The translations under genes and the position numbers were made by a program. Shown here one piece after another: positions 1 to 64,000 of a DNA stretch of 64,000 nucleotides; positions within the stretch are counted from its first letter, which is position 1; every line of letters starts with the position of its first letter. The DNA is from an uncultured virus (IMG/VR IMGVR_UViG_3300044621_002455) (Duplodnaviria; Heunggongvirae; Uroviricota; Caudoviricetes). The stretch is taken from the IMG/VR virus record IMGVR_UViG_3300044621_002455; one strand, 5' to 3'. The notes under the pieces were generated by a model. That model was not told the origin of the DNA and searched no databases. It worked only from the letters and a program-made list of their open reading frames with translations.

Positions 1-91
1 CGGAATCAATAGCCTTGTAAGCGGCGTGATATTCGTTCCAAAGGGTTTTGCCGCCAGTGCCGTTGAGAGTGATGGTGGGGATGGTTGCCAT
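1..91 (-). CDS. hypothetical early protein, N-terminal part (runs off the window start)
   Basis: ATG at 91 gives MATIPTITLNGTGGKTLWNEYHAAYKAID; a TATTGT -10-like element lies at 114-119 (minus strand). Confidence 0.6.
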   Translation of the reverse strand, partial: MATIPTITLNGTGGKTLWNEYHAAYKAIDS

Positions 92-125
92 GGTTTGAGG
101 CGCGAACAAGGGAACAATACAAAAG

Positions 126-147
126 AAAGGGGCCTGATGGCCCCTTT
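126..147. terminator. GC-rich hairpin, likely intrinsic terminator
   Basis: AAAGGGGCC-TGAT-GGCCCCTTT with A/T tails, just past the stop of ORF 159-350. Confidence 0.6.
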
Positions 148-158
148 GTCACAAAGCT

Positions 159-350
159 TTACAAAGACAAAAGTCGCTTGATGTCGCGCTCAACGTTCTT
201 CAGGCTATGCCTGTCTGTCGTGCTTTTGCTGCAGACAAGCATTTTGCCAGAAGAATGCTTAAAAACATAATGCTTTGTTTGTCTATGCAAAACAAAGTCA
301 TGCTTTTTAACAAGCGCAAACAATTCTCGTCTATTGTCTTTAAGCGCCAT
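159..350 (-). CDS. HicA-like (dsRBD-fold) small protein
   Basis: 63 aa, RELFALVKKHDFVLHRQTKHYVFKHSSGKMLVCSKS...LKNVERDIKR resembles the HicA pattern including the conserved His. Confidence 0.5.
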   Translation of the reverse strand: MALKDNRRELFALVKKHDFVLHRQTKHYVFKHSSGKMLVCSKSTTDRHSLKNVERDIKRLLSL

Positions 351-556
351 TAAAGCACTTTCCAAATGTCATCTTGCAAAGCATCTGCAAGCGTGATTAA
401 CAAGTCTTTCTTGCTTTTATAAGCGGGCTTATTAACGCGGGAAAGAATAAAAGAGCGAGCAGAAGAACGATCATTGGAACTATAGTCTTGCCATTTATGC
501 TTGGCATTGTCGGAAACCATTTTGGCAATGGCTTGTTGCGTTTTTGTAAGAGGCAT
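350..556 (-). CDS. hypothetical protein
   Basis: 68-aa ORF tightly coupled to its neighbours. Confidence 0.65.
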   Translation of the reverse strand: MPLTKTQQAIAKMVSDNAKHKWQDYSSNDRSSARSFILSRVNKPAYKSKKDLLITLADALQDDIWKVL

Positions 557-559
557 GGT

Positions 560-766
560 TCAGAGATTTCGGGAGTGGATGTAAAAAGACAGGGTTTTAA
601 TGCGAGCTTCCAATGCGCCAATGTAATTAAACAGGCGCTCAAGCATCACGCCGTCTTCTTCCATTAGCTCTTCTGCTACTGGTCGCCCTTCGGGGAGTAA
701 ATACCGAGAAAATAGCACTCTGTCTCTGTTTGACATGCGTGGCTTGTTTTTGCGAAAGAAGCGCAT
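560..766 (-). CDS. hypothetical protein
   Basis: 68-aa ORF with operon spacing (3 nt gaps). Confidence 0.6.
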   Translation of the reverse strand: MRFFRKNKPRMSNRDRVLFSRYLLPEGRPVAEELMEEDGVMLERLFNYIGALEARIKTLSFYIHSRNL

Positions 767-769
767 TGT

Positions 770-1048
770 TCAGAAGACGAGGGTTTGTCCGTTGGCTTTG
801 ATGCTTGTCACGCGCTCGCAATCAAACGAGCGCCAGGCACCTTGCCCTTCTTTGCGAGCAATGGAGAAATCACGACAACGAACAATGCTTGGCTTTTTGA
901 TTGCCGTGCCCGTTCCTTTGATTTCCTTGGTGTCCCAAGGATTAAATTGAAGCTTGCGCAGGGAACCGTCTGCCTTAACGAATTCCACTGAAACAATGCT
1001 GTGACCAGCATTGAAGATGAACTGTTTAATGCGGGAGGTTTTGTCCAT
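770..1048 (-). CDS. SH3/WYL_2-like (DUF2693-like) beta-barrel protein
   Basis: VSVEFVKADGSLRK...D...GAWRSFDCERV motif typical of phage SH3-barrel proteins. Confidence 0.55.
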   Translation of the reverse strand: MDKTSRIKQFIFNAGHSIVSVEFVKADGSLRKLQFNPWDTKEIKGTGTAIKKPSIVRCRDFSIARKEGQGAWRSFDCERVTSIKANGQTLVF

Positions 1049-1130
1049 GAGGAGCCTGTCGCCAGGGGGAGTATGGAAGAGGAAGAAAGGGGGAGCCTCT
1101 TGTGAAGCTCCTTTCCCATCGACCGAAGGA

Positions 1131-1160
1131 ACTATAGGCTCAGTTGAGCGGGGCTGTCAA
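1131..1160 (-). promoter_or_regulatory. sigma70-type promoter
   Basis: Minus strand TTGACA (1155-1160), 18 nt spacer, TATAGT (1131-1136). Confidence 0.7.
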
Positions 1161-1329
1161 GCCTTGGCACGGGGAAGCCGTTGACAATGCGGCAGTAGCG
1201 CTCAGGATGCAGGAGCATGCACTTCTCCAGGCCTTCCTTGTTGGGCAGCACGTTAGGGGAAGCTGCAATGGCAAAGGCACCTAGGCCAAAGATGAGGCTC
1301 ACCAGCAGGAATGAAGCTGCGTCTTTCAT
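1132..1329 (-). CDS. small membrane/secreted protein
   Basis: Hydrophobic N-terminus, then C...HPERYC motif. Confidence 0.6.
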   Translation of the reverse strand: MKDAASFLLVSLIFGLGAFAIAASPNVLPNKEGLEKCMLLHPERYCRIVNGFPVPRLDSPAQLSL

Positions 1330-1676
1330 GGCTTTGAAATGCAGATGGACGCTTCGCCCTGGGAAGGGGAAGCAATGCGAGAGAAGCTGCCGTAGGACAG
1401 GTCCAGAATGCGGCCTCCGTAGTATGGACCTCTGTCCGTGATTGTCACCGTCACTGACTTTCCATTGTTACGATTCTTCACACGCAATTGCGTGCCGAAT
1501 GGAAGCCATGGGTGGGCAGCAGTAAGAGCGTGGGCATCAAAGCGAGAGCCATTTGCTGCTCGTTGACCGTGATAGCCATCGCCAATGCCATAGTGCGAGG
1601 CAATGCCACATTGGAGCGTTGCTGCTTGCGCCTGGAAGGGGCAGAGCAGCAGGAGAGAGAAAAGGAAACGTTTCAT
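1326..1676 (-). CDS. rlpA: RlpA-like (DPBB) lytic transglycosylase with signal peptide
   Basis: Signal peptide MKRFLFSLLLL; ASHYG..YHGQRAANGSRFD...TAAHPWLPFGT...V.ITDRGPY..GRILDLS are classic RlpA motifs; start reassigned to ATG 1676. Confidence 0.85.
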   Translation of the reverse strand: MKRFLFSLLLLCPFQAQAATLQCGIASHYGIGDGYHGQRAANGSRFDAHALTAAHPWLPFGTQLRVKNRNNGKSVTVTITDRGPYYGGRILDLSYGSFSRIASPSQGEASICISKP

Positions 1677-2045
1677 CAAGAAGAACAAAAGAACTAGCGA
1701 GGGCCATGCCGTCTCCGACAAGGCAATGCCCATTGTGCCATGAAACTGCTCGTTGCTGCCGAACGGACTCAGCGTGTTATGATTTCTAGGCATTCGGTCC
1801 TAGCGGCTTAATTGCTGCTCTCGTCTTTGGGCGAGCCGTGAGGGTGGACGCCTCTGATGATGCGGGCAAAGCCGTATGGCTTAGCCAAGGAGTTTTTGCA
1901 TGGTCTCCTGCGAGGCGCGTCATCTCCCTACGCAACTGATGGGAAACTGGGGTATCGGAGGATGTAAAGAAGAAGGGCCTAACGGCCCTTTTTCTTTTGC
2001 CTATACAAAGCCAGCTAGACTCGCGCAATACAAGACCAGCCGATC

Positions 2046-2213
2046 ATGAAGCTTTCTGCAGAGCAGGAAAGGGAAAGGCTTAAGCGATGGATGGCGAGCG
2101 GGGAGGTTTATGACCCTCGTAATGAACCAGATTACGATACGTTTGAATATGCCACTGAACCATTGCCTGGTGATACTACGTGGGCAAAGAAAAAGCCCCT
2201 TGAGGGGCTTTAG
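2046..2213 (+). CDS. hypothetical protein (55 aa, below the ORF-track cut-off)
   Basis: MKLSAEQERERLKRWMASGEVYDPRNEPDYDTFEY...; TAGACT -10 at 2016-2021; ends in the hairpin AAAAAGCCCCT-TG-AGGGGCTTT. Confidence 0.55.
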   Translation: MKLSAEQERERLKRWMASGEVYDPRNEPDYDTFEYATEPLPGDTTWAKKKPLEGL

Positions 2214-2279
2214 CAGGATTCTTGATAAATGGCGTTTATTGGAAATCCTGATAATTAGCAAAACTCTCAGTGGGCTTGA

Positions 2280-2510
2280 CTAGTGCTGGATCGGTGTAAA
2301 TGACAGTTCAAACCACTCACCATCGCTGTTGCAATAAAAGAGATGAGGCGGTTCTGATTCTTGCCATACAAGCTGATTGCGGCAATCCTTGTCAAATTCC
2401 CAAGGCGGATTGATGTTTCGTCGAAGCCTGTAAATGCCTCCATTGGGTAAAGCTGGGTGGTTCAGGCGGATGCCCTCGGCGCCGTCAAAGCCTGCTTCTT
2501 GTGGGTTCAT
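2280..2510 (-). CDS. hypothetical protein (putative cassette gene)
   Basis: 76-aa ORF bounded by core sites. Confidence 0.65.
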   Translation of the reverse strand: MNPQEAGFDGAEGIRLNHPALPNGGIYRLRRNINPPWEFDKDCRNQLVWQESEPPHLFYCNSDGEWFELSFTPIQH

Positions 2511-2525
2511 TAGTTGATCGGACTA

Positions 2526-2720
2526 CTAAGGCAAAGAGATGCGTTCAACACGGCGCACTTCCAGTAAGTGCGGACCATCTTCGGAATAGACGGCTAAGTA
2601 ATGCTGCCCTTCATCCCAGGCTTGCTCCAGGGTTGGAGCTGTACCGCCTGCCTGCTCTTCGCCGTTATCGTCAAGCACCGAGAACTCGTAACTGGTGTCA
2701 AACACTGTGCAGTCAGTCAT
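2526..2720 (-). CDS. hypothetical acidic protein (putative cassette gene)
   Basis: 64-aa ORF bounded by core sites. Confidence 0.7.
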   Translation of the reverse strand: MTDCTVFDTSYEFSVLDDNGEEQAGGTAPTLEQAWDEGQHYLAVYSEDGPHLLEVRRVERISLP

Positions 2721-2741
2721 AAAGAATAGAAGTGATGTTGA

Positions 2742-3101
2742 CTAATCGGGCAGGGATTCAAGAGCTTGCTTAATGGTTTCAAGGTCTTGGTGAAACTCTC
2801 TAGTGTCATCAGCGCCTGTGGCTATGGCATAGAGGGCACCTAGCGCCTGCTCCTTCAAGCTCGGCGGCTTGGGGCGGCGGGCGGCGCGGAGTTTGGTTCC
2901 ATGCCCCCAGCCAGTGCCAAGTTCACAGTTCAGCAACTCACAGCACGCCTCCAGCTCCTGATCAGCGCCCCAGCGGGCGGATTGGGTGGCAAGAGCAAGC
3001 TCAACATCGCTTACTTCACCAGTAACGGTGGCACCGAAGTAGGTGCCAAGCCACTGCTGTACAAGCTCAGGCGGCGGAGTGATTGGGTGTCGTTGAGTCA
3101 T
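2742..3101 (-). CDS. hypothetical cyanophage protein (HPITPPPELVQQW family; putative cassette gene)
   Basis: 119 aa with PITPPPELVQQW, WGADQELEACC and RRPKPPSLKEQAL blocks, which I recall from small cyanophage ORFs. Confidence 0.75.
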   Translation of the reverse strand: MTQRHPITPPPELVQQWLGTYFGATVTGEVSDVELALATQSARWGADQELEACCELLNCELGTGWGHGTKLRAARRPKPPSLKEQALGALYAIATGADDTREFHQDLETIKQALESLPD

Positions 3102-3126
3102 TGGTGAACCTCGTAGTGTGTAGAAC

Positions 3127-4043
3127 TTAGGTGGATTTAAAACTGTCTTTAAACTCTTGCCATCCTTCTTCTAGTTGTTTGTCTGCCCATCCCCAGACAC
3201 CGTGTTCCATGCCATCAATGTTGGCTGCATCAATCTCTTGTTTAATGAGGTGACGCAAATGATCAAGTTGTTCTTCAGTCATGGTTGGTCTCCATTTTTT
3301 TAATACGTTTGTGCATTTGCCATAACAAGATCATCAATGATTCTGTATCAAGTTGAGAAGCGTGACTCCCTTGCCAGTACGCAAACTGCTCAACAAATCT
3401 GTAGTAGTCATCTGGAAGATCAGATTCATCTGTAATGCGAGCCAAAAGAAAAGACATGGAGAGTGTCCATTGGTTAAATGGAAGTGATGAGACGATAGCG
3501 CTTAAGGATTTCCTCTTGCTCTTTTTCTCGCCAGTACTGAAGCCTGCGCTCAAGCTTTGCCGTGGCAAGTTGCATTACGCTTCGCTTGTCGTGGTCCCAA
3601 TCAAGCTCAGAATGATTGGCCAAAGAGCTGCTCGTAGGCATGAGAGAGAGCGCGAAATTTCCTAAGATGATGATCCCTATCTTTCGCCAACAATTCCGCG
3701 AGATCTTTAACGAGCTGGTCGCCATTGTCATTGTCAAAGTATTCAAAAATAGCGTCCGTAAGTGTGTCTTTGGGCGTGCTCACAGTTGACCTCCTTTGAT
3801 GGCGTTGTTGTAGTTCATCAGATATTCTTCAAAATCAGCGCCAGTGGGAGCTTCTTTACAAAGCTCTTCATGATTCTCCTTGAGCATTTCCAAGCTCACG
3901 ACAAAAGCACAACGAATGCGATCCAGGGCAAGCTGTTGCACGAGATTGGGCTCTTCATCAATAGCCTTTTCAATGGTGCAAATGTATTCCTGCAGATCTT
4001 CCATGGAAAAACTGCGAGTGATCATGGGGCTACCAAAGCTCAT
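3127..4043 (-). CDS. cluster of four small hypothetical genes (about 3127-3282, 3275-3457, 3474-3746, 3780-4043)
   Basis: Closely spaced or overlapping minus-strand ORFs with acidic, protein-like composition; starts uncertain. Confidence 0.5.
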
Positions 4044-4203
4044 GGCCAGATCACCATCCTTGAAGGCAGAAATGGGATGGTTTGGCAGCAGGCGATTAAA
4101 TGTGGTGGTCACGATGGAAAGACGGAGGACTAGCGACGTTCGCCGTCGCATGAGCAAAGTATGCCAGCAAAAGGCCCCCATCAAGGGGGCTGTTAATAAA
4201 TCG

Positions 4204-4626
4204 TTACAAAGGCCTGATTGGCTGTCGCAATGCCTGCGTGGCAATACTGAGATTCTTCTGGCACGGCAAAGGTTGTTCCCTCCATTTCGTGGCAATGGCA
4301 TGGCAAGCGCCCATAGGCTCCAGCTCAGCATGCCTGAAGGCGCGGTCCAGGAGGATTTGATAAGCCTGGCGCTTTGGCTTGCTCAGAGGCTCTTCTGGCT
4401 CCTCGATGTTGGTGCGAGCAAAGTCGGCCAGTTCCGTAATATCATCCAGCTCGTTCGTGGCAATAACGAAATGCCTGCCCTTGGCTTGAGCCTTACGCCA
4501 TGCTGGATGAATGGGAGGCTCTTCCATTGCTAACGCCTTCACGTCTTCTTGAAGTTGAGGCGGAATGCAAATGTGTACCATCCGATGCAGTGAATGCTCT
4601 TCAACAAAAGAGAGCTGGATGTCCAT
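4204..4626 (-). CDS. hypothetical protein
   Basis: 140-aa ORF. Confidence 0.65.
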   Translation of the reverse strand: MDIQLSFVEEHSLHRMVHICIPPQLQEDVKALAMEEPPIHPAWRKAQAKGRHFVIATNELDDITELADFARTNIEEPEEPLSKPKRQAYQILLDRAFRHAELEPMGACHAIATKWREQPLPCQKNLSIATQALRQPIRPL

Positions 4627-4628
4627 GG

Positions 4629-4969
4629 TTAGGCGAAACGAAACTGTCCGAAATTAAAGGAGCGTGAACCAATGGTGATTTTGCTTTCACCAAAGCCGTC
4701 ATACATTGTGCCAAGGAGAAAGCTATTCCTCCATTGGAAACAAAATTGTCCTAGGCGGAGATGGCCAGTGGCATCAGTACAATGGAAAGAGAGAGTCATA
4801 GTTGAGGATCCTCAGGAAGCGGGGGAATTTCTTCGATGAGGGCAATCTTCACATCAGGGCGCATTGCAAGAATGAAATGCTCTGCTTGCTTTGCTGAAAT
4901 TGCCCCAAGGGCAATTTTCTTCCCGTCTGACATTGTTATGCAAAAGGTACGGCAAGTAGCAGCCATTAC
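4629..4969 (-). CDS. two small hypothetical genes (4629-4799, 4796-4969)
   Basis: 56- and 57-aa ORFs coupled by overlapping stop/start codons, read by hand. Confidence 0.5.
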
Positions 4970-5391
4970 CAACTTTCCTCCTCAAGCTCTTCAAGGATGT
5001 GTTGACTGAGCGTTTTTTCAAGCATGGGCTTCCATCCGCCGTCGCCTCCAATGCTATTGATTTCTGAAAGGAGATGGAGGGCATCAGCAACGCGAGTGGC
5101 GTCCATCAGACAGCTACAGGCCATACTTGGCTCCTCGCCAATCAGCTCCTCGAACATGCCAATGTGCAGCTCAAACCATTTACCAAGACAGAACAGGGCA
5201 ATCTGCCTGTAGGTTTCGTCGCCATGCTTCTGGAGCATGGATTCAATGGTGGCGGCCAGCTTGGGAGGAATACCTACTGTGCCATGGTCCTGCAGGCCAG
5301 GGGAGATTGAAGAGGCAATAGCTTGGCGCTTGCCGTCTTTGGCGGCTACGGCCTGGCGCAGGAATTGATCAACGGAATCAAACTGGTCCAA
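4966..5391 (-). CDS. hypothetical protein
   Basis: 141-aa ORF. Confidence 0.65.
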   Translation of the reverse strand: MDQFDSVDQFLRQAVAAKDGKRQAIASSISPGLQDHGTVGIPPKLAATIESMLQKHGDETYRQIALFCLGKWFELHIGMFEELIGEEPSMACSCLMDATRVADALHLLSEINSIGGDGGWKPMLEKTLSQHILEELEEESW

Positions 5392-5437
5392 TGCAAGGGA
5401 AGCATTTCGCTAATAATGGCCCCTTGTGGGGCCATTG

Positions 5438-6193
5438 TCAATAATCATCTTCATTAATTGTTTGTAAAGGCATGGTTTCAGGAATGGGCTCACTTTCTGG
5501 CTCAGCATCAAAGCTGATGGTCTCAGCAGACGCAAGGAGAGAATTGCCACGTCGTTCTTCCGTTGCCTTGGCTTCCTTTTCTTTTTCAATGGTCGAAGAC
5601 AAGTCTTTTAGGAAGGTTCGGTAGGAAGTGTCTTGGTTTTCTACGGGCTTGATTTCGTTAAGGCCCAAGAGCTTTGCTTGCTCAACCAGGGAGTTTTTGG
5701 CCACGTTAAGGAACGAAGCATCACCAGCACTTTCTTCTATCTTTACCATTTCCTTTCCGCCATCGTCACCACCGTCCATGATGGTTACTGTCTTCTTGCG
5801 CTTGCTGGTTTCAAAGCTTGCTAATGCAAGATCTTTAAGGTCCATTTGCTCTTTCAACAAACGAGCCCTATGCGTGTCTTGATTCTTGAGAATTTCCTGC
5901 GTATAAAGATCTCTGTTGAAATGCCTATCTCCATTAACTGTTTCCTTACTTAGTTTTAGTACATTCGCAATCTGACGATTGCTCATCTTCGCTGCCAATA
6001 ATTCTTGCACCATCCACCGCCTTACGCCAAGCATTTCTTTGGTATAAATGCCAGCACCATGCGTGCCGCCCTTTGATTTATGTTCGCGGATGGCTTCGTA
6101 TTGCGTAATTGGCACGCCTGCTTTTGTTAAAGCTTTCCTTGCATAAGCCTCTTCTTCTTCAGGCGTGGCGAATTCAATTTCTGGACGAGGCAT
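5438..6193 (-). CDS. HTH protein, probable terminase small subunit
   Basis: HTH LAAKMSNRQIANVLKLSKETVNGD, then a helical region and GDASFL...EQAKLLGL, a pattern seen in TerS-like proteins. Confidence 0.5.
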   Translation of the reverse strand: MPRPEIEFATPEEEEAYARKALTKAGVPITQYEAIREHKSKGGTHGAGIYTKEMLGVRRWMVQELLAAKMSNRQIANVLKLSKETVNGDRHFNRDLYTQEILKNQDTHRARLLKEQMDLKDLALASFETSKRKKTVTIMDGGDDGGKEMVKIEESAGDASFLNVAKNSLVEQAKLLGLNEIKPVENQDTSYRTFLKDLSSTIEKEKEAKATEERRGNSLLASAETISFDAEPESEPIPETMPLQTINEDDY

Positions 6194-6199
6194 TGTTTA

Positions 6200-6857
6200 T
6201 TATTTTGCTCCTCGCATTGTATCCCCTTTTCCATGGAGAGTACGAACAAACAATTCAGTGAAACGTTCCATGCGAGAAGCCACGACAGTGGCGGGACCAT
6301 CATCTATAGCTTTCTTGAGCATGCAAAGCTCTTCCCACTCAGAGTCAGACAATGGCACGATGATTTCCATAGTTAAGCAAAGGGGCGCATAAAGCGCCCC
6401 GTTTCTCCACAATCAATGATACTGCCAGAAGGCTTTTTCTAGCAAATCATCAAAATCGTTTAGCTTTTTAGGGCAATACTTTCGGACAAATTCTTCCATT
6501 TCTTTATGGAAGCTATCGACAATTTCTGCATAGGCAGCATCTAGTCCACGAGCGTCCATTTCATGCTCAGCTTCGCGCTCATAAGCGAGAGCCATGCAAT
6601 CTTTTGGATTGGTGCAAAATTCACGCATTAGCCTGCTCCTGAGTGGCGAAGCCATTATCAATTAATTGCTTGATTTCATGCAAGCTAGAGCGCCAATGGC
6701 GCTCGCCATTCTCATCCCTTGCTCCATAAAGAGTTCGGGCCGCTGGTTGCGGCCCTTTGCTTGGCTTTGAAAAACCATGATGGACAATAGGCAAAATTTC
6801 TGCCCCATTGTGCTCTAGGAGGGGAAGCTTGTCTACTGGTTGAGGCGGAAGAAGCAT
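6200..6857 (-). CDS. three small hypothetical genes (about 6200-6370, 6413-6600, 6621-6857)
   Basis: Consecutive minus-strand ORFs; TAACAT -10-like element near 6880. Confidence 0.55.
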
Positions 6858-6885
6858 TGCGCTGGTAGATTCCTTTGCAATGTTA

Positions 6886-7154
6886 AGAGCGTTTTAGACG
6901 ATTGAAGGTTGTTTATGCCTTTTGTCTAGAACGTTCCGCCTTTGGGGCTCCACTATGTCTTGAACGGCATTGCGGAGGTTTGAGGCATCGTCAGGCTTTT
7001 GATCGTTTTGTTAGGTGATCTTGGCCTGATGATTGAACGCTCCGCCCTGGGGGGCTACGCTTGCCCTCGCTGGCCAGGCAGCTTAGGCTTGGTAGCTCCC
7101 TCATGCCCCGCTGAGCATGTCTGGATGCACGCGGGACATTCCGGAACCAGTTTA
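6886..7154 (+). other. non-coding structured element with G-T wobble hairpins and a 27-nt motif shared with 61606-61632
   Basis: 15-bp stem GAGCGTTTTAGACGA/TTGTCTAGAACGTTC and a second long stem at about 6972-7046, both needing G-T pairs on the plus strand. Confidence 0.55.
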
Positions 7155-7234
7155 CAGCCCCCCGCCAAATTTCCACAAGAGGGCCGATGGGGAAACTGGC
7201 ACGCGCAAAAAAATGGGGCCATCAGGCCCCTTTT

Positions 7235-7348
7235 TCATTCCTCTTCGTCTTCGTAGTCTTCTTCCAGATCATCCTCAAAAATTTCGGGAGCTTCTTCGAC
7301 GATGGGAAGAGAAGCAGCACTTTCGCTGTTGTCAAAAATTAGTTTCAT
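7235..7348 (-). CDS. very acidic 37-aa micropeptide
   Basis: MKLIFDNSESAASLPIVEEAPEIFEDDLEEDYEDEEE; TAGTAT -10 at 7372-7377; terminator hairpin at 7214-7235. Confidence 0.5.
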   Translation of the reverse strand: MKLIFDNSESAASLPIVEEAPEIFEDDLEEDYEDEEE

Positions 7349-7446
7349 AATTTTATGAGCGCTTTCTGTTTATACTAGAAAAAGCTGCTCGCTACGGTAG
7401 GCAGCGGGGAGGCTAGCAATAGAGCCTCCCTCCTATTGCGAGACAG

Positions 7447-9459
7447 TTAGAACCAATCATCCTCGTCTTCCCTTGCGGGAAGATTTTCATTTGTCACCAT
7501 GGAAACAGGCTCTTCTTGCGGAGCTTGTTCCTGAGCGGGAGCATCTTCAAAAGCAAGATCAGGCTCAACGTAATCCCACGAATGGTAAACCCTATCCCTT
7601 TCTCCATTGGGACCAACGCTGAAGCTGCTGCTAATCAAACCTTGCCGCCTGGCCACTTCCAGCATCTTGCCCGTGGAGCCAGTGTCAAAGCTGCCTGACA
7701 GCATTGCCACTTGTTGTTTGGTGAAGCGTTCAGTTTTGCGCATTTCCACGACGTTCACCACTTGATTTAGCTCTTCCAAAGAACCACCAACTGGTCCTGC
7801 ATAGTGCCAACCATATGTGAGATTGTCCCGTTTGAGCACGTGCTTACCTGTGAGGCCGCTCCTGCTCTTCATCCACTCCAGCGTAAATTCATTCGGATCG
7901 AAGCTTTCAGAACGCGTGAGCTTCACCACTTCACTAACGTTGTCTACAAAGCTTGTTGAATCGCGCAGACCTCCGCTTTTGTTCAAATGGTGGAGAATGA
8001 GGATAGAGCAACGATACGTATTAGCAAGATCACGCAGGCCATAAATAACGTCACCAGCATTGCTCTTCACCATGTCAACGTCCATGCCAGCAAGGCAAGC
8101 AGTGAGGCTATCAATCACCACAAACAGCGGACGCTCCTTCCTCACGTATTCTTCTAGCTGTCGCATGTGAGCAAAGCGCCAAGTTTCCCAAAATTCAATG
8201 GTGCGAGGAGCAAGGGCAGTGTCTTGATAGCCAATAACGGAAAGCTTTTCGCTGGTATCAATGAGAGGCTCGTCACTTTGACAAATGAGCGTTTTGCCTT
8301 TCATGCAACGCCTGCCGCTCCATTTTGTACCAAGACCAATATTAAGAGCCCAGTTATATGCCACTGTTGATTTGCCCGTGCCGCCTCCAGCGGCAAGCAA
8401 CGTCACGCTGCCCAAGGGGATGATGCCAGCAATGAGCCATTCACGAGCTTTGTCAGCATTGGCGATGGACAGTGCATCAATACTTTCAAGCTCTTCTCTG
8501 CCATAGATGCGTTCTTTTGCTTCGGCAATGATCTTCTCAACATTCTGCTGATTCATCTTCACGCCACGTTGCTCTAGCCAATTGCCAGTTTCGTAAGCAA
8601 TGCGTGAATCATTGGCATAGAGGCCAACAAAATTTTCAATGGTGGAAATGATTTCCTCATAGGCAGGCTTGCCGTCTTGCCCTTGATGACGGCTTTTGGA
8701 AACAATGGATGAGAGGAGATCGTCTTTGCTAGCCCCTTCTTCAATGTAATCGCCTAAGTCATAGCCATTTCCTGAGGGGAGATTGTCCCATTCCCACGAA
8801 CGAGGATCTGCATAAAGCCAGCTTGCTCCAGGATTATCATTGGCAATTTCTGCCATGAAGCCAACGCCTTGCTCGTCGCGATCAGGACAAAGAACAAGCT
8901 TCCTGTTACGGAAAAGGCTTGAATAGTCACCATTAGTGCGATACTGTTTGCTGCCGCCGAGGAAAGTAATGCAGGGAATATCAAGAGCCCACACTGCTTC
9001 GCATGTAAGTTCTCCTTCAACAATAAAAATGGGAAGGCCAGTTTCATCGCTTTTATTTATTGCATCGTCGTAGCGATAGGGAAGAACATTGGCTTTAATT
9101 TCCTTGAGCTGGGTTTTATGGCCCTTCTCATTTTTGTCAATAGTGGGAAAGTCTTGCCAAATCTTTTTGCTGCCTGAAGTGTCGTCACGATGAACTATTA
9201 CTACTTCCTTTCCATTGTTATTTTTATAGGCGAACGAATAGCTGCCAGCATCACGAGGGGGCTTCTCCCATCTGGTGAGCGGGGCTAAGGCATCGCGGAT
9301 TTCAGCGCGGTGAGCAGGGCTGGTGTCGTGCCAGCAGTTGTAGGCCTCAGTGTTTTTATTGACAGTGAAATCATTCCCGCCGCATGCAGGGCATTGATAC
9401 TTGCCTGGCTCGTTGCTTGGCTCCAGTTGTTCGAGGTGATCGAGGATGGAGAAGGTCAT
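7447..9459 (-). CDS. primase-helicase (Zn finger + TOPRIM + RepA/AAA_25-like SF4 helicase)
   Basis: CPACGG zinc finger, TOPRIM IVEGE...CPDRD, Walker A AAGGGTGKS, Walker B VVIDS, ILHHLNK. Confidence 0.9.
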   Translation of the reverse strand: MTFSILDHLEQLEPSNEPGKYQCPACGGNDFTVNKNTEAYNCWHDTSPAHRAEIRDALAPLTRWEKPPRDAGSYSFAYKNNNGKEVVIVHRDDTSGSKKIWQDFPTIDKNEKGHKTQLKEIKANVLPYRYDDAINKSDETGLPIFIVEGELTCEAVWALDIPCITFLGGSKQYRTNGDYSSLFRNRKLVLCPDRDEQGVGFMAEIANDNPGASWLYADPRSWEWDNLPSGNGYDLGDYIEEGASKDDLLSSIVSKSRHQGQDGKPAYEEIISTIENFVGLYANDSRIAYETGNWLEQRGVKMNQQNVEKIIAEAKERIYGREELESIDALSIANADKAREWLIAGIIPLGSVTLLAAGGGTGKSTVAYNWALNIGLGTKWSGRRCMKGKTLICQSDEPLIDTSEKLSVIGYQDTALAPRTIEFWETWRFAHMRQLEEYVRKERPLFVVIDSLTACLAGMDVDMVKSNAGDVIYGLRDLANTYRCSILILHHLNKSGGLRDSTSFVDNVSEVVKLTRSESFDPNEFTLEWMKSRSGLTGKHVLKRDNLTYGWHYAGPVGGSLEELNQVVNVVEMRKTERFTKQQVAMLSGSFDTGSTGKMLEVARRQGLISSSFSVGPNGERDRVYHSWDYVEPDLAFEDAPAQEQAPQEEPVSMVTNENLPAREDEDDWF

Positions 9460-9549
9460 GGGGGAAGGTGAGATGAGGGTGTTCTAGCACCAGAATCCTG
9501 CTGCTGCAAGGCTTTCACAATTCTTAACGCGCCCTTCAGCTCCCGAGCC

Positions 9550-9577
9550 TTGACGGGCTGGCCATAACGGCTATATT
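9550..9577 (+). promoter_or_regulatory. sigma70-type promoter of the rightward replication operon
   Basis: TTGACG-16 nt-TATATT. Confidence 0.6.
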
Positions 9578-9667
9578 GGCCATGTCCCTCGCAAGGCACA
9601 ACCATGGAGCTTTGGCTGGCCGCCATTATCGGCTTCAGCATTGGCTACCTTCTCGGCCCTTTGTTTT

Positions 9668-9910
9668 ATGACCATTGATCACGGCGAACCCAAGAAGAGC
9701 CGCCACTTCACCCTCACTGACACTGCCTACAACCATCTCAAGGACATTGCCCATGAAGCACGACTGAGCCTCAGCGAGACTATCGAACGTCTCATCCGCA
9801 CAACTTCTCCATGGGAAGGAAATGCAGTGCTTTCTGACGGTGCATTCTCCCTGGTAGAAGACCATTCCATTGTTTCCGAAATTGAGGATTATGAAGGTTT
9901 CTCAGCTTAA
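9668..9910 (+). CDS. ribbon-helix-helix (CopG-like) DNA-binding protein
   Basis: KKSRHFTLTDTAYNHLKDIAHEARLSLSETIERLIR has the RHH strand-helix-helix pattern. Confidence 0.65.
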   Translation: MTIDHGEPKKSRHFTLTDTAYNHLKDIAHEARLSLSETIERLIRTTSPWEGNAVLSDGAFSLVEDHSIVSEIEDYEGFSA

Positions 9911-10351
9911 GCTTGCTTGTGAAGAGTTTCTTCTGGAATTTCCCGACACGGAAGTGAAGCTTCTCTGGGAAGAAGGCGTTCTCACTGAGAACTACGATCC
10001 CGAATGCCTAGAAGAGCCCACTGATGTGAGGGCGATTAATGACTGGCCGCTCCCTGGCGACAGCTTGATCGTCAAGAGTGAGGTGCCTTCCAAAATGTTT
10101 GTCATTATGTATGGCGAATATCAGCCCGCCTTTGGCTACGAAACCGTTGCCTCCATTGATTGATGGACTTCCCCAATCTCACCACCTCTGAGCTTTCTGC
10201 TCGCATGAAGCAAATGGACCATGACGTGGTTCATTGTCTTGATTGCTTTCTTTCTGATACTGGCGTGGCCGTAACTGGACTGAGCCTTTCGTTTGATGAA
10301 GAAACTGAAGAGTATCTTCTTGATTGGCACTTCGCTTTTCTTGAAGAATGA
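9891..10351 (+). CDS. two acidic hypothetical proteins (9891-10163, 10163-10351)
   Basis: Coupled ORFs within the operon. Confidence 0.6.
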
Positions 10352-11289
10352 ACCACACTATCCTCACCTACTCCCCCTCCGACTTTTCCAGCATGGAAGA
10401 CTCCGCAAAACAAGCAATGATGGACCGTTACAACGGCGTCTTCACTCCCTTGGAGATCAGCGCCGAAGCTTTCAAAACGGCTTACGACACCCCTGACATT
10501 GGCCCCCACATTGAAAAGGACTACAAAGGCCTCTCCTATCTGTCGTGGCCTTTTGCCTTCCGCTATCTGAAGGAGCATTTCCCGACGTTGTTTGTAGCGT
10601 TTGAAGAGAAGACCATTGGCTGGCCTGTATTTGGTGAGCCTGGTGCCTTCATCCTTCGCCCCTATCTCACTGATGGGATCAAGCGCACGCCTGCGCTGGT
10701 ATTTCCAATCATGGACCGTAAGCACAATTCCATTCAACAGCTTGATGGTCGTGCCATTTCCGACAACATCCAACGTGCCAGCGTCAAGGCAATTGCTACG
10801 TTCACGGGCCTTGGTCTTCGGCTCTATGCCGGAGAGGACATCCCCAAGGAAGAGGCAAAGCCGGCGCTGCAGCAGGACACGCCCAAGGCGCCTGCACGCA
10901 CTAAGGCTGCCCCTAAAGCAAGCGCTCCTGCTGCTGGAAGCGAAGGGACTGCTCCCGCCGCTGATACAGGGGCCTCTGAGCCCTTCGATGCGAAGGCAGC
11001 TCTCATGGCAGTGTGCAAAGCCAATCCCCTCGGCTATCTAGACGAGAAGGCTTCCATGGCAGCAGGCAAGGCCTCCTTGGAAAGCATTGGCTTGGCACGC
11101 GCCACGGAAGTGAAGAGCTGGCAAGCCTTCGGAAACGTCGTCGCATCAATGATGACGCTATGGGCCAAGGAGCAAGAAATTGTCATTAGCAAAGCTGAAA
11201 TGACAGAGGAAATCAATCTTGTTCGTGGCCTTGAAGACACCAGTGCCATCATTGAAGGCATGAAGGCTTTCGTGGCAAAAAAGAAATAG
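10348..11289 (+). CDS. Sak3/DUF1071-family single-strand annealing protein
   Basis: LSYLSWPFA, FPIMDRKHNSI and ISDNIQRASVKAIA..GLGLRLYAGEDIP motifs. Confidence 0.8.
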   Translation: MNHTILTYSPSDFSSMEDSAKQAMMDRYNGVFTPLEISAEAFKTAYDTPDIGPHIEKDYKGLSYLSWPFAFRYLKEHFPTLFVAFEEKTIGWPVFGEPGAFILRPYLTDGIKRTPALVFPIMDRKHNSIQQLDGRAISDNIQRASVKAIATFTGLGLRLYAGEDIPKEEAKPALQQDTPKAPARTKAAPKASAPAAGSEGTAPAADTGASEPFDAKAALMAVCKANPLGYLDEKASMAAGKASLESIGLARATEVKSWQAFGNVVASMMTLWAKEQEIVISKAEMTEEINLVRGLEDTSAIIEGMKAFVAKKK

Positions 11290-11477
11290 ACCTGGCGGCG
11301 GCCCGCTTAGCGCGGGCCTTTGCTGGCGCTGTTTGCATTGATGATGACTTTCTTCCCATTGTTGAGCTTCCTCCCAGGCTATTTGGCGAATGATCCTCTT
11401 GGCTTGTTTCTTCTCGTTACCTTCACATGCTTGATCCTTGCTCTGTCAATTCTCGCCATCCTTTCATTGATAGTCCC

Positions 11478-11991
11478 ATGAGCCGCTTCACCTTCCTGAA
11501 TGAAGACGGAGAAACGAAAATCTCCCATTCTTTTCACAATATCTACGGTCCCGAAATTATGCACAATTTCAAGGACTTCCTGCTTGGCTGTGGCTTTCTT
11601 GAGAGCACGGTGATTGAGGCCATGCACGGAGTGATTGAAGAATACGAAAGCCTCCATCCTCGAAAGCGCGATGCGAAACCAGCGGTCTTTGATTGATGCT
11701 TGTCATGAAGCGTTCTGGAGCTTTTCTGAAGACACGCTTAGCAGTGATCGTCGCATTGCTGCATTGCTCAAGACTATTGCTGATTTTCCTCTGGCTGATC
11801 GAACTTTTCTTTCTCAAACTGCACATCGTATTCTCATGGCCGATATTGGCAAGTGCTCGGGCGATGGATGCCCTGTCAAGGAAGACTGTTGGCGTTACTT
11901 GGCGCCTGCTTCCGATTGGCAGAGCTATTTCGCTCCGCCTCCATTCACGGAGGAAGGCTGCGACTACTTCTGGGACGTGAACGAGAAATGA
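11478..11991 (+). CDS. two hypothetical proteins (11478-11696, 11671-11991)
   Basis: Coupled ORFs; the second ends in a Cys cluster DIGKC..GCP.K.DCWRY...C..FW. Confidence 0.55.
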
Positions 11992-12224
11992 AAACCATTC
12001 TCTTCCTTTTTGCCTTTACATTGCTGCCCAGTTCCGCCTTGGCGCAAGCACAGCCCATACAAAAGACAGGCTATAGCTGTCCTCTTGGTTATTACGTTTC
12101 AGGAAGCTATTGCATGCCAAGTGCAGGCAATCGCAGTAAATGGTCCATTCCCAAGGATGGCCCATCTTGTCCACTAGGCTCTTATGTTTCTGGCAATTAT
12201 TGCACGAAATCTTATGCCCGATAA
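11988..12224 (+). CDS. small secreted Cys-repeat protein
   Basis: Signal peptide MKTILFLFAF..., two repeats SCPLGYYVSGSYC / SCPLGSYVSGNYC. Confidence 0.7.
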   Translation: MKTILFLFAFTLLPSSALAQAQPIQKTGYSCPLGYYVSGSYCMPSAGNRSKWSIPKDGPSCPLGSYVSGNYCTKSYAR

Positions 12225-13024
12225 TGGCCTGCTACGATCTATGCCTCTCCTCCCTTCAAATGCAAGCATTTCCCCGTTACGAACCCAACCGGCTACAAAT
12301 TCAGAAGAAACGTTATTACGTTTGCGGCGATTTTCCCAATGTCCCCGCCGAACTTGTTTTGCCCTCTGTGACAACTATTGCGAGCGCGTGTTCTCCGCCT
12401 GGCAAAATTGCGGCGCTAATGAATTGGCGCAAGAAAGTGGGCAATGAAGAAGCTAATCGTCGCACTCGTAATGCAGTGGACAGGGGCAACTGGCTCCATG
12501 GAGTGCTAGAGGATCTATGGAATGGAGAAGACATTCAATGCCATCTCGATTCCCATGAGAAATACGTGCCTTATTTTGAAAGCATTATGGGCTTTCTTGA
12601 GAGTGTTGATAGTCCATTGCTTGTGGAAAGTGCCATTGCTTGGTATGATCCGGCGCAAGAAATTGGCTATTCAGGCACCTTTGATATGCTTGCCAAAATG
12701 AACAGCGGAGCCTATGCCTTGTTGGATTGGAAGACAAGCTACAAAGAGAAGCCTGATACGCAACTGGCCGACTATCGCATGCAGCTTGGTGCCTACGTGC
12801 AGGCGATTGAGCAGATGTATGACATAGAAGTGAACGAGGCGCATTGTGCCATCGCCATCCATGATCCTGATACTGGCCATTCTCAAGAAGCGCAAATCGT
12901 GAGCCTTTCAGCAGGAGAGCTTGCGATGCAGGCAGGCATCATGGTGCAGAAAGTGCAGCAGTTCTTCTTCGAGCACTACCCAGGCGGACGCCCCTTAACA
13001 ATTTCTATGGACAGGGGCGCTTGA
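12224..13024 (+). CDS. PD-(D/E)XK exonuclease (Cas4/RecB-like), likely partner of the annealing protein
   Basis: LPSVTTI, RGNWLHGVLE, YSGTFD..LLDWKTS, QLGAY. Confidence 0.85.
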   Translation: MACYDLCLSSLQMQAFPRYEPNRLQIQKKRYYVCGDFPNVPAELVLPSVTTIASACSPPGKIAALMNWRKKVGNEEANRRTRNAVDRGNWLHGVLEDLWNGEDIQCHLDSHEKYVPYFESIMGFLESVDSPLLVESAIAWYDPAQEIGYSGTFDMLAKMNSGAYALLDWKTSYKEKPDTQLADYRMQLGAYVQAIEQMYDIEVNEAHCAIAIHDPDTGHSQEAQIVSLSAGELAMQAGIMVQKVQQFFFEHYPGGRPLTISMDRGA

Positions 13025-13049
13025 CCTCTGTTCATGCTGGCGTTATGCT
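13021..13049 (+). promoter_or_regulatory. sigma70-type promoter upstream of the SSB-like gene
   Basis: TTGACC-17 nt-TATGCT. Confidence 0.55.
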
Positions 13050-13147
13050 GGCAATGCCCTAGAGCCGATTCAGCCAGTGTTCTCGCTCAACGAGATTCAC
13101 CCTCTGTTCGGCCAAGGCCCACTACATTCCTTTCTGAGGACTACCAA

Positions 13148-13420
13148 ATGCCTTCTGGCAATCTGCCCGTGTTTAGCGGCACCGTCGATCTCACTTCCGA
13201 CATTCTGAACGCTGCCAAAAAGCAAGGCCCCAACGCTCAAGGAAACTATTCCTTCCGCGTGGCCCTGTGGAACAATGACAAGCGTGATAAGGACACTGCC
13301 CCCCATTACAAAGGGCAAGTGACTGTCAATAAAATGCAGGACAGCCCCAAGGCCTATTCCAGCTTCTGGCGCAATGAAGAAGCTGGCAGCAGTTCTGGCT
13401 CCTCAGACGATCTGTTCTGA
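13148..13420 (+). CDS. single-stranded DNA-binding protein-like
   Basis: RVALWNND....APHYKGQV OB-like core and acidic-aromatic tail SSDDLF; located next to the exonuclease and annealing protein. Confidence 0.6.
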   Translation: MPSGNLPVFSGTVDLTSDILNAAKKQGPNAQGNYSFRVALWNNDKRDKDTAPHYKGQVTVNKMQDSPKAYSSFWRNEEAGSSSGSSDDLF

Positions 13421-13477
13421 GCTTCGTTTCCATTGTTCATGAGGGCGCTAATGCGCCCTTTTCTTTTCTTCAAAACC

Positions 13478-14062
13478 ATGCTTCTGAATGACAAGGAAAT
13501 CAGCATTCTTGCTGAAAATGATATTATTTTTCCTTTTGTCGGGGAGAAAACCAGAGAGCTTGACAATGGCACCAAAGCCCTCTCATACGGACTGAGCCAT
13601 GCTGGATATGACCTCAGGCTCTCGCCAAAGGGCTTCATGGTCATCAACAACAACCGCCCCGTGGAGGCTCTCGATGTTAAGAGCTTCAATAAGGATCTGA
13701 TGTATGAGGCTTCTCCCATCGAAGAAAATGGCTCTACGTTCTTCGTGCTGCCCCCGTTCTCCTACGCTCTTGGCGTGAGTGTGGAATTGCTGACAATGCC
13801 GCCTAACATAATGGGACTGACTGACGGCAAGAGCACGTATGCAAGACAAGGTACGATCATTAACGTTACGCCAATTGAGCCTGGCTGGTCTGGCCATCTC
13901 ACTATTTGTATTGTCAATCCCTTGGCTTTTCCCGTTCGCATTTATGCAAACGAAGGAATCGTGCAAGTTATGTTCGCTCGCCTCTCCAGTGCAGCAGATC
14001 AGGATTATGGACAAGGCAAATATCAAAACCAAGGCGCTAACGTAGCGTTTGCTGCTGTCTAA
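13478..14062 (+). CDS. dcd: dCTP deaminase
   Basis: SYGLSHAGYDLRL, GKSTYARQG, TPIEPGWSGHLTI, IYANEGIVQ, KYQNQ. Confidence 0.9.
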   Translation: MLLNDKEISILAENDIIFPFVGEKTRELDNGTKALSYGLSHAGYDLRLSPKGFMVINNNRPVEALDVKSFNKDLMYEASPIEENGSTFFVLPPFSYALGVSVELLTMPPNIMGLTDGKSTYARQGTIINVTPIEPGWSGHLTICIVNPLAFPVRIYANEGIVQVMFARLSSAADQDYGQGKYQNQGANVAFAAV

Positions 14063-14065
14063 TTA

Positions 14066-14428
14066 GTGAGCGCTCTTGAAGACCAGTTTATCGGACTGTG
14101 GCAAGCTAATTTTCCCGATCTTCCATTGATCAGAGAATTCAGCGACGTGCCAACATGGGAAGCTGATTTTCAAGAGCGCTATGCAAAAAGCAAACGTTCA
14201 AAACGCTATAGGGCAGACTTCGCTCATCTGCCCTCACAAAGTCTCATTGAAATTCAAGGGGGCACCTTCAGCAGAGGTAGGCACGTAACCGGCTCAGGCT
14301 ATGAGCGCGATGCCCGTAAATTCAACCTTGCAACAATGGGAGGGTGGAAAGTATTTCTCCTTACCACCCAAACGGCCAAGGAAACTTTTTGGCTTGAGCG
14401 GATTGCTGCTTCCTTGCGAACTGCGTAA
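14066..14428 (+). CDS. Vsr/DUF559-like endonuclease (possible resolvase)
   Basis: YRADFA...IEIQGG..GRH..GYERD..K.NLA...GWKV. Confidence 0.7.
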   Translation: MSALEDQFIGLWQANFPDLPLIREFSDVPTWEADFQERYAKSKRSKRYRADFAHLPSQSLIEIQGGTFSRGRHVTGSGYERDARKFNLATMGGWKVFLLTTQTAKETFWLERIAASLRTA

Positions 14429-14735
14429 CGGCATCAGCAGCTTCCCCTAGCAGCTCATCAGCAGCTTCCAGATCGGCCTGTTGCATCTGCATGGCTTGAC
14501 GCAGTTCTAGGTTTTCTTTCACCAACGATGTGACGGCTTCTTGCATGTTGCTCCAGCCTTCCATCATCGTGCAGGCCACTTCCCGCAGTTTGTCAATGTC
14601 CTTGCATTCGCTGAGCGCCTTCTTGTTGGCAACGAGAGCAAAGTCTCGTTCCATGCTGCGTTCAAAAGGCCCCATAATGCCAATACAATCTTGACCATTG
14701 TATTTTAAGCCAATGGGAATCGAGAAGGTGCTCAT
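14361..14735 (-). CDS. possible NblA-like phycobilisome degradation adaptor with coiled-coil tail
   Basis: SMERDFAL...LSECKDIDKLRE...WSNMQEAVTSLVKENL resembles the NblA helix-loop-helix pattern; weak visual match only. Confidence 0.4.
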   Translation of the reverse strand: MSTFSIPIGLKYNGQDCIGIMGPFERSMERDFALVANKKALSECKDIDKLREVACTMMEGWSNMQEAVTSLVKENLELRQAMQMQQADLEAADELLGEAADAVTQFARKQQSAQAKKFPWPFGW

Positions 14736-14765
14736 TGATCTTGCATTGTTTCGTTTAGCCTAGCC

Positions 14766-15282
14766 ATGCAGCGATTTGGCAAACGGTTTGTTTATCGGGT
14801 GGACGATGGGAAGGATGCCGTAAAATGCGGGACGGGCTACCGCCCCTATAAGCTCCCTCGAACGCCTCGCAACCATGAATGGCTGGTCGGACAAGACGTG
14901 GTGTACGTACAACGTACAGCCGCAGGATGGATGCCCTCCTCCATTGTTGGCACCATTGAAGGGTTTGATGCAAGCGGACGCGCCAGGAAGGCACGAGTAC
15001 GCTGGCATTCAGCTACGAATATTGCTCCTACAATCAGTTTGCAACGACTTCGGCCTCTCTCGCTGATCAACCGTGATTACCAAGGCAACTGACGACTTGA
15101 TTAAAGACTTTTCTAAGATTGCCGCGACTCTACTTGTAGCCTTTGGTCTTTTATGCCTGCGGGCTTGGCTCGTAAGTGTTTGCGCTGCTCTATTGGCTCC
15201 AAGCTTCACGCTTGGCTTTTGGCAATGGTTCTTGATTGCTGCCACCTTCCGCACCCTTATTGCTACGGACAAAGCTGAATGA
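14766..15282 (+). CDS. hypothetical protein (14766-15092) and small membrane protein (15073-15282)
   Basis: Coupled ORFs; the second has two hydrophobic segments. Confidence 0.6.
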
Positions 15283-15986
15283 TGGCCAAAATTGATCCAC
15301 TGATGGATGGCATCAGCTTTGTGCGTCTCATTGATTGGATGGGAAGCTCGCTTGACATTGTTTGTGATGCCAGGCAAAGCTTTGATCAAAGCAGCAGCGA
15401 ATGGTCCGAAAAGGACCAGAAGCTTCTTAACTATCTAGTGCAGCACAAACACACCAGTCCCTTTCGTGGCGTGGTCACAAAATGGCAAGTGAAAGCTCCG
15501 CTTTATGTTTGTCGTCAATGGTGGAAGCATGTTATTGGCGGGACGTTCGCTAATGACACGCTTGGCTGGAACGAGAAAAGCTTTCGCTACTGCGAAGCTG
15601 ACGATGAGGCTTTTTATATGCCTCGTGAATTCAGGCAGCAAAGCTCCAGTAACAAACAAGCCTCTAGTGGGCCTCTGGAGCCGAGCATGAACCAAGTGGC
15701 AATGATTGAATATGCCAAGGCTCTTGAGCAGGCAAAGCAGGCTTACAGGGCGCTGCTGACGCTAGGCGTGGCGAAGGAGCAAGCTAGGGGCATCCTGCCC
15801 ATGGCTTCATATTCATCGTTCACGTGGACCTGCAGCTTGCAAGCTTTGTTACATTTCATTTCATTGCGAGATGAAACTGGCAGTCAGTGGGAGATTCAGG
15901 CTTATGCTCAAGCCTTGTCCACTCTCGCCCGTCCATTGTTCAAAGAGGCTTTCGAGGCCTTTGATCTTCACCAATCTTCTTTCTAA
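15279..15986 (+). CDS. thyX: flavin-dependent thymidylate synthase
   Basis: H.SPF, KAPLYVCRQWWKH, NEKSFRY, EQARGILP, SQWEIQAYA. Confidence 0.88.
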   Translation: MMAKIDPLMDGISFVRLIDWMGSSLDIVCDARQSFDQSSSEWSEKDQKLLNYLVQHKHTSPFRGVVTKWQVKAPLYVCRQWWKHVIGGTFANDTLGWNEKSFRYCEADDEAFYMPREFRQQSSSNKQASSGPLEPSMNQVAMIEYAKALEQAKQAYRALLTLGVAKEQARGILPMASYSSFTWTCSLQALLHFISLRDETGSQWEIQAYAQALSTLARPLFKEAFEAFDLHQSSF

Positions 15987-16333
15987 TGACTGACGCTGTG
16001 AATCATCCCCGTCATTATGCCAAAAATGGCGGCATTGAATGTATTGAGGCCATTGAAGCTTCAATGGACAAAGATGATTTTCGTGGTTTCCTAAAAGGGA
16101 ACATTCTGAAATATGTTTGGCGCTACGAAGAAAAAAATGGCCTAGAAGATTTGAAGAAAGCTAGTTGGTATCTTGATCTTCTCATTTTCAATATAGAAAA
16201 CGAGCCACAACAAGAAGCTGTGGAAGCTCTTGAGAATGCCTCTCAAGAATGCGAAGGAGGATTCTGTCCGATGCCCGGCATTCGCTATGACCTCCCTGGA
16301 AAGCAAATCACTTTCGCTCCAGTAGAAAACTAA
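15986..16333 (+). CDS. DUF3310 (SaV-like) protein
   Basis: VNHPRHY..GGIECIEAI...GFLKGNILKYVWRY..KNGLEDLKKA.WYL. Confidence 0.85.
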   Translation: MTDAVNHPRHYAKNGGIECIEAIEASMDKDDFRGFLKGNILKYVWRYEEKNGLEDLKKASWYLDLLIFNIENEPQQEAVEALENASQECEGGFCPMPGIRYDLPGKQITFAPVEN

Positions 16334-16812
16334 GCAACATTACAACAGAGCCCCCATGAGGGGGCTTTTTCATGCTCAATTTTTTGGTGCATGGGCAGAA
16401 CAATCCCTTTCTTCTCGCACCATTCCTCAAGATGCTTTTGGTCAGTGTGAGCACTGACAAAGCTATTGCAATACACCCAAGCCATCAGAATCTCCTCTCG
16501 CTTTTCCGTCCAGAATTGCTGAGGACGCCACCATTCAAAAAGATTTTCGTTTCCCTTGGACAGATTACAGGTTCGACAAGAGGGCACAAGATTAAACTTA
16601 CTGAAGTGCGGGCCGCCTTTACTCTTCGGAACAATATGGTCAATCGTAAGCTTTTCTCCCCATTCTCCGCAATAAGCACAAGCGCATTGGCCAAATGGCC
16701 CCCTCAAAAAATAATCTTCAAAAATGCTCTTACGGAATCTACGTTTTGCATCACCAGGGCGAAGTTCAATGAGAGAATAAAGCAGCTCATCAGGACCATT
16801 CGCTCTAAGCAT
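16330..16812 (-). CDS. HNH endonuclease
   Basis: CAYCG...TIDHIVPKSKGG...NLVPSCRTCNLSKG. Confidence 0.85.
   Translation of the reverse strand: MLRANGPDELLYSLIELRPGDAKRRFRKSIFEDYFLRGPFGQCACAYCGEWGEKLTIDHIVPKSKGGPHFSKFNLVPSCRTCNLSKGNENLFEWWRPQQFWTEKREEILMAWVYCNSFVSAHTDQKHLEEWCEKKGIVLPMHQKIEHEKAPSWGLCCNVA
16349..16370 (+). terminator. intrinsic terminator ending the replication operon
   Basis: AGCCCCC-ATGA-GGGGGCT followed by a T run. Confidence 0.65.
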
Positions 16813-16898
16813 GGCACTATTTAGTTGTCTTGCCCATAGTTTAACGCTAAATAATGTCCCATGAATTTCGTCTAGAATTAGAGCATTGATTGTCGGCT

Positions 16899-17108
16899 AT
16901 GGACAGTTTCAAGGACGGCCTTGCAAATTTCGTAGCCACCATCACGGCTGGTATGTTGCTTTCAACGGGCGCCATGCTTATAGCCGTAGGCACTCAACAA
17001 GCAAAGGTGGCAGTACAAATTGAAACCGTCACAGAGAAGCTTTCTACGCTTACAGACAAGATGAGCGAAATGGAAGCAAGAGTACGAAACCTAGAGATTG
17101 AACGCTAG
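16899..17108 (+). CDS. membrane-anchored coiled-coil protein (lysis-associated)
   Basis: TM segment plus heptad repeat, upstream of the holin and endolysin. Confidence 0.55.
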   Translation: MDSFKDGLANFVATITAGMLLSTGAMLIAVGTQQAKVAVQIETVTEKLSTLTDKMSEMEARVRNLEIER

Positions 17109-17138
17109 GCTATTTATATTCCCGTTGCATCTCTCATC

Positions 17139-17282
17139 ATGAGCGGCATTGAATGGTTCGTGATTGGTGGCATCATTGTTGCTGCTGTTGACCAAATCAT
17201 CGAACGCACTCCCTATAAGGAAAACAATATCATCCAGCTTCTGCTGACTGGCCTCAAAGCAGTCTTCCGCGTGAAGGGCTGA
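17139..17282 (+). CDS. putative holin (47 aa)
   Basis: MSGIEWFVIGGIIVAAVDQIIERTPYKENNIIQLLL...; ends 4 nt before the endolysin ATG. Confidence 0.55.
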   Translation: MSGIEWFVIGGIIVAAVDQIIERTPYKENNIIQLLLTGLKAVFRVKG

Positions 17283-17286
17283 AGCC

Positions 17287-18231
17287 ATGTGGCCTTCAAA
17301 TCGGGCTTTCTGGGATGAATGTTTCCAGACGGCCCGTAAATATGGTGCTCGCTATCCTGAGCTTGTGGCAGCACAATGCTGCCTAGAGAGTGGCTTTGGT
17401 AAGCACACGTCTGGTAAAAATAATTTTCTGGGACTCAAGGGGAGCGGCACTACTACTAGCACGCAAGAATTTTACGATGGTCAGTGGGTGACTATCAAAG
17501 CTGGTTTTATTGATTTTCCTAGCCTTGCTGCTTGCATTGAATACTTAGTCACGCGCTGGTATAAAGACTATCGTCATTTCAAGGGCATTAACAATGCGCC
17601 TAATCGTTACGCAGCAGCTCGCATGCTTAAAGAGCAAAGCTATGCCACTGATCCAGCGTATCCAGCAAAGCTGTCTAAGCTCATGAAAGAATACGCTCCC
17701 GAGAGCACTGTTGTTACTATGATCGGCCCCAAGAAACGCCCGCAAGATTTTGGCTTTAAGAAAGGCGATTCGCATTTGATTGTGAATGATGCCGTGGAAA
17801 CCATGAAAGCTTTCTCTTTTGAAGGGAAGCTTCTATGGGAAATCCCTTGTCTTGCTCGCGGACAATATAGTGATTTTGAATGGAAGATCACAAATTCTGA
17901 CTGTCCGCCTGGTCTGTACAAACTGGGAGCGATTTACAAAGATTACGAGCGCGTCGGTGAAAATCCTGCTTACGACCGAACATTAATGGCGTACGGCTGG
18001 TACACCTTCGATATGATTGAACTGGAGAATCAAGAGGCCAAGTACGGACGGGCTGGAATTTGCCTCCACGGAGGCGGAAGCGCGAATGGATGGCCTGGCG
18101 CATGGGCACCAAAACAGCCTCTAGTGCCAACTCATGGCTGCTGCCGTGCATTTAACATTGATCTTCGTGACAAAATATTGCCGCTAACCAAGGCTGGCAC
18201 TGTATATATTAGTGTCTTCCAAGAGGGCTAA
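17287..18231 (+). CDS. endolysin: GH73 glucosaminidase plus YkuD/L,D-transpeptidase-like domain
   Basis: AAQCCLESGFG..NNFLGLKG..YATDPAY (GH73); C-terminal PPGLY...ICLHGGG...THGCCR (YkuD His/Cys motif). Confidence 0.85.
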   Translation: MWPSNRAFWDECFQTARKYGARYPELVAAQCCLESGFGKHTSGKNNFLGLKGSGTTTSTQEFYDGQWVTIKAGFIDFPSLAACIEYLVTRWYKDYRHFKGINNAPNRYAAARMLKEQSYATDPAYPAKLSKLMKEYAPESTVVTMIGPKKRPQDFGFKKGDSHLIVNDAVETMKAFSFEGKLLWEIPCLARGQYSDFEWKITNSDCPPGLYKLGAIYKDYERVGENPAYDRTLMAYGWYTFDMIELENQEAKYGRAGICLHGGGSANGWPGAWAPKQPLVPTHGCCRAFNIDLRDKILPLTKAGTVYISVFQEG

Positions 18232-18255
18232 TCATTCGCCATTCGCAAATAGCAA

Positions 18256-18660
18256 ATGAACTGGCAATCTTGGTTTAATGCTCTCTGCTACGAACTAGGC
18301 TTATGGGCCGCTTCAAAATGGCCTTCCCTTGCTCTTCAGCCATGGTTCAAGCAACTAATGGCTTGGTGCAGGCCTGATTGGGCAGAATGGCGCACTCAAA
18401 CAACGCTTAAGGCTGTTGATAAACAAGCTGCAGCCTTGTCGGAACAATGGAAGAGGGAGCATAATGAGCGCGTTGCGGAAGAACTGTCTCGCAAAGCGCA
18501 AGAGCTGTTCCCAGCATCAAAAATATCCCCACTACCCCACGCAATAGTTCCATCAGTGCTCATTGAAACAGCCCCGCCAGATGATGCTAGCGAGGCTGTC
18601 AAAGCCCTCGGAGGAGAACTAAGGATTACATATCGTTTGCCAGACCAAGGAGCGCCCTGA
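18256..18660 (+). CDS. hypothetical protein
   Basis: 134-aa ORF after the lysin. Confidence 0.6.
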   Translation: MNWQSWFNALCYELGLWAASKWPSLALQPWFKQLMAWCRPDWAEWRTQTTLKAVDKQAAALSEQWKREHNERVAEELSRKAQELFPASKISPLPHAIVPSVLIETAPPDDASEAVKALGGELRITYRLPDQGAP

Positions 18661-18838
18661 GACGCTTCCATTTGGCAAGCTCCTTTTCGTGATAATCTTC
18701 CCAAGAAGCAATGGTTTCACTGAGAGCCTTGCATGCCATTGTCGGATCGTCGTCCGTTAGCAGCTCAGCAAGAATGTCGGAAAGATGCTCAGTCTGCTGC
18801 TTGTACCATTGCCCTTCTGCGATAAAAGGAAATGCCAT
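18626..18838 (-). CDS. hypothetical protein
   Basis: 70 aa, with its own TATGCT -10 at 18863-18868. Confidence 0.55.
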   Translation of the reverse strand: MAFPFIAEGQWYKQQTEHLSDILAELLTDDDPTMACKALSETIASWEDYHEKELAKWKRLRALLGLANDM

Positions 18839-18871
18839 GAGAAAGGGGCATATTGCCGCCTAAGCATAGCT

Positions 18872-19684
18872 TCAATATGACCCGCCGTCGATAGTGGAAT
18901 CAACAATAGTAACACCGCTAAGCGTTACGCCAGAAATGGTTCCGCCAGTAATAGTGACGCCGCTAGCTGCTTGCAAAGCGATTGTGCCAAGCTCCAAGGC
19001 GGTGCGTGCGCCAGAAGCAGTGGTTGCGCCAGTGCCGCCATAAGCAAGGCCAACTGTAGTGCCTTGCCAAACGCCAGTGGAAATAGTTCCAACGCTTGTC
19101 AAGCTAGAAGAGTTAATTCCAGAACCAAGAGCGCTACCGCTTAATACAGACGTACCATTGATATAAAAGGCTTTACCACTAGCGAGATCAATGTGCTCGC
19201 TACTTGTCCAAGCGTCAGAACTATTTAACCAGCTAAAAGTTTTATCAGTGTCGCCTTTCAGCGTGATGCCACCACCATCGGCGCTAGTGTCAGACGGCGA
19301 TGCAGTGGAGCCAAGCTCTAAATTCTTATCGTCAACTGTAATAGTTGTGCTATTAACAGTGGTGGTGGTCCCATTAACTGTAAGATTACCACCAATAGTG
19401 ACACTGCTGGTTGTAGTAATTGTTGAAATAGTGGCGGCGCTTAAATCAACCGTGCCTGTGAAAGTTTTATTTCCACTAATTGTTTGAGCACCAGTTAAAT
19501 TAACGAACGCTCCCTTGCCGCCAATAGCCTCAATAGTGGTTGCGCTTCCATCTTGCCCGCCAGTACCTTTGCCGTAATAAAGCGTATCATCCACTTCATT
19601 GAAGGCTAATTCCGCATTAGCCAAGCTTGTCGGAGCGCCAGCATTACCACTTGCACGACGCTTAATCCGTAAAGTATTGGCCAT
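18872..19684 (-). CDS. tail fibre/virion structural protein
   Basis: N-terminal IKRR..G.APTSLANAELAFNE.D..LYYG domain, Thr/Ser/Gly-rich body, C-terminal IDGGSY. Confidence 0.75.
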   Translation of the reverse strand: MANTLRIKRRASGNAGAPTSLANAELAFNEVDDTLYYGKGTGGQDGSATTIEAIGGKGAFVNLTGAQTISGNKTFTGTVDLSAATISTITTTSSVTIGGNLTVNGTTTTVNSTTITVDDKNLELGSTASPSDTSADGGGITLKGDTDKTFSWLNSSDAWTSSEHIDLASGKAFYINGTSVLSGSALGSGINSSSLTSVGTISTGVWQGTTVGLAYGGTGATTASGARTALELGTIALQAASGVTITGGTISGVTLSGVTIVDSTIDGGSY

Positions 19685-20321
19685 TAGAAATTGCCCCCAT
19701 CAGTGAGTAGAGTTTTTGTTACAGAAGCGTCCGCCTTAAATTTTGCAGATGCTGCATCGTAATAAACTACGCTTCCATCAATTTTAGCGGTTTCATCTAA
19801 ATTGATTCCTTTTTCTCCTTGAGGACCAATCACGCCCTGTGGTCCTTCGCCAAAGAATTGAAGAATAGGCGATGGTGGAGAAGCCGTTACTGCTATTGCA
19901 TTGCTTTGTTCATTGACAACAATGACAAAGCTTTCAGCTTCTGCAATCGAGATGACAGACGTGGATTGTTGTATGGCAACTGTCATTTGAAGCTCAGGCC
20001 AAGATTTACAAACGCATTACCTTCTACCAAATAATATGCACTATTGTCAGGCTCTGTTACTAGCACGTCGTATTGCCCCTGTTGAGTGATGCCGCTAGTT
20101 CCAGAGGCTTCCAGTCGAATCTTGAAGACGCCACTCGCTTGATTAACATAGGATACGGCAAAGTCAGCAAGTTTAGTATTGCCAAGGCGATCATATAATT
20201 TAGACGCCACTGTGTACCCGCTCATGTTGACGGGCACCCCAGAAGCGTCTTTATATTGCAACTGCAGCTCAAACGTTGCGCCTTGATAAATCGTAATATC
20301 GTACTGACTTGGCGTAATCAT
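19684..20321 (-). CDS. two small virion proteins (19684-19986; 19983-20321 BppU-like)
   Basis: Collagen-like GPQG and DGGNF end; DITIYQGATF...PVNMSGYT...YDVLVT. Confidence 0.65.
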
Positions 20322-20350
20322 GACGAGCGTTTTCTTTTATTGTAAGCGAA

Positions 20351-21574
20351 TTAGGTGATTTCCACCCAGCCGATCATGCCAAGAGCTTTAGCGCTAGTGG
20401 CACTGTCGACGGTCAAGATGAGAGCGTCGCTTTCGCCAGAAGCATTTTGCCCCAAGGCAAGACGAATGGCCACTGCAATGTCGTAATTATTCGCACTGCC
20501 TTGACTGACAAAACCTGCGTCAACCACTGTACCACCTGTCGCAGTGCCACTAGTTGTCACTTCCACATTGCCCCTTTGATTGTCCGCAGCACTCCACGTC
20601 ACTCCACTAAGCGTTGGATTTAAACGCAAACGCCACAACACCACATCACTAGAAGCAGTGGCAGTGGAAATCCTCACGGGAAGAATGACATTACCAGTGC
20701 GACCACTTGCCATGCGAATACCAGCAGTGATGCGCTCCCCCGATGTGTTTGGAACAGAATTCAAATCGTGATTCACTGAATACACGGCGCCATCTGGCTC
20801 ATATCCCCCCTCGCTAAGAATGCTGCTGCAAATTTGCTTCATAGTTCTCCCTGAAGCTTGAGCAGAAGCATTTTGAATGCGATAGGACAATGGCAAAATA
20901 GCCGTTGTCATATATGCGCTAGTTAATGTGTTGTAATGATTAAATTCATGACAATAAATAATCTCGCCGTTAATTACGAAGCCAGTCCTCACTCGTCCCA
21001 CGCCAAGCCATTCAAGATCGGCAGTAAAAATCTGAGCTTTAGAGAAATCGAGAGAATCAAGAGTGTTAATGTTCCACGCTGATTGATCAACCACGTTTTC
21101 AACAACTGCGCCAGACGTGAAGCTTCTGATGACCATTTGCAACGTAGTACCACTTGCCCTAATCATCACTCCATTCTGATCATCAAAAAAGCCCACTTCT
21201 TGAATGAGACCAGAGACGGGAGTGGTGCCAGCAAAGCTTTGCATGATCATCATGCTCTTTCCTGGTTGGTACGGGAAGTATTGCTTAGTTCTACGCAGCA
21301 CTGTATCTCCAGACGCAGTGGTAGTCGTCAAAGCAGTGCTGCTTTCGTTTGTCAAATACGTGACCACGCCTCCATTGGAAATACGATCAAACCATTGGTC
21401 GGCACGCTTGTTGTAACGCATCGTGCTATCAAAAAGCGTATAGGGAGCGCTCGTGCGAGCACGCCCAAAAGCATCAACTGCTCCACTATCAGGGCCTGTC
21501 TTTAAAATCTGCCCGCGATAATCAGCTTCAATATGAGTTTCAAACTGCTCGCCGCCTCTAATTACTTGTCCCAT
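20351..21574 (-). CDS. virion structural protein
   Basis: 407 aa, DAFGRAR..P.TLFDS, YQPGKS and D.EWLGVGRVR.GF motifs typical of cyanophage virion proteins. Confidence 0.7.
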   Translation of the reverse strand: MGQVIRGGEQFETHIEADYRGQILKTGPDSGAVDAFGRARTSAPYTLFDSTMRYNKRADQWFDRISNGGVVTYLTNESSTALTTTTASGDTVLRRTKQYFPYQPGKSMMIMQSFAGTTPVSGLIQEVGFFDDQNGVMIRASGTTLQMVIRSFTSGAVVENVVDQSAWNINTLDSLDFSKAQIFTADLEWLGVGRVRTGFVINGEIIYCHEFNHYNTLTSAYMTTAILPLSYRIQNASAQASGRTMKQICSSILSEGGYEPDGAVYSVNHDLNSVPNTSGERITAGIRMASGRTGNVILPVRISTATASSDVVLWRLRLNPTLSGVTWSAADNQRGNVEVTTSGTATGGTVVDAGFVSQGSANNYDIAVAIRLALGQNASGESDALILTVDSATSAKALGMIGWVEIT

Positions 21575-21612
21575 GGAAAAGAATGCTTTCTTTCATTGTA
21601 CTAGCAAAAGAA

Positions 21613-21632
21613 AAGAGGCCTTTCGGCCTCTT
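21613..21632. terminator. intrinsic terminator
   Basis: AAGAGGCC-TTTC-GGCCTCTT, with a U-tract on the minus strand. Confidence 0.65.
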
Positions 21633-21634
21633 GA

Positions 21635-21766
21635 TTACTTGCCCTGTCCTCGCGAAAGCTTTCGTCCGTGAGAAGCTTTGCTATTCGCTCCATTGCCTTG
21701 GCGCGTCTTCTTGCGACGATTAGGAGAATGAAGCTTTTGCCCGTTAATGGTTTTGCTTGATGCCAT
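21635..21766 (-). CDS. small basic protein (43 aa, RGQGK end)
   Basis: MASSKTINGQK...KKTRQGNG..SK...RKLSRGQGK. Confidence 0.6.
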   Translation of the reverse strand: MASSKTINGQKLHSPNRRKKTRQGNGANSKASHGRKLSRGQGK

Positions 21767-22077
21767 CAGGACCAGGGCAGGCCAGTGCCAGTGGTGGGAG
21801 TGCGCTGTTGTTCGATTTGTGCGGCGAGGGCGGCTTCAATTTCTGCCACTTTCTCATCGCCAAACTTTTCCTTCACCCAGCCAGTGACAATTTCAGGCGT
21901 GAGTTGCGCATAGGGAATGGCTTGATCCTCTTCAGGGGCCTCAAGGCCAAGACTGCCATAGGCCGAACTGGCATAAGTGCCATCATCGGCGGAAATTGTA
22001 TAGTGAACCGTGTAGACAATGCCGTCAGAGAGCTGCCTCTCAAGCTGGGAAACGCCCCAATCGTAGGTGATCGCCAT
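21766..22077 (-). CDS. tail-fibre-associated protein
   Basis: YDW.V.QLER...DG.VYTVHY...YGS.GL...IPYAQLT.E.V.GWV...GLPW. Confidence 0.7.
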   Translation of the reverse strand: MAITYDWGVSQLERQLSDGIVYTVHYTISADDGTYASSAYGSLGLEAPEEDQAIPYAQLTPEIVTGWVKEKFGDEKVAEIEAALAAQIEQQRTPTTGTGLPWS

Positions 22078-22143
22078 GATTAAAAAGAATGGTCTTCGTT
22101 AGTTTAACAATGGAAAAGAAAGCGGCTTCTTCGGGAAACCGCC

Positions 22144-22998
22144 TCAAAGCACTGGCATCTCGTATTCTTGCGTACTATTGCAATAGTGCTTGAAAATCAC
22201 TTCGCTTGTATTGCCCGCCCAGTTGGCCACTTGTGGCACGGGAATGCCAGCCTCGATCCAGCGGCTGATAGCAGTGTGGCGACAATCATATGGCCTGTAA
22301 ACGTGAGAAATTAACCCTGCTTCATGCAAAGGCGAAAGCTTTTTCCTGAAATAGCTTTGAAAGGCAAGCCGATTCCATGGAAAAATAAAATCGTTTTCGC
22401 GAGGAAGTTCGGCAAGAATCTCTTGGCAACGAGCATTAATAGGCACCCAGCGGCGCTTGTTGGTTTTCGTGCTATTCTTTAGGCCATGCGTAAGCGTATA
22501 GTTTTGATGCACTAAAAGCTTGTTTTCCTTGATATCGTCCCATTTCGCCGCCCTCACTTCGCCAGTGCGCATTGCAGTTTGCAACATAAATTCCGTATAC
22601 CAAGACCAATTAACATCGCGATAAGTGAGCTTCGCTTCTAATGCGGCAAGGACCAAGCCAGTTTCATTTCGAGGGATGACAACGATTTCCTCTTCGCGTT
22701 GAGGTGCCTTTGGCATTTTGAAGCTTGCCAATGGATTGCGAGCAACGATTGCCACGTCTTCTTGCGCTGCCCATTTGTACATAGTCTTGATGTACATAGC
22801 AACGCGCCTTGACGTGAGCACTGGTTTTTCTCCCAATGCCCAGATCATTACTTTCCTGGCTTCGTCAATGTCTTGAATAGGACAGCGCTCCAGCCATTTG
22901 CTAACTTGCTTATAGTCTGAAGTGAGACTAGTTGGACATAAAGAAATGGAGCGCTCTTCGACGAAGGCGCTCCAGAGGCTTGAGACAGTGGTGGTCAT
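22144..22998 (-). CDS. tyrosine recombinase (core-binding plus catalytic domain, no arm-binding domain)
   Basis: Catalytic R in TAMRTGE, K in STKTNK, RPYDCRHT, WAGNT and the Tyr nucleophile in FKHY. Confidence 0.9.
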   Translation of the reverse strand: MTTTVSSLWSAFVEERSISLCPTSLTSDYKQVSKWLERCPIQDIDEARKVMIWALGEKPVLTSRRVAMYIKTMYKWAAQEDVAIVARNPLASFKMPKAPQREEEIVVIPRNETGLVLAALEAKLTYRDVNWSWYTEFMLQTAMRTGEVRAAKWDDIKENKLLVHQNYTLTHGLKNSTKTNKRRWVPINARCQEILAELPRENDFIFPWNRLAFQSYFRKKLSPLHEAGLISHVYRPYDCRHTAISRWIEAGIPVPQVANWAGNTSEVIFKHYCNSTQEYEMPVL

Positions 22999-23019
22999 GC
23001 TGGTCTTAAGAGGAGACTC

Positions 23020-23048
23020 AAGTTACCAGCTTTGCAAGGCCTTGTCAA
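23020..23048 (-). promoter_or_regulatory. sigma70 promoter of the recombinase
   Basis: TTGACA (23043-23048)-17 nt-TAACTT (23020-23025). Confidence 0.7.
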
Positions 23049-23059
23049 GTCAAAGACTT

Positions 23060-23206
23060 CTAGCTGTCAGCAAGGCGCTTCATCCCTTCATGGTTGTTGT
23101 CGTAAAGACGTTTCAACGCAGCATTGGCTTTTCTGATGGCTTCCGTTTCACGCCGCACTTCTTCAATGCGGCGATCAAGCGGTTCTAACCAATCGTCGTC
23201 AGACAT
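23060..23206 (-). CDS. hypothetical 48-aa protein (putative cassette gene)
   Basis: MSDDDWLEPLDRRIEEVRRETEAIRKANAALKRL..., bounded by site-like motifs. Confidence 0.55.
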   Translation of the reverse strand: MSDDDWLEPLDRRIEEVRRETEAIRKANAALKRLYDNNHEGMKRLADS

Positions 23207-23220
23207 AGTAGAGCAAGTGT

Positions 23221-23538
23221 CTAGGAGTTTTGTTCGACCTTCATCTGGCCCAGCACTTCCTTCAACAAACGATGCACTTCGCCAGCGTCATCAACGAACT
23301 CGCCTTTGTAGTAGAAACCTTCTTCGGTGAAGCGGGCAATTTCCTTAAGGGGTTCGCCGATGCTGAAGGCGATGGTAGAAGGAGGCATGTTTCCACCAAC
23401 CTTGAGACCTTCGTGGGGCGCAACTACAAGTTTGTTTGATGGGGCCACGGATTTCCACGGTCCGTTACCGTCAATACGGGCATACTCCTCACCGTTTGAA
23501 CGGAAGACGAGATCGTTGCTGTAATCTTGTTCGGTCAT
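23221..23538 (-). CDS. hypothetical protein with a fibre-like motif (putative cassette gene)
   Basis: MTEQDYSNDLVFRSNGEEYARIDGNG...; the stop codon lies inside TAGA-N7-TCTA. Confidence 0.6.
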   Translation of the reverse strand: MTEQDYSNDLVFRSNGEEYARIDGNGPWKSVAPSNKLVVAPHEGLKVGGNMPPSTIAFSIGEPLKEIARFTEEGFYYKGEFVDDAGEVHRLLKEVLGQMKVEQNS

Positions 23539-23689
23539 GGTTTCCAGAGAACTGTGGCCAGGAGCGGGAGGTGCAAACTCGCCGCTCCACCACATTACAT
23601 CACGGTGCGCAAAAATAAGTCTGACTGACAAAAAACGTGCCAGCCAGACTTACGTTGCTCAAAAACAGTAACGAAGGGGACCTCTACTG

Positions 23690-25666
23690 CTAGGCGATAC
23701 CAGCATCAGTGAGACGCTGTTCCAGTTGCTCGATGCGCTCCATTGCTTCCTGCAGCGCCTTCACTGCCTTCATGTAGAGCACCGAGTAGTTGACGCTCTT
23801 GGTTACGGTGCCGAGGTCGTTGCCTTCTGCGTCGCGGTCAGGGGATTCGCTGACGAGACCAGGGGAGACGAGTTCAACCTCTTGGGCGATCAGACCGATT
23901 TGGGTGTGGGTCTGGCCTTCTTTGAAGTTGTAATTAACAACTCGGAGATCCTTCAGGTCATCCCATTGGGAGCTGGCATCAACGATGTTCTCCTTCAGTT
24001 TGATGTCGGAGATGGCGCCGTAGGAGTTGTTGGTGTTTTGAACGTTGCCGTTATACCTAACAATAAAACATCCAGTTCCAGTGCCAACCGCTGTAGCTGA
24101 ATGTTGTCCCTCAAAAATCGCACCACTTGAAGCCGCTGCTGCGCTTACGCTTACCGTGATGCCGTCAGATGTTGAGTACGCATATTGCGCCCCATCTTTA
24201 GTAATCCTCATCCGCTCCGTCGGAGAACTCGCCCCATCCGCAGTAGTGGAGAACACCAATCTCCCTGGAAGGTCACTTGCAGAAGAGACAGTCCCATCAG
24301 CAGCGCAATCAATAGCTGCAAATGTTGCGCCAGTATTATCTCCGAACGTAATCTGCCCAAGCGCACTTCCTGAACCAGTCGCTGCAGAACCACGCTGAAT
24401 AGAGATAATGCCGCCACCAGTTGCGTCGCCGTTATACCCTTGAGCAACAATTCTTGCGTACTGTCCCTGTCCTGTCGTAGGGCTAGAAGACGTACCAACT
24501 AAGAGCCTGCCGCTGGAGTCGATGCGGACGCGTTCAGCATCGGCAGTTTTGAAAACAATGGGACCAGATCCATAGTTGTTTAGGAATACGGATGTGCTTC
24601 CATCTTCGTAGCTCAAGAAAGCTTTGTCAGTACCGGTAGAACTTCTAAAACGAACAGCAGCGAATGAATCACTCCTTGATGTAATAACACCATTTACATC
24701 AAGTGCAGTCCCAGGGCTCGTGGTGCCCACCCCTAGGCGGCCTGAGGAGTCAATTCTTGCTCGCTCAGTTCCATCTACCTTAAATTGAATAAGACTATTG
24801 GCTTGTGTATTTGCCTCATCAGCTTGCAAAAGTAATGCGCCAGTGCTATCTGACGCAAGCGTGGCAATACCAAATCCAGGATATGTAAGATTTAATTTTG
24901 CCGATGTAGTTGTTGAAAGATCTAGTAGCGTGGCAGGTGAACTAGTCCCCACGCCTACGAGCCCTGCCGAGGTGATGCGCAGGCGTTCGGTGTCATTGGT
25001 GCCAAGAAGCAGTGGCCCGGCTTGGGTATTGTAGAAGGAAGTATCACTTGAATCTGAAAAAATGTAAGCCCTCCTGGTTCCACCCGCATCTAGGTTAATT
25101 AAAGAGCTAGATGAGCCATTCAGCTCAAGAATCTGGCGTCCCGCCGAAGGGGAATTAAAAGTTGAAGTACCAACCCCAACATTCCCACTCGCATCCACAA
25201 ACAACCTGCCAGACCCACCAGTGCTGATGGCTACTTGGTCTGCGCCGGGGGAGTACAGTCCAGAATTTGCGTCCCCGCTAAAAAATAGTCCTGGCGTGGA
25301 AGCGCTGCCTGCAATAATGCCCAGCGCTCCAGTCATCGTATCACCAGTGACGTTTACAAACTCACCAGCTTCACTGCGCCATGCGCTGCCGTCCCAAACT
25401 TTAAAAACGTAAGTGCCGCCACTCGTATCTAGCCATTGCTCGCCAAGACTATTGCCAGCAGTGCCGCCACTTGCGGGACTTGCATTAGGAACTCCACTGC
25501 CAACATGCACAGGCCCCACTTTCACCAGGCTTCCATTGCTGTCCTTGAAGAACATGCCGGGAGCACCACTTGCATAATTAATGGCCACTTGACCATCAAC
25601 CATGGAAGCAGGATTAGGACGCTTATCCAGCGTCGAGGAACGTAAATGCTGAAGAACGCCAGCCAT
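23690..25666 (-). CDS. modular tail fibre / receptor-binding protein with C-terminal Peptidase S74 chaperone
   Basis: Repeated ER.RI.S.G..GVGT..P modules; C-terminal SD.KLKENI...IGLIAQEVE...VNYS followed by a coiled coil. Confidence 0.9.
   Translation of the reverse strand: MAGVLQHLRSSTLDKRPNPASMVDGQVAINYASGAPGMFFKDSNGSLVKVGPVHVGSGVPNASPASGGTAGNSLGEQWLDTSGGTYVFKVWDGSAWRSEAGEFVNVTGDTMTGALGIIAGSASTPGLFFSGDANSGLYSPGADQVAISTGGSGRLFVDASGNVGVGTSTFNSPSAGRQILELNGSSSSLINLDAGGTRRAYIFSDSSDTSFYNTQAGPLLLGTNDTERLRITSAGLVGVGTSSPATLLDLSTTTSAKLNLTYPGFGIATLASDSTGALLLQADEANTQANSLIQFKVDGTERARIDSSGRLGVGTTSPGTALDVNGVITSRSDSFAAVRFRSSTGTDKAFLSYEDGSTSVFLNNYGSGPIVFKTADAERVRIDSSGRLLVGTSSSPTTGQGQYARIVAQGYNGDATGGGIISIQRGSAATGSGSALGQITFGDNTGATFAAIDCAADGTVSSASDLPGRLVFSTTADGASSPTERMRITKDGAQYAYSTSDGITVSVSAAAASSGAIFEGQHSATAVGTGTGCFIVRYNGNVQNTNNSYGAISDIKLKENIVDASSQWDDLKDLRVVNYNFKEGQTHTQIGLIAQEVELVSPGLVSESPDRDAEGNDLGTVTKSVNYSVLYMKAVKALQEAMERIEQLEQRLTDAGIA
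24244..25179. repeat. five in-frame putative recombinase core sites at tail-fibre module boundaries
   Basis: Coding strand TTGG-GGTTGGT-ACTT (25165-25179), TAGG-CGTGGGG-ACTA (24943-24957), TAGG-GGTGGGC-ACCA (24721-24735), TAGT-TGGTACG-TCTT (24487-24501), TGGT-GTTCTCC-ACTA (24244-24258). Confidence 0.55.
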
Positions 25667-25739
25667 AATTAAAAGCCTTTCGGAATTGCAGAAGACTAAT
25701 TAGTCTTTCGCAATTCTAAAAGGCTTTTATTTTTAATGA

Positions 25740-28700
25740 TCAGAAACTTCCTTCATCAATGGTGGCATCAATCGTGCCAGCAGAGAAGTTGCCACTACTG
25801 TCGCGGGCAACAATGGCATTGGCAGTGTTAGCGCTAGTGGCAGTGGTGGCACTGTTACTAACTTTTCCTGCAGTGGAAATAGTAGAAAGTTTAGTGTCGG
25901 CAATGCTGCCAGCAAGCATCGTGTTGGTAACAGTGCCAGTATCACCAGTGGTAATAATGGTGCCAGTAGTATCTGGAAGCGTGACCACCTTGTCAGAAGT
26001 GGCATCAGCAGCAGCAAGCTGGATTTCAAAAGTGTTATCAGTGGCGCCTTCAAAAAGAAGCGTGCCAGCGCTGCCAATGACCACTTCACCAGTGATGGTG
26101 CCGCCAGTCCTTGGTAATGCAGCGTTGGCCAAATCAAAAGCACTCTTCACTGCAGTGGCAGTAGCAGCAAGCGTAGAACTTGTAGTGGACGTGCTATCAG
26201 TAAGAATGACGGTGCCACGTACGCTTGTAGTGGCATCGGGGATGGAAATAACAGCATTCGTAGTGCCGCTCACCACAGTGAGCGGAGAATTCACGCTTAC
26301 TGAAAGGACTGTGCCACTCGCGGGTGTTGTCCAATGTACGCCACCACCAAAGGCCGAATTAGCGGTGAGTACCTGGCCATTAGTGCCAACAGCTTGCTTG
26401 ACAAGCGTTGTACCACTAGCAACAAGAATGTCACCTTTCGTATAGGTGTTAAAGCCAGTGCCACCATAGCCAGTGGTCAAAATGCCACTTGCTACGTTAT
26501 TAATGTTGCGGCATTCGGCATTAACTTCTTCAATTGCGGATTGCACATTGGTACTGCCAATGGTTCCAGCCGGAGCAAACGCAACGTTAGAAGCAGTCTG
26601 AGAAAGATAGGTGGAGCTAACGTCAAGTTCCACCCACGCCGTGCCATTGCAAAGCAGGATGTCGGGCGGCTGCAAAACAGTTTCAGGCGCAGGCGAAGTG
26701 CCCGTTCCTCCACTCGCCACCACAACGTAATAGCGATTAAATGTGGTCGATGCAGCAGGAAGTGGTTGCCCTAAAGAAAGGCCAATAGCTGCGCCATCGG
26801 CACTAACGCTTGCAATGGTGTTTCCAGAAGCGTTATAAGTGCCGCCAAAAATAATTTCGCCAACTGAAATGCCAACTGGGTTCCAAACGTTACCGTCCCA
26901 GAGATAAAGATCTTTCTCCAATGGATTGAAGAAGAATTGTCCAATAAAATCAGCAACTGGTGGCGCTTCACCAAACTGACTCACTGAATAGTTGGCAAGC
27001 TTGGAAGCAAGAATTGCTTCGTCCGCGATAAACCCGCTGCCAAATGTGCCAGTGGTAATTTTGCTAGCGGGAAGAGAAGGAATATCGTCAGCGACAAGAG
27101 AAGTTTCACCAGCACTAATGTGCCCCTGCTCATCTACCGTCACCTTGTAGTAAACGCCAGATGCCACACTATTTGCGTGGTTAAAAATGCCGCTAACAGT
27201 AACCAAGCCTGTGCCAGCCTGAGCTACGCCCAAAGCAGCGGTGGTTGCTTTCGGAAGATCGTCGGCAGTGATGGCCCTGAAAGTGGGAGCAGCATCAGCA
27301 TTGCCACTTGCTGGGCCAGCGAAGAAGCGCGTTGCTACTTGCGTATTTAACGAAGGAACAATGGAAGCACTAAATTCGTCAGGGTAAGATGTGGCGTAAG
27401 TGTAAACAGTGTCGCCTGAAATAACAGTGGTAGCGAGCCCACTTTGCCTCCGCCAAGCGCTTCCAGTCCAAGTGTATTCAACACCAGTATTTGTATTGAG
27501 CCATTGCTGGCCAATGAAATCACCGTCGCCAGTCGGAGTGGATCCAGCGACAACGGCGGCAGAGTTATCGGCTAGTTTTGCTGCAGTGACGCCACTATCA
27601 ATGATCTTGGCAGTAGTAACAGCGCCATCAAGAATCTTGATAGTCGTTACAGCATCATTGGAAATAGTGGTACTAAATCCAGCGGTGCCAGTGCCAGTGA
27701 CATCCCCGGAAAGAGTGATGGTCTGGTCGCCAGTGTTGGTGCCAGTGGAAGTACCAGAAAAGCTGCCATTTTGAGTGGCAAGCGTGCCGAGGCCTAGTGT
27801 TGTGCGCTGAGCACTGGCATCAGCATCGTCCAATAAAGCCCTGCCAGCAGCCGTAAGCGTGATTTCCTCTACATTGCCACTTCCTGCAGAGGCCCTGCCA
27901 AGCAGCACACCACTGGCCACTTGTTGAATTTTGGCAAACGTAACTGCATTATCTGCAATGGCAGCAGTGGGGATGGAGCCACTTACATAGCTTCCAGAAG
28001 GAATGGAACTCGCCGTAATGAGAGAGCCGGAAAGCTCACCAGAGGAAAGAGAAAGCTTGGCAAGCGTAACAGAGCCAGATGCAAGCTTTGCTGCCGTGAC
28101 ATTACCGTCTGTGATATTCACAGTGGCCACTGCGTTAGCAGCAAGCTTTACTTGCGTAACGCCACTATCTGCAATGTAAGCAGTGGCAATACTTCCGCTA
28201 GCTAGCTTGCTCTGCGTAATACTTCCGTCAACAATATGAACTCCACTGACTGCAGCGGCAGCAATTTTCGCGCCCGTAATCGCACTGTCAGCAATATTAA
28301 CAGTCACCACTGCATCAGCAGCTAATTTCCCTGCTGCCACTCCACTTGCAACTAGTTGAACACTATCAACTGAATTTGCGGCAAGCTTTGCATTGGTTAC
28401 GCCGCTATCAGCAATCTTGACAGTGCTAACGCTGCCACTTGCAAGCTTGTCGGAAGTGACACTTCCATCCTCAAGAAGAGCCGTGTTGATAGTATTGCCA
28501 GTGGCAACAGCTCCTAGTCCGATGGTGGAGCGGACAGTTGCGGCGTCGGCATCGTCGAGGATGGTGCGAGCAAATGAAGTGCAAGTAATTTCTTCAATGC
28601 TTCCACTACTGGCAGAAGACCGCCCTAGAAGCTTGTCTGTTGCGCTAACGTTTTGAATCTTGGCATAAGTGATTGCGCCGTCAGCAATGGCAGTGGTGCC

Positions 28701-28901
28701 AATTTTTGTAGTGCTACTTTGATTGATCTTTGCAATATCTAGCGTTGACGAATCCGCTAGGCTAAAACCAGCTTGGATTAAGCTTTTTACTGCTACCTTC
28801 TTTGTCTGACTTGCGCTAATGTCTACAATTGGCAATACGTCGCCAGAAGCAACTGCCCCTTGGGAAAGCTCAACAAGTTCCGTGATTCTTTGATCGGCCA
28901 T
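25740..28901 (-). CDS. long tail fibre protein
   Basis: 1053 aa with many VT.AK(L/I)AD repeats, MADQRITEL N-terminus, IDEGSF end. Confidence 0.85.
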   Translation of the reverse strand: MADQRITELVELSQGAVASGDVLPIVDISASQTKKVAVKSLIQAGFSLADSSTLDIAKINQSSTTKIGTTAIADGAITYAKIQNVSATDKLLGRSSASSGSIEEITCTSFARTILDDADAATVRSTIGLGAVATGNTINTALLEDGSVTSDKLASGSVSTVKIADSGVTNAKLAANSVDSVQLVASGVAAGKLAADAVVTVNIADSAITGAKIAAAAVSGVHIVDGSITQSKLASGSIATAYIADSGVTQVKLAANAVATVNITDGNVTAAKLASGSVTLAKLSLSSGELSGSLITASSIPSGSYVSGSIPTAAIADNAVTFAKIQQVASGVLLGRASAGSGNVEEITLTAAGRALLDDADASAQRTTLGLGTLATQNGSFSGTSTGTNTGDQTITLSGDVTGTGTAGFSTTISNDAVTTIKILDGAVTTAKIIDSGVTAAKLADNSAAVVAGSTPTGDGDFIGQQWLNTNTGVEYTWTGSAWRRQSGLATTVISGDTVYTYATSYPDEFSASIVPSLNTQVATRFFAGPASGNADAAPTFRAITADDLPKATTAALGVAQAGTGLVTVSGIFNHANSVASGVYYKVTVDEQGHISAGETSLVADDIPSLPASKITTGTFGSGFIADEAILASKLANYSVSQFGEAPPVADFIGQFFFNPLEKDLYLWDGNVWNPVGISVGEIIFGGTYNASGNTIASVSADGAAIGLSLGQPLPAASTTFNRYYVVVASGGTGTSPAPETVLQPPDILLCNGTAWVELDVSSTYLSQTASNVAFAPAGTIGSTNVQSAIEEVNAECRNINNVASGILTTGYGGTGFNTYTKGDILVASGTTLVKQAVGTNGQVLTANSAFGGGVHWTTPASGTVLSVSVNSPLTVVSGTTNAVISIPDATTSVRGTVILTDSTSTTSSTLAATATAVKSAFDLANAALPRTGGTITGEVVIGSAGTLLFEGATDNTFEIQLAAADATSDKVVTLPDTTGTIITTGDTGTVTNTMLAGSIADTKLSTISTAGKVSNSATTATSANTANAIVARDSSGNFSAGTIDATIDEGSF

Positions 28902-28955
28902 CTCTCAGAAGGGCAAAGCTAAATACAGTCTAGTCTTAAACGATAATAGCTATTA

Positions 28956-29831
28956 TCAGTCCGTCACTTCCTGCAGAAGATAATCAAGACTCTGCTCAAG
29001 ATAAATGGCGTCGTTGTCCTCCTTGAGAATGTAATCAGAAGGCACACCAATGCGAAGCTTAAATTCTCCAGTGGTAACAAAATCTACGGAACAGGAAACC
29101 AGCGCGTCTGCCGTGACAGTAACGCCAGCCCTAGTGATCACTGCATCCACTTCATAATACACCTCCTCTGTGAAAGTTGCAGTTTTTTCGACTGAAGACA
29201 AAGAAAGAAGCGCTTTAAAGCTGCTTCCAATATCCAAACGGTTGATAATCTGCAGCAGCAATAAAGGAGTCTCGAAAACACCAGTGGTTTCGTAGCTAAA
29301 TAAACACTCGATGCTTCCGTTTCCGCTCAACAAGCCAGCAGAATACTGCTGCCTAAACACATCAGAAAGGCTCGTTGTTTCCATCGCCCCTCTGTCAGTA
29401 TTGATTTCAAACGAAGTGACAGAGCCAAGCGTGTTATAGCGCGTATCCCTCACTGCAATGGAAATTTGCAAGTCAGAGCCAGAAAAAGAAGAAAGTGCAA
29501 CTTCCTCTGCCCTGGTATTATTAATTGCATCAGCAAAATCTCGATAAAGACGAATGCCGCCTACCTTATTAACGTTGACAACCGCTCTTGCGTTACTAGC
29601 CTTTTGCCCTTCAGGCAAGTCCCAGAAGGACGATGGAAGAAAATCAATTCCCCTTGCATCAGTGGTTGATATTTCAATTAAGTCTCCGGTGATTAAATTA
29701 TCTTCGCTGTTCTCAAAACTAAATCTATTAAGCGTCGTGTTGACATCCTCTGGCGAAACAACAGCAGGAAAGCTGTTGCTTGCATTTCGTTGAAGCCTGA
29801 CAATGCCAGTATGGCCAACAAAAAACGTCAT
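28956..29831 (-). CDS. tail/baseplate structural protein
   Basis: 291 aa in the tail module, with a tube-like C-terminal half. Confidence 0.65.
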   Translation of the reverse strand: MTFFVGHTGIVRLQRNASNSFPAVVSPEDVNTTLNRFSFENSEDNLITGDLIEISTTDARGIDFLPSSFWDLPEGQKASNARAVVNVNKVGGIRLYRDFADAINNTRAEEVALSSFSGSDLQISIAVRDTRYNTLGSVTSFEINTDRGAMETTSLSDVFRQQYSAGLLSGNGSIECLFSYETTGVFETPLLLLQIINRLDIGSSFKALLSLSSVEKTATFTEEVYYEVDAVITRAGVTVTADALVSCSVDFVTTGEFKLRIGVPSDYILKEDNDAIYLEQSLDYLLQEVTD

Positions 29832-29881
29832 TTCGCCTCGGCATCAATCATTTTATTGTACTCAACAAACACCTTTTAAAA

Positions 29882-30301
29882 TCAAGTGGTGCCAGTAAGC
29901 GTGACAGTAGTTAGCGGGCCATTGAGAGTGAAATTAAATGAAACAGTGGTCAGTTCGTCAGTGGAAGAAGTGATACTGGCGCTATTGATAAAAGCATCCG
30001 CAGTAAAAAGCTGATTAGTCCCCACTTCAAACGTAAGCGCCACTTCATCGCTGTCAGTGATAGCACCAGTTTTTGCAATCTTTTCAAGAAGATTAGTCAC
30101 GTCAGTGGTGTCGCCGTTGTAGTAGGACAAAGTGGCACTACCAGTGCCACTAAACAAGCCGGGAGTAAAAGTGTTGGCAGTGTCTCCCAGCGCTGTGGTA
30201 TCCAGCATGTTGACAGACGTATCTAGCGTCCAATTGCGCACTTTTGATATTTCGCTACCGCCGAGGCGCAATTTACCAGTGCGACCAGTATAAAAGGGCA
30301 T
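29882..30301 (-). CDS. tail tube-like minor protein
   Basis: G.L..GG..I..VRNWTLD...LDTTALGD...PGL.SGTGSA. Confidence 0.65.
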   Translation of the reverse strand: MPFYTGRTGKLRLGGSEISKVRNWTLDTSVNMLDTTALGDTANTFTPGLFSGTGSATLSYYNGDTTDVTNLLEKIAKTGAITDSDEVALTFEVGTNQLFTADAFINSASITSSTDELTTVSFNFTLNGPLTTVTLTGTT

Positions 30302-30344
30302 CGCTTTAAAGCTTTTGTTTTAATCTTAGCACTTTCAGGAATGA

Positions 30345-33300
30345 TTAATCAATGCGATAAAGCGATGGATCAAAGCGAACAATTCTTGATTTTGTTTGTC
30401 CACCTTCTTCTTCGCAAGGATGTTCAATAGCTCTCACTGTAATTTCACCTTCTTCCTCCATTGACACTTCTGTCACGCGGAAAACGCGCTTGGTGGTCAC
30501 TGCAGTGCCAAGCACAAACAACCATCCTTCATATGCAGCGAAGGAGGCCGACTGGCTGTCTACTACTGACACTGAAAGCTTCACAATGCCTTCATTGGGA
30601 CTGCCGCTATACAGGAGCGCTGTGTAGGAGCCATTGATTGGGTCTTCAGCCAATGGCGTGTTTAGTCTGCCGTCTGCTTCAACAATGCCACTACGAAAAT
30701 CGTCCCATTGATTCTGGTCTGTTTGCACGTAAATGTAACTGCCAGGCTCGATGGGGCTTTCAGTGGGGAAGGTTTTAAATTCCACTGCACGCCTCGATAG
30801 CCTCCGTTGTTGGCAAAGCAACATCCCATAATGCAGCGCCTGCGTGCGGCGAACAACAAAATCAGACAAATTGAATGTTTGACGAACGCTGGTAGTTTCG
30901 CTGGCATTGGCAAGCATAATCGTCAAGCTTGTGTTACCAGGAAAAACATTGTCATTCTCAGTGTTGCGGTAGACAATGGTGGCAATCAAATCTTGCGTGT
31001 TATCGCCATAATCAAGAAACTCTTCCTTGTAGCTGTCCTCAAGAATGTTCCCTTGATTAAACAATGCAGAAATGGAAATGTTCCTGGTGACGTTGCCAAA
31101 CGTGTCGTAAGGCACTGCAGGAACCAAGGTTTCCTTGCCGCCAATTCGTGCAAATTCCAGAAGGGAGAATGGCGCAACAGTGCTCCAGAATTCTCGCCAT
31201 GATTGGGGCTCCGCAATCACTCCGTCCATATAGTAACCATTCGCTCGGCAGAATTTCTGTGCCAAGCCAAGACGCGCCGTATCAATGCCATTAACATTTG
31301 CATAGGCGCCAATACCATTCTTTTCGTCAAGAATTGTGTCAAGGAAGATTTCTGGTGCAAAGCTTGTGGATGAAACCAGCCCAGAAGAATAGCTCCCACC
31401 ATCGCTAAGCTTTCTTACTTTCTTGCCCTTTGTCACCCATGCGCTAAGTGAGCGCAAATCTTGTACGCCTTGTCCGCTGTAAATATTTAAACCAAGTAGC
31501 ACTAAATCTTGATAGAGATTTGGCGAGAAACTTTCAAGCTGCTGTTCCGTCACTGCAGCCAATGTATTCTCTGCACCACTATCAAAAGAGAAAGAAATCT
31601 GCGTGTCAGAGCGCAATGAAAAAAGGCCCCATTCATCAATAAATTTTGGCGTGCGATTTAAACGAGGGCGTAGGCGAATGGTTTGGCGAGTCTTGCCACG
31701 GAAAACTAGTTGATGCCCACCATCAAGACTCACGCTATTTTGCTCGTCGTTTAGCCCATAGCCAAACGTACGAAGGTAGATCATGGTGATTTGCTGTGCA
31801 TCATTATGAGTGCGCAGCTCAGCAGGGAGATCAACGATGGGTTCAAATTTAAACTGCCACTTATCTTTTGACGCAGCAATAAAACGAAGGTGCGTATAGA
31901 TGTCTACTTCCTTGCCATTGCGAATGGCTAGTACATACTTTGCTCTTGTATAACGAGAGTCCCCTGGCTTCTTATAAAGCATCCAAAACATTGACGTACG
32001 ATTGCGCACACCGTTGTCGCTATCTCTATGCCCTTGCATGTCTTCTTCTGCATATTTGCTTTGCCTTCCCTGAATGCGCTGGAAGATTTTGCTCTTAAAG
32101 CAAAAGTTAATAATGTCGCATTTAGTAGTGGCTTCGTAGCTAATTTCGTCAATTTTTGCAATACATTTCGTATTGAAATAGTCGTTCCAGTTGTCTTTGT
32201 TCTTTAGCTCGGCTTCGGTCTCCCGCAGTTCTCTGGTGGCTTCGTCGTATCGCCGCTGCCAATCTTGCTGCGCAGCCGTTTCCGCCGGAATATCCCTTTG
32301 ATTTCTAATAAGCTCGTCGATTGCACGCCGAATTTGACGCCGCTCTCGACGCATGGCCCGAAGCTCATCTCTTAAATTTGTACTCGGAGACTGATCAAAC
32401 AATCCTTCTTGAATCGCCTGAGGCATGAGCCTGCGAACAAGATCGTTAATCTGTCTACGGCTTTCTTTCTTTGCCGTAGTTTGATCACGAATAGCCTGTT
32501 TTTTCTCGGCGCGTCTATCTTTAAGGCGGTTAATCCTATCTCTTTGGCTGTTACTAAAAGGCCTTTCGCCTAGCAAATCTTGAATGGTGGAGTTAATATC
32601 TTCTAGCTCTTCGCGGCGGGCGTCAATAATCCTATTGCGCTCCCTCACGTCATCTTCCAAGTTATTAATCTGCCTATTTACATCTTGGAATGCCCCTGTC
32701 TCGTCTAGTAAATCTCTAAAGTCTTTGGAAGATATGTCTCCCCTCCTGATTGCAGAAGCTCTTAATATATTCTCATCCAATTGCTCTAGTCTTGTCGCGT
32801 ATTGATCAATTTGAGCGGCAGTAGCCCCGCTAATCTTTTCGCCAAAAGCTATACCTTTTTCAATCTGCAATTCAGTAATAAGAGCCTCTAATTCTTTCTT
32901 TCTTGCCCTAAGCTCTTCGCCATTTTCCTGATAATTAAGAGTTTTATAGTCTTCTTCGCACAATACGCCAGGCTCCACACATTTGAACGTAAACTGACCC
33001 TCTATATCGCTTCCGCTATTAATATTACTGGAAACCATTTTTAATTTTGCTGCACCAATCTTGTATAAACTGGAAGAATCAAACACAGTAATATAAGAAC
33101 TGCGTAAGTCAACGGCCGCCCTTTCAACATCTTCATCCACCCGCTTACCATCGTCCTCTCTAAAAATGAGAGTTAATTCACTGCCGGTAGGAAGCGCTGG
33201 GCGAACGCCAACAGGAGGCCATGTATCCGGCCAAAAACTGCCTCTTCCAGTGAGATTGACGCCAAGCTGGTCACGCTCTTCTTTGCCCTCATCATCTCGA

Positions 33301-34067
33301 TCTTCAACTTGCACCCTGATTGGCACAACGTCATACACGCCAAGTGAAGTGGCAGTGGTTGGGGAGAATGCTTGACTGAAACCTTCTGGCCTGCTCAGTC
33401 CAGACGTGTTGGCCTTATACACTGCATCAGAGGGGGTGATGCCTTCCCTGGAAGGGTCATCAGCATTCAGCGGCTGAGGATATTGATTATGAATGAAAGC
33501 AAGGCGTCCTCCTTCTGGCTGCGCATAAAGCCAGAAGCGTTGAGCTGGAATATCCCGTAATGGCGTTTGCCCAAATGCCGTTCGACCATAACCAAATTCT
33601 TCAATGGGACCAGCTCCGACAACAGTAAGCATCTGCATGAACTGGCGGGAGCCAAGACTATGCACTGCAGACCAAACCAACGAAGTATTGACCCTCACTC
33701 CACCAGCGGAATTCTCAGAATTATTTGTATAGATGAGATTCACTGGATCGCCGTAACGAGCCACTTCCTGAAAAGAATTGAAGCCATATCGAGGAGCAAA
33801 GAATAAATTCCTGCTCCGCCGTCCCATCGTTGCGCTGGGAGCTTCTGGCTTCGGAGCAAGCAATGCAGCGCCAACTTGCGCCAAGGTGCCAACAATAGTA
33901 AGAATGAGCGCAACAGTTCCGGCTTCTAAGCCATTCCGCACGTCAAGAACAGTGCCTTCTTTGTTGTCGCGATAATTTAATCGAGCCAAATAAAACTGCC
34001 AGTATTCTTCCTCTGAAATTTGAAGGGCGTCAATCAGAGCGCGTTCGTAAGGAAGGAGGCGTCTCAT
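30345..34067 (-). CDS. central tail tip / host-specificity protein (gpJ-like) with coiled-coil insertion
   Basis: 1240 aa downstream of tape measure, Dit, L and K-like genes. Confidence 0.75.
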   Translation of the reverse strand: MRRLLPYERALIDALQISEEEYWQFYLARLNYRDNKEGTVLDVRNGLEAGTVALILTIVGTLAQVGAALLAPKPEAPSATMGRRSRNLFFAPRYGFNSFQEVARYGDPVNLIYTNNSENSAGGVRVNTSLVWSAVHSLGSRQFMQMLTVVGAGPIEEFGYGRTAFGQTPLRDIPAQRFWLYAQPEGGRLAFIHNQYPQPLNADDPSREGITPSDAVYKANTSGLSRPEGFSQAFSPTTATSLGVYDVVPIRVQVEDRDDEGKEERDQLGVNLTGRGSFWPDTWPPVGVRPALPTGSELTLIFREDDGKRVDEDVERAAVDLRSSYITVFDSSSLYKIGAAKLKMVSSNINSGSDIEGQFTFKCVEPGVLCEEDYKTLNYQENGEELRARKKELEALITELQIEKGIAFGEKISGATAAQIDQYATRLEQLDENILRASAIRRGDISSKDFRDLLDETGAFQDVNRQINNLEDDVRERNRIIDARREELEDINSTIQDLLGERPFSNSQRDRINRLKDRRAEKKQAIRDQTTAKKESRRQINDLVRRLMPQAIQEGLFDQSPSTNLRDELRAMRRERRQIRRAIDELIRNQRDIPAETAAQQDWQRRYDEATRELRETEAELKNKDNWNDYFNTKCIAKIDEISYEATTKCDIINFCFKSKIFQRIQGRQSKYAEEDMQGHRDSDNGVRNRTSMFWMLYKKPGDSRYTRAKYVLAIRNGKEVDIYTHLRFIAASKDKWQFKFEPIVDLPAELRTHNDAQQITMIYLRTFGYGLNDEQNSVSLDGGHQLVFRGKTRQTIRLRPRLNRTPKFIDEWGLFSLRSDTQISFSFDSGAENTLAAVTEQQLESFSPNLYQDLVLLGLNIYSGQGVQDLRSLSAWVTKGKKVRKLSDGGSYSSGLVSSTSFAPEIFLDTILDEKNGIGAYANVNGIDTARLGLAQKFCRANGYYMDGVIAEPQSWREFWSTVAPFSLLEFARIGGKETLVPAVPYDTFGNVTRNISISALFNQGNILEDSYKEEFLDYGDNTQDLIATIVYRNTENDNVFPGNTSLTIMLANASETTSVRQTFNLSDFVVRRTQALHYGMLLCQQRRLSRRAVEFKTFPTESPIEPGSYIYVQTDQNQWDDFRSGIVEADGRLNTPLAEDPINGSYTALLYSGSPNEGIVKLSVSVVDSQSASFAAYEGWLFVLGTAVTTKRVFRVTEVSMEEEGEITVRAIEHPCEEEGGQTKSRIVRFDPSLYRID

Positions 34068-34459
34068 TCTTTGATATCAGGCAGCATTTTGAACAGTTTC
34101 AGTGATGGGAAAGACGATGACCACCATGATCGCCCTCCTCGTGAAACTGTAAGTATTCCCCCATCATAGGCCACTCCTACTGCCACCTCACCTCCTGGCC
34201 TTGGAAGAATAATGGCCACGTTGCCATCCTCTTTTTCTCTTGTTCTTTTGCCATTGTCAAACAACCATCGAATGATTCTTTTCATTGGCAAATTGCCGGA
34301 ATCGTATTCATCGTATGCCCAGCGAAACTCTTCTTCATAGTCATGAAGGCCAAGACGCCGCCTTGCTTCGCAAACAAGCATAAAGCAATCAGTTTTGCCT
34401 TCGCCTTCGCAAAATCTGGCTCTGCGCTCGTACGAAAGGCCAATTAAATCATTAATCAT
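34064..34459 (-). CDS. NlpC/P60-like tail assembly protein (gpK-like)
   Basis: DLIGLSY...G.TDCFMLV motif and gene position. Confidence 0.65.
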   Translation of the reverse strand: MINDLIGLSYERRARFCEGEGKTDCFMLVCEARRRLGLHDYEEEFRWAYDEYDSGNLPMKRIIRWLFDNGKRTREKEDGNVAIILPRPGGEVAVGVAYDGGILTVSRGGRSWWSSSFPSLKLFKMLPDIKE

Positions 34460-34965
34460 CGCAGGCTAATTTCTGCATTCAATGGCAAGAATCCCACATT
34501 CTTAGAGGAGAATGTTTGCCTTGGAAATGATGCTCCAACGCTATCCATTGCACTTCTAAAGCGCAGTTCTACAGTGGTATCGTCGAAAGATGCTCCGACG
34601 CCAACGTAAAACTCTTCATATTCAGCGGTTTTTGTGTAGCCGCTGTAGTCGAGGATAGAGCCAGTTGTTGCCATCCACACCGTCTTTAAAGACAGCTTAC
34701 TAAGACGATTTCCTTCTCCATTTTCAACAAGGGCAATGGTGAAAGCGCTATGAGGAAACAAAACGCGCAATAGGCTATTTTCTCCATTCAACGAAGACAA
34801 TGCTCCCTCCACGCGGAAAGGAGCATGGCGATAACTCGGTGATGCTGATCCGGGAATGGCTACGGAAGATGCGCCGCTGTTGAAGAAATAATTTTGGTAG
34901 TAGTGCGATTGACCGTTGGCCGTTTCAATAAAAAGGAAGTGAGCAATGTGAACGGAGGTTTCCAT
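34456..34965 (-). CDS. minor tail protein (gpL-like)
   Basis: Position between the Dit and K-like genes. Confidence 0.6.
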   Translation of the reverse strand: METSVHIAHFLFIETANGQSHYYQNYFFNSGASSVAIPGSASPSYRHAPFRVEGALSSLNGENSLLRVLFPHSAFTIALVENGEGNRLSKLSLKTVWMATTGSILDYSGYTKTAEYEEFYVGVGASFDDTTVELRFRSAMDSVGASFPRQTFSSKNVGFLPLNAEISLR

Positions 34966-34967
34966 TA

Positions 34968-35363
34968 TCAAGCGCCGGAATAGTCAAGCTCGCCAATCAG
35001 TCTCACTGTAACAGTGCTTCGCCCATTGAATACACTCTCAACTTGCGGAGGCTCTGCATATTCCCAAAGAATACTGGTTGGAGCTTGCACAACGCCTTTA
35101 AGCGTTGTGCTCATGCCAGAAAACACATCATCTGGAAGAGTGAAGCGTGAATAGTTCCCAAATTGACCATAGTAATGATCAAGAATGGCCTTCGTGCTTA
35201 CGTCGCTAATGTTTTCAAATTGCAAATCAATGGCATGACCAAACGAGCGATTGCCAAACACTCGCTTAACAGTGGCTCCTGAAAGGCCGCGATAAGTTTT
35301 AGTGGGAAATTGCCCTGGAGAATAAGACCGCCCTGTTGGGCGAATAGAAGGAAAAACTGCCAT
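34968..35363 (-). CDS. distal tail protein
   Basis: FPSIRPT.RSYSPG...WEYAEPPQVE; directly after the tape measure. Confidence 0.65.
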   Translation of the reverse strand: MAVFPSIRPTGRSYSPGQFPTKTYRGLSGATVKRVFGNRSFGHAIDLQFENISDVSTKAILDHYYGQFGNYSRFTLPDDVFSGMSTTLKGVVQAPTSILWEYAEPPQVESVFNGRSTVTVRLIGELDYSGA

Positions 35364-38300
35364 TAGCGAATACCAATGCTAGAGCGAGTGGAAGGGCTTT
35401 GTTTAATTTTATCGAGGGTCATTGACATGCCTCGTTGAGCACCACCAGCAATGGAAGCACGGCGAGTTTCTGCCATTGCTTGCTCTAATTGTTCGCGGCT
35501 AACGTATTCTACGCCATTGATCTTAGTGGTTTCAAAGTTCATGCTGAGAGAAGGCGTCTGAGGCATGCCTGGAGCGCCATTGCCCATCATGTCGCGAGCA
35601 GAACGTCCACCAAGCTGCACTGGAATGGAGCGGCCATCAGGGAGGGGCACAACGGCTTCGTTGTACTTGCCTTCGCCTATAAGGCTAAGCGTGGGGCCTG
35701 TGACAATGCCGCCATTAGCGAATGCAGGTGGCGCGAACGGCATGGAGCCTGGCGCTCCACCTCCTCCAAGGCCTCCTGCATATTGACGAATTCCAGGAAG
35801 GCTGTCCGAAATACCGCCTCCGCTGCCGGCTGGATTACCTCCTCCGCCAAGACCGGCAAACAGTTTTGCAATGCCAATGGCGATGTAAGTGGCAATCATT
35901 TGCGAAGCCGCCTGAGACAATGCTTGCCCCACGCTTTGCAAGAAGCTTGCAAACACTTCCTTGGCAGTGGCAGTGCCAGTAATCATGCTTGTAATGCCTT
36001 CAGTAAGCATATTGGCAAAGGCTCCACTCACGCCATTGATTGCTCCTTGAATACTCTCAAAAACAGCTCTGAGCTGCATAGCAGCAGTTTCCACATTGGC
36101 AAGTTGCGTGGCATAATCAGTGTCGCCGTATTGAGCCATCGCTTGCTCGAAAACATTAGCCGCCTCTCCAGTGAAGCCAGCTCTTAGTCCTCCGCCAATA
36201 GTACCAAGTCGAGTGCGAGCCTCTTGAAGGTTTTGGCTTTTTTCAAGCGTTTCTTTTAATGCTTTTTCCTGCTCAACCAACGCTTGCACCGCCTCTGCTT
36301 GCTCTCTAGTTTTTGCAATAAACGGAGCAATAATTTCTAGCTGTTCCCGAGAAAGGCCAATTGTTTCTCGCTTAATTGCATTTTCAAGCTTTTCAATTTC
36401 AGAAAGATTGTCTTGCCCTGCAGCAAGTGCCGCAATACTGTCCTGCAAATCTGCTGTTTTTGTTTCGTAATTTTCAGAGCGGCCAATCAAGTCACCAAGA
36501 AGTTTCTTGCGATATTCCGCTGTCACATTTTCTCTTGCAACCACTGCGGCATTTTGCATTGATGCTTGAGCTGCCCCACGCTGGCCTTCCTTGTATTCGC
36601 CAAGCGTTTTAATGGCAGCTTGATACTGAGCCTCGACAATATCAAGCCCAATGCTATATTCAAGCTCGGCTTTTGCGAGCTCTTTTTGAGACGTTGTGAG
36701 ATCAGTTTGCACGTCGATAAGATTTTTCTGCAGCGTCAATTGCTCGCGCAAACGTGCAGCTTCATCCTCTGCGAAATCTTTGAGTTCCTTCCCTTTCTTT
36801 TCCTTTGGCGCTTTACCACCGGCAGCATCTAAACTCATTCCAGCGCCTGGTCCGCCAAATACAAAGTCTCCACCAGCGGGAGAGGCGGCGGCATCAAGAG
36901 CAGCTTGTCCGCCAGCAGCAGCAAATTGGGCCTGTAGTTGCTGTCTTCTTGTTTCAAGACCACTTTGAGCCGCGCCACGGCGCCTTCCGCCGCCTCCTGC
37001 CGCAATTTGTGCATTAACGCGATCAAGCTCAGCTTTAATTTCGGCAACGCCCACCATGCCAAGCAAGCGCCTGATTTCGCGAATTGCGCCACTAAATGCC
37101 TTCATAATCGCAGTGCTAATATCCACTGCAATTTTCACAATCCCACCAACAATACGCGCAAATTCAGTGACAAACGTGGCCCAATCCTTTAAATATTGCC
37201 CGATAAATTCTTTATTTTGATTTACCCAACCAGTAAAGCCTTGAATAGTGTCAGTAAAGAAATCTTGGAAAATGGCGCCCGCTGGACCCAGTGCTGACCC
37301 AATGGCAAGCTGCATATCCGCCATGGCCTTCTCAAGACGCCTGCCGGCAAATTCGGGACCAGTGGCCAGACGTTCTGCAAACTTCGCATAATCTTCGTAG
37401 TTCTTTTTGGCAAATTCAACAAAATCTCCAACTGTTACTTTACCTTGCTCAAGATTTGACTGAAGCTCGTCAAAGCTCATCTTGTTTGCTTGAGCAAACT
37501 TAACCACAGCTCCAGGGAATCGCTCGCCAAGTTGGCCACGCAGTTCTTCCGCCTGCACACTTCCCTTGCTAAAGATTTGCACCACAGCACGCATGGCTCC
37601 ATCTACGTCTTGCAAGGAGCCGCCAGTAGAAGACACTGCTAAAACAACGCCTTCAAGAATTTGCTGTGTATCTTTAACGGTCAAATTATATTGCTTAGTA
37701 TTCACTCGCAATTGAGTGAACTGACGATACACTTGTTCAATGGGAACCACGAGAGTGTCACTGCTTTCCCTAATGGCTTGCTGCGCTTCAGCAAAATCCT
37801 TTGCATCAATAGAAGCCAACGCAAGGCCACGCTGAAGCTGGGCAATGGTTGCGGCGCCCTGCGTGACGCTTGCCATCATTGCTCCAATATTGTCTGTGAG
37901 CTGACCAATGGCAGCGCCAGTGAATGCTCCTGGCACGCCTCCCATTAGACCACCAGCAATACCTCCAACTGCACTGCCAACACCGCCCCCAAGCCCTCCT
38001 CCATAGAGAAACGCGCCACCCGCAGCCCCCATACGCTGACCAGTGGTCAGGGGACGGCGAGTTTGTTTTTCAATGGATTGCTCGGTTTTTACAATTTCTC
38101 GATTGGCATTCTTCCATTCCGTCGCACTAGGCGCAATCTCGCGAGCGCGATTACGAAGAATTGTTAATTTTGCCTCCAAGGCATTGAGGCTTCCCGGTTC
38201 AAATGCACCAAGACTTTCGCGCATTTGCACATTTTCGGCAAGCCTATCAGCAGCTTGCAAGTCAACTTTTAGCCTGCCAATTTGCCTCTGTAGATTAATC

Positions 38301-38722
38301 CATGGCTCAGTATTAGGCGCAATTTGACTTGCCTCGATGCGGGCAGCCTCCAATTGCTTGGTGAGGCGCGTGGCACTACCAATGTCAAATGCCTCTGCCT
38401 GCGCACCAAGCTGAATGGCACGAGCTTGCATTCCTCCGCGTTCACGCATGCCCTGCGCAACGCCAATACCAGTGGCCTGTTGCTGAAAACGCCTGCTACC
38501 AATTTGCATGCCCGCCAGCTTGCGCTGCATCGCAGCAATTTGCTTGTCTAGCTGTCTAAATGTTGAATCAATGCTTGTACGAAGCCTTGTCGTGTCAAGC
38601 TCCAGCGTAATCTTATTCTGTTTTCCTTTCTTTGTTACCCCAGTAATTGCTTGGTTTACTTTTTGGATTTCATCTGCAATGCGCGAAGCATTAGTAGAAA
38701 AATCAATGGTATAGCGTGCCAT
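35363..38722 (-). CDS. tape measure protein
   Basis: 1119 aa, helical and Ala/Gly-rich; tape-measure block QIFSKGSVQAEELRGQLGERFPGA; FANGGIV.GPT...GE C-terminal motif. Confidence 0.92.
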   Translation of the reverse strand: MARYTIDFSTNASRIADEIQKVNQAITGVTKKGKQNKITLELDTTRLRTSIDSTFRQLDKQIAAMQRKLAGMQIGSRRFQQQATGIGVAQGMRERGGMQARAIQLGAQAEAFDIGSATRLTKQLEAARIEASQIAPNTEPWINLQRQIGRLKVDLQAADRLAENVQMRESLGAFEPGSLNALEAKLTILRNRAREIAPSATEWKNANREIVKTEQSIEKQTRRPLTTGQRMGAAGGAFLYGGGLGGGVGSAVGGIAGGLMGGVPGAFTGAAIGQLTDNIGAMMASVTQGAATIAQLQRGLALASIDAKDFAEAQQAIRESSDTLVVPIEQVYRQFTQLRVNTKQYNLTVKDTQQILEGVVLAVSSTGGSLQDVDGAMRAVVQIFSKGSVQAEELRGQLGERFPGAVVKFAQANKMSFDELQSNLEQGKVTVGDFVEFAKKNYEDYAKFAERLATGPEFAGRRLEKAMADMQLAIGSALGPAGAIFQDFFTDTIQGFTGWVNQNKEFIGQYLKDWATFVTEFARIVGGIVKIAVDISTAIMKAFSGAIREIRRLLGMVGVAEIKAELDRVNAQIAAGGGGRRRGAAQSGLETRRQQLQAQFAAAGGQAALDAAASPAGGDFVFGGPGAGMSLDAAGGKAPKEKKGKELKDFAEDEAARLREQLTLQKNLIDVQTDLTTSQKELAKAELEYSIGLDIVEAQYQAAIKTLGEYKEGQRGAAQASMQNAAVVARENVTAEYRKKLLGDLIGRSENYETKTADLQDSIAALAAGQDNLSEIEKLENAIKRETIGLSREQLEIIAPFIAKTREQAEAVQALVEQEKALKETLEKSQNLQEARTRLGTIGGGLRAGFTGEAANVFEQAMAQYGDTDYATQLANVETAAMQLRAVFESIQGAINGVSGAFANMLTEGITSMITGTATAKEVFASFLQSVGQALSQAASQMIATYIAIGIAKLFAGLGGGGNPAGSGGGISDSLPGIRQYAGGLGGGGAPGSMPFAPPAFANGGIVTGPTLSLIGEGKYNEAVVPLPDGRSIPVQLGGRSARDMMGNGAPGMPQTPSLSMNFETTKINGVEYVSREQLEQAMAETRRASIAGGAQRGMSMTLDKIKQSPSTRSSIGIR

Positions 38723-38724
38723 TA

Positions 38725-39237
38725 TTAGCGACCTCCTTTCTTGATCACGGTATCAATTACACTGTCAATCTCATCAAGCGTGGGCTCTGTCCATGGGCGA
38801 GCGGGATAGGCTCCGCCTGCTTTTGTTCTGCCGCCATCGTGGACAAGCTCTGCCGCGTCATCCTCCCAAGTAAACTCAGTGATGGAGCTATTGATTGGAT
38901 CTCGCCTCTTGCTCTGAAGCAGTGCGCCAGTGTCAATAATGTCCCGAGGTGAACCCACAATTTCCCCGTTCTTTCTTCTCGTTTGCTTGTCAGTCCATTC
39001 CCATTTTGCACTTGCCATTTGCTGGTCAAAATCTTTGTCGGCCCAATCCATTGACAGCTCAAACGTGCGTTGACATACTCCACGAAGAGTAACAAGTTTA
39101 TTCACTTCATCTTCTCTGACTTGTACGCCAACAGCGCGTCTTACTTGCCTTGTCGTCTGAACAAGAGCATCCAGCATTTGACCAATCTTGTTGTCCACGT
39201 CTAGCGCATTGCTTTCAAAGCGAAGCTGATAGGCCAT
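38725..39237 (-). CDS. tail completion / neck protein
   Basis: PRDIIDTGALLQS...VHDGG...PARPWT motif. Confidence 0.65.
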   Translation of the reverse strand: MAYQLRFESNALDVDNKIGQMLDALVQTTRQVRRAVGVQVREDEVNKLVTLRGVCQRTFELSMDWADKDFDQQMASAKWEWTDKQTRRKNGEIVGSPRDIIDTGALLQSKRRDPINSSITEFTWEDDAAELVHDGGRTKAGGAYPARPWTEPTLDEIDSVIDTVIKKGGR

Positions 39238-39275
39238 TTTAACAACGCTCTAGATGCTATCAACAATCTAACATT

Positions 39276-40198
39276 TCAACGCAATTCAGCGCCTATCATC
39301 CCCACAATGGCTGGGGGCAGTTTTTCGTTCTTCAACGCCCATTGCAAAGCTTCTTTCGTGCTTTGCTTGATTGATTCCGCTCCATCATCAAGCTCAAACG
39401 GCAAAAATTGATCAAGCTTCGTCCTGTTTCCCTTGCCTCCTAATGCACCACAAACTACCATCGCCAGCTTGGCAGTAGAAACGCTAGAAGCATTCGTCCT
39501 CCTCTGCATTGTTTCGTAATAATGCTTCAACACATCCGCCAACAGCTTCACTGGAAGCCTTGAGAAATTAGCGGCTTGAAACAATGGATCGGAAAGCTGA
39601 AGGCTTGTCAATTGACAAAACACTTCCGTCCAATCCGTGGCATTATCTAAAGCATGCTCGGCTTGCCCCGCAAGCCGCTCTATTAGTTTTTTGCTTCTCC
39701 CTCTTCCTGCTCAGCAGTTTCCTCAACGCCCTTATCCTCTGCTGCCATAAAAGCCTCAGTTAGATCAAGAAGTTCCTTCGGCAGCATCTTCGTATCTTCC
39801 ATGGACCAATCGTCAGTGGCAGTCCATTTCTTGCCTTGTAGCACTTCCCCTCGATTCTTAAAGAAAATAGTAATTAGCTCGCCAAACTGCTCGCGAGGAG
39901 AAGGCAATGATGCCATCAACGAAATGGCTTCTTCCGAATATTCTTGCAATACGCTCTGCCCATCACCACCATTCTGCAGCAATGCAAAAGCCTCTTCTTC
40001 GTCAATGCCTTTCTCTTGGGCAATTTTCTTGGCCAATGCAATGGCACGCAGTGTAAACTGCGCCCGTTTTTGCCCTTGCTCTTCTCGTGTCCAAGCTTCT
40101 TCCGCTAGCCAGCTTCCATACTTACGCAGCCGTAGGCAATTGCCAATCTCTTCATATTCCGCATTGCTCAAAAGGAAAATGTTGGAATACTTGCTCAT
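39276..40198 (-). CDS. tail assembly chaperones G / GT via -1 programmed frameshift
   Basis: ORF 39683-40198 ends GCA AAA AAC TAA (slippery A-AAA-AAC at 39686-39692); an 8-bp hairpin follows 8 nt downstream (39659-39677); the -1 frame is open into ORF 39276-39623. Confidence 0.85.
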
Positions 40199-40206
40199 AA
40201 CAGTCT

Positions 40207-40832
40207 CTATTGCAACGGAAGTCTAGCATTGAGAATTCTCAGTGGCACTCCATTGCTAATTGCCTTAAATGGCAAGCTCACTTCTAGCTCTTCCTTTCCA
40301 AAATTAAGAACAATGGAAGACGGGCAATTTGCAAGAAAACAAGCCAAGCCCGCTTTTACAAATAGATCATCCTTGCTTGCGTCAAACAGCCAAACCCTCT
40401 CGCATTTGCTCTTAACCAGCTTCATGAGCGAGGATACACATTTAGGAGTTCCGTGTCTGGAATTCTAATGCGATACTGGCCATAAACAACGTCAGTTTCA
40501 GGGCGGAACGAAAACTGCGCATCGGGAAACCTCCTTGCCATGCGCTCTGCCGCTTGTGCCAATGCAGAGGAATTCGTGGTGTAATCAATGAGCACCACTG
40601 TCCATTGCTTATTATTTTGCACTTTTCCTACCATTGCTCTCGGGCTAACGGAAGCAAATTCTTCAATGGTCACTTCCAGCCCTTTCACCTTCCATTCACT
40701 GGGCACACTTTGCCTGCCCACAACATACACTGCGGGAAGAGTGGAATTGCTTGGCAGTGTATAAGTGCCAATCAGATTAGGCGATGCAGAAAGCAGCTCA
40801 GTAATAGTCTCGCGCAGTTGAGAAATGTTCAT
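40207..40832 (-). CDS. hypothetical protein (40207-40425) and tail terminator-like protein (40422-40832)
   Basis: Position next to the major tail gene. Confidence 0.6.
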
Positions 40833-40882
40833 TAAAAAGCCCGTCCCCGTAGGGACAGGCTAGCGAAGATTCAATGGAAGGA

Positions 40883-41461
40883 TCAGGAATTAGGAGCGCT
40901 CGGGATGAGACTACCAGTATTCTCAGCATTCTGGTGAATACCGATGCGACCACGGCTGGTCAGATCGAAAGTCACTTCCACGAGGTTATCAGCAGGATAG
41001 CTCTCGTTGTAGTTCATCACGCAAGCAACAAATGCCACGCGGTCATAGTAGTAAGTGTTGCCCGAAGCACCCAGTTGCTTATTGATTTCCACGTACACTT
41101 CGTGGTTCTTGTCGTAACGACTAGCGCTAACTGCTTGGAAAGCTTCGTCAAAGCTGTTGGGCAGGAAAACGGTGCCATCAACGTCCTTCTGGAAATAAGA
41201 CGTGATGGAAGCAGTGGCTTGGCTGGTAACAATCACGCTATCAGCGAAACCGCCGCCACCCAGCAGGTAGAACTCTTGGTTGCCGTCGTTGAAGGCAACA
41301 GAAGCAGTGGTGGCCGCCTGCAGAGTGTAGAGAGTCGGAGCGCCGCTCACAGTAAAAGTGGCGCCAGATTGGGTGATGACGGGACGAGCAGTGCCAGCAA
41401 TAGAGCCCACGCGGACAATCACGTCCTGGCTCTTCACTAGCTCAGTGGGATGGTAGAGCAT
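40883..41461 (-). CDS. major tail protein
   Basis: 192 aa, beta-rich, high-expression codon usage, upstream of the chaperones; start reassigned to ATG 41461. Confidence 0.75.
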   Translation of the reverse strand: MLYHPTELVKSQDVIVRVGSIAGTARPVITQSGATFTVSGAPTLYTLQAATTASVAFNDGNQEFYLLGGGGFADSVIVTSQATASITSYFQKDVDGTVFLPNSFDEAFQAVSASRYDKNHEVYVEINKQLGASGNTYYYDRVAFVACVMNYNESYPADNLVEVTFDLTSRGRIGIHQNAENTGSLIPSAPNS

Positions 41462-41489
41462 GAGAAATTCCTCAATGGAAAGAAGAGAG

Positions 41490-42576
41490 TTAAGCGTTGT
41501 CCACGCTTCCTTTGCCAATCAGTCTAAAAATACCCCTGATTGGCGTGCCCAAGAACTGCCAATAGTGAATAGCAATTTCTTCGTTGGGCAACAATTCAAA
41601 ACGCCCCTCTCTTCCATTGATTGTCGCTAAAGCAGAATCACCAGGCGTCACACCAGACAGTGCCAAAGGTGACGTAAGTCGCCCTTCCATATACACTGCC
41701 GTTTGATCCGCACCGAGAAGATAATCAAAACGGGGATCGCGCTTTTGCCTCAACGAGGCATAATGCACAACCCCCGTTGCGACGGGCACATAATTACCAG
41801 TTTCGCTGTCAAGCGCATAGCCTGAAGCCACGTGAAACACCAAGGTGGCATTAGCAAGTGGCTCCAGAAAGTTGCTCACACGACAAACCCAACAGAAGAA
41901 AGAGGAAGATTGTTAGTCATCCGTTTGAACTCTTGGCCATATTGCGTGGCCTCGAGTCCTTCACCATAAACCTTGCCGTCAGTGGCACCAATTTGAATGC
42001 CCATTTGAGCAAGTTGAATGGCAATGATATGAGCAGCAAGGAACTTTACAGCCCTATCAGTTTGATCCCCGAACACATCGCTAGAAGCATCGTAAGAAGC
42101 TTCTGAAATGGCGCCATTGACGATGCCAGATGGATGTGGACTGAATTCAGGAAAGCGCTCAAGAAAGCTTGCATAGGTGACTGCCATAATCAGGCCTTCC
42201 CAATACGAATGGCTTCAATGCGCTTTGCGATGGCATTCCTCACGCGGACGCGCCCTTCAATTTTCTTCCAATCACCCAGACGATCTGGATCATGGATGAG
42301 TTCAATGGCACGAATGGCTTGCGTGAGAGGAAGTTCGCTAAGGCTTTGAACATTTTCAGGCAGGTCTTCTACCATCACTTGTTCTTTCATTTCTTCAATG
42401 GCGCCAATAGCAAGAAGCTTCTTGACCGTACCATTTTCCTTCGCTTCCTTCCATTTCTCATCAGGAATTTCCTGATTAAGACCAGGCGTCAGTTGAATGA
42501 GCCCGCTCTTGGTAATAATGCCAAACCCTGCATCACGAGGGGGATTTTCAAGTTCGGGACGATAAGCAATCAGCAT
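41490..42576 (-). CDS. head-tail connector genes (41490-41879 head closure; 41876-42187 DUF4054-like adaptor; 42190-42576 hypothetical)
   Basis: Adaptor motif F.ERFPEF...A...LAAH...T.YGQEF. Confidence 0.7.
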
Positions 42577-42632
42577 TGTTCAAGAAAAACAATTGCTAAT
42601 AGCTTAACGCCCCTCTTCTTGATTAACTATCC

Positions 42633-43541
42633 TCAGGCAGATGCCTGCACGTAGATCATGCTCTTGGGATAGTACAGAGCAACACCACCAACGCGAGCAT
42701 GGGCAGGAACGATGAATTCCAGACCGCGCTGTTGAGGGGGGAACAGCTCAAGAGGCTGAGGGATGTGCAGTTGCACTTTCTCAGGATCACGCTTGTACAC
42801 AACCATACGGTCAGTGTTCAGCACGCTGTTGTCGGCTTCCAACTGGTTGATGGGCTCAACGTTACGGATGTAGGGGTTGGTACGCAGGAAATACTCAAGC
42901 ACGGTCACGTCCGAGCTGTCGGAGTTGCGAGTGGTGCTGATCTTGTTGTAATCCGCGTAGGACAGCAGAATGGTATCGGGCTGTTCCTTCATCTTGGAGC
43001 CGTTGATGATGGCAGTCACGCCATAGTTCAGCAGTTCCAGCATTTCCTGGGCAGTGGTGCCAGCAGTGGTGAACCACTTATCAGCAGCAACCACGTCCAC
43101 GGTGGAGTTATTGAAGAAACCAGCCAAGCCCACAGAGCTTTCGCCGAAGAAAGCAAGACTTTCCACTTTCTCTTCATAGGCACGACGCACAGCAGCAGCA
43201 CGACGCTGCTCCAGAGCGATGTTGGCCATTTGAGCAGCACGCAGTTCCTGCACGGTGTAACCGAAGCTGCCACCGAAGGAACGAATGTTGATGCTCTTCT
43301 CCACTTGGCTGATGTCAGCGCGGGGCAGATCATCAGCAGCGTCCGCAATCAGACGGAACTCACCAGTGGAGTCCATGATGCGATAGGTGAAGGTCTGGGC
43401 GCCAGGACCAGCTTCAGCAGTGACGGGCAGAACAGTGGGATATTTAATATCCGCATACTGCACTTCAAAAACTTGGGGGCGAATGTACTCAAGCTGACGC
43501 TCAAGGAACAGGCCCGCATCATCCATACGGAATTCAGACAT
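42633..43541 (-). CDS. major capsid protein (DUF2184/encapsulin-like HK97 fold)
   Basis: FLERQLEYI...DDLPRAD...FGYTVQELRAA...AFFGE..GL.GFFN...ARVGGV..YYP; start at ATG 43541. Confidence 0.9.
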   Translation of the reverse strand: MSEFRMDDAGLFLERQLEYIRPQVFEVQYADIKYPTVLPVTAEAGPGAQTFTYRIMDSTGEFRLIADAADDLPRADISQVEKSINIRSFGGSFGYTVQELRAAQMANIALEQRRAAAVRRAYEEKVESLAFFGESSVGLAGFFNNSTVDVVAADKWFTTAGTTAQEMLELLNYGVTAIINGSKMKEQPDTILLSYADYNKISTTRNSDSSDVTVLEYFLRTNPYIRNVEPINQLEADNSVLNTDRMVVYKRDPEKVQLHIPQPLELFPPQQRGLEFIVPAHARVGGVALYYPKSMIYVQASA

Positions 43542-43557
43542 TGTTAAGAGCCTCCTA

Positions 43558-44118
43558 TCAAGAATCAGCAGAGAGGGTGAAGCTCGGACCATTCAGCTCC
43601 AGAACAGCGAGACCGCTGCCAGTGGTGGAGGTGAGGAAACGAGCGTTAGCGAGGCGCACAGTTTTGCCCGATGCAAAAGCATGGGAGAACTGACCAGCCT
43701 TGCCAGTGCCACTAGCGGAATACAGCACACGCACGGGCGATGCGGGAGTAACAGCGCCGGTCACGTAGACGGCCACTGCACCTTCGTTAGCCACGTTCAT
43801 GGCTTGCTGATTCTTCACACCAGGACGGCTGTTGCTGTCGAGGGCAGTTTCATCCACGTAGGTGAGGACGTTAACGCCCAGCACAGTGTCAGAAGCGCCA
43901 GAAATGGTAGTGGCGGAATTAGCGATGGTACCAGCAGTGTTATACACAGCCAGATTACCAAAGGGAACAACAGCGCCAGTCTCGTTGACGTAGGTGCCGA
44001 TAGTGTTGTCGCGGATGTCAGACAGTTGACCTTCCAGCAGTGCAGCATGCGCGAGGCTGTAAGCCTGTTGCACGCCACCAGCGGAGGCGGTGCCCGAAGC
44101 AGAGAAAGTTACGGCCAT
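43558..44118 (-). CDS. head decoration/cement protein
   Basis: 186 aa between the protease and MCP genes, with VPFG and G.V.V motifs. Confidence 0.7.
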   Translation of the reverse strand: MAVTFSASGTASAGGVQQAYSLAHAALLEGQLSDIRDNTIGTYVNETGAVVPFGNLAVYNTAGTIANSATTISGASDTVLGVNVLTYVDETALDSNSRPGVKNQQAMNVANEGAVAVYVTGAVTPASPVRVLYSASGTGKAGQFSHAFASGKTVRLANARFLTSTTGSGLAVLELNGPSFTLSADS

Positions 44119-44120
44119 AA

Positions 44121-45314
44121 TTACTTAGCCTCCTTGGAGATGGAAAGGGGCTTCTTCCAAGCATTCTGCAGCATGTCCATGTAGGACGAAGGAGCAGAAA
44201 CGGGAGAAGCAATGGAAGCTACGGCTTTGCGCAGCTCATCAGTGGTGGCAGAATCTTTGCGACCCTCAGAGAGAGTGTCAAACATTGCTTGCACGTAGTC
44301 GTCGCTCTTCTCAGAAAGATCAAGCTCATCACCACGCACTGCCTTGATGGAATCAACCATCACTTCGCGGGCGGTTTTGCCAGCGAAAGCATAAGCTGCA
44401 TCGAGCACAGGCTTGGCTTTTTCAATGAGAGCAACGCGCTCTTCTACCATGGAATCAAGATTGATTTCCTTGGCAGCAGCGAGTTCAGCGGAAAGCTCTT
44501 CCACTTGCTCAGCCAGAGCATCAGCGCGACCCTCAGCGGAATCACACTTGCCCTTCATTTCTTTTTCCATGGCGTCCATTTCTTCCTTCATTTTGGAAGC
44601 TTCGGACATCATGCCGTCATACTTTTTCTTCATGTCCTCGTAGGACATTTTGGCGTCTTCCCGTTCTTTGGTAATCGCCAGAGCTACGCTCTCGCTCACC
44701 TCGAACTCGGCGCCATCAAAATTGACCTTAGCAGTCATAGATGGATCCTCATTATTGGGGATTAAAGATGGATCAGCGGCATCTTGGCGATCAAGATGAA
44801 GCTTCACTTGCGGGCCAGCGCGGCCACGACGAACAACAGCGATGTGATTACCAAGGATTTCCTTTTGGATGCCATCGTAATGTTCACCGCCATCAGTAAC
44901 GCCAGGCGTAGGATCATAATTAACCCTATAGCCAGCGCTTACCTCACGAGCATCGCCACGCATGATGCGCTCAATGGTGTCTTGATCAGTGATTGTCATC
45001 ACCGCCTTAACAAAACCATTGTCGTACACCACTTCAGTGCCGCTAAATCCTACTTGGTAGTCTTTAGTATTTTCGGCATCAAGAAGGACGGGAGGATGCT
45101 CAGAAGTGATTGCCTTGCCCGCAAAGGAAGCAAGACTATCGGGAGAAGCCACTTCTGTTTCAGGCCTGTATTCACGACGCACGGAGCCATCAGCATCTGT
45201 GTAGAGCTGAATGCCAGTGCGAGCAATAGAGGCCCATGCCCGAAGATAACCTTCAGGCGTCACCTCATATTTCTCAATGGGAGAGAAATCGTAGCGACAA
45301 GATGTGGTGCTCAT
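44121..45314 (-). CDS. DUF2213 prohead protease/scaffold
   Basis: TPEGYL...IARTGIQ.Y, YRP..EV...SLASF.GK.IT.EHP, EVSAGY, NHIAVV.RGRAG; coiled-coil scaffold region. Confidence 0.88.
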   Translation of the reverse strand: MSTTSCRYDFSPIEKYEVTPEGYLRAWASIARTGIQLYTDADGSVRREYRPETEVASPDSLASFAGKAITSEHPPVLLDAENTKDYQVGFSGTEVVYDNGFVKAVMTITDQDTIERIMRGDAREVSAGYRVNYDPTPGVTDGGEHYDGIQKEILGNHIAVVRRGRAGPQVKLHLDRQDAADPSLIPNNEDPSMTAKVNFDGAEFEVSESVALAITKEREDAKMSYEDMKKKYDGMMSEASKMKEEMDAMEKEMKGKCDSAEGRADALAEQVEELSAELAAAKEINLDSMVEERVALIEKAKPVLDAAYAFAGKTAREVMVDSIKAVRGDELDLSEKSDDYVQAMFDTLSEGRKDSATTDELRKAVASIASPVSAPSSYMDMLQNAWKKPLSISKEAK

Positions 45315-45376
45315 ATAATCACTTTACCAATAATTATAGTTTACAATTGAAACAGCTATTCAGGACTGAATAAAAA

Positions 45377-45661
45377 ATGTGGCTGCTTAAGAAAGGCGAC
45401 GTGGATGTGCTTAAGATGCCTCATCAGCAGGCTCGTCTTCTCATTGCTTCTCGCATTAAAGAAGCCCGCCTTAATAGCGGGCTTTCTCAAAAGGACGTAG
45501 CTCAAGCTTTGCATACAAGCCAAAGCTCTTATTCACGAATGGAACGCGCTGAGCTGGCCCCAGATTGCGTGCAAATTCGCACTCTCAGTGGTCTCTATGG
45601 AATAAGCGTATTGTGGCTTATGGGCTACCCTTCGTTTATTCTCAACACACGCCGAGATTAA
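45377..45661 (+). CDS. XRE-family HTH regulator
   Basis: RIKEARLNSGLSQKDVAQAL.TSQSSYSRMER...LSGLYGISV.WL. Confidence 0.8.
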   Translation: MWLLKKGDVDVLKMPHQQARLLIASRIKEARLNSGLSQKDVAQALHTSQSSYSRMERAELAPDCVQIRTLSGLYGISVLWLMGYPSFILNTRRD

Positions 45662-45972
45662 TCCTCGTCGTCATCGTCATCGCCGCGAATGTCTGCAAGC
45701 TGAGCCTCAATTCCCTCCATCACGTATGATTTTGCCATTGCCTCAATCTCAAACGTGAGAAACTTGGTGGGCTCAAAGTGTTCGTCAGGTTTTTCGTAAA
45801 CGCTCATCACATAGATGTGAGTTTCGTCAAGCCTGCCGTTCTTGAAGCATTGCTTCTCTACAAGCTCCCATCGCGAAGTGTTGCGATGTTCGTTGGCAGA
45901 AAGAATGGACAGAGCCTGCAGCAGACCAATGCCTTCGTCTTCTTGCTCAATGACGCGCACGTATTCGCTCAT
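45658..45972 (-). CDS. hypothetical acidic protein
   Basis: 104-aa ORF coupled to the upstream gene. Confidence 0.65.
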   Translation of the reverse strand: MSEYVRVIEQEDEGIGLLQALSILSANEHRNTSRWELVEKQCFKNGRLDETHIYVMSVYEKPDEHFEPTKFLTFEIEAMAKSYVMEGIEAQLADIRGDDDDDED

Positions 45973-46579
45973 TGGTCTTTGTTGCGATTTTCTACCATCT
46001 TAATGATGCGTTTAGCCCATGCCCTCCCCGCATCTCCGCCCCATAGCAGCCAAGCAATATATCCAGCGTCGTTTTCCCCGCCACTTTTGTTCTTCTCATG
46101 ACGAGAGAAGAATGCAGACATACGTTTGATTGTGGCGTAGCTGATCTTGCTGCCGCCAGCCAAATCACCAGCTCTAGCAACGCCACTGCCAATGCCTTGC
46201 TTGCCTGCTTCCTGTGTTGTCAAGCCGCCCTTGCCGTGCTTCTTACGCAGTTCCAAGCCGCGTCGAGCAGCGCTTCTAACTGCAGCAGGAGGGGAGAAAC
46301 TCTCAGCGTCTCCCCTCAGCGCTTTTTTCCGCAGCTCCCATCCATTTCCTCTTCTTCCTCTTCCTCTTCCTCTTCGCCAATCATCTCCTCAAAGAATCCC
46401 ATGTAGTATTCATCGCTCATGTCTTCTTTCGGTTTGCGCGTCATGCCAGCTTCAGACAAGGCAATTGCTAGTGCCTGCTTCGGGCTCTTCACTGCCTCGC
46501 CACTGCTGCTCTTTAGCTTGCCACTTTTGTATTCGCGCATCACCTTGGCAATTTTTGCCTGCTTTTCCTTCTTGGTCAT
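45969..46579 (-). CDS. head-associated protein, short form 46316-46579 and about 203-aa -1 frameshift fusion
   Basis: KIAKVMREYKSGKL.SS...KQALAIALSEAG domain ends at A-AAA-AAG (46322-46328) plus a 9-bp hairpin; the -1 frame continues as RGDAESFSPP..RRGLELR..GVARA..KRM.AFFSRHE. Confidence 0.65.
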
Positions 46580-46606
46580 AGCGCTAAATGCTTTCCTTAA
46601 GCATAA

Positions 46607-47323
46607 TCAATGGATGAATCCTATCGGAGCAGTGGCAATGTTCATGCCAGGGAAAAGCTTGTCACGATACAAAACCATGCCAGTAATGAGACGCTCAGCA
46701 ATAAAGGCCAGCGCTCGCTTGTCGTAGCCTCCAATGCGAAGAAATTGCTCTTCATGCTTATGCCAAATAGGGGCTAGCGCGACAAATAATGCGCTCATAA
46801 ATTGCTTGTATTGAACATTGCCTCCTCTGGCCATATTGCAGCCAATAAAGCTATTTTGCTTCCAAATGGCATCAATTTCTTCGCGAGAAAAAATCCAGCT
46901 TCCAGAATCGGCAAGCTCTCTAGTGATGGCAGGAGCATCAAAAGCAGAATGTCCGCCGTAAAACTGCTGCTCTAACGTGCAGCTAAATAATGCAGGCTCT
47001 GGAAAGTACAACGTATTTTCTTCGTACCATTGGTCTTCTGGTTCCAGCCAGTTGCGCCTGTACTGCGCATTGCCAATGTTATTTTCATTCGCGTTTAGAA
47101 TCATCCAGGAAATACAAGATAATTCTCCCCATCGACTATTCAGCCGCGAAAGGGAAGCATTCTCATCGTCAAATACATAGCCTGCTGAACGGAGCGTTTC
47201 ACGCTCCTCGCTAGACAAAGCATGCGCTCCTCCCATGATGGGAACAATGCGAGAACGCGCTTCATAGCGCACTTTCTCGCTAGGAATGCATACCGCGTAA
47301 ATTGTGCAATCAGACGGCTGCAT
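46607..47323 (-). CDS. DUF4422/GT111-like glycosyltransferase
   Basis: WGELS..WM...IGNAQYRR, GCNM and R.LAFIAERL match the DUF4422 pattern. Confidence 0.6.
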   Translation of the reverse strand: MQPSDCTIYAVCIPSEKVRYEARSRIVPIMGGAHALSSEERETLRSAGYVFDDENASLSRLNSRWGELSCISWMILNANENNIGNAQYRRNWLEPEDQWYEENTLYFPEPALFSCTLEQQFYGGHSAFDAPAITRELADSGSWIFSREEIDAIWKQNSFIGCNMARGGNVQYKQFMSALFVALAPIWHKHEEQFLRIGGYDKRALAFIAERLITGMVLYRDKLFPGMNIATAPIGFIH

Positions 47324-48035
47324 AAACCTTCCTCGCTGCCCATAGTTCGTTGTAATTATTCACGCCTTTGGCGCCAAGACCAGTTAAATCGCCGCCTCCT
47401 GCGGGTTTGCTCCAGGCCATGATCGTACCATCAGGCAAGACAAAGCCCCTATTCTTCTGTCCATACGTGGGAGTGAGTTCTAGATAATCGCCATAAATAA
47501 AATTGGCTTGGCTTCCATTGAAAGCAAGCGCCTTGCCCAATAGCGTTGGACCAGTGGGACACAGTGGCGTGATGCCATAGTATTGCTCTGTGCAATTTGC
47601 CACAATCATTTCAATGGCAGCTTGCAAAGCCTTGTTGTCGGGCTTGGAATAGAGCACAGTCGTGGCGCACGCCCAACTGGTGTAGCTAAAACGCTGGATA
47701 TCTCGGAATGCCAAGAATTCAATGCGATCTCCAAGATCCACTGCATTAAAGGCCCTCACGCCAATATCAAAATACCAGCCACCAAGTTTGTTTAACAAGC
47801 AGAATCGGCCAAGGTCTGCTTTGTAAGAGAATGGAACCAGGCAATCATACGCCCACACCACTTCGTCTCCATAGTTTTCAGCAATAAAAGCACGCAATGA
47901 AACATCGCTGTAAATGACGTGCTCCGCATCAGGAAAACATGCATCAATGGTGCCAGTGGCGTGCTTAAGGAATGGACTAAGCTGCTCCGTTGGATCAGTG
48001 GAAAGAAAAATTTGTGAAATTTGCATGACAATCAA
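47310..48035 (-). CDS. GT32-like (DXD-type) glycosyltransferase
   Basis: YKADLGRFCLL.KLGGWYFD and TGPTLLG. Confidence 0.8.
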   Translation of the reverse strand: MIVMQISQIFLSTDPTEQLSPFLKHATGTIDACFPDAEHVIYSDVSLRAFIAENYGDEVVWAYDCLVPFSYKADLGRFCLLNKLGGWYFDIGVRAFNAVDLGDRIEFLAFRDIQRFSYTSWACATTVLYSKPDNKALQAAIEMIVANCTEQYYGITPLCPTGPTLLGKALAFNGSQANFIYGDYLELTPTYGQKNRGFVLPDGTIMAWSKPAGGGDLTGLGAKGVNNYNELWAARKVYAAV

Positions 48036-49261
48036 GCAATCTTTGCGGGAGTTCCAAAGCCTTTAAATTCAGGCTCTGCAGGCTTAGCAGCAAGCGTTTC
48101 TTTCACTGCATCCTTAAGCTGTTGCTGAATATAAGGCCAGGTAAAAGGCTCCTCATGAAGACGGTTGTAACACCATTGCCCATGTTCCTTGAGAATGTCA
48201 CGATTCTCGTAATAGTAAGTAAGGATGTTCGCTGCGCATTCAGGGTCGGGCAGCATGCGCTCTAAACCATAGTTCCTATCAGTTTCACTGGCATTGCACT
48301 CAATGCGAGGCAGCTCATCAAAGATTTCAGCCAAGCTTGTATGGTCAGGAACCACTTGCGCCACGCCAGTGGCACCATGCTCTGAGTTGACCAGGCCCCA
48401 TCCTTCGCCAATGCAAGTGTTAATGCCAATATCAGCAGCGTTATACACTTGATTAAGTTGTTCAATGGGAAGACAATTGTCCACTGAATAGTGTGGACTG
48501 GTCAAAATAAGCTTGCTGGTCGGGTCAAAGCCTTCGTCACGCGCCACTCGTTTAAACAGCGGAACAAGCTCCCATCCCAAATCCTTACTACCCATATTGA
48601 GCCACAGACGAGCATCGTCTTTATCTTTGGCAAACTTAATAAATGCCTTGATGGTTAAATCAATGCGCTTGCGTGGTTGATTCCTGTTGCCATTGAATAC
48701 GACAAACACATCTTCTGGCACGCCAAGCTTTTTGCGGCATTCTTGCTTGTCGAGAGGAAAGAACTTCGTGAAATCGGTGCCATGGCCAATGATGCGCACG
48801 GGCTTTGTATAGCCCATAAGCTCAAGTTCTTTCTTGGCAAACTCTGTATAAGTAGCCAAGCCGTCCCATTCCATCATGGGAGCAGCAAGATCGGGGAATA
48901 GCCCGTAGGAATCAATGGGCGTGTAAACAAACCATTTGAAACCGAGCTGCTCCTTGAGGGGCTTCGCCTTTTCCCATAGTTGCAATGCAATCCAAATATC
49001 GTTTGTCACCCACACAAGATCGGGCTTAAAAGCTTGAATAACTCCAGCGATGCGATGGGAACCGAATGGATCGGCGCCATGAAGCATGGCTGGATAAACC
49101 GTATAGTTTTTTGCTTCTGGATGTGGGTCTCCATGAAAGTTGACCGCCAAAACCGCCACTTCATGCTCTTCTGCCAGCGCAGGAAGCAAATATTGTGCAA
49201 CGCGACCAAATCCTGTTTCTACAAACGCATCGCCACAGTAAAGAATGCGAGCCATAGCCAT
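48032..49261 (-). CDS. GT4-family (GT-B) glycosyltransferase
   Basis: TGFGRVA, NRNQPRKRIDL, YNAADIGINTCIGEGWGL..SEH. Confidence 0.88.
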   Translation of the reverse strand: MAMARILYCGDAFVETGFGRVAQYLLPALAEEHEVAVLAVNFHGDPHPEAKNYTVYPAMLHGADPFGSHRIAGVIQAFKPDLVWVTNDIWIALQLWEKAKPLKEQLGFKWFVYTPIDSYGLFPDLAAPMMEWDGLATYTEFAKKELELMGYTKPVRIIGHGTDFTKFFPLDKQECRKKLGVPEDVFVVFNGNRNQPRKRIDLTIKAFIKFAKDKDDARLWLNMGSKDLGWELVPLFKRVARDEGFDPTSKLILTSPHYSVDNCLPIEQLNQVYNAADIGINTCIGEGWGLVNSEHGATGVAQVVPDHTSLAEIFDELPRIECNASETDRNYGLERMLPDPECAANILTYYYENRDILKEHGQWCYNRLHEEPFTWPYIQQQLKDAVKETLAAKPAEPEFKGFGTPAKIA

Positions 49262-49316
49262 CCTTGAATCTTCGTCATCTTAAGGGGCTTTTATACTGAC
49301 GGCAAAAGGAGGCTAG

Positions 49317-50012
49317 ATGATTCTTCCAGAGGGTTCAATTCGTTTCTGTATTAGTACGTGCAAGAAGTTTGCTCCGCATACCATTCCCGTCATTATTCCC
49401 AGCTTGCTTGCTGCCGGCTTGAAGCCAGAGGAGATTTTAATTGTCAATGGTGGGCAAACTGTCAGGGCTTTTACCAGCTACAAAGATGTGCCAATGCTGC
49501 TGACGCAGCAAAATTCCTTTGAATACACGCCGCTCATTGAAATTGTTGAGCATTCAATGGAAAGCCAATATTGGTTCCTTTTGCACGATACCTGCATTGC
49601 AGGGCCAACTTTTAGGCAGCTTGCTTACGAACCTCCCGTAGAGGTGCCTGAGAAAGTGGCGATGAAGCATACGCCCTCCATGAGCATCGGCCTTTACCGC
49701 TACGACTACCTCATGGCTCACAAGGAGCGCTTGATGGCCATTAAAAATACAGATAGCTCACCAGGGGCTTTGCAGCAATGGAAGCAGTGGGGAGTGCCAA
49801 ACGAGGATTACATGCTTTGGAAGCTTCAAGACGTACCGTGCCACATTTACCATCCAGACAAACACGGTCCTGACGAATGGAATTATCAAGGACACGCAGA
49901 CCCCTACGGCACTGGCATGCAGCGCCGCATTGAATACTTCCCTCAGTTAGAACTAGCCAAAGCCAAAAGTAATTGGCAAGGCGTACAGCCCCACCTTTGT
50001 ATTGACATCTGA
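49317..50012 (+). CDS. hypothetical GT-A-like protein
   Basis: FCIST...ILIVNGG...NSFEY...WFLLHDT; strong AGGAGG RBS and TATACT -10. Confidence 0.5.
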   Translation: MILPEGSIRFCISTCKKFAPHTIPVIIPSLLAAGLKPEEILIVNGGQTVRAFTSYKDVPMLLTQQNSFEYTPLIEIVEHSMESQYWFLLHDTCIAGPTFRQLAYEPPVEVPEKVAMKHTPSMSIGLYRYDYLMAHKERLMAIKNTDSSPGALQQWKQWGVPNEDYMLWKLQDVPCHIYHPDKHGPDEWNYQGHADPYGTGMQRRIEYFPQLELAKAKSNWQGVQPHLCIDI

Positions 50013-50965
50013 TGAAGCGCATTGCAATTATTGGCGGAGGCTGGGTGGGATGCCATTTAGCAATGGCTTTTCGCGATGAGGCAGAAGTGACGCTGTACGA
50101 AAAGAACCATACGCTCATTTCGGAAACGTCCTTCATCAATCAGAATCGACTGCACTATGGCTATCACTACGCCAGGAATGCCGCCACTCGCCGTTTATGC
50201 GCCACCACTTTTGTGCGATTTATGGAGGACTATGGCGATCTTGTTCATGATGTAGAGAATAATTACTACGCCGTATCAGAAGACGAAAGTCTTCTTGATG
50301 CTGAAACCATTTCAATTCTTTTTGGGAGCGGTCCGCATACTTCGCTGGATCCACAAACTTTTAACCATACATCGCTCTTGCTGAACACCCCCGAGAAGCG
50401 CATTGATGCCATTGGAGCGAGCCTGTATTTTCAATGGTGTCTAGATTCATTGGTTAAAAGGGAAGCGATTCAACGGTCTAGTTTGCAGTCGCTAAAGAAG
50501 GATTACGATTTTATTTTTGACTGTACTAATAATTCCCTCCTGGAGCCATTGCCTTCTCAATTCTTTGAGGCAGTGGCCATGTTTATTTATCGCCCCAAGA
50601 AGCCTCTTCCTTTTGGCGCCCTCACTTACATAGATGGCGAACTGTTCTCCATCTATCCATACAACGACAAATGCTTCTCGTTAAGCCATGTGAAGCATGG
50701 AATTATGCCTAGCAATTCGCTTGATAATGCGGACAATGCGAGGCGCGAGATTGAGCGGCATGTGGAGCGCTACTGGCCTGACTTTGCTGATAGCTTTGAC
50801 TATTTATTCCCAACGCTTTCTATCAAAGCAAAAACTAGAGACAGCAGCGCCAATCGCACGCCATTAATGCGCCAAGAAGGCAATTTGTTTTCCTTCTTTA
50901 CTGGCAAAATCCAAGGCATCTATGCTATTGAGCAAATGGCAAGGCAAATTATTGCTCAACCATAA
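50012..50965 (+). CDS. FAD-dependent oxidoreductase
   Basis: IAIIGGGWVG Rossmann motif, NQNRLHYGYHYAR, GKI near the C-terminus. Confidence 0.85.
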   Translation: MKRIAIIGGGWVGCHLAMAFRDEAEVTLYEKNHTLISETSFINQNRLHYGYHYARNAATRRLCATTFVRFMEDYGDLVHDVENNYYAVSEDESLLDAETISILFGSGPHTSLDPQTFNHTSLLLNTPEKRIDAIGASLYFQWCLDSLVKREAIQRSSLQSLKKDYDFIFDCTNNSLLEPLPSQFFEAVAMFIYRPKKPLPFGALTYIDGELFSIYPYNDKCFSLSHVKHGIMPSNSLDNADNARREIERHVERYWPDFADSFDYLFPTLSIKAKTRDSSANRTPLMRQEGNLFSFFTGKIQGIYAIEQMARQIIAQP

Positions 50966-51699
50966 AGCTGCCTAAATAAAGGATATTCGCGATGATGCTT
51001 AGGGGCGTCAACCAGTTCACGTGTGATGCCATGCTGATATGAGCTTGAATCAAGAAGAAGCTTGATTTGCCTGTGCTCATACTGATTCAGAATGGGGCCG
51101 TTGTCAGTGTCGCTGATATGCACGTGAACAATGAAACGAAAATAATGCTTGATGATCTTCATGGGGCTATCCCCCTGCAGCCAGGCATTGTTCGTATCAA
51201 GCATTGTCTTTACATTGCGTAAGTTGTAGAAGTCAATGTGATTGACAATTTCCTCAACTGTATAAAAATACTTTCCGCCAAATGCCTTAGCAATTGGTTC
51301 AATGCAAAGGATGGCATCGTTCGCTTCCAGGACTGAATCCATGCGCTTGAGCGTTTCCATCAGGCTTGATGGGCTTCCTCTGCGCAATGCAGGACTACCA
51401 AGTACAAAGCGTTTGATGCCCATTAACGAACCTAGCCTCACCACTCGCAACAAATGCTCTTGAGTGGCAGCAACGTCTTCAAAGCTTTGCACTGCACTGT
51501 CATAGAACAATGCCTGAGCTGAATACGCCCAAAGCCCGTAATCTTCTCTATAGCGCTTGGCAATATCGCCAAAGTCTTCATTCCTCGCGAAGATGCGGGA
51601 TGGCACCAACTCAATGAAATTGAAAGCGCCAGCATTGACACTTAAGATTTCATGCTCCTCTTCATCCTTCCAGCCAATAGCACTAATTCCAAGCATCAA
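50956..51699 (-). CDS. sugar phosphate isomerase/epimerase (xylose isomerase-like TIM barrel)
   Basis: ISAIGW, VLGSP..RR, CIEP, MLDT, HVHISD metal ligands. Confidence 0.8.
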   Translation of the reverse strand: MMLGISAIGWKDEEEHEILSVNAGAFNFIELVPSRIFARNEDFGDIAKRYREDYGLWAYSAQALFYDSAVQSFEDVAATQEHLLRVVRLGSLMGIKRFVLGSPALRRGSPSSLMETLKRMDSVLEANDAILCIEPIAKAFGGKYFYTVEEIVNHIDFYNLRNVKTMLDTNNAWLQGDSPMKIIKHYFRFIVHVHISDTDNGPILNQYEHRQIKLLLDSSSYQHGITRELVDAPKHHREYPLFRQLYG

Positions 51700-52408
51700 T
51701 CAAAGCTCCCATCTTCTTCATAGTTTCTTCTTTACTAGCAGAATATGGAGCGTAATTGTATTCAACACGCTTGCCACAATCAACTATTTCCCTTGCCCAT
51801 GGGAACCACTTGTCAATAATCTCTAAGGTTTCAACGGGTTCGGGAAACCACTGATGTTCTTCGCCTTTTCTGCAAGCTTCAGTGTCGGCCCATAAGTCAT
51901 TTAAATCGTACCATTGATAAGACGAATTGGCATTAATCTTCTCCACGTTATTTCTATTGAGAAGATCAAACAGCACGTTCTTTTTAATGCGCCGATGGAA
52001 TAATGCAGGAAGGCGAATGATGGTAATAATTGATTCAGGAAAAGTGCCCCTGACTAACATTTCAAAAATATAACGAACAGAGCCATAGTCAATCCCGTGA
52101 ATTTCAGGGAAGTTTTGCACGTATTTGCAAGTTTGACTGTAAATATCAATGGTGGAATAGAGAATAATTTCCCTCGGTTTCCATAGTCTTATTTTTGTAA
52201 CAACGTGATACATATTGTTGAAATCATCCATGGGGGCTTGGTTTGCCTTCCATTTCTCCGCTGGTAAACAAGCCAGATAAAGCTTGTCAACATCTTCCTT
52301 CAGCAATGGTGCAAGGTGAATGTTCTCAGAATTGAAGCGGCAATCAAACTCGTGATGTTCACGAAGCACGCTGCCGATTAAGCCCGTGCTTCCAACCAAT
52401 ACATCCAT
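51683..52408 (-). CDS. NAD(P)-dependent epimerase/reductase-like protein
   Basis: LVGSTGLIGS, PAEKW.AN, STIDIY, YG..RY.FE, IRLPALF; start at ATG 52408. Confidence 0.75.
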   Translation of the reverse strand: MDVLVGSTGLIGSVLREHHEFDCRFNSENIHLAPLLKEDVDKLYLACLPAEKWKANQAPMDDFNNMYHVVTKIRLWKPREIILYSTIDIYSQTCKYVQNFPEIHGIDYGSVRYIFEMLVRGTFPESIITIIRLPALFHRRIKKNVLFDLLNRNNVEKINANSSYQWYDLNDLWADTEACRKGEEHQWFPEPVETLEIIDKWFPWAREIVDCGKRVEYNYAPYSASKEETMKKMGALIDAWN

Positions 52409-52410
52409 GC

Positions 52411-53094
52411 TCAAACCGCTACGACGGGCGCTTGCTGACGCATGTATTGTACGCGGCATTTGCAATTGCTCATGCAGGCACAGCGTTGCCCTGGCATTGG
52501 CAAACTACCAATAGGCACCGCTCCCCTCGCTGCAAAATTCACGCAATCACTACAGTGCTTTGCCTGTGGGTCCAAGATGCGACGCATCAGACTGTAGCCT
52601 TGTCGTTCTTGACGAATTGCGGAACCCTCCCAGTAAGAACCTCGCACAGCCTGAGAATACATGCCGATACGAGCAAGAGCCATGGGAGCAGAAATGCTCC
52701 CAGCCAGAAGATCGCGAGCAAAACTCTCCAAGTAACGGTATTCCGCACGAAGGCGTTGGCCGATGCGGCCCCATTCTGCAGCTTGCATCGAATCTCGTCC
52801 ACCATTGCCAATGATTGCAGCTTGCGTGTGGGCAAGCTTAAGTGCTTCCCTTACGCTTCGCTGCCATTGATCCAGCGTGATATCGCCGCTACTAAGCATG
52901 TTTGTAAGACGGCGTAACAAAGTACCAAGCTTGTTAATTCGACCATCGACCAAACTCTCAACGGCAGACTGGCTGAGAAATCGCCCGTTAGCTCCGCGAT
53001 AACGGCCACTAACGGGATCGTAGTTCCATGAGGATTGATCCAGGCGAAGCTGAATGGTGGCTGCGAATGTTGAGAGATCATTCAGGCTTTGCAT
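52411..53094 (-). CDS. minor head protein (Mu gpF-like)
   Basis: Adjacent to portal; C-terminal HCSDC...P.PG..CAC.SNCKC. Confidence 0.7.
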   Translation of the reverse strand: MQSLNDLSTFAATIQLRLDQSSWNYDPVSGRYRGANGRFLSQSAVESLVDGRINKLGTLLRRLTNMLSSGDITLDQWQRSVREALKLAHTQAAIIGNGGRDSMQAAEWGRIGQRLRAEYRYLESFARDLLAGSISAPMALARIGMYSQAVRGSYWEGSAIRQERQGYSLMRRILDPQAKHCSDCVNFAARGAVPIGSLPMPGQRCACMSNCKCRVQYMRQQAPVVAV

Positions 53095-54946
53095 CCTCTG
53101 CCTCCAGGATATCCTTGAAACGCTCAGGCGCTTCCTCTTTCCATTGGTTCAATGCAGCGTCAATGTCTTCTGGGTTGATCAAAGAGGCTTCGTCAACGTC
53201 AGAAAGCACAAGACCTTCCACTTTCATTGCCTCCATTGCATCTTGTTTCTTGAAATATTCAGCAGTTTCTTTCTTGCCCTTGAATGCTCCTTCCATTGAA
53301 CCATGCTTGCGCTTGTAAAGAGCCTTGTATTTTTGCGTGACATAAGCCCCAGCAACTGCACTTGGCCACACCTTGAATTTTGCTTTTGCTGCTGCGATGG
53401 CCTGTTGATGCAGCTCCTTGTCCTTGAACTCAGCATCTTCCTTCTCTTCGCGCTTGTGCTCAAGATCACCCGACAGATGAAGCGAAGCTGAGTCTTCTAC
53501 TTCCCTGCTCCCGTCCATGGGAAGCGTGCCATTTTCTTCGTTCATTGGATCGCGGCCACCAGGAGGTACCGCCAGACCACCCCCTTTCTGAGTGGAACCA
53601 CCCCCTCCTTGAGTGGGCAATTCTCGGACGACACTGGGATCGAGCGTAAGTTCCATGCTCCATTCAGAACCGCCGTAGCGGGCGTCTGCCACTTCCTTAG
53701 GACTCAATACTCCCAGTTGGATGTAACGGCCATCTACAGCCGCTACACGCGCCCTCACATCCGCCATCTCGCGCTCATTAAGCTCGAACAATGGATTAAA
53801 AGCAATGCGCCACGACTCAGGCAATTCTCCTTTTGTGGGGCCTTCCTTGCTCAGCATGATGTATTCAAGCAGCTTCTTCATGGGCCGCTTGAAATTGACG
53901 CTTTGATAATCAGCAAGCATCTTGGCAAAGTCACGCTCTTCGCTGCGACCAGTGGAACCAAGACCACTCGGGCTTTCGCCAAACAAAACAGTGTGAGGAA
54001 TCTTGCTGGCGCCAATAATATCAACGCGCAGCTTTTCTAAGATTTCTCCAATGCCACCAAAGTTGCGACTGATAAATTCAAGCTCTTCTTTCTCCGCATC
54101 AATCGCGTAGCCGCGATAAATGCTTTTGCTCATATCATTCACCTGTAGGCGATCACGAATGGAACTTTCTTTGCCAGCAGCAAGCATCGCTGCCAAGCCC
54201 CTCACTTTGTGAACAAAGATGTCAAACTCGGTGAGAAGCGTAGCCGCTGAATTTAATCCCGTCCAATAATGCCTGAAGCTGTCATAAACAGTCTGCAAGC
54301 TGCTCATGCCCCATCCATAGTTCCTTTGCCGAATGCGATAAGGAAGCCAGTCCCCGTCAAAGCGAAGAATCCTATCTTTGTGAATGTAGGACAATTGTGG
54401 CTGGTTAATTAAATCTCCAGAGATGATCTGATAATAAGTGGCTTTTGAATAGTCGTAGAGGTTTTCTTCGTTGATAACGGGAGCAATTTGCCATCTATCC
54501 AAACATTCAATGTCTTCGATGCGACGTATATTACGTTTATCGACAGGCATGTAAGCGGGACGCCCATCGTCAATAAAAAGAAGTAGACAAGCACCCCCAT
54601 AAAGGCGGGAGTTTTTCGCTGCGAGGTTGAGATGTTCAAGGATGTATAGGTCTTCAATTACTTGTTCAATGCCTTGTACTTCCTCGGCCCTAACGCCCTC
54701 TCCGCCAAACAATACTTTGAAGCCTTTTCGCGTGGCTTGGTCAGCATAGATGTCAACAATACGACGAGGGAGCCATTCACCATAAAGATTTTCTAGTTCT
54801 TCTTGAGCCAAGAAAACAGTGGCCGTAGTTTTAGTATATTGCGCCTTGTCACGGCCAGTGCCCATGCCAATGAGCACGTTCTGAAGACCATCAGCCCTTA
54901 CGCCGCCGCTTCCGGCGTGACCAAGATCAACTGCTTCGTTTTCCAT
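53078..54946 (-). CDS. portal protein (DUF1073 family) with C-terminal extension
   Basis: LY..WL.RRIVD..A..ATRKG, RLYGG, IH..R...F.G, IP.T.LFGESP.GL.STG..E, F.PL.EL.E.E.A. Confidence 0.88.
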   Translation of the reverse strand: MENEAVDLGHAGSGGVRADGLQNVLIGMGTGRDKAQYTKTTATVFLAQEELENLYGEWLPRRIVDIYADQATRKGFKVLFGGEGVRAEEVQGIEQVIEDLYILEHLNLAAKNSRLYGGACLLLFIDDGRPAYMPVDKRNIRRIEDIECLDRWQIAPVINEENLYDYSKATYYQIISGDLINQPQLSYIHKDRILRFDGDWLPYRIRQRNYGWGMSSLQTVYDSFRHYWTGLNSAATLLTEFDIFVHKVRGLAAMLAAGKESSIRDRLQVNDMSKSIYRGYAIDAEKEELEFISRNFGGIGEILEKLRVDIIGASKIPHTVLFGESPSGLGSTGRSEERDFAKMLADYQSVNFKRPMKKLLEYIMLSKEGPTKGELPESWRIAFNPLFELNEREMADVRARVAAVDGRYIQLGVLSPKEVADARYGGSEWSMELTLDPSVVRELPTQGGGGSTQKGGGLAVPPGGRDPMNEENGTLPMDGSREVEDSASLHLSGDLEHKREEKEDAEFKDKELHQQAIAAAKAKFKVWPSAVAGAYVTQKYKALYKRKHGSMEGAFKGKKETAEYFKKQDAMEAMKVEGLVLSDVDEASLINPEDIDAALNQWKEEAPERFKDILEAEDAKPE

Positions 54947-55012
54947 AAGCTTTATTTATGGCCATGATGTGTTGCTTTTATTCTAGAACCTGGCTACATT
55001 GGCACGTAGCTT

Positions 55013-55528
55013 ATGCGCACTATGGCCAGCTTTGGCATCGTTTTCCATTTCAGCGAGGAAGACAAGGAGCTTGTACGGTCAGAAGCCGTACGCAGGCAGC
55101 GTTTCAACGAGGAAAAAGGCCTAAAAGGACGCAATGGAGGGCCGGAACAGGGGGAGAAAGCTCTTTTTATTCACAAGCTTGGTGCTGCTGGCGAACTGGC
55201 AGTGGCAGATTTTCTTAATCTTCGTCAGTTTCTCTATCAAGAAACAGAAGCAAAACGAGGATCTTGCGATCTTCCGCCAGACATCGACGTGAAAACCCGT
55301 TCTCGTCATGACTACGATCTCATCTGCCAATTAGACGAGAAGCCTGGAAAAACCTTAGTGTTGGTTACGATACAGAACAAAATCACTCTTCTCCATGGTT
55401 GGATGAAAAGTGAAGATGCAATGCAGGAACAATGGAAAAAAGATCCTGCTCGCGGAAGACCAGCTTATTTCGTTCCACAATCTGCTTTGTTTCCTCTCAT
55501 AGACCTACGCCATGCTGAAATGTTCTGA
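55013..55528 (+). CDS. hypothetical PD-(D/E)XK-like protein
   Basis: GAAGELAVA...DL...IDVKTR...L.GW motif; overlaps the TerL start. Confidence 0.55.
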   Translation: MRTMASFGIVFHFSEEDKELVRSEAVRRQRFNEEKGLKGRNGGPEQGEKALFIHKLGAAGELAVADFLNLRQFLYQETEAKRGSCDLPPDIDVKTRSRHDYDLICQLDEKPGKTLVLVTIQNKITLLHGWMKSEDAMQEQWKKDPARGRPAYFVPQSALFPLIDLRHAEMF

Positions 55529-56879
55529 CTTTTCTAAGCACGCTCTCAAGCTCGATCTCTACCCTCAGCAGGCGAAGATTCTCGATAATTTCTTCCAGCC
55601 CGATAAGAGCCATGCAGTGTGGGCTCTTGGACGACGATCAGGCAAAACTGTCATGGCGGCAGTGGCATGCGTCTATATGTGCTTCGTCTTGGAGGATGAA
55701 TATCGTCGGCGCGTGAGAAAAGGCGAGAAATGGTACATCGTCACCGTCGCCAACAGTCAGGATCAGGCTCGCATTGCTCTCAACAACATCCGTCAGCTCA
55801 TTCTTGACAGTCCCTTCGCTCAAGAAATTGTCCGAGAAACTGCCGACATCATTGAACTGAGCAACAATTGCGTGTTCAAAGCTATTCCCACTTCAGGCCG
55901 CGCTGCTCGTGGCTTGGCTTGCGCTGGAGCAGTATTTGACGAGCTTGCTTTTGCCACTGAAGGCGATGCAAATAGTGGAGGCCGTGGCATCTACGACGCA
56001 CTATCTCCCGCCATCGCTCAGTTTGGAGGCAAAGGACGCATCCTTGAACTCTCTTCTCCATGGTTAACGGACGGCATCTTCTATCAGCATTTCAAAGAAG
56101 CAAGCTCTGGCCGCTTCCCTTTCATGCAGGCTATCAACCTCCCAACGTGGGAGATGAACCCAAGCATTTCGCAAGAGTTTCTTGACACAGAGAGACAGCG
56201 CGATCCAGAGAAGTTTAAAGTGGAATATGGGGCGCAATTCGCGAGCAATCTTTCAGCCCTTGTTGCAAGCGATGTTGTTGATGCCTGTGTTGATGACCGT
56301 CGAGCGGCTCTACCACCCCGCCCTGAATTCCAAGGCGCTTACGTTCTTGCCCTTGACCCCGCCCGTGGTGGCGTTGGCCGTGACGACTACACTGCTTGCA
56401 TTGTTCACTATGAGAACGGCACGCTAGTCGTAGACAAATTTCATTCGTTCGCTGCTGATTTTGAAATCAATGGAAGGATGGAAGTAAATATCAATGCAGT
56501 GGAAGATTGGATTAAAGAGCAGCATCGTCTATATATTTTTGACACCATCGTGATGGACCAGTTCAACAGTGCTGGCACCATTCAAAGCCTTGCCAGCGAC
56601 CTTCCCATCACGGAACTCACTTGGACCGTCAGCTCCAAAATGAAAGCATTCAGCAAGATGCGAGAGTTGTTTAATGCAGGACAGATCAACGTCTATCGCC
56701 ATGAGAAAGCAATCATGCAATTAAAGAATCTCACTGTCATCTATAAGCCCAGTGGACAATGGAGTGTGACTGGTGGCAAGGCTTCGGGAATTGACGACTT
56801 GGCATTTGCAATGGCAGGTGCAATTCTTGCCGCTAGTAAAGACGACGACATTGGCTGGATTGAGAGCTTGATTTCATAG
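55512..56879 (+). CDS. terL: terminase large subunit
   Basis: LYPQQ, Walker A GRRSGKT, Walker B VFDELAF, SSP coupling motif, RuvC-like LALDPA...DD. Confidence 0.92.
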   Translation: MLKCSDFSKHALKLDLYPQQAKILDNFFQPDKSHAVWALGRRSGKTVMAAVACVYMCFVLEDEYRRRVRKGEKWYIVTVANSQDQARIALNNIRQLILDSPFAQEIVRETADIIELSNNCVFKAIPTSGRAARGLACAGAVFDELAFATEGDANSGGRGIYDALSPAIAQFGGKGRILELSSPWLTDGIFYQHFKEASSGRFPFMQAINLPTWEMNPSISQEFLDTERQRDPEKFKVEYGAQFASNLSALVASDVVDACVDDRRAALPPRPEFQGAYVLALDPARGGVGRDDYTACIVHYENGTLVVDKFHSFAADFEINGRMEVNINAVEDWIKEQHRLYIFDTIVMDQFNSAGTIQSLASDLPITELTWTVSSKMKAFSKMRELFNAGQINVYRHEKAIMQLKNLTVIYKPSGQWSVTGGKASGIDDLAFAMAGAILAASKDDDIGWIESLIS

Positions 56880-56923
56880 ACAATTCTCCTAGTATGATTT
56901 TCAAACAATAGTTCTTCCATGGG

Positions 56924-57190
56924 ATGAATAATTGCAATTTATCTATGCAAGAGACTCAGTTTCTCATTGCACTCCTAATAAATGGCACAACTAGCAAGCA
57001 AACGTGCCTTCAGCTTCTCGCCGCCGAACACCTCTACATTCCCACGCTTCTGCCCAAGCTCAAGGCTCATGCAAAACAGCTAAGACAAGCCGAGCTTGTT
57101 GCGTTGGAAAGCGATGGCGGAGAGGAGGATGACTATTGCCGAGACCGCAGCTTTCCCGAAGAGCAGTCCCTGAGGGAATATGACGCCTAA
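56924..57190 (+). CDS. hypothetical protein
   Basis: 88-aa ORF. Confidence 0.55.
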   Translation: MNNCNLSMQETQFLIALLINGTTSKQTCLQLLAAEHLYIPTLLPKLKAHAKQLRQAELVALESDGGEEDDYCRDRSFPEEQSLREYDA

Positions 57191-57214
57191 GTCAAGGCGT
57201 GTTATGATTTCAAA

Positions 57215-57410
57215 GCTTTCGCGAAGCACGCTGGCCAGCGTTGGATCAACAAGGAACAATGGTTTCAGGCGCCATTGTTTCGTAAAGCGATGTTGCACAT
57301 CGCTGCCCTGTGCAACAGGGCCTTCAGGGGAAGAGGGGAGTAGGCCCACCTGCTCTGAAATGCTGTACAAGGCGGATTGAAGCCCCGCTCAGCGCCCTCA
57401 ACTTCCTCTA
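57215..57410 (+). ncRNA. putative structured non-coding RNA of unknown family
   Basis: TGTTATGAT extended -10 at 57200-57208, then five consecutive hairpins and a closing multibranch domain. Confidence 0.5.
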
Positions 57411-57434
57411 GCCTCCCCTTTGCTACACTGATGG

Positions 57435-57488
57435 TACGTTCGGCCTTCGGGCTGCATAATCACTTGAGGATGGAACGGGCCTCAAGGT
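57435..57488 (+). promoter_or_regulatory. glutamine-II (Downstream-peptide) riboswitch
   Basis: CGTTC-GGCC(TTCG)GGCT-GCA...CTTGAGG-ATGGAACGGG-CCTCAAG; the 5' CGTTC can pseudoknot with loop GAACG; TACACT -10 upstream; YRG peptide downstream. Confidence 0.8.
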
Positions 57489-57502
57489 TATGGAGAACCA
57501 TC

Positions 57503-57622
57503 ATGAACCCACTCGCCCTCATCAAGCAGCAGCTTGAGAAAGCAGCTCGTCTGCGTGAAGCACAAATGGCTTCGCTGGTCTATCGCGGCGTCGCTTATGT
57601 GCCCAAGCCTCATTGGTTTTGA
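57503..57622 (+). CDS. DUF4278-like YRG peptide (39 aa)
   Basis: MNPLALIKQQLEKAARLREAQMASLVYRGVAYVPKPHWF with the L.YRGV.Y signature. Confidence 0.8.
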   Translation: MNPLALIKQQLEKAARLREAQMASLVYRGVAYVPKPHWF

Positions 57623-57650
57623 CCTGCTATTGGTTCTGAACTAACTGAGC

Positions 57651-57676
57651 AAGGGGGAGCTTAAGCTCCCTTTTTT
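57651..57676. terminator. bidirectional terminator
   Basis: AAGGGGGAGC-TTAA-GCTCCCTTTTTT between convergent genes. Confidence 0.7.
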
Positions 57677-58054
57677 AATGCTTGAACGCAACTAGATGGT
57701 TGCCCATTATTCCAATGGCGAACGACGCCAGAAATTATCATCGCGTTTGTAATTAAATACGAAGCGAAAATAAATGTGCGGACAAGAGCAACTCTGTCCG
57801 CCTCCTTATGACAATTGCTCTCTTTCGCTCCCAGCGCCTTCGCCCATACTCGCCACGCTCCTTTCTTCCTGCTCATAAATCCAAGCTTTTAGCTCTGTCA
57901 CATACCCTCTAATGATGGCAGCTTTTTCAAGATGCCACTGGTCCATGGTGAGAAAATATTGCGCATTGTGCCAATCAATGGCTCGTAACGATTGATAGAT
58001 GATGGGATTGAGCGGTTCACGCAGGGGAGTATTGAAGGTCCGGCGCTCGGTCAT
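57661..58054 (-). CDS. two small hypothetical genes (57661-57876, about 57806-58054)
   Basis: WRVWAKALGAK...EAD.VA..RT and TFNTPLREP ORFs. Confidence 0.6.
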
Positions 58055-58574
58055 TGGAGGAGAAATAAAGCATCGCCTCGTCCCAATGAACAGGCGCAAA
58101 GTTGTGTTGTTCTACACAACAATTAAAATAGCGCCTATCTAAGCTTCCATCAGGCATTCTTACATTATGAGAATGTAAATGCCCGTGAATATTTCCTTTA
58201 AATCGCTGTTCAAACAGTTCTGGATGGAGGGGAATATGGCTCATCATGAATTCATGGTGGTAAAAACATCCACGAATGTCGTCGAAATATTGCGCGTAGT
58301 CTTGCAGCTTGAAAATATCGTGATTGCCGCGCACTAGCACTTTCCTTCCATTGAGCTGTTCCAGAATCTTTAAGCCGCGACGGGCAATAGCCACGTCCCC
58401 CAGCACGTAAATCCTATCTTTTGCCCCCACTTTCTTGTTCCATTGTTCCACCATGAACGCATCACCTTCTGCTGCGTCCTTAAAGGGACGCAGCTTCTTG
58501 CCATCAGGCCTTAAAAACGTATAGGCCTTATCGTGACAGAAGTGATTGTCTGACGTGAGCCAGCAATTGACCAT
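58017..58574 (-). CDS. calcineurin-like metallophosphoesterase
   Basis: SDNHFCH, LGD, GNHD, SHIP, HGHLH. Confidence 0.88.
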   Translation of the reverse strand: MVNCWLTSDNHFCHDKAYTFLRPDGKKLRPFKDAAEGDAFMVEQWNKKVGAKDRIYVLGDVAIARRGLKILEQLNGRKVLVRGNHDIFKLQDYAQYFDDIRGCFYHHEFMMSHIPLHPELFEQRFKGNIHGHLHSHNVRMPDGSLDRRYFNCCVEQHNFAPVHWDEAMLYFSSNDRAPDLQYSPA

Positions 58575-58589
58575 GGTTCAATGGAGAAA

Positions 58590-58658
58590 CGGCGCTGCTG
58601 GGAATCGAACCACAGGATTCTAGGCTATGTGCCTAACGTGTGCCAACACTTCAGGACC
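58590..58658 (-). tRNA. degenerate tRNA-like element, anticodon CAT
   Basis: Cloverleaf GGTCCTG/CAGCGCC, D arm GTGT-TGGC-ACAC, anticodon arm TTAGG-CACATAG-CCTAG, T loop TTCGATT; non-canonical A8, A33, bulged T stem, one acceptor mismatch, no CCA. Confidence 0.55.
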
Positions 58659-58761
58659 AGATGGCCCAAGCGTGAAGCGATTAACAAGAGCTAATCGCTT
58701 CAGAGGCTTAGGCTCTGTCTGCCCGATGCTAGCGCAGAGCGGGAACTCGCTCAATATAGCG

Positions 58762-59496
58762 TCAAGCCCTGCCGTAGGAAGGCAAATTAGTGTTGGCCGC
58801 CTCAAAGAACGCAGGCATCCGGCTCCGTTGCGTTTCTGCCAGGCCATCTGCTTTGCCCTTCTCAAACAAGCTGTCACTCTGCTTGAGCCAGAAATCTTTG
58901 TTCAACCATTTGTTCTCGCTGGCACCCAGCGCATCAAATGCCCACAATGCAGTGGCGCGACGCAGCTTATTCAAGCTCTGACCAGCATCCTCCCCTAGTT
59001 CCTTAGCCACAAGACTATGCACGCCAACGTGGGTAATCTCGTCACGGCTAATATCAGCAGCCACAGTGCGAATGCCCATATCGCCATTAAAGCGGAAGAA
59101 CGGCAGCACAACAAAGAAGATGCTGCGCTCCAAAATGGCAGCTTTCAAAATGGGGTGGGCAGGATGCTCCTGCCATGCATTCAGAATGCCTTCCACTTCC
59201 TTCTCGGCCTTTTCATCGGCACCATGGGCAGCAACAATGTAGTTGAGGGCCTGATCATGACGCTGTTCATCTTCCTGGTTATGACGAAGGGCTTCCACAA
59301 CGCCAGGCGTGGAAGGCAGATCACGCTCTAGCCCCTGCTCCAGAAAGTCCTTCACAGGCAGTTCCAAATGACGCAGTGCCAGCAGCTTACCAAGAGTGGC
59401 CTCGCTGCCTTCCTGCACAACGCCCTTGTCCACGGCAACGGCCTGCCAAGGCCGTTTTTTAGCAATCATCGACAAATAAGGACTCTTCGTCGTCAT
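58762..59496 (-). CDS. nrdB: ribonucleotide reductase class I beta subunit (short ferritin-like)
   Basis: Dimetal ligands LE, DEQRH, LE..IFF, RDEITH; adjacent to the alpha subunit. Confidence 0.75.
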   Translation of the reverse strand: MTTKSPYLSMIAKKRPWQAVAVDKGVVQEGSEATLGKLLALRHLELPVKDFLEQGLERDLPSTPGVVEALRHNQEDEQRHDQALNYIVAAHGADEKAEKEVEGILNAWQEHPAHPILKAAILERSIFFVVLPFFRFNGDMGIRTVAADISRDEITHVGVHSLVAKELGEDAGQSLNKLRRATALWAFDALGASENKWLNKDFWLKQSDSLFEKGKADGLAETQRSRMPAFFEAANTNLPSYGRA

Positions 59497-59557
59497 GGTC
59501 TTACTATCATTCAGTGGGTGTTGAGGAGAAAGGGGCCTTTGGGCCCCTTCTTTTTTG

Positions 59558-61024
59558 TCATTCAGCGCAGGCAGCGCAGTATCCAGCCTCTACGGAACAA
59601 GACGCAGAATCCTGCTCGGTCTCTTCATTGAGACCAAACATGCTCTTAAAGTCGTCGTCCAACGCAGCATATGCATCATCCTTGCGCTGAGTGTCAGGCA
59701 GGACTTGCAAGCTGTAATAGAGGCTCGTCTGAGGAGAGTCTAGCCAATCCTTCAGGAACACTTCGTCATAATTCACAATGTCTGACCATGAATTAAACGA
59801 ATAACCATGGAAGAGGCCAGTGCGTTGGTACAACTGAACTAGTCCATTGGCAGTCTTGAAGAAAGCTTCCCAGCCCACTTCCGCAGCCGTTTCCACTTCG
59901 CCATAGTCAAAGCTCTCCACGCCAAACGTGCCGCTATCGCGATCTACAGTCCGAGCAATGGGAGGAGCAATTTCAGGCGTGGTGGTGAAGCCCCGCGTGT
60001 CTAAGTAGCGATAGGAGCACGATGCAGTGGGAGCAATGCAAAAAGCACGTTCCATTCCATGCTCACGAGCAACTTCCGCAGCCCTCTGAATGCCTTGGTC
60101 AATTTGCCAGACGGCTTCTCCAGAAATGGTGTTCTTCCAGAAATCATTCCAGCCACGAGCATCTTCTGCAAGGAATGCTTCCAATGCATTGCCAAAATCT
60201 TCATAGCTAATGCCATGGATGGCAAGGAAATTAGCTAGGCCCAACACGCCCAAGCCAATTTGCTTGTCAATGACAGGAGGCAGATATTCGCCAGTGTCGC
60301 CAACGCCAGTACCAGGATGCAGCTCACAAAGCTGCATCATGCCCTCGACAAATGCTCCTTGAATGTTATCCAGCGTGCATGCGCCCAAATTAACGTGCTG
60401 AAGAAGACAAGTGCCACGATGCGGAAGATATACCTCTAAACAGACATTGGCCCTGATGCGTTCTCCACGATTGTTATATCGGATTTTGTTGAGCCAGAGA
60501 TCGCCAGAAGAGATGGCACGAAGACAGGCATTAATCAGTTCAGGAGACGATGCAGAAAGAAAATTGTCATCAACGTTTAAACAACGCTTCACCCAAGGAA
60601 GCTCACTACGTGATGCACTAACAAATTCAATGGCATCAGGGCTTGTATAGTCAAGATGCAGCACTACGGCACCATTCTTGTATAAACCACCCCTACGCAA
60701 GATTTCATTAAGCGTGGAATAAATCTTCCCAAAACTTACTGGCCCGCTTGCCACGAGGCCTTTGCCATTTTCAGCGCCCCTTTCGCGCAGAGAAGATAAA
60801 TGAACAGCGACCCCCGCACCATTGCGCAAACCATGGCTAACAAACCGCCAAGACGCTTCAATGCCATCTTCGCCCTCCATTGAATCTTCTACGTTGAACA
60901 CCGTGCAACTCACAGGCAGGCGTCCATCAGGACTACCCAGCCAATCTTGAACGCGCCCCGTGCGGGCAATTGGCTCACATTTTGCCTTTTCCTTCAGCTT
61001 CATAAGACGACAAAAGGGGACCAT
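59558..61024 (-). CDS. nrdA: ribonucleotide reductase alpha subunit (short cyanophage class I type)
   Basis: PVSCT, RANVCLEV (NxCxE), IGLGVLGLA, APTASCS, SLYY, C-terminal C..CAE. Confidence 0.85.
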   Translation of the reverse strand: MVPFCRLMKLKEKAKCEPIARTGRVQDWLGSPDGRLPVSCTVFNVEDSMEGEDGIEASWRFVSHGLRNGAGVAVHLSSLRERGAENGKGLVASGPVSFGKIYSTLNEILRRGGLYKNGAVVLHLDYTSPDAIEFVSASRSELPWVKRCLNVDDNFLSASSPELINACLRAISSGDLWLNKIRYNNRGERIRANVCLEVYLPHRGTCLLQHVNLGACTLDNIQGAFVEGMMQLCELHPGTGVGDTGEYLPPVIDKQIGLGVLGLANFLAIHGISYEDFGNALEAFLAEDARGWNDFWKNTISGEAVWQIDQGIQRAAEVAREHGMERAFCIAPTASCSYRYLDTRGFTTTPEIAPPIARTVDRDSGTFGVESFDYGEVETAAEVGWEAFFKTANGLVQLYQRTGLFHGYSFNSWSDIVNYDEVFLKDWLDSPQTSLYYSLQVLPDTQRKDDAYAALDDDFKSMFGLNEETEQDSASCSVEAGYCAACAE

Positions 61025-61088
61025 GGTCCCCCGAGAATCAACAGAAGCAGGCTAGCGCAGGGAAGCGATGGTGAAGAGGAAATTAAGC

Positions 61089-61280
61089 TTAATCACAGAG
61101 TCCCTCCTCGTCGCTCACGGCTAAGAGGTCGCGCACGTAAAGCTTCGCTTCATTAGTCGTGCGGAAATAATGCGGTTGTCCGTCAATAGCAGCAAACCAT
61201 TGAAATTCTGGCTTACTAAAACATGGCCACAATTTATACGGGCCAATATTAAATGGCTGGCGATCAGGAAGGCCCCACAT
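61089..61280 (-). CDS. hypothetical protein
   Basis: 63-aa ORF with TAGCGT -10 at 61304-61309. Confidence 0.6.
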   Translation of the reverse strand: MWGLPDRQPFNIGPYKLWPCFSKPEFQWFAAIDGQPHYFRTTNEAKLYVRDLLAVSDEEGLCD

Positions 61281-61440
61281 AGAAGCTTTGCGAAGATCAT
61301 CTCACGCTAGTCGTTATCAATAATTGCACAAGTGCCATTTAATACAAAATGCAGCTTTCCCATTGAATCCTTAAGAAACTTGGAAGAATTTAGTCATAAT
61401 GTTCACCACGATACCAAAAACGCCACATTTGAGCCACAGT

Positions 61441-61984
61441 GCGAGATACGATACCTAAGCGGAGCCACTACTAAAGAGCTTAAGCGGCTCCGCGCCTAGC
61501 CTGCTAGACGACGCTTCTAAGCGAAAGCTTCAAGCGAGCGGAGTCCCCCGAAGGGACGAAGCGTCTACTGAGAAAAAAGGCTAGACAAGCTGCTCATTCA
61601 TGACGAGTGGAGCCCCAAAGGCGGAACGTTCTTCTCTGAGCAGCGAAAAACAAAAAGGCTGATCCAGATCCTATGTAATGGATTGGGCATACTATGTCTC
61701 GCCAATTGGAACGAGCTAAAAGCTTTTCCATCTCAAGAAGGTCTAGCAACGGCGGCCGTCAGGGCCGCCTTTTCAAGAAAACAGACGATGGAGAGGAGGG
61801 TGATGCAAATTGTTTAGAGCTGGCATATTGTCTTGTTTCGCTTTTGTTTATCATTCCGCCCCCTTTGGGGCTTCATTCGTCTTGCTTATTGTCTTGAAAT
61901 GCCTCAAGCGGCGCCTGCGGCTTGCTTTCGGCATAGTGCTACTGGGCTTTTGCTGGTTAGCATTTAGCAGTTACGAAAAGGTTA
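61441..61984. other. symmetric hairpin-rich non-coding region, candidate replication origin
   Basis: A/C-rich left arm, central GGCGGCC-GTCAG-GGCCGCC hairpin, G/T-rich right arm; inverted copies of a shared motif at 61601-61632 and 61854-61881. Confidence 0.45.
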
Positions 61985-62478
61985 TGGAAGCTAGCTCAAA
62001 GCGTTGTTCGGTTTGCAAGGAGATCAAAAACCTCTCGTTGTTTGGTGTTCGCAAAAAAGCTAAAGATGGTCGCAATTATCGCTGTAAAGTTTGCCAGTCA
62101 AAATCGAGCAGAGACAGTCGGTCCAAAAATCCAGTGGCAACACAAATTGGGACTATGGTCAAAAAAGCTAAAGAGCGCTCTATCTTGAAAAAATTGCCCT
62201 TTGACATTGATTCCGAATACCTCCTTGATCGGGCTCCTTCCCATTGCCCAATTTTCAATATTCCACTGGAATGGTCGTGCTTTCGTTCAGGGAAAAAAGG
62301 CCCGCTCCCCAATAGCCCATCCCTAGACCGCATCGTCCCGGATCTTGGCTACGTCAAAGGAAACGTATGGATTATTAGCCATAGGGCAAATACAATCAAA
62401 AGCAATGCCACTCACGAAGAACTAAAACTAGTGGCAAACGCCGTAGGCAAAGCAATAGTCGATAGCCTAGAATTTTAG
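61984..62478 (+). CDS. HNH-like endonuclease with N-terminal zinc finger
   Basis: KRCSVC...CKVC; CPIF...SPSLDRI.P..GYVKGNV.IIS.RAN.IKS; start reassigned to ATG 61984. Confidence 0.8.
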   Translation: MEASSKRCSVCKEIKNLSLFGVRKKAKDGRNYRCKVCQSKSSRDSRSKNPVATQIGTMVKKAKERSILKKLPFDIDSEYLLDRAPSHCPIFNIPLEWSCFRSGKKGPLPNSPSLDRIVPDLGYVKGNVWIISHRANTIKSNATHEELKLVANAVGKAIVDSLEF

Positions 62479-62550
62479 ACTAGGCATAAATACTTAGGCG
62501 AAAAAAAAGGGGATGAAAAATGGCGCCACTTTTCGGGGAGGTATGCCCAC

Positions 62551-62603
62551 ATGCGCCTTGCCGCATAAGCCGGTTACTGCTCTATGCGCCTACACGCATA
62601 AGC
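62551..62603. repeat. two ATGCG-N6-CGCAT inverted repeats 33 bp apart
   Basis: ATGCGCCTTGCCGCATAAGC at 62551 and ATGCGCCTACACGCATAAGC at 62584. Confidence 0.7.
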
Positions 62604-62734
62604 GCATAACAGTACGGTTGTACCATCAGAAAAACTAATGTTACGAAATGTTACGATTGCGGGAATCTGGCGAAATTTCGACTAGATTTGGGCATGAGAC
62701 GGGCGACCGTCTCGCCGCCCCTCGACAACCTGCC

Positions 62735-62887
62735 ATGACCTCCCCCTCGATCGCCTCCCTGTTCGCCGCTCGCCTTCGCGAGCTCGAGGAGCAGGATCGC
62801 CAGAGCCAGGCGAAAACAGCCAAAACACTAGCTAGCGTCAAGGCTACGATCGCCGAGCTCGAGAGCCTAGAGATCCCTCTAGACTGA
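62735..62887 (+). CDS. small coiled-coil early protein (50 aa)
   Basis: MTSPSIASLFAARLRELEEQDR...; TAGATT -10 at 62683-62688 and terminator at 62893-62919. Confidence 0.65.
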   Translation: MTSPSIASLFAARLRELEEQDRQSQAKTAKTLASVKATIAELESLEIPLD

Positions 62888-62892
62888 TAGCT

Positions 62893-62919
62893 AAAAGCCG
62901 ACCTTAGAGGTCGGCTTTT
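62893..62919. terminator. bidirectional terminator
   Basis: AAAAGCCGACC-TTAGA-GGTCGGCTTTT. Confidence 0.75.
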
Positions 62920-63086
62920 CTATTCTTGCCATTATGACGCTATGCGCATAGGAGATATTCTCTCGATCAGCAGAGAAGCGAGACAGGAGCGAGAGGGGAG
63001 AGCATGAGAAGGCCTCTCAACCTAAGGAGGCTGAGAGGCTAGGGAGAGAGGCCAGGAGAGGCCTCTGAGAAGGAGAAGGAGGGAGG

Positions 63087-63568
63087 TTATGGGAGGGGGA
63101 GGCGAAGCTCCTTGAGGCGCTCCTGATTTGAGCGAGAGCGAAGGAGGAGAAGCCAGAGGCCGGGGAGGCGAAGGGAGAGGAGGGAGAGCCAGCCAGAGCG
63201 GCGAGACCAGGAGGAGAAGCGAGAGAAGAGGGGGAGGCGAGGGGGAGGAGAGAGGAGGAGGAGAAAGGAGCGGCGAGAGAGGGGGAGACAGCGAGGGAGA
63301 GGAGAGGAGGGGAGACAGCGAGGGGAGAGCATGAGAGGGAGCGCTCCTAGTGACGATCAGAGAGGAGCCAGACAGAGGAGGGAGGGAGGGGAGGCTCTCC
63401 CCTGAGGGAGCGCTCTCGAGCGAGAGCAGAGGCTCGAGCCTCAGAGGCGAGGCGCTCGCAGTAGGAGCGCAAGACGGAGGAGAGGAGAGGAGAGAGCTCG
63501 CCAGAGGAGACAGAGCCGAGGAGAGCGCCAGAGGAGGAGCGAACAGAGCGAAGGGGAGCCGAGGTCAT
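63087..63568 (-). CDS. two low-complexity Ser/Leu/Pro/Arg-rich ORFs (63087-63332, 63347-63568)
   Basis: ATG-started ORFs on the CT-rich strand; coding status uncertain. Confidence 0.35.
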
Positions 63569-63633
63569 GAGAAGAGAAGAGAAAGGAGCGGGAGGCCTTG
63601 AGGCCTCCCTAGGAGGAGAAAGGCGAGAGCTTC

Positions 63634-64000
63634 TCAGGAGCGAGAGAAGGCGAAGGAGCCACCATCGGGGAGAGCTTGCCAGGAGCCAGAGCCGAGAGGG
63701 AGAGCGAAGCGAGAGGCGCTCTCAGGCTTCGCTCCTCGCGAGCGCTTGAGGCGAAGGAGCACAGCGAGGCCAGAGAAGCCAGGAGCGGGAGAGGGATCGA
63801 GCATCCTTAAATCATTCGCGTCGCCATTGATGCACTGCAGGAGCGCCTCTCGGCCGTGCTGATCGCGAAGGAGGAGCGAGACAGGGAGAGGCTCCCCCTT
63901 AGGGAGGAGGATTGGCACGGCAACAGAGAAGCCGGCCTCTGCTGCGTCAATTGCTCGAGAGGAGCAGCGCTCCTGATCAGCAGCGAAGGAGGCCGTCACG
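63634..64000 (-). CDS. C-terminal part of a gp88-like phage protein (extends beyond the window)
   Basis: VTASF...AGFSVAVP...K..PLP...INGD..DLR.LDP...LRLKR resembles the C-terminus of gp88-like proteins. Confidence 0.5.
   Translation of the reverse strand, partial: VTASFAADQERCSSRAIDAAEAGFSVAVPILLPKGEPLPVSLLLRDQHGREALLQCINGDANDLRMLDPSPAPGFSGLAVLLRLKRSRGAKPESASRFALPLGSGSWQALPDGGSFAFSRS

Follow-up and report, generated by a model that had tools for sequence, protein, structure and literature searches.

Integrons combine an IntI integrase, which carries a characteristic extra segment and lies beside the cassette array, with an attI site, a cassette promoter and attC sites. The attC sites are imperfect hairpin-forming repeats of several tens of bases that follow each cassette gene, and the cassettes travel with their own recombination site. 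In tail-fibre shufflons and invertase switches, inverted repeats flank alternative fibre segments beside a recombinase. Temperate-phage integration modules pair int with a neighbouring attP that matches a host attB, and integrated copies occur in host genomes. Stoperators are numerous sites dispersed over a genome to which the immunity repressor binds. Tyrosine recombinases share the catalytic signature Arg-Lys-His-Arg-His/Trp-Tyr. For T4-type phages, the available portions of the literature describe PeSLs as composites of sigma-70 promoters and stem-loop terminators and report the demonstration of PeSL mini-circles (Arbiol et al. 2010, PMC2839356; PMC4122927). Excerpts on cluster A mycobacteriophages and their stoperators describe monomeric two-domain repressors that bind asymmetric 13-mers, with orientation mattering (PMC9283540). 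For Synechococcus phage S-LBS1, the accessible sections of the paper propose lysogeny potential, report that no evidence of induction was obtained, and do not mention the element described below (Zhong et al. 2018, PMC6157547).

The window analysed here is a 64,000-nt stretch of DNA from an uncultured Caudoviricetes virus. According to an original prediction, a quasi-palindromic 15-mer, TAGT-N7-ACTA, recurs at accessory-gene junctions, inside the tail fibre gene and next to a tyrosine recombinase, which would shuffle cassettes at these sites in an integron-like manner. We find that three unrelated features had been merged: strings in the fibre gene, sites at gene junctions, and an integrase. 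Our joint best reading, with a probability of about 0.5, is that the fibre sites are repeat codons, that the junction element is an intercistronic signal as well as a recombination linker, and that the integrase is an ordinary one of the S-LBS1 type. Among the observations behind the prediction, the junction sites, the recombinase and the in-phase fibre strings stand, and the palindrome enrichment and one "perfect" site do not. What survives of its interpretation is a conserved boundary element at accessory-gene junctions; the integron-like reading and the fibre module boundaries are lost.

An oriented element at accessory-gene junctions

The sites at 2268-2282, 2511-2525, 2730-2744 and 3114-3128 differ from TAGT-N7-ACTA by 1, 0, 1 and 1 mismatches and do mark four successive junctions between minus-strand genes. 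The palindrome as such is not enriched. A perfect match occurs once in the whole window against 0.24 expected, and matches with at most one mismatch number 17 against 8.6 in shuffles; the roughly 16 chance matches quoted for 64 kb agree with neither count. When the spacer was varied from N2 to N13, between 6 and 22 matches were obtained (N3 22, N13 19, N4 and N9 17), and because the N7 count is matched or exceeded at other spacings, the N7 palindrome is not special. The supposedly perfect site at 23209-23223 reads TAGAGCAAGTGTCTA and has 2 mismatches, and by our own count 4 of the 8 specified bases deviate at 23669-23683. The signal that exceeds chance appears when these junction sites are read with an orientation, as TAGTC-N5-CACT along the coding strand, which gives the following array:

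2269..2282, minus strand: J1, reading TAGTCAAGCCCACT on the coding strand; the 76-aa ORF 2280..2510 ends at its TAG; final element of the array
2280..2720, minus strand: variable cargo, two ORFs of 76 aa and 64 aa lying between J3, J2 and J1
2512..2525, minus strand: J2, TAGTCCGATCAACT, 1 mismatch; directly after the TAG stop of the 64-aa ORF 2526..2720, which makes a double TAG
2731..2744, minus strand: J3, TAGTCAACATCACT; the 119-aa F1-family gene ends at its TAG
2742..3101, minus strand: F1-family small gene, 119 aa, phrog_32006, predicted fold all helical
3115..3128, minus strand: J4, AAGTTCTACACACT, 2 mismatches; shifted by one base relative to the TAA stop of a 51-aa ORF

Allowing up to two mismatches, the oriented element begins at the stop codon in 4 of the window's 61 same-strand junctions, and J4, a fifth copy, falls one base off that register. 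The junction spacers in the array are 14-21 nt long. The 14-nt element is asymmetric, and the inverted match common to all copies is only 3 bp. Folding of the J3 region gives just -0.1 kcal/mol, a stability that 199 of 200 shuffles equal or surpass.

The element in related phages

We counted the element in 79 family loci comprising 447,815 bp of viral contigs, with 50 shuffles as background. The perfect form is found 65 times in 55 distinct contexts, where the shuffles yield 2.5 on average and 10 at most, and 54 of these 55 distinct copies lie on the gene strand. The element's TAG terminates a reading frame of 40 aa or longer in 46 of the 55, and in 47 an ATG is no more than 25 nt away. Stop-linked copies number 0-6 per genome (11 genomes), most of them beside genes of two small families, F1 and F2, or in the gap between fibre and integrase genes; the element is local, not genome-wide. 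It is widespread in freshwater cyanophage-like viruses, where it bounds variable small genes of the F1 and F2 families and marks the points of gene swaps.

Gene content in relatives differs exactly at the array junctions, as had been anticipated, and the breakpoints against L007, L013, G002 and L094 are located in element junctions. The J2 14-mer is identical in G002, G003, L094, L165, L158, L107 and L099, between different genes, and in G002 and G003 other genes take the places of the 76-aa and 64-aa cargo ORFs. Across contigs that otherwise diverge, J3 plus the final 21 coding bases before it make up a 35-bp patch with 97-100% identity, within genes whose own identity is only 70-74%. The CTACA type, seen at J4, also lies upstream of F1 genes in L100, L124 and L111. 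The F1 genes of L097, L099, L100 and L111 share the window's C-terminal half and have different N-terminal halves; recombination at short conserved patches takes place inside F1 genes too.

At a given array position the arms are constant and the N5 drifts through point changes. The N5 types hold the order CTACA, AACAT, CACCT, CGATC, AGACC in the window, G002, G003 and several other contigs while the intervening genes differ. Near-identical cargo retains the same flanking types in 21 of 26 clusters; the other 5 are mixed, and at least two of these differ by an N5 point variant only. Arrays are placed either in the early region, as in the window, or, in S-LBS1-like relatives, between tail fibre and integrase.

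The element does not depend on an integrase in cis. Arrays had been expected to co-occur with the recombinase, yet 9 of the 11 array-bearing records that are at least 90% complete lack a PF00589 recombinase and 2 have one; across all 20 array-bearing records, PF00589 is present in 3. We verified elements in five of the nine integrase-less genomes (G009, G012, G013, G014 and G019).

The integrase and the gap before it

The 284-aa recombinase is present as claimed, downstream of the fibre gene. Features from it up to the fibre stop codon are:

21766..22077, minus strand: DUF7936 gene, directly after the integrase gene
22144..22998, minus strand: tyrosine recombinase / phage integrase (int), 284 aa, PF00589
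23020..23048, minus strand: sigma-70-like putative int promoter, found by eye: TTGACA (23048-23043), 17 nt, TAACTT (23025-23020)
23046..23059, minus strand: degenerate element AAGTCTTTGACTTG, immediately beyond the 48-aa ORF's stop and sharing bases with the -35 hexamer
23060..23631, minus strand: variable cargo, a 48-aa ORF (23060..23206) and a 136-aa ORF (23221..23631, or 124 aa from the ATG at 23595)
23210..23223, minus strand: degenerate element TAGACACTTGCTCT, 2 mismatches; the 136-aa ORF ends at its TAG
23615..23653, minus strand: strong terminator-type hairpin, then a T-run, after the fibre gene
23667..23692, minus strand: fibre stop codon and a degenerate, indel-bearing fibre-end element

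The catalytic domain (residues 132-277) scores 48 bits with Pfam against a cut-off of 27.1; the protein matches the phrog_1 integrase at 2.8e-37 and is 79.6% identical to the S-LBS1 integrase. By eye, against the consensus, the candidate catalytic residues are R144, K178 or K181, R240 and Y272, with Y237 at the usual His and N263 at the usual His/Trp. No relative with a solved structure was found by sequence. The enzyme looks like a small phage integrase of the S-LBS1 type, and in S-LBS1 it likewise follows directly after the tail fibre gene, with a one-mismatch element copy at the fibre stop codon. S-LBS1 differs in its 34.6-kb genome with 60% GC and in lacking F1 and F2 genes. A DUF7936 homologue follows int in 66 of 77 integrase loci, and a terminator-like hairpin lies at the integrase stop codon. 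The genome collection contains only two loci with a close relative, one of which, L082, is colinear with phage genes. The window contains no tRNA gene, and the contig matches listed include no host junction.

The sites proposed between fibre and recombinase have a real basis, since relatives carry element copies there and the window's 23046-23059, 23210-23223 and 23667-23692 are homologous to them. The first corresponds to TAGTC-TTTGA-CACT in L057 and L022, the second to TAGTCACTTGCTTG in L007, which lacks the 48-aa ORF, and the third to a clean fibre-end element, TAGTCCCCTTCAC(T/A), in G003, L005, L027 and S-LBS1. Similarity to close relatives near the putative int promoter extends to about 23049-23071; a promoter scan did not report this promoter because its -10 hexamer matches at 3 of 6 positions only.

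Across the integrase clade, 41 of 66 loci have an element on the int strand no more than 450 nt upstream, against 2 of 66 with one on the opposite strand of that interval and 2 of 78 with one up to 450 nt downstream. ACCTT-type copies in L049, L052 and L053, some 90 nt ahead of int, coincide with no functional stop codon and have no start codon close by, and one copy in L045 follows a tRNA gene. Since these copies lie away from start and stop codons, a DNA-level site fits them better than a translational one.

The tail fibre gene

23690..25666, minus strand: tail fibre gene, 658 aa, with a C-terminal Peptidase_S74 chaperone domain
~25157-25207, 24935-24985, 24713-24763 and 24479-24532, minus strand: fibre peptide repeats that cause the in-frame motif matches
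24242-24259, minus strand: degenerate LVFSTT repeat copy in the fibre gene

Motif-like strings do recur in one codon phase of this gene, as reported; they do not delimit modules. The phase-1 matches fall on repeats of the form RxRI(D/T)xxGx(L/V)GVGT(S/T) at residues 154, 228, 302 and 379 and on LVFSTT at residue 470, and they share a phase because the repeat codons (Leu/Val ... Gly-Val-Gly-Thr-Ser/Thr) spell them. A shufflon or invertase switch was rejected, the fibre-like genes all lying on one strand; apart from a local hairpin, the inverted repeats sought for such a switch measured at most 27 nt, and pairs of at least 20 nt were only 71-80% complementary.

Possible roles of the element

The existence, orientation, distribution and boundary role of the junction element are shown, as is its independence from an integrase in cis; we infer its molecular function and the route of recombination at it. 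The junction sites are copies of a conserved, strand-specific 14-nt intercistronic element, TAGTC-N5-CACT, that opens with the upstream gene's stop codon, is followed about 1-17 nt on by the next start codon, and accompanies small accessory-gene arrays, mainly F1 and F2, in freshwater cyanosiphovirus-like phages. It may act in cis as an expression signal along transcription, for instance in coupling or processing between cistrons, and it may also be the place where exchanges between co-infecting genomes survive, because it would be the only conserved sequence between otherwise unrelated genes. Such exchanges would arise through short-homology or illegitimate recombination. Among the window's gene products are a Sak-like annealing protein and a PD-(D/E)XK exonuclease, both of which could plausibly help. 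The integrase would have its own putative promoter and terminator in the window and be the last cistron behind an array in relatives. Several points count against this account: the copies lying away from functional stop codons and from start codons, the strong directional association with this integrase (41 of 66 loci), and the shortness of a 14-18 nt conserved stretch for homologous recombination. Exchanges seem to fall in either arm (the right arm for the window versus L007, the left for L023 versus L045), a pattern that a recombinase cutting both spacer ends could also yield.

PeSLs, as far as the available text describes them, are similar: they too are conserved motifs between genes, they border small non-essential genes of unknown function in plastic regions, and relatives differ by insertions, deletions and replacements at them. 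The element differs in being only 14 nt long and fused to a stop codon, with no stem-loop and no room for a promoter (PMC2839356; PMC4122927).

It is rather unlikely that the element is instead a candidate DNA binding site of a phage regulator, the bound protein controlling read-through of the accessory genes and integrase. An asymmetric, bipartite sequence on the gene strand in 54 of 55 copies, placed in short intergenic spaces, persisting away from start and stop codons and in some cases overlapping or preceding the int -35 hexamer, would suit such a site, and the window encodes HTH proteins (45377-45661 and 5438-6193). The excerpts on cluster A stoperators supply the precedent of two-domain repressors on oriented asymmetric 13-mers; like the element, stoperators are asymmetric, measure about 13-14 bp, lie in short gaps between genes and are strictly oriented to transcription. 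Stoperators, however, number more than 20 sites genome-wide (PMC9283540), against 0-6 stop-linked copies of the element, mostly clustered with F1 and F2 and not spread. The element also occurs in integrase-less, presumably lytic, genomes, and in 46 of the 55 copies the TAG serves as a working stop, a feature that no pure DNA site would need.

We think it improbable that the element is a minimal, homology-tolerant site-specific recombination site served in trans, with true cassette arrays and position-specific sites; the enzyme could be this integrase clade where present, or else one from the host or a co-infecting phage. Genes are replaced exactly between conserved 14-mers with unrelated flanks (the J2 type in the window, G002 and G003), collapsed sites in L045, L049, L052 and L072 keep element copies without cargo, and arrays differ in genome position among lineages. 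Yet gene-precise indels must land in these 15-25-nt spacers under any mechanism, no recombinase co-occurs with the arrays, and a scan of the window's 93 ORFs found no second recombinase or transposase. The N5 types are positional and seem not to move with cargo, and L072 has two adjacent copies, not an in-register hybrid. If such a site existed, co-infecting freshwater phages would be trading cassettes, namely the small-gene arrays and, in S-LBS1-like phages, the integrase gene as well: an integron-like gene exchange native to phage genomes with sites about ten times shorter than attC.

Very unlikely is the model of the original prediction, in which the 284-aa recombinase uses the motif as core site and shuffles accessory genes and fibre modules as an integron would. 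The resemblance lies in same-orientation arrays of small, mostly promoterless genes with a conserved site at or near each stop and varying cargo; the element does stand upstream of int on its strand in the 41 loci, variable cargo, including the L045 tRNA gene, lies between element copies next to int, and the window's 48-aa ORF sits between two degenerate copies where L007 has a single hybrid copy. Against it, the fibre sites are peptide-repeat codons, and the good window copies, in the array at 2269-3128, lie about 19 kb from int, which in relatives comes last among the co-directional cistrons, behind the array; the int start codon of S-LBS1-like relatives follows an element at about 10 nt, as for any other array cistron. 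The integrase is not required in cis, given the nine of eleven genomes without one, and the element types are positional, cargo keeping its flanks in the 21 of 26 clusters. An asymmetric element with a 3-bp inverted match, in short spacers and an unstructured J3 region, offers no attC hairpin. The protein, only 284 aa long, matches no NCBIfam integron-integrase model at E <= 0.01, its NCBIfam scores being 23 bits for XerD, 19 for generic tyrosine recombinase and 17 for XerC against cut-offs of 279-335.

That nothing is there, the matches arising by chance from TAG stop codons in short spacers, can be dismissed almost entirely: the palindrome as written is indeed not enriched and 3 of the 4 junction sites contain a TAG stop codon, but for the junction sites chance is refuted by conservation and enrichment across relatives: perfect oriented copies occur in 55 distinct contexts where shuffles average 2.5, and a 35-bp patch is almost invariant within otherwise divergent genes.

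An oriented element at the ends of small accessory genes

The four sites between 2268 and 3128 lie, as the original prediction stated, at four successive minus-strand gene junctions. The quasi-palindrome TAGT-N7-ACTA, under which they had been grouped as a recurring motif, did not hold up: it occurs in perfect form only once in the window (2511-2525; 0.24 expected) and its enrichment is rejected. Allowing one mismatch, the window contains 17 matches against 8.6 +/- 2.85 in shuffles, and when its half-sites are set N2 to N13 apart the match counts are 6, 22, 17, 11, 11, 17, 13, 17, 16, 15, 14 and 19. Since the counts at other spacings are comparable, N7 is not special, and shuffles underestimate match counts at all half-site spacings.

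Taken as copies of an oriented 14-nt element, TAGTC-N5-CACT, whose TAG is usually the stop codon of the upstream gene, the junction sites are real. We aligned 89 members of a 119-aa gene family (phrog_32006, here F1), represented in the window at 2742-3101 on the minus strand, around their stop codons. On the coding strand the element closes many of these copies, the window's reading TAGTCAACATCACT, and at F1 ends it is followed after 1-17 nt by an ATG, with downstream genes that differ. The window's junction sites share a coding-strand register, from which the last departs by one base:

2269-2282, minus strand, J1, begins at the stop codon, no mismatch
2512-2525, minus strand, J2, begins at the stop codon, one mismatch
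2731-2744, minus strand, J3, begins at the stop codon, no mismatch
3115-3128, minus strand, J4, two mismatches, register off by one base

Across 79 family loci (447,815 bp) we counted 65 perfect matches in 55 distinct contexts, where fifty shuffles averaged 2.5 and reached at most 10. Gene-strand placement holds for 54 of the 55 distinct copies, the TAG ends an open frame of 40 aa or more in 46 of them, and an ATG lies within 25 nt in 47. An oriented perfect match at 52043-52056 falls inside an ORF whose frame runs on through it; we treated it as chance. Junctions do not carry the element as a rule: with up to two mismatches, it begins at the stop codon in 4 of the window's 61 same-strand junctions. 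Eleven genomes (nine of them near-complete relatives) carry 0-6 stop-linked matches each, most of which adjoin genes of F1 or of a second small family, F2 (proteins beginning MSELSPAAQAV), or sit in the gap between the tail fibre and integrase genes.

The order of N5 types (CTACA, AACAT, CACCT, CGATC, AGACC) is constant in the window, in the related viral records G002 and G003 and in several further contigs, while the genes between the ordered types belong to different families or are unique. At one array position the arms (TAGTC and CACT) do not vary, and N5 drifts through point changes; at the array end, for instance, it reads AAGCC, AGACC, AAACC or CGACC. The arms therefore seem to be under selection, and the N5 types seem to be inherited according to position. 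Clusters of near-identical cargo (85% nucleotide identity or more) number 26, of which 21 have unchanged flanking types, and recent cassette hopping between sites is therefore not evident; at least two of the five mixed-flank clusters differ only by an N5 point variant. A supposed in-register hybrid at loci L050 and L072 proved on inspection to be two adjacent copies. The stretch 2731-2765 forms a 35-bp patch that keeps 97-100% identity in contigs where the rest of the F1 gene is about 70-74% identical, and a 47-kb contig (L094) has only 2731-3286 in common with the window, at 96% identity.

F1 itself (window gene and loci L094-L172) is very common in freshwater viral contigs, often in several copies per genome, and at least 614 of 620 candidate stretches were confirmed as its relatives. 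Internally its genes are mosaic at the patch LRAARRPKPPSLKEQAL, which is conserved. A fold made up wholly of helices is predicted (pLDDT 82); searches returned no Pfam family and no solved-structure match at E <= 0.001, and in Atlas F1 matches only unnamed viral clusters. The F1 label was withdrawn from the window's 136-aa ORF as a single-linkage artefact, the two proteins being 15% identical in alignment.

Association with the integrase gene

The element is associated with the gene for a 284-aa tyrosine recombinase (the integrase; 22144-22998, minus strand), and the association is real and one-directional. With at most one mismatch and fibre-coding matches excluded, it lies within 450 nt upstream and on the integrase strand in 41 of the 66 integrase loci with enough sequence, on the opposite strand over that distance in only 2 of the 66, and within 450 nt downstream in 2 of 78. 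Relatives resembling Synechococcus phage S-LBS1 have the layout fibre, element, F1, element, F2 or F1, element, integrase, with the integrase start codon about 10 nt past the last element, as with the small genes; in collapsed forms the element copies persist without cargo. In L007, a related locus without the window's 48-aa ORF, one hybrid copy replaces the window's two, with 4 bp shared at the joint.

The window's own sites in this region (23046-23059, 23210-23223 and 23667-23692) are degenerate and homologous to clean copies in relatives. The supposedly perfect site at 23209-23223 actually reads TAGAGCAAGTGTCTA, with two mismatches, and the one at 23669-23683, proposed as degenerate, matches the palindrome at only 4 of 8 specified bases. 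In the window's group the integrase gene has a promoter of its own (TTGACA, 17 nt, TAACTT), recognized by eye and absent from the list of a consensus scan, and an element copy lies before its -35 hexamer or overlaps it. A strong terminator-type hairpin follows the fibre gene and a weaker one the integrase gene. A palindrome near the promoter, CTTGNCAAG, was dropped, with 4 matches against 2.26 expected.

Other features of these loci were seen in passing. In L045 a complete tRNA-Arg (ACG) gene (9897-9970) lies between two element copies immediately upstream of the integrase gene; tRNA genes occur in 2 of 53 loci scanned, beside the integrase gene only here. In L027, about 90-143 nt upstream of the integrase gene, a 12-nt unit stands in three tandem copies between two element copies. 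Directly after the window's integrase gene is a DUF7936 gene (21766-22077, minus strand), with a homologue on the same strand within 600 nt downstream in 66 of 77 integrase loci; its product may be a partner of the integrase.

Possible function of the element

We infer that the element is an intercistronic expression signal and an exchange linker. It would act in cis in operons of small genes, read along the direction of transcription, and would double as a linker where exchanges among related phages can persist. Within F1 genes, too, short conserved patches show exchange, and the phage encodes a Sak-like annealing protein and an exonuclease. Less probably the element acts at the DNA level, as the site of a regulator or of recombination; room for this is left by some copies remote from start codons and functional stop codons, and by the strong directionality of the integrase association. 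If it signals expression, it would be an intercistronic signal of a new kind, in phages whose hosts use few Shine-Dalgarno sites; if it serves recombination, no smaller cassette boundary is known. In both cases, two conserved arms are open to mutation in a system with a culturable relative, S-LBS1.

Phage genome mosaicism is usually attributed to random illegitimate recombination followed by selection, and to our knowledge junction sequences that are conserved and channel exchange are understood in few groups only. The present element is very short, fused to a stop codon and strand-specific, and it bounds swappable small genes in a seemingly large group of uncultured freshwater phages, framing the integrase gene too in one lineage. 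Among its closest described analogues are the PeSL cassettes of T4-type phages (PMC2839356) and the stoperators of mycobacteriophages (PMC9283540). Searches of the literature on S-LBS1, PeSL, stoperators and intergenic motifs of cyanophages and siphoviruses yielded no description of the element, which suggests only weakly that it is unpublished, as its sequence is not text-searchable.

Integron cassettes resemble the arrays in layout only, and the integron-like cassette system first proposed fails on arrays lacking a recombinase, on asymmetry, on structure and on the missing integron-integrase match. The expected co-occurrence of arrays and recombinase was contradicted: PF00589 is present in 3 of 20 records with F1 arrays and, among the 11 with a completeness rating of 90% or more, in 2. 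Of the nine such records that lack PF00589, five were analysed over their full length, and all five carry 2-5 stop-linked matches (at most one mismatch), of which 1 or 2 adjoin F1 or F2 genes in G009, G013, G014 and G019, and 5 in G012. No second recombinase or transposase was found among 93 ORFs scanned in the window. In place of a symmetric core site there is an asymmetric element with only a 3-bp inverted match between its arms, in surroundings less structured than shuffled sequence. The NCBIfam search gave no match to an integron-integrase model, only a far sub-threshold likeness to XerC/XerD. By sequence, no solved structure gave a meaningful match to the integrase.

By eye, against the general consensus, the integrase keeps what we take to be the catalytic residues Arg144, Lys178 or Lys181, Arg240 and Tyr272; Tyr237 presumably stands at the usual first catalytic His and Asn263 at the usual His/Trp. 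Neither attP, attB nor an integrated copy was found in the window's tRNA scan, the genome collection or the contig matches listed, and a tRNA-linked attP was discarded, the window being without tRNA. The genome collection offered only two MAG contigs as candidate prophage copies, of which L082 is colinear with the phage, and among the contig matches listed there was no host junction near the integrase gene. The S-LBS1 report likewise describes genetic potential for lysogeny, with evidence of induction absent (PMC6157547).

Repeats and mosaicism in the tail fibre gene

The in-frame "module boundary" sites within the tail fibre gene turned out to be codons of a peptide repeat and not DNA sites. 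The repeat, RxRI(D/T)xxGx(L/V)GVGT(S/T)(S/T), lies at residues 154, 228, 302 and 379, a spacing of 74-77 residues, with a degenerate copy near 470-485. Eight of the 11 motif-like strings in the gene (at most two mismatches) share one codon phase, and four fall on repeats (residues 237, 311, 389 and 470), where a Leu or Val codon, Gly-Val-Gly and Thr-Ser/Thr spell out both half-sites. Coordinate 25179, the end point of the system as first drawn, falls on the first repeat copy. Coding repeats in fibre genes can thus masquerade as DNA sites.

Several breakpoints of fibre similarity with relatives fall on conserved segments or on the boundary of the chaperone domain:

23690-25666, minus strand, tail fibre gene, 658 aa with a C-terminal Peptidase_S74 chaperone domain
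25179, breakpoint against L003
25205, breakpoint against L013
24256, breakpoint against phages 7B11-B and WH11-B
24052/24068, breakpoints against L013/L005

A further breakpoint, 25329 (L004), is on neither. These breakpoints are ordinary mosaicism at conserved coding segments. Assembled contigs from four lake metagenomes show, among the matches listed, joints and loose ends at the repeat segments: the joints run from 24256 to 24488 and from 24990 to 25166, and loose ends lie at 24754 and at 25170. The short sides of the joints are 21-30 nt, which makes them weak evidence, and joints and loose ends agree weakly with exchange at conserved segments.

Genome context and relatives

Judged by its predicted genes, the window covers the greater part of a siphovirus-type phage genome. 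Besides portal, major capsid and tape measure genes, two tail fibre genes and an endolysin gene, there are genes for ThyX, a dCTP deaminase-like protein, a ribonucleotide reductase, a primase/helicase, a Sak-like annealing protein and a PD-(D/E)XK exonuclease. A related viral record of 73,391 bp (G002) has direct terminal repeats, is rated 100% complete and encodes an integrase 98% identical to the window's. The nearest named phage is S-LBS1, whose integrase is 79.6% identical and likewise encoded directly after a tail fibre gene; the record nearest to the window (G001) is a 13-kb fragment without an integrase.

A three-gene block at 18869-20350, encoding a BppL-like receptor-binding-type protein, a 100-aa ORF and an LtfC-like protein, is missing from L004, L005 and L007 with breakpoints at gene ends, and may be an optional second receptor-binding module. 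The sole repressor-like gene found (45377-45661, plus strand; a 94-aa XRE-family HTH protein) is opposed to its neighbours in orientation and lies about 22 kb from the integrase gene; a further HTH protein is encoded at 5438-6193. Three clustered glycosyltransferase-like genes (46607-49261, minus strand) adjoin FAD-oxidoreductase-like and sugar-isomerase-like genes. Near the window's end, at 63209-63341, where GC and AT skew are both strong, purine-rich sequence is repeated in tandem, the periods being about 10-54 nt. A 66-nt near-perfect palindrome at 25667-25732, in the gap between the tail fibre genes, is kept in G002 and G003; as RNA it folds at -31.8 kcal/mol (z -7.45), carries TAGTC on both strands at its tip, and is terminator-like in both directions.

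What the first reader, a model, noticed from the sequence alone, without database searches (positions are those of the whole stretch)
2268..3128. Remote cassette array: three promoterless genes, each bounded by AGT-N7-ACT sites
On the coding strand the junctions read TAGT-CAAGCCC-ACTG, TAGT-CCGATCA-ACTA, TAGT-CAACATC-ACTT and AAGT-TCTACAC-ACTA. In each, the upstream stop codon forms or abuts the left half-site, and at the three upstream sites the next ATG follows within 0-12 nt. ACT at the exact +7 position four times in a row is very unlikely by chance (about 1/64 each). The array is 19 kb from the recombinase, implying action in trans. Other early-gene junctions use plain stop/start overlaps instead.
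Basis: seen in the sequence. Interest (0 to 1): 0.78.

Follow-up and report, generated by a model that had tools for sequence, protein, structure and literature searches.

The report
Stop-codon linkers joining swappable phage genes
The four sites are real copies of a short one-directional linker (stop codon TAG, seven bases, then CACT) that joins small genes in lake cyanophages and marks where whole genes are swapped between phages, but nothing supports an integron-like recombinase system.

Summary
The four sites exist as described, at minus-strand gene junctions D|C, C|B, B|A and A|end. AGT-N7-ACT is not enriched window-wide (10 found, 9.55 expected), but 5 of the 10 lie within 860 bases (P about 1e-4). 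The underlying motif is longer and asymmetric: TAG-TC-N5-CACT.

In 92 related IMG/VR loci this motif occurs 81 times on the gene strand and 3 times opposite. It has one fixed spacing and is tied to TAG stops. The same 14-base linker variants recur between many different gene pairs, mostly in a conserved order, and in one cluster per genome. Homology between this phage and its relatives breaks at the linkers. One 414-base identical block ends on the last base of a linker.

The integron-like reading fails:
- there is no symmetry beyond 3 bp;
- there is no hairpin;
- the site does not travel with a gene;
- the integrase family was found in 1 of 4 near-complete relatives that carry arrays.

Best reading: these are standardised stop-to-start linkers in a promoterless accessory-gene array, which serve as short-homology joints for gene exchange. 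The enzyme and any role in expression are inferred, not shown.

This scan reached the same reading earlier on related genomes. My literature searches found no description. I class it as a new variant of a known kind, the PeSL or boundary-sequence type.

The parts
3127..3282 (-). Gene D (51 aa, unknown function), the first gene before the linker series. Its start ATGACTGA overlaps the TGA stop of upstream ORF E (3275-3282).
   Evidence: ORF list. There is an 82%-identical homologue next to C in L014 and a 69% homologue downstream of a C homologue in L090. Nucleotide matches to the myoviruses S-SZBM1, S-RIM32 and S-H9-2. No Pfam or PHROG hit.
3115..3129 (-). Linker 'L4' variant TAAGTTCTACACACT, between D and C. 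It is followed by 13 nt containing GAGG and then the ATG of C.
   Evidence: The core TTCTACACACT or ATCTACACACT recurs after different upstream genes in L031, L038, L085, L010, L020, L044 and L009.
2742..3101 (-). Gene C (119 aa), a member of the very large family phrog_32006; all-helical, function unknown.
   Evidence: PHROG hit at E 6e-28. More than 614 IMG/VR relatives. AlphaFold model with pLDDT 85. No significant PDB fold match and no PDB sequence match.
2731..2744 (-). Linker 'L1' TAGTCAACATCACT, between C and B. TAG is the stop of C; the ATG of B follows after 10 nt.
   Evidence: The identical 14-mer occurs in 12 different contexts. It is the right-hand end of a 414-nt block identical to L014.
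2526..2720 (-). Gene B (64 aa, unknown function).
   Evidence: ORF list. Six IMG/VR loci carry relatives, five of them in contigs that lack A and C neighbours of this type. No family hit and no match in cultured phages.
2512..2525 (-). Linker 'L2' TAGTCCGATCAACT, between B and A. It lies directly after B's own TAG, giving tandem stops; the ATG of A follows after 1 nt.
   Evidence: In 71 of them the TAG closes an open frame of 40 or more codons, and the flanks on both sides are many and different.
2280..2510 (-). Gene A (76 aa, unknown function).
   Evidence: ORF list. Seven IMG/VR loci carry relatives. Homologues sit in slots L2-L2, L2-L3 and L3-L3, and before C in L084.
2269..2282 (-). Terminal linker, an 'L3' variant TAGTCAAGCCCACT. 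TAG is the stop of A and no gene follows.
   Evidence: Relatives carry TAGTCAGGCTCACT or TAGTCAGACCCACT at the same place, followed by the same non-coding sequence. Backbone homology with L029 resumes at 2285.
2192..2211 (-). Terminator-like hairpin with a T run that closes the operon after the array.
   Evidence: Consensus scan.
10348..11289 (+). Sak-type single-strand annealing protein, a candidate agent of short-homology recombination. Its link to the linkers is inferred only.
   Evidence: Pfam SSAP_Sak, E 1.8e-17. The family was found in 2 of 4 near-complete array-bearing relatives.
12140..13024 (+). PD-(D/E)XK nuclease, the likely exonuclease partner of the annealing protein (inferred).
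   Evidence: Pfam PDDEXK_1, E 7.6e-7.

Best explanation
The sites are copies of a 14-nt, one-directional junction linker with consensus TAG-T-C-A-n-n-n-Y-C-A-C-T. The linker supplies the stop codon of one small accessory gene. After 1 to about 15 further G-poor bases it leads into the ATG of the next gene. The linkers string together a promoterless array at the far end of an operon, just before its terminator. Across many uncultured lake cyanophages a handful of linker variants recur, mostly in the same 5'-to-3' order, while the genes between them differ. I infer that the linkers, together with the conserved first and last codons of the cassette genes, act as islands of short homology. General recombination between co-infecting phages (annealing or template switching, for example by the phage's Sak annealing protein with its PD-(D/E)XK nuclease, or by host functions) then replaces, adds or deletes whole genes without damaging neighbours. 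I also infer that the linkers persist because they serve expression, as a stop plus an unstructured spacer for restart or Shine-Dalgarno-independent initiation. Shown: the motif, its strand and spacing specificity, its combinatorial flanks, its order, and the breakpoints at linkers. Inferred: the recombination mechanism and the translational role.
For: The motif is real and directional. In 92 related loci (516,221 nt) TAGTC-N6-ACT occurs 81 times on the gene strand and 3 times on the other. TAG-N7-CACT occurs 99 against 17 times, while spacings N5, N6, N8 and N9 give 5-9 on the gene strand.

The motif is tied to TAG. CACT sits at +10 after 53 of 170 TAG junctions, 2 of 169 TAA junctions, 3 of 381 TGA junctions, and 1 of 348 junctions on the opposite strand. 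In 74 of 99 instances the TAG closes an open frame of 40 or more codons.

Both flanks vary independently. The TCCGATCAACT core has 14 different contexts, TCAACATCACT 12, TCATTACCACT 12 and TCAGACCCACT 10. I counted 83 distinct cassette instances in 32 families. The L1-L2 slot holds 12 families in 16 instances, and one family occurs in 11 slot types.

The order is largely conserved: 153 concordant against 19 discordant ordered pairs in 73 arrays, with L1 before L2 30:4 and L2 before L3 22:1.

Breakpoints of homology with relatives fall at window positions 2731, 2527/2525, 2285 and 3127-3130, that is, at the linkers. A 414-nt block (2731-3144) is identical to L014 and ends on the last base of L1. 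The neighbouring D gene differs, and the sequence after CACT is unrelated.

Linkers are confined to one cluster per genome in the 5 relatives' records scanned.

The stretch from TAG to ATG has 5% G. Of 149 unique linkers, 113 are followed by an ATG-ORF within 30 nt. Linkers are predicted to be slightly less base-paired than surrounding RNA, 0.54 against 0.44, and higher in 11 of 11 arrays.

The phage encodes a Sak annealing protein and a PD-(D/E)XK nuclease. From search listings and the starts of abstracts only, such proteins are reported to recombine diverged DNA and to generate phage mosaicism (PMC3945230, PMC5499656).
Against: No direct evidence identifies the recombination mechanism. Fourteen identical bases is very short for homologous recombination. 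The Sak family was found in only 2 of 4 near-complete array-bearing relatives.

Recombination alone does not explain why TAG, TC and CACT stay fixed while the centre varies. The proposed expression role is untested. The difference in predicted pairing is small. Terminal linkers and 36 of 149 instances have no downstream gene. The phage as a whole is poor in Shine-Dalgarno sequences (20 of 73 ORFs), so their absence after linkers is not special.

The linker order was chosen after seeing the data. The loci were ascertained through gene C or through linker L2, which biases counts towards those. At some orthologous junctions the linker variant differs although both flanks are 78-90% identical, so the linkers are not strict positional addresses. 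The left end of the 414-nt block lies 15 nt inside gene D, not at a linker edge. That fits general recombination but could also be chance identity.
Confidence: 0.6

Rival explanations
1. Integron- or shufflon-like site-specific system. AGT-N7-ACT would be a core site with two half-sites and a 7-bp crossover spacer, cut and rejoined by the phage's tyrosine recombinase (22144-22998) acting in trans.
For: The form is a 3-7-3 inverted repeat with a spacer length typical of tyrosine recombinases (recalled). Discrete spacer 'alleles' and breakpoints exactly at the sites would fit a requirement for spacer identity. A Phage_integrase-family gene is present in the window.
Against: Symmetry does not extend beyond AGT/ACT. 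Positions 4 and 10 are complementary in 5 of 140 instances, and the outer positions show no more complementarity than independence predicts. The motif is strand-specific (81:3) and specific to TAG stops, which a symmetric DNA site need not be. None of the 8 folded junction strands shows hairpin potential, with z-scores from -0.36 to +1.52. The site is not linked to one gene as an attC is. The integrase family was found in 1 of 4 near-complete array-bearing relatives, and the 100%-complete close relative G002 has none. Resolvase was found in 0 of 5. The window's integrase scores 23 bits against the XerD model's cut-off of 329.6, and no integron-integrase model was hit. Linker order is mostly conserved rather than insertion-ordered.
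Confidence: 0.04
2. Purely an RNA-level signal. The linker would be a termination-reinitiation or RNA-processing element read on the mRNA, and the mosaic joints at linkers would be a by-product of selection for intact genes, with no role for the linker in recombination.
For: It lies on the coding strand only, has a fixed distance from the stop codon, is TAG-specific, and has a G-poor, weakly structured spacer with an ATG 1-16 nt later in most cases. There is no promoter in the array.
Against: Identical 14-mers, including their variable centres, sit between unrelated flanks in dozens of contexts. This needs copying or exchange at the linker itself, not just selection. Terminal linkers have no downstream gene. 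There is no Rfam match in the array. No complementarity to the 16S rRNA 3' end was seen, but that check relied on a recalled sequence and is not a tool result.
Confidence: 0.15
3. Nuclease-targeted hotspot. A phage- or host-encoded sequence-specific nuclease (for example one of the HNH proteins) would nick or cut the asymmetric linker, and repair from a co-infecting phage would copy the neighbouring cassette, as in homing.
For: The motif is asymmetric, 14 nt long, with conserved ends and a tolerated centre, which resembles homing-endonuclease sites (recalled). An HNH-domain protein is found in 5 of 5 array-bearing relatives examined and in the window at 16330-16812. Breakpoints are sharp at the linkers.
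Against: HNH domains are common in phages and also matched 10 of 14 control genomes. The HNH genes are not adjacent to the arrays and vary in size from 134 to 372 aa. The tie to TAG stops and the coding strand is not explained. There is no evidence of cleavage.
Confidence: 0.08
4. Inherited relic. The linkers would be leftovers of tandem duplication of one ancestral gene-plus-spacer unit, with no present function in expression or recombination.
For: The array families are paralogous and often tandem: the C family occurs up to 4 times in one locus. The centres of some variants drift, for example TCAGACCCACT, TCAAGCCCACT and TCAGGCTCACT.
Against: Letter-perfect 14-mers lie between unrelated genes while the proteins have diverged to 44-60% identity. 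TAG and CACT are kept while the centres vary. Homology breakpoints are concentrated at the linkers.
Confidence: 0.08

Closest known systems
PeSLs (promoter-early stem-loops) of T4-type phages (Arbiol et al. 2010, PMC2839356; I read the abstract and the section 'PeSL Characteristics and Functions')
   Same: Both are short repeated intergenic elements that begin at the upstream gene's stop codon and end at the next gene's start. Both are concentrated in a hyperplastic region of small non-essential ORFs. In both, comparison of related phages shows insertions, deletions and replacements bounded by the elements.
   Different: PeSLs contain a strong sigma-70-like promoter and a stem-loop terminator, and each cassette is its own transcription unit. 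The linkers here are 14 nt with no promoter and no stem-loop. They are G-poor, built on TAG, and occur as distinct variants in a mostly fixed order. PeSL mini-circles were shown experimentally; nothing comparable is known here.
Short conserved 'boundary' or 'linker' sequences at module junctions of lambdoid phages (modular theory of Susskind and Botstein; Juhala 2000, Clark 2001).
   Same: The idea is the same: short conserved sequences at gene boundaries provide homology for exchanging modules between otherwise unrelated phages.
   Different: Here the elements share one consensus and one orientation, overlap the stop codon, are clustered in a single array, and recur in hundreds of metagenomic contigs. 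The lambdoid examples are few and heterogeneous.
Integron gene cassettes with attC sites and IntI (features recalled)
   Same: Both are arrays of promoterless, co-oriented small genes separated by recurring sites that overlap or follow stop codons, with variable gene content between relatives.
   Different: There is no IntI, attI or Pc. The sites are 14 nt with no folded imperfect inverted repeat. A site does not travel with its gene. The order of sites is largely fixed. The phage-integrase family is absent from 3 of 4 near-complete relatives.
Translational coupling and termination-reinitiation junctions of polycistronic bacterial and phage mRNAs (general knowledge)
   Same: The stop codon lies 12-30 nt before the next ATG, there is often no Shine-Dalgarno sequence, and the spacer is unstructured.
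   Different: Ordinary coupling needs no conserved word at a fixed distance from the stop codon. Other junctions in this same phage use ATGA or ATGACTGA overlaps.

Membership tests
Integron | IntI-type tyrosine recombinase encoded next to the array, with attI and a Pc promoter (recalled definition) | tested here: not met
   The only tyrosine recombinase is 19 kb away. It scores 23 bits on the XerD model (cut-off 329.6), and no integron-integrase model was hit at E<=0.001. No promoter-like site lies at the head of the linker series. The family was found in 1 of 4 near-complete array-bearing relatives.
Integron | attC: an imperfect inverted repeat of roughly 60-140 bp that folds as a single-stranded hairpin (recalled definition) | tested here: not met
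   The junctions are 14-41 nt long. The 61-nt junction stretches, folded as DNA on both strands, give z-scores from -0.36 to +1.52, none better than shuffles.
Integron | Each cassette carries its own attC, so the site is linked to its gene | tested here: not met
   The same linker follows at least 9 different gene ends and precedes at least 7 different gene starts. One gene family occurs in 11 slot types.
Tyrosine-recombinase core site (lox, FRT, dif, att core type) | Two inverted binding arms of about 9-13 bp around a 6-8 bp spacer (recalled definition) | tested here: not met
   Only AGT/ACT is symmetric. Positions 4/10 are complementary in 5 of 140 instances. The outer positions 0/14, -1/15, -2/16 and -3/17 match what independence predicts.
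Shufflon or invertible-segment system | Sites in both orientations that mediate inversions | tested here: not met
   Linkers occur 81 times on the gene strand against 3 on the other, and all array genes are co-oriented.
PeSL cassettes of T4-type phages | Sigma-70-like early promoter within the element (PMC2839356, section read) | tested here: not met
   No promoter-like site in 2268-3128. Three were found in 1700-6600, all outside the array, against 4.7 expected.
PeSL cassettes of T4-type phages | Stable stem-loop acting as terminator or attenuator | tested here: not met
   No stable fold at any of the 4 junctions. Linkers are predicted to be less paired than their surroundings.
PeSL cassettes of T4-type phages | Repeated intergenic element in a hyperplastic region that bounds insertions, deletions and replacements between related phages | tested here: met
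PeSL cassettes of T4-type phages | Recombination between nearby elements yields mini-circles | not testable with these tools
   Only assembled contigs could be laid on the region. No raw reads or PCR were available.
Boundary or linker sequences of phage modules (modular theory) | Short conserved sequence at gene boundaries shared by otherwise unrelated flanking genes, coinciding with mosaic joints | tested here: met

The most novel reading that the evidence does not exclude
The linkers may be the recognition sites of a dedicated but still unidentified activity: a phage HNH-type nuclease, a host enzyme, or a ribosome- or RNA-linked process. Such an activity would actively catalyse cassette exchange. 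The array would then be a phage-borne, promoterless gene-capture platform with ordered 'slots', working like an integron but with 14-nt, stop-codon-built sites and no tyrosine recombinase.
Probability: 0.1. Interest if true: 0.85.

Novelty: new variant of a known kind. Interest (0 to 1): 0.55.

Why it matters
Phage genomes are mosaics, yet clear cases where the joints themselves can be seen are rare. Here a defined 14-base word marks the joints in more than a hundred uncultured freshwater cyanophage contigs. Single genes are exchanged exactly at it, and the word is built on the stop codon. That gives a concrete, testable substrate for how phages trade small accessory genes, which probably act in host takeover or anti-defence. 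It also offers a simple sequence tag for finding such accessory-gene arrays in metagenomes. If a dedicated enzyme or a translational function were found, it would be a new kind of gene-capture or gene-expression element.

Tried and rejected
1. Integron or tyrosine-recombinase reading: rejected for the reasons given under rival explanations.

2. Promoter reading: TTGACT on the opposite strand looked like a -35 box, but the consensus scan found no promoter-like site in the array on either strand.

3. Known RNA families and tRNAs: no Rfam hit in the array. The only hit in 1500-7000, ctRNA_p42d at 1971-2000, scored 27.3 bits against a gathering score of 50 and coincides with a terminator-like hairpin. 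There are no tRNA genes in the window, so no suppressor tRNA.

4. Read-through fusion idea: C-B and B-A are in frame across the linker. Family-wide, however, linker-to-ATG gaps that keep the frame (1, 4, 7, 10, 13, 16, 25) account for 58 of 113 cases, only a modest excess over one third. I did not pursue this.

5. Function of the cassettes: A, B and D have no Pfam or PHROG hit, and C hits only phrog_32006, of unknown function. The C model (pLDDT 85) has no significant PDB fold match; the best is E 0.96. The only BFVD match at E<=0.001 is an unnamed entry, F4YCP6. There is no PDB sequence match.

6. Sequencing runs: all four runs laid were assembled contigs, so no transcript ends, strand or circular joints could be read. 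The listed joints had short sides (21-34 nt) and lay inside genes, so I do not use them. Contigs in the RNA-library run with loose ends at 2732, 2740 and 3127 are compatible with relatives breaking at linkers but prove nothing about transcription.

7. Conservation profile at orthologous junctions: contaminated by chance motif hits inside coding regions (seen), so the profile was discarded. Only the individual true pairs are used.

8. Bacterial and archaeal genomes: one scan for a fam-0 gene end plus linker found 1 contig, from a MAG labelled Gammaproteobacteria, carrying a 3-linker array. It is probably a binned phage contig. No cyanobacterial genome was hit, so there is no host or prophage information.

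9. Literature: five motif strings searched anywhere in the text gave 0 papers. For three keyword searches I looked only at the listings and saw no description of such linkers. That is not proof of absence, because subscription journals are not covered.
Full report
WHAT IS THERE

The window is a cyanophage of siphovirus type. It encodes a tape-measure protein, major capsid protein, portal, ThyX, dCTP deaminase, a Sak annealing protein, a PD-(D/E)XK nuclease, an HNH protein and a 284-aa Phage_integrase-family protein at 22144-22998. Its short nucleotide matches are all to Synechococcus phages.

The finding lies on the minus strand at the far end of a run of co-oriented small genes: E, D (3127-3282), C (2742-3101), B (2526-2720) and A (2280-2510). 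A terminator-like hairpin follows at 2211-2192. No sigma-70-like promoter lies inside the array.

The distances from ACT to the next ATG are 1, 10 and 13 nt.

IS IT MORE THAN CHANCE?

The bare AGT-N7-ACT is not enriched in the window: 10 found against 9.55 expected. However, five of the ten lie within 860 nt, which random placement reproduces in only 24 of 200,000 trials. One of the five is inside gene A and is irrelevant. The longer word TAGTC-N6-ACT occurs 4 times, all on the minus strand, against 0.78 expected; 0 of 100 shuffles reach 4.

The real proof comes from relatives. I fetched 92 IMG/VR loci through proteins A, B and C, oriented with the gene strand as plus.
- In their 516,221 nt, TAGTC-N6-ACT has 81 distinct occurrences on the gene strand and 3 on the other.
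- TAG-N7-CACT has 99 against 17. Spacings of 5, 6, 8 and 9 give only 5-9 on the gene strand.
- In 74 of the 99, the TAG closes an open frame of 40 or more codons.
- In a crude, motif-blind list of gene junctions, CACT sits at +10 after 53 of 170 TAG stops, after 2 of 169 TAA stops and 3 of 381 TGA stops, and at 1 of 348 junctions on the opposite strand.

The element is therefore TAG-T-C-A-n-n-n-Y-C-A-C-T. It is directional, anchored to the stop codon at a fixed distance, and lies at a variable distance (mostly 1-16 nt) from the next ATG. The stretch from TAG to ATG contains only 5% G. The AGT/ACT 'palindrome' is incidental. Positions 4 and 10 are complementary in 5 of 140 instances, and the flanking positions are no more complementary than independence predicts.

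THE LINKERS ARE INDEPENDENT UNITS AT MOSAIC JOINTS

A small number of variants recur letter for letter:
- L1: TCAACATCACT
- L2: TCCGATCAACT
- L3: TCAGACCCACT and close variants
- L4: TTCTACACACT
- L5: TCATTACCACT
- L6 to L8

Each variant is found between many different upstream gene ends and downstream gene starts, with 14, 12, 12 and 10 distinct contexts for the four commonest.

In 71 of them the TAG closes a frame of 40 or more codons. In 51 another linker lies on the same strand within 1.5 kb. The remainder look like chance hits.

Between classified linkers I counted 83 distinct cassette instances in 32 protein families. The L1-L2 slot alone holds 12 families in 16 instances, and one family (beginning MSELSPAAQAV...) occurs in 11 slot types.

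The order of variants along arrays is largely conserved. There are 153 concordant against 19 discordant ordered pairs in 73 distinct arrays: L1 before L2 30:4, L2 before L3 22:1, and L4 before L1 10:0. I chose the overall order after seeing the data, and half the loci were selected for L2. The window has L4-variant > L1 > L2 > L3-variant.

In the five relatives' whole records scanned, four of them at least 97% complete, linkers are confined to one cluster per genome. Other matches to the loose pattern are at the level of the reversed-pattern control.

BREAKPOINTS

Homology between the window and its relatives starts or stops at the linkers:
- It ends at 2731 in L014.
- It resumes at 2527 in L003 and L002, which lack B.
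- It resumes at 2285 in L029, which lacks A and B.
- It starts at 3127-3130 in L003, L085 and L016.

The clearest case is L014. A block of 414 consecutive identical bases (window 3144-2731) covers the last 15 nt of D, L4, all of C, and L1. It ends on the T of CACT. Upstream, gene D differs at many positions. Downstream, the two phages are unrelated. Gene order also differs elsewhere: A before C in L084, C before D in L090, and a C-family gene replacing another gene in L002 and L004.

Cultured phages with homologues mostly lack linkers. The S-CBS2 C homologue uses a gATGACTGA stop/start overlap. S-H1 has a degenerate linker, TAGGAAACATCACT. The D-like sequences of the myoviruses S-SZBM1 and S-RIM32 sit among overlapping genes with no linker.

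An integron-like or core-site reading requires symmetric arms, a recombinase that travels with the sites, and, for attC, a folding site linked to its gene. None of these holds.
- Symmetry stops at 3 bp.
- The eight folded junction strands are no more stable than shuffles.
- The sites are not linked to genes.
- Orientation is uniform.
- The Phage_integrase family was found in 1 of 5 relatives' records, 1 of the 4 that are at least 90% complete. The 100%-complete close relative G002 has none, though it carries linkers and differs from the window exactly at them.
- Resolvase was found in 0 of 5.
- The window's integrase scores far below the XerD cut-off and hits no integron-integrase model.

HOW IT MOST LIKELY WORKS

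Shown: these are standardised, directional stop-to-start linkers in a single promoterless accessory-gene array, and gene-sized exchanges between phages end at them.

Inferred: exchange occurs by general recombination on short homology. The homology would comprise the linker plus the conserved first codons (61 of 113 downstream genes start ATGAC[T/C/A]) and the conserved last codons of the cassette families. The phage has a Sak annealing protein and a PD-(D/E)XK nuclease. From listings and the starts of abstracts only, such proteins are reported to recombine diverged sequences and to create mosaicism (PMC3945230, PMC5499656). But Sak was found in only 2 of the 4 near-complete relatives, so it cannot be the general agent.

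The conserved TAG, TC and CACT, alongside drifting centres, argue for a function beyond homology. I favour a role in expression: a stop plus a G-poor, weakly paired spacer (unpaired probability 0.54 against 0.44, higher in 11 of 11 arrays) for restart at the next ATG. This is weakly supported. The effect is small, terminal linkers have no downstream gene, and the phage is generally poor in Shine-Dalgarno sequences (20 of 73 ORFs; TAG is its rarest stop, 12 of 73).

A nuclease that targets the asymmetric word is not excluded, since HNH proteins are present in 5 of 5 relatives. That domain is common, however, and also matched 10 of 14 control genomes.

At some orthologous junctions the linker variant differs (L2 against L3) while both flanks remain 78-90% identical. 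The variants are therefore not strict addresses.

COMPARISON WITH KNOWN SYSTEMS

The closest described system is the PeSL of T4-type phages: repeated intergenic elements in hyperplastic regions that run from a stop codon to the next start and mediate modular shuffling (PMC2839356; abstract and one section read). The present linkers share the placement and the evolutionary footprint but lack the two defining parts, a promoter and a stem-loop. They also fit the old idea of boundary or linker sequences in lambdoid phages (recalled). They are not integron attC sites.

My searches found no paper containing the motif strings and none describing such linkers in three keyword listings.

Within this scan the same elements were reported before on other genomes with the same conclusion: e1-6108081, e1-6108093, e1-6108071, e1-5874023 and e1-6138198. 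I saw those notes after my own searches had established the motif, and I re-tested their claims here.

THE CASSETTES

Their functions remain unknown. C belongs to phrog_32006. It is all-helical (pLDDT 85) with no significant solved-structure match. Its central DNA segment (2842-2972) is enormously multi-copy in lake metagenome assemblies, with summed contig depth about 1093 against about 5-20 for most neighbouring bins in run X3. A, B and D have no family hits.

VERDICT

I class this as a new variant of a known kind, of moderate interest.

Noticed in passing
window 62940-63800: A stretch of about 900 nt that is almost purely purine (GA-rich) on the plus strand, with degenerate 10-54-nt repeats. 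GC is 0.57, GC skew +0.19 and AT skew +0.30 for 62001-64000. Its nature is unknown; it could be a low-complexity gene on the minus strand or a non-coding tract near a genome end.
   Followed up: partly
window 2842-2972 (middle of gene C): Summed contig depth is about 1093 in one lake metagenome run, against about 5-20 for most neighbouring bins, and 427 in an RNA library. The conserved core of the phrog_32006 family is extremely abundant and multi-copy in lake assemblies.
   Followed up: no
window 3275-3282 and many loci (e.g. L024, L030, L039): There is a second standard junction word, ATGACTGA (often gATGACTGA). The ATG of the next gene and the TGA stop of the previous gene overlap. Of 113 genes that follow a linker, 61 also start ATGAC[T/C/A].
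   Followed up: partly
window 2523-2528: Gene B ends with tandem stops TAG TAG: its own stop and then the linker's. This looks like the scar of joining a complete gene to a linker.
   Followed up: no
L214 (S-SZBM1) 1853-2143: The 51-aa gene D matches, at 84% nucleotide identity, only the N-terminal half of a 96-aa gene in a T4-like cyanomyovirus. Modules smaller than a gene are therefore also shared across phage families.
   Followed up: partly
L081 vs L136; L132 vs L152: At these orthologous junctions both flanks are 76-90% identical, yet the linker variant differs (L2 against L3-type). This suggests that the linker itself is replaced or converted.
   Followed up: partly
L044 3361-3447; L162: Two linkers lie only 86 nt apart, and elsewhere there is a 20-aa remnant ORF ending ...ANELETQ. 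These look like deletion relics of cassettes between linkers.
   Followed up: no
L213 (contig of a MAG labelled Gammaproteobacteria): A 44.8-kb contig binned as Gammaproteobacteria carries a three-linker array with a C-family gene. It is probably a cyanophage contig mis-binned into the MAG.
   Followed up: partly
window 2046-2213 (+): A convergent 55-aa ORF lies just beyond the array's terminator. It is conserved next to the arrays of close relatives, and more distant copies (40-73% identical) occur on the gene strand in many loci. It also matches S-CBS4 at the nucleotide level.
   Followed up: no

Follow-up and report, generated by a model that had tools for sequence, protein, structure and literature searches.

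Tail fibres set host range, and their fast diversification is a question that stands at the centre of both phage ecology and phage engineering. Here we ask whether the joints between the modules of one phage fibre gene are conserved as DNA as well as protein, and what recombination might make of them. The gene lies in a stretch of 64,000 nucleotides, analysed over its whole length and called the window below. The original prediction read its joints as degenerate recombination-like sites written in frame into the coding sequence, through which modules would be gained and lost.

The fibre gene and its five junction sites

The fibre gene and its two terminal blocks are:

23690..25666, minus strand: tail fibre gene, 658 aa (open reading frame; S74, PHROG and PDB matches)
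25166..25666, minus strand: N-terminal conserved block, CDS nt 1-501, closing with junction 1 (VGVGT, 25166-25180)
23690..24052, minus strand: C-terminal conserved block, the S74 chaperone, CDS nt 1615-1977, with an abrupt mosaic boundary upstream

Starting from an N-terminal anchor block, the fibre continues through four stalk modules bounded by junctions and a variable tip to an S74 intramolecular chaperone at the C terminus. The chaperone is recognised by Pfam Peptidase_S74 (PF13884; residues 553-605 score 42.3 bits, the gathering cut-off being 22), and the protein is homologous to tail fibre families of PHROG (best E 4.6e-75, another 6.2e-65) and also matches the fibres of named Synechococcus phages. 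Other virion genes found in the window by the PHROG scan are those for tape measure, major tail, portal and terminase; its GC content is 0.49. Judged from sequence, the source is best explained as a freshwater siphophage of the Synechococcus type, with a modular fibre that is predicted to be trimeric.

The ERxRI..G.VG.GT repeat of the fibre aligns with Bdellovibrio fibre chains 8oml and 8ond (PDB sequence match). At the protein level, the junction peptide ERxRIxxxG-x-[VL]-G-[VIL]-G-T-[ST]-S-P is best explained as a conserved structural element between variable segments. The same repeat, here as ERMRI..G.VGIGT..P, is found in the Bdellovibrio 'mosaic adhesive trimer' fibres (Caulton et al. 2024, PMC10769870), described there as trimeric beta-helical stalks with an S74 chaperone in some members. 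The part of that paper that bears on the repeat treats protein structure and does not mention conservation of the DNA.

The five predicted sites are present on the minus strand (25165-25179, 24943-24957, 24721-24735, 24487-24501 and 24244-24258). They encode VGVGT, VGVGT, LGVGT, LVGTS and LVFST, all begin at codon position 2 and are spaced by 222, 222, 234 and 243 bp; at junctions 2-4 the A-ending codons GTA, CTA and TTA create TAG. That all spacings are multiples of 3 had been offered as a sign that the frame would survive excision or insertion, an argument that is circular: the multiples are automatic once every site starts at codon position 2. The degenerate motif drawn through the sites, TDGK-N7-WCYW, is not beyond chance, with 82 occurrences in the window against 69.8 ± 8.0 in shuffles, 7 of 100 shuffles reaching 82. 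Five of its eight specified positions are fixed by the residues V/L, G/V and T/S; two of the other three are third-codon positions (3/4 and 2/4 letters allowed), and the last is the first base of the next codon (A or T). Homology with sites 1-3 is lacking at sites 4 and 5. Site 4 is displaced by one codon from the homologous LLVGT and the motif fails in the homologous register, and site 5 (LVFST) belongs to a different part of its module, at the 5' edge of the LVFSTTADGASSPTERMRI island.

We have rejected the degenerate 15-nt motif as the signal; the real signal is several different words of 15-20 nt or islands of 48 nt. The locations of the sites do stand: short DNA islands that relatives conserve have sites 1-4 at their 3' ends and, in one case, site 5 at the 5' end. 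Relatives, too, mostly choose the A-ending codon that makes TAG (58 of 89 [VL]G[VIL]GT copies; TTA in 38 of 51 LLVGTS copies; YTA in 16 of 19 copies of island 5).

Junction-specific DNA words in the fibre family

We retrieved a family sample of 80 IMG/VR loci via peptides outside the junctions. From these came 75 distinct homologous ORFs with a total of 222 distinct junction cores of 60 nt, and expected word frequencies were computed from the genes' own codon use. Counted over kin, and hence as non-independent events taken mostly from metagenome contigs, word A (GTAGGGATTGGCACTAC, 17 nt) is found in 24 of 31 VGIGTT copies, each in a different ORF (expected 0.0017), word B (TTAGTTGGYACGTCT) in 35 of 52 copies (expected 0.0015) and word C (YTAGGTCTGGGGACTAGT) in 9 of 16 copies (expected 0.0001). 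The 60-nt flanks of word-A copies have a median ungapped identity of 0.38 upstream and 0.32 downstream.

Synonymous conservation is confined to the words, and conserved residues next to them have their codons randomised. Codon homozygosity in class A is 0.66-0.94 at columns 12-16 against a background of 0.26-0.44. Control residues of the same class are at background: in the family, Ile at column 6 has 0.41 (background 0.44) and Leu at column 23 has 0.18 (background 0.19), and over 123 independent contexts of word A the two values are 0.44 (background 0.43) and 0.21 (background 0.19). The Leu codon immediately before word B is free in the family (TTG 16, CTC 15, CTG 14, CTT 6) as well as in 126 further contexts (CTC 40, TTG 34, CTG 27, CTT 11). 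Among 19 family copies of island 5, codon homozygosity reaches 0.8-1.0 at V, F, T, A, P, T, E, R and R, and the R and L codons just upstream vary. With the words standing against expectations of at most 0.2% and nearby conserved residues randomised, the DNA is conserved beyond what the peptide needs. Across the 75 homologous fibres, synonymous variation at the junction codons is strongly suppressed, not free, within the family: seen at single-nucleotide resolution, the module joints of this fibre family are conserved as DNA, beyond protein.

This signal emerges only after copies are grouped by junction type. Pooled third-position information is 0.05-0.53 bit, and the pooled synonymous match over all junction pairs is merely 1.2-1.7 times expectation at columns 13-19. 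Within classes, the codons of the family's junction copies are linked as haplotypes: class A spells VGIGT with GGG ATT GGC (GGC in 26 of 31), and in class D the last Gly is GGG (15 of 17). TAG starts every word type. The words also keep an order along the fibre, A standing before B in 24 cases and B before A in none, C before A in 12 and D before A in 9. The series of junction types would accordingly run from the N-terminal type through C or D, A and B, in this order, to the terminal island; each type appears to have its own nearly invariant word of 15-20 nt in this gene pool, the LLVGTS junction being a 48-nt island.

Across IMG/VR, word A is used by 8 of 205 G.VGIGTT copies, and other phage pools encode the peptide freely; by GC content, it is used by 5 of 27 copies at 0.48-0.55, 3 of 60 at 0.42-0.48 and 0 of 119 elsewhere. 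The word-A 17-mer occurs in at least 124 IMG/VR stretches, and the matches listed give 120 distinct contexts, every one of them reading VGIGTT in frame between highly varied flanks. Island 4 of the window's gene is found in the named Synechococcus phages S-LBS1, S-H1, RN05-S, DSL-LC07 and S-CBP42, the genomes ranging from 35 to 207 kb. A word-A scan of genome contigs (596 Gb) was set aside. It gave 40 hits, about 30 of them judged to be in-frame VGIGTT, in diverse bacteria, many of them Bacteroidota and none cyanobacteria, and is uninformative on host or gene pool, about 70 hits to a 17-mer being estimated to arise by chance in a set of this size.

Could the words be a by-product of the peptide repeat combined with ancestry and codon habits, having no role of their own and marking the only joints that do not give non-functional fibres? 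The haplotype-like codon linkage does resemble descent, residues dictate most of the degenerate motif, which is at chance level in the window, and VGIGTT is freely encoded across IMG/VR. Selection for functional chimeras, too, would put surviving joints in structurally equivalent conserved cores. However, conserved residues at a distance of 6-11 codons are fully codon-randomised, compared with a homozygosity of 66-94% in the words; the choice of Leu codon just ahead of word B is free, and word-bearing copies have unrelated flanks. Crossovers, moreover, resolve at the edges of 17-nt identity (see below), which requires identity in addition to a protein site that tolerates joints. On balance we consider such a by-product unlikely.

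A second alternative is an effect on translation. Clusters of rare codons (AGG, TTA, GTA, GGG, ATA, CTA) might slow the ribosome for trimer folding or give out-of-frame stops, and minor codons do exceed expectation (GTA 43 vs 19.5, GGG 60 vs 13.4, TTA 47 vs 10, ACG 73 vs 27), with a +1-frame TAG in every word type. But it is one particular codon that is fixed and not any rare codon, the same Gly of VGIGT being GGC in class A and GGG in class D. The peptide is freely encoded in other gene pools, RNA structure is inconsistent over four junctions (z-scores 0.07, -2.25, 0.04 and -1.40), and the breakpoints described below are left unexplained. We regard a translational role as extremely improbable.

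Natural breakpoints and the mosaic of the window's gene

In each of four groups of family loci (L099/158/172, L108/115/120/140, L089/165 and L110/194), identity is ~97-100% to one side of a word edge, and past that edge the sequences are unrelated. The word-A set has 15 internal ends of alignments at 93% identity or more: 9 at -30..+25, 1 at +181 and 5 at +227..+241, where the following junction lies. The word-B set has 8 long alignments, 6 of them starting at -75..-21 (one other starts at -252 and one spans -236 to +15), and a further 21 pairs have only a 60-nt island in common. The family-only sample, which is unbiased but small at 27 unique internal ends, is only partly concordant: right ends fall in the core in 13 of 14 cases, and among the 13 left ends there are 8 that stand outside the core, at 61-90 nt upstream. 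Breakpoints are thus found in the junction motifs in both word sets, in the family groups and, as follows, in the window's own gene.

That gene is a mosaic in which five islands and the terminal blocks are separated by segments without DNA similarity to relatives. Its internal features are:

24934..25014, minus strand: island 2, CDS nt 653-733, with junction 2 (CTC GTA GGC GTG GGG ACT AGT, class D-like)
24690..25000, minus strand: exchanged cassette of island 2, a variable module and island 3, CDS nt 667-977
24690..24776, minus strand: island 3, CDS nt 891-977, with junction 3 (CTA GGG GTG GGC ACC ACG)
24485..24535, minus strand: island 4, CDS nt 1132-1182, with junction 4 (HSPs, exact word-B match)
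24192..24275, minus strand: island 5, CDS nt 1392-1475 (LPGRLVFSTTADGASSPTERMRI), with the fifth predicted site at its 5' edge

The N-terminal block is 77-97% identical in DNA to 16 loci, with alignments stopping at nt 441-500; one relative (L002) matches at ~97% as far as nt 491, which falls within junction 1, and is unrelated from there on. Island 2 recurs as about 20 short HSPs (75-97%) in otherwise unrelated loci, its junction DNA is identical to copy 253 of locus L046, and one metagenome contig leaves the window right after VGVGTSSP, at 24935. The exchanged cassette consists of 311 nt at 96.8% identity to loci L045 and L046, with unrelated DNA on both sides. The part common with L046 stops where islands 2 and 3 have their outer edges and does not stop at the predicted 15-mers.

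Island 3 has HSPs of 76-90% to 13 loci, and contigs branch from it at 24713 and 24754. Its junction is a variant resembling class A, 4 mismatches away from word A; a search for word A within 3 mismatches found none in the whole window. Island 4 (GAA CGC GTC CGC ATC GAC TCC AGC GGC AGG CTC TTA GTT GGT ACG TCT) contains word B exactly (TTAGTTGGYACGTCT, 24488-24502) and gives about 40 HSPs (80-100%), most of which begin at nt 1132 and end at 1179-1183. Loci L065 and L202 carry it as a 48-nt island with 1-2 mismatches between unrelated flanks, and a contig of run X20 leaves the window exactly at 24488. Island 5 gives about 45 HSPs (75-96%), many beginning at nt 1411, and the C-terminal block is 76-91% identical to more than 50 loci, with 31 alignments beginning exactly at nt 1615. 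The window's gene has one near-canonical word, at junction 4. The words at junctions 1-3 have diverged, and as substrates the gene's own joints may by now be poor.

Lake metagenome contigs leave the window at 24488, 24713 and 24935, all of them island edges. Matching sequencing runs numbered 24, all Logan contigs of lake, freshwater or 'fungus' metagenomes, and 4 were aligned to the window. In these, depth spikes over the islands and many alignments skip from island to island without showing the letters in between; uncovered stretches carry no meaning. The skips have short sides (24-47 nt at 93% likeness); they probably come from other phages that share the islands, and we do not take them as a sign of excision.

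Internal duplication was likewise rejected as the source of modules: repeats in L072, L046, L020, L066, L059 and L040 mostly share only 26-101 nt, the exception being one 291-nt pair at 70% in L072. As to DNA repeats between the modules of the window's gene, Tandem Repeats Finder returned 0 rows, an in-register repeat search found nothing and self-blastn gave only chance matches of 10-11 nt.

Recombination genes and possible routes of module exchange

Three genes of the window bear on how modules could be exchanged:

22144..22998, minus strand: tyrosine recombinase (integrase), 284 aa, two genes / 0.7 kb downstream of the fibre gene (Pfam Phage_integrase 48 bits, phrog_1)
10348..11289, plus strand: Sak-like (Rad52-type) single-strand annealing protein (phrog_8492, E 2.7e-46)
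12140..13024, plus strand: exonuclease (phrog_298, E 1.2e-43)

The islands appear to be the sole DNA identity common to otherwise unrelated modules, which would make them in-frame crossover points for homologous or short-homology recombination. We think it likely that the words act as in-frame, position-specific linkers for such recombination, by which variable modules are swapped in register between related phages; the junction stretches probably serve as crossover points for swapping host-recognition modules. Exchange partners would be co-infecting phages or prophages, with the reading frame kept. The phage's own Sak-like protein and the exonuclease, likely its partner, are candidate catalysts, a role that we infer from their presence in the window. 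The words could be kept up by selection for recombination competence or by recombination-driven homogenisation.

As successive junctions of one gene carry different words in fixed order, in-register exchange between genomes is favoured over the excision or insertion between junctions that had first been proposed. Module gain and loss holds on an evolutionary scale, relatives having 1 to 10 junction cores; for dedicated site-specific excision or insertion we found no support. What the original prediction had right is a DNA-level constraint on the junction codons tied to recombination that diversifies a receptor-binding protein, with mosaic breakpoints at the words. Different words in fixed order at the joints would keep exchanges in register.

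Exchange by way of linkers resembles the relaxed recombination by Rad52-like proteins described in the cited part of De Paepe et al. (2014, PMC3945230): there a phage annealing protein and an exonuclease are at work, and mosaics form between diverged sequences, side tail fibre genes included. The homology regions given there are 300-3,353 bp at 67-98% identity, whereas shared identity here is merely 17-48 nt. According to the same source, Rad52-like recombinases act on short, diverged sequences, and the minimal efficient pairing of Red-beta is 23-27 bp (PMC3945230). Word A, at 17 nt, falls below this length, so exchange would be rare or would use partly conserved neighbouring codons.

Homologous recombination alone leaves the TAG at the start of all word types unexplained. 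One way to account for it is a sequence-specific nick or break at the TAG/CTAG words, made by a phage nuclease of the HNH or EndoVII type or by host restriction, that starts repair from a co-infecting relative. The window encodes an HNH endonuclease and an EndoVII-like nuclease (PHROG scan). CTAG amounts to 13.7/kb in the junction zone and 2.1/kb elsewhere in family ORFs, is depleted window-wide (155 observed vs 250 expected) and is contained in junctions 2 and 3 as ACTAGT and CCTAGG. However, CTAG enrichment restates the words (ACT AGT, TCT AGT), word A is without CTAG, no nuclease is linked to these sequences and there is no sign of breaks. We judge stimulation by a nuclease to be distinctly unlikely.

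A dedicated recombinase, such as the tyrosine recombinase next to the fibre gene, could instead excise, insert or swap modules in frame in the manner of a shufflon. This integrase is 79.6% identical to that of S-LBS1, which likewise follows the S-LBS1 fibre gene, and of the 59 relatives whose downstream DNA extends over at least 1.8 kb, 11 have a recombinase homologue next to the fibre gene. The breakpoints are sharp, the words hold a weak TAG...CTA dyad, and a run of 10 bases is common to word A, read as its reverse complement, and the conserved R64/IncI2 shufflon repeat, namely the sfx core and the start of the right arm, as the repeat is given in the cited parts of PMC5430464 and PMC4176322. 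The R64/IncI shufflon (Rci, sfx sites, pilV; cited part of PMC11852207) is also similar in having its sites in an adhesin coding sequence, with the frame kept and a tyrosine recombinase gene nearby. However, the 10-nt match is, by our estimate, about what multiple comparison with known sites could give, and 48 of the 59 relatives are without such a recombinase in the downstream flank examined (2.3-3 kb where found). The words differ between junctions, with at most about 7 nt in common, leaving no single recombinase core site, and island 4 is found in phages of very different genome types.

As described in the passages cited, a shufflon has identical inverted sites and alternative C-terminal segments in one replicon and works by inversion (PMC11852207, PMC5430464, PMC4176322). 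Here the sites are all direct and position-specific, spare cassettes are lacking and the recombinase is not Rci-like. Four contigs have two word-A hits and both copies are direct in all of them, among the matches listed. The window holds no inverted copies or spare cassettes, and its one word-B site is accompanied by two 3-mismatch near-matches, at chance level, with no set of identical, partly inverted sites. NCBIfam hits of the integrase to XerD-like proteins are weak and far below cut-off; with an enzyme of the S-LBS1 type, an Rci-like recombinase is not supported. The integrase probably serves lysogeny, outside the junction mechanism, and site-specific recombination at the joints seems to us very improbable. 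As for a diversity-generating retroelement, no reverse transcriptase was found among 63 ORFs of at least 100 aa compared with PHROGs, and no direct repeat of fibre-gene segments was found that could serve as a template/variable repeat pair.

A bolder reading of the linkers is that the words are actively maintained as 'address tags', their silent sites kept letter-perfect by selection for recombination competence, in a community-wide cassette library used in register. The library would be common to picocyanobacterial phages of sipho-, podo- and myovirus genome sizes, and exchange might start with an enzyme recognising TAG/CTAG-initiated words. We put this forward tentatively, as a doubtful possibility. 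If true, it would mean diversification at the level of the population, different in kind from shufflons and DGRs, and a clean natural instance of the linkers postulated by modular theory. The modular theory of phage evolution of Susskind and Botstein is said to postulate such linker sequences, and this old linker hypothesis becomes directly testable. The words would also provide natural splice points for chimeric cyanophage fibres.

Outside fibres, there is a likeness with PeSLs, the linker cassettes of T4-type phages (Arbiol et al. 2010, PMC2839356), short conserved linkers for homologous recombination that shuffle the modules they flank; in the part of that paper cited here, the involvement of a helper recombinase is left open. 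PeSLs, at ~100 bp, are promoter/stem-loop elements that lie between genes and flank entire ORFs (PMC2839356), whereas the present words lie in frame inside one coding sequence and also encode a structural motif. Literature titles and abstracts, in a search with subscription journals outside its scope, included none describing such words in cyanophage fibres. For the T-even tail fibre adhesins gp37/gp38, recombination within conserved motifs is described in the cited part of Trojet et al. (2011, PMC3157838), a paper that in turn refers to Tetart et al. (1996, 1998), and the case presented here is a sharp variant of this known theme of recombination within conserved fibre motifs. It differs from the T-even adhesins in that the motifs are the stalk-module junctions of an S74-type cyanophage fibre, that synonymous-site conservation takes the form of discrete, position-specific words of 15-48 nt and that the evidence comes from natural breakpoints, not laboratory crosses.

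Junction motif of the tail fibre gene

Lake and freshwater metagenome runs contain the window, a siphophage genome with genes for the tape measure, major tail, portal, terminase, major head and protease. Three of its ORFs, the last two found in a PHROG scan, are central here.

23690–25666, minus strand: tail fibre ORF of 658 aa, containing the five junction sites
10348–11289, plus strand: Sak-like single-strand annealing protein
12140–13024, plus strand: exonuclease

The fibre protein ends in a Peptidase_S74 chaperone domain (42.3 bits, cut-off 22). PHROG tail fibre families are among its matches, the best at E 4.6e-75; its nearest named relatives are Synechococcus phage fibres. Its internal repeat, ERxRIxxxG-x-[VL]G[VIL]GT[ST]SP, aligns to chains 8oml and 8ond, Bdellovibrio proteins described as trimeric beta-helical fibres akin to S74 phage fibres (PMC10769870). 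Directly upstream lies a second fibre-like gene (25740–28901, minus strand; 1053 aa) with different repeats: it matches Phage_fiber_2, with DUF5907 below cut-off, and carries an extended array of SVTxAKLAxxAV-like repeats, each ~11 residues long.

The original prediction was that the fibre's module junctions (VGVGT, VGVGT, LGVGT, LVGTS and LVFST) are written as in-frame recombination-like sites, TDGK-N7-WCYW. Each of the five sites is where the prediction put it, in the codon phase and at the spacings claimed, and three of them do use TAG-creating codons; this literal observation is real but statistically trivial. As a signal the degenerate motif holds almost no information: the window has 82 matches where shuffles give 69.8 ± 8.0. 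Residues dictate five of its eight specified positions, the remaining three comprising a pair of codon third positions and the opening base of the codon that follows, and the spacings are multiples of 3 because the same codon phase was required of every site. Two of the five sites are non-homologous: site 4 is one codon out of register with the homologous LLVGT, and site 5 (LVFST) lies in a different part of the module. There is also no detectable DNA repeat between modules of this gene, so on the single sequence the pattern resembles a by-product of the peptide repeat.

Dominant DNA words at the junctions of related fibres

Using peptides outside the junctions we found 80 related IMG/VR loci, which provide 75 distinct homologous ORFs and, at their junctions, 222 distinct cores of 60 nt. 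With all cores pooled, third positions are nearly free (0.05–0.53 bit). Listed individually, the junction copies comprise few DNA haplotypes, and a signal emerges when they are grouped by junction peptide. Word A, GTAGGGATTGGCACTAC, spells VGIGTT (class A) in 24 of the 31 copies, each in its own ORF (expected 0.0017 from the codon use of the same genes, as for the other words); word B, TTAGTTGGYACGTCT, is present in 35 of the 52 LLVGTS copies (class B; expected 0.0015); and word C, YTAGGTCTGGGGACTAGT, accounts for 9 of the 16 LGLGTS copies (expected 0.0001). Synonymous variation at the junction codons of the 75 ORFs, once grouped in this way, is strongly suppressed, and the proposed DNA-level constraint at module joints, serving recombination of a receptor-binding protein, finds support in the family.

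The most important control is internal, namely the neighbouring conserved codons. Flanks of word-bearing copies are essentially unrelated (median ungapped identity 0.32–0.38 for word A), and codon homozygosity in class A is 0.66–0.94 across the five word codons. By comparison, a conserved Ile six codons upstream scores 0.41 (background 0.44) and a conserved Leu seven codons downstream 0.18 (background 0.19); 123 further word-A contexts give 0.44 against 0.43 for Ile and 0.21 against 0.19 for Leu. For class B, conservation extends over a 48-nt island; within it the Leu codon directly before the word varies four ways, as it does freely in 126 further contexts, and a Ser codon shows much more variation too. 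Island 5, the conserved stretch holding site 5, has the same pattern of a conserved word beside variable codons. Simple shared descent or codon habit cannot give near-fixed word codons beside randomised codons at conserved neighbours.

Along the fibres the junction types come in a set order: an N-terminal type, then C or D, A, B and a terminal island (A before B in 24 cases and B before A in none; C before A in 12; D before A in 9). Different word types have at most ~7 consecutive bases in common, and the last Gly of VGIGT is GGC in 26 of 31 class A copies as against GGG in 15 of 17 of class D. Fixed order and type-specific spelling together favour in-register exchange between genomes over recombination between junctions that succeed each other in one gene. 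Still, the number of modules ranges from 1 to 10 among relatives, and modules repeated within one gene mostly have only short stretches in common.

Word use is gene-pool-specific. Of 205 G.VGIGTT copies sampled across IMG/VR with a degenerate pattern, word A makes up 8, a rarity indicating that the peptide has no need of it, and all eight lie at GC 0.42–0.55, a range containing the window (0.49). The tail fibre gene of the freshwater cyanosiphovirus S-LBS1 is reported as notably GC-poor (53.8% against 60.2% for the genome; PMC6157547), close to the window's fibre gene (0.51), which fits a fibre gene pool common to phages of differing base composition.

Breakpoints and mosaicism

More than 124 IMG/VR stretches contain the exact word-A 17-mer; among the matches listed, each of the 120 distinct contexts keeps it in frame, and their flanks differ widely. 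In four contig groups, sequences ~97–100% identical on one side of the word are unrelated on the other, switching at the word edge. Fifteen internal ends of alignments of at least 93% identity were found in word-A contexts, nine within −30 to +25 of the word, five at +227 to +241, which from the 222–243-nt module spacing would be the next junction, and one at +181. For word B, six of eight long alignments begin at −75 to −21, the other two starting at −252 and −236 (the latter ending at +15), and 21 further pairs have only a ~60-nt island in common. Lake metagenome contigs diverge from the window at 24488, where word B ends, and at 24713 and 24935, directly after ...TSP and ...SSP. These alignments suggest that the words are recombination joints. 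Common assemblers use k-mers longer than 17 nt, so the joints are unlikely to be assembly chimeras; isolate genomes also contain island 4, which holds junction 4 and word B.

The window's own fibre gene is likewise a mosaic of this kind. Its N-terminal block is ~97% identical to a related locus (L002) up to nt 491 of the coding sequence, inside junction 1, and unrelated beyond; nt 667–977, which span island 2, island 3 and the variable module between them, match two others (L045 and L046) at 96.8% identity while the DNA on either side is unrelated; junction 4 sits in a 48-nt island that shows 1–2 mismatches and is surrounded by unrelated DNA; and the S74 chaperone block (window 23690–24052, minus strand) starts sharply at nt 1615 in 31 loci, at 80–91% identity. 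The fibre tip directly upstream of nt 1615 is variable, this position being another sharp mosaic joint.

In lake metagenomes, summed contig depth over four islands is 10–40 times that of the variable segments (970 and 1980 against ~50–80 in one sequencing run, X9), which fits many different phages per sample sharing the islands.

24176–24247: high-depth island
24464–24535: high-depth island
24896–25039: high-depth island
25184–25255: high-depth island

Probable exchange between relatives and its alternatives

The best-supported mechanism would be homologous or short-homology recombination between co-infecting relatives, probably catalysed by the phage's own Sak-like protein and exonuclease, a predicted Red-like pair. 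HNH endonuclease and EndoVII-like nuclease genes are also present (16330–16812, minus strand; 61810–62478, plus strand). Rad52-like phage recombinases are reported to prefer short, diverged sequences, with minimal pairing segments of 23–27 bp for Red-beta and 31–34 bp for RecA (PMC3945230). Word A, at 17 nt, falls below both thresholds, a weak point of the short-homology reading. T4 recombination is said to require less than 50 bp of homology, and conserved intergenic linkers (PeSLs) to mediate modular shuffling (PMC2839356). Recombination in conserved fibre motifs and linker sequences is already known, and the present case is a sharply resolved form of it; our search of titles and abstracts found no description of such fibre words for cyanophages. 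Selection for exchangeability may maintain the words, or recombination may homogenise them.

Site-specific excision and insertion of modules within the fibre gene, as originally proposed, is unlikely and finds no support here. An integrase gene lies among the virion genes just after the fibre gene.

22144–22998, minus strand: tyrosine integrase (4001–4855 in locus L512)

This enzyme is of an ordinary type: it shares 79.6% identity with the integrase of S-LBS1, where the same fibre-then-integrase order is found and the enzyme is read as a lysogeny function (PMC6157547). It adjoins the fibre gene in only 11 of 59 relatives with at least 1.8 kb of downstream DNA; the pair may travel together. The words vary with position, every copy runs in direct orientation, and the window holds no spare or inverted copies. 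The repeat core and right-arm start of the IncI shufflon match the reverse complement of word A (loci L081–L204) over 10 consecutive bases (PMC5430464, PMC4176322); we found no inverted word pairs, and the match is therefore probably chance. Selection on translation leaves the haplotype-specific codons and the breakpoints unexplained, and RNA folds at the junctions gave nothing consistent.

Exchange between relatives alone does not account for two further features. Every word type starts with TAG in the +1 frame, and CTAG, depleted across the window (155 observed, 250 expected), reaches 13.7 per kb in the junction zones of the 75 ORFs against 2.1 elsewhere in them (6.6-fold). Two such sites lie at the window's junctions.

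24943–24948: ACTAGT
24732–24737: CCTAGG

The motif is widespread beyond phages: many bacterial genomes (L472–L511) likewise spell VGIGTT with the exact 17-mer, which in Bacteroidota often stands right after a signal-peptide-like N terminus, followed by (T/S)P...L.V.
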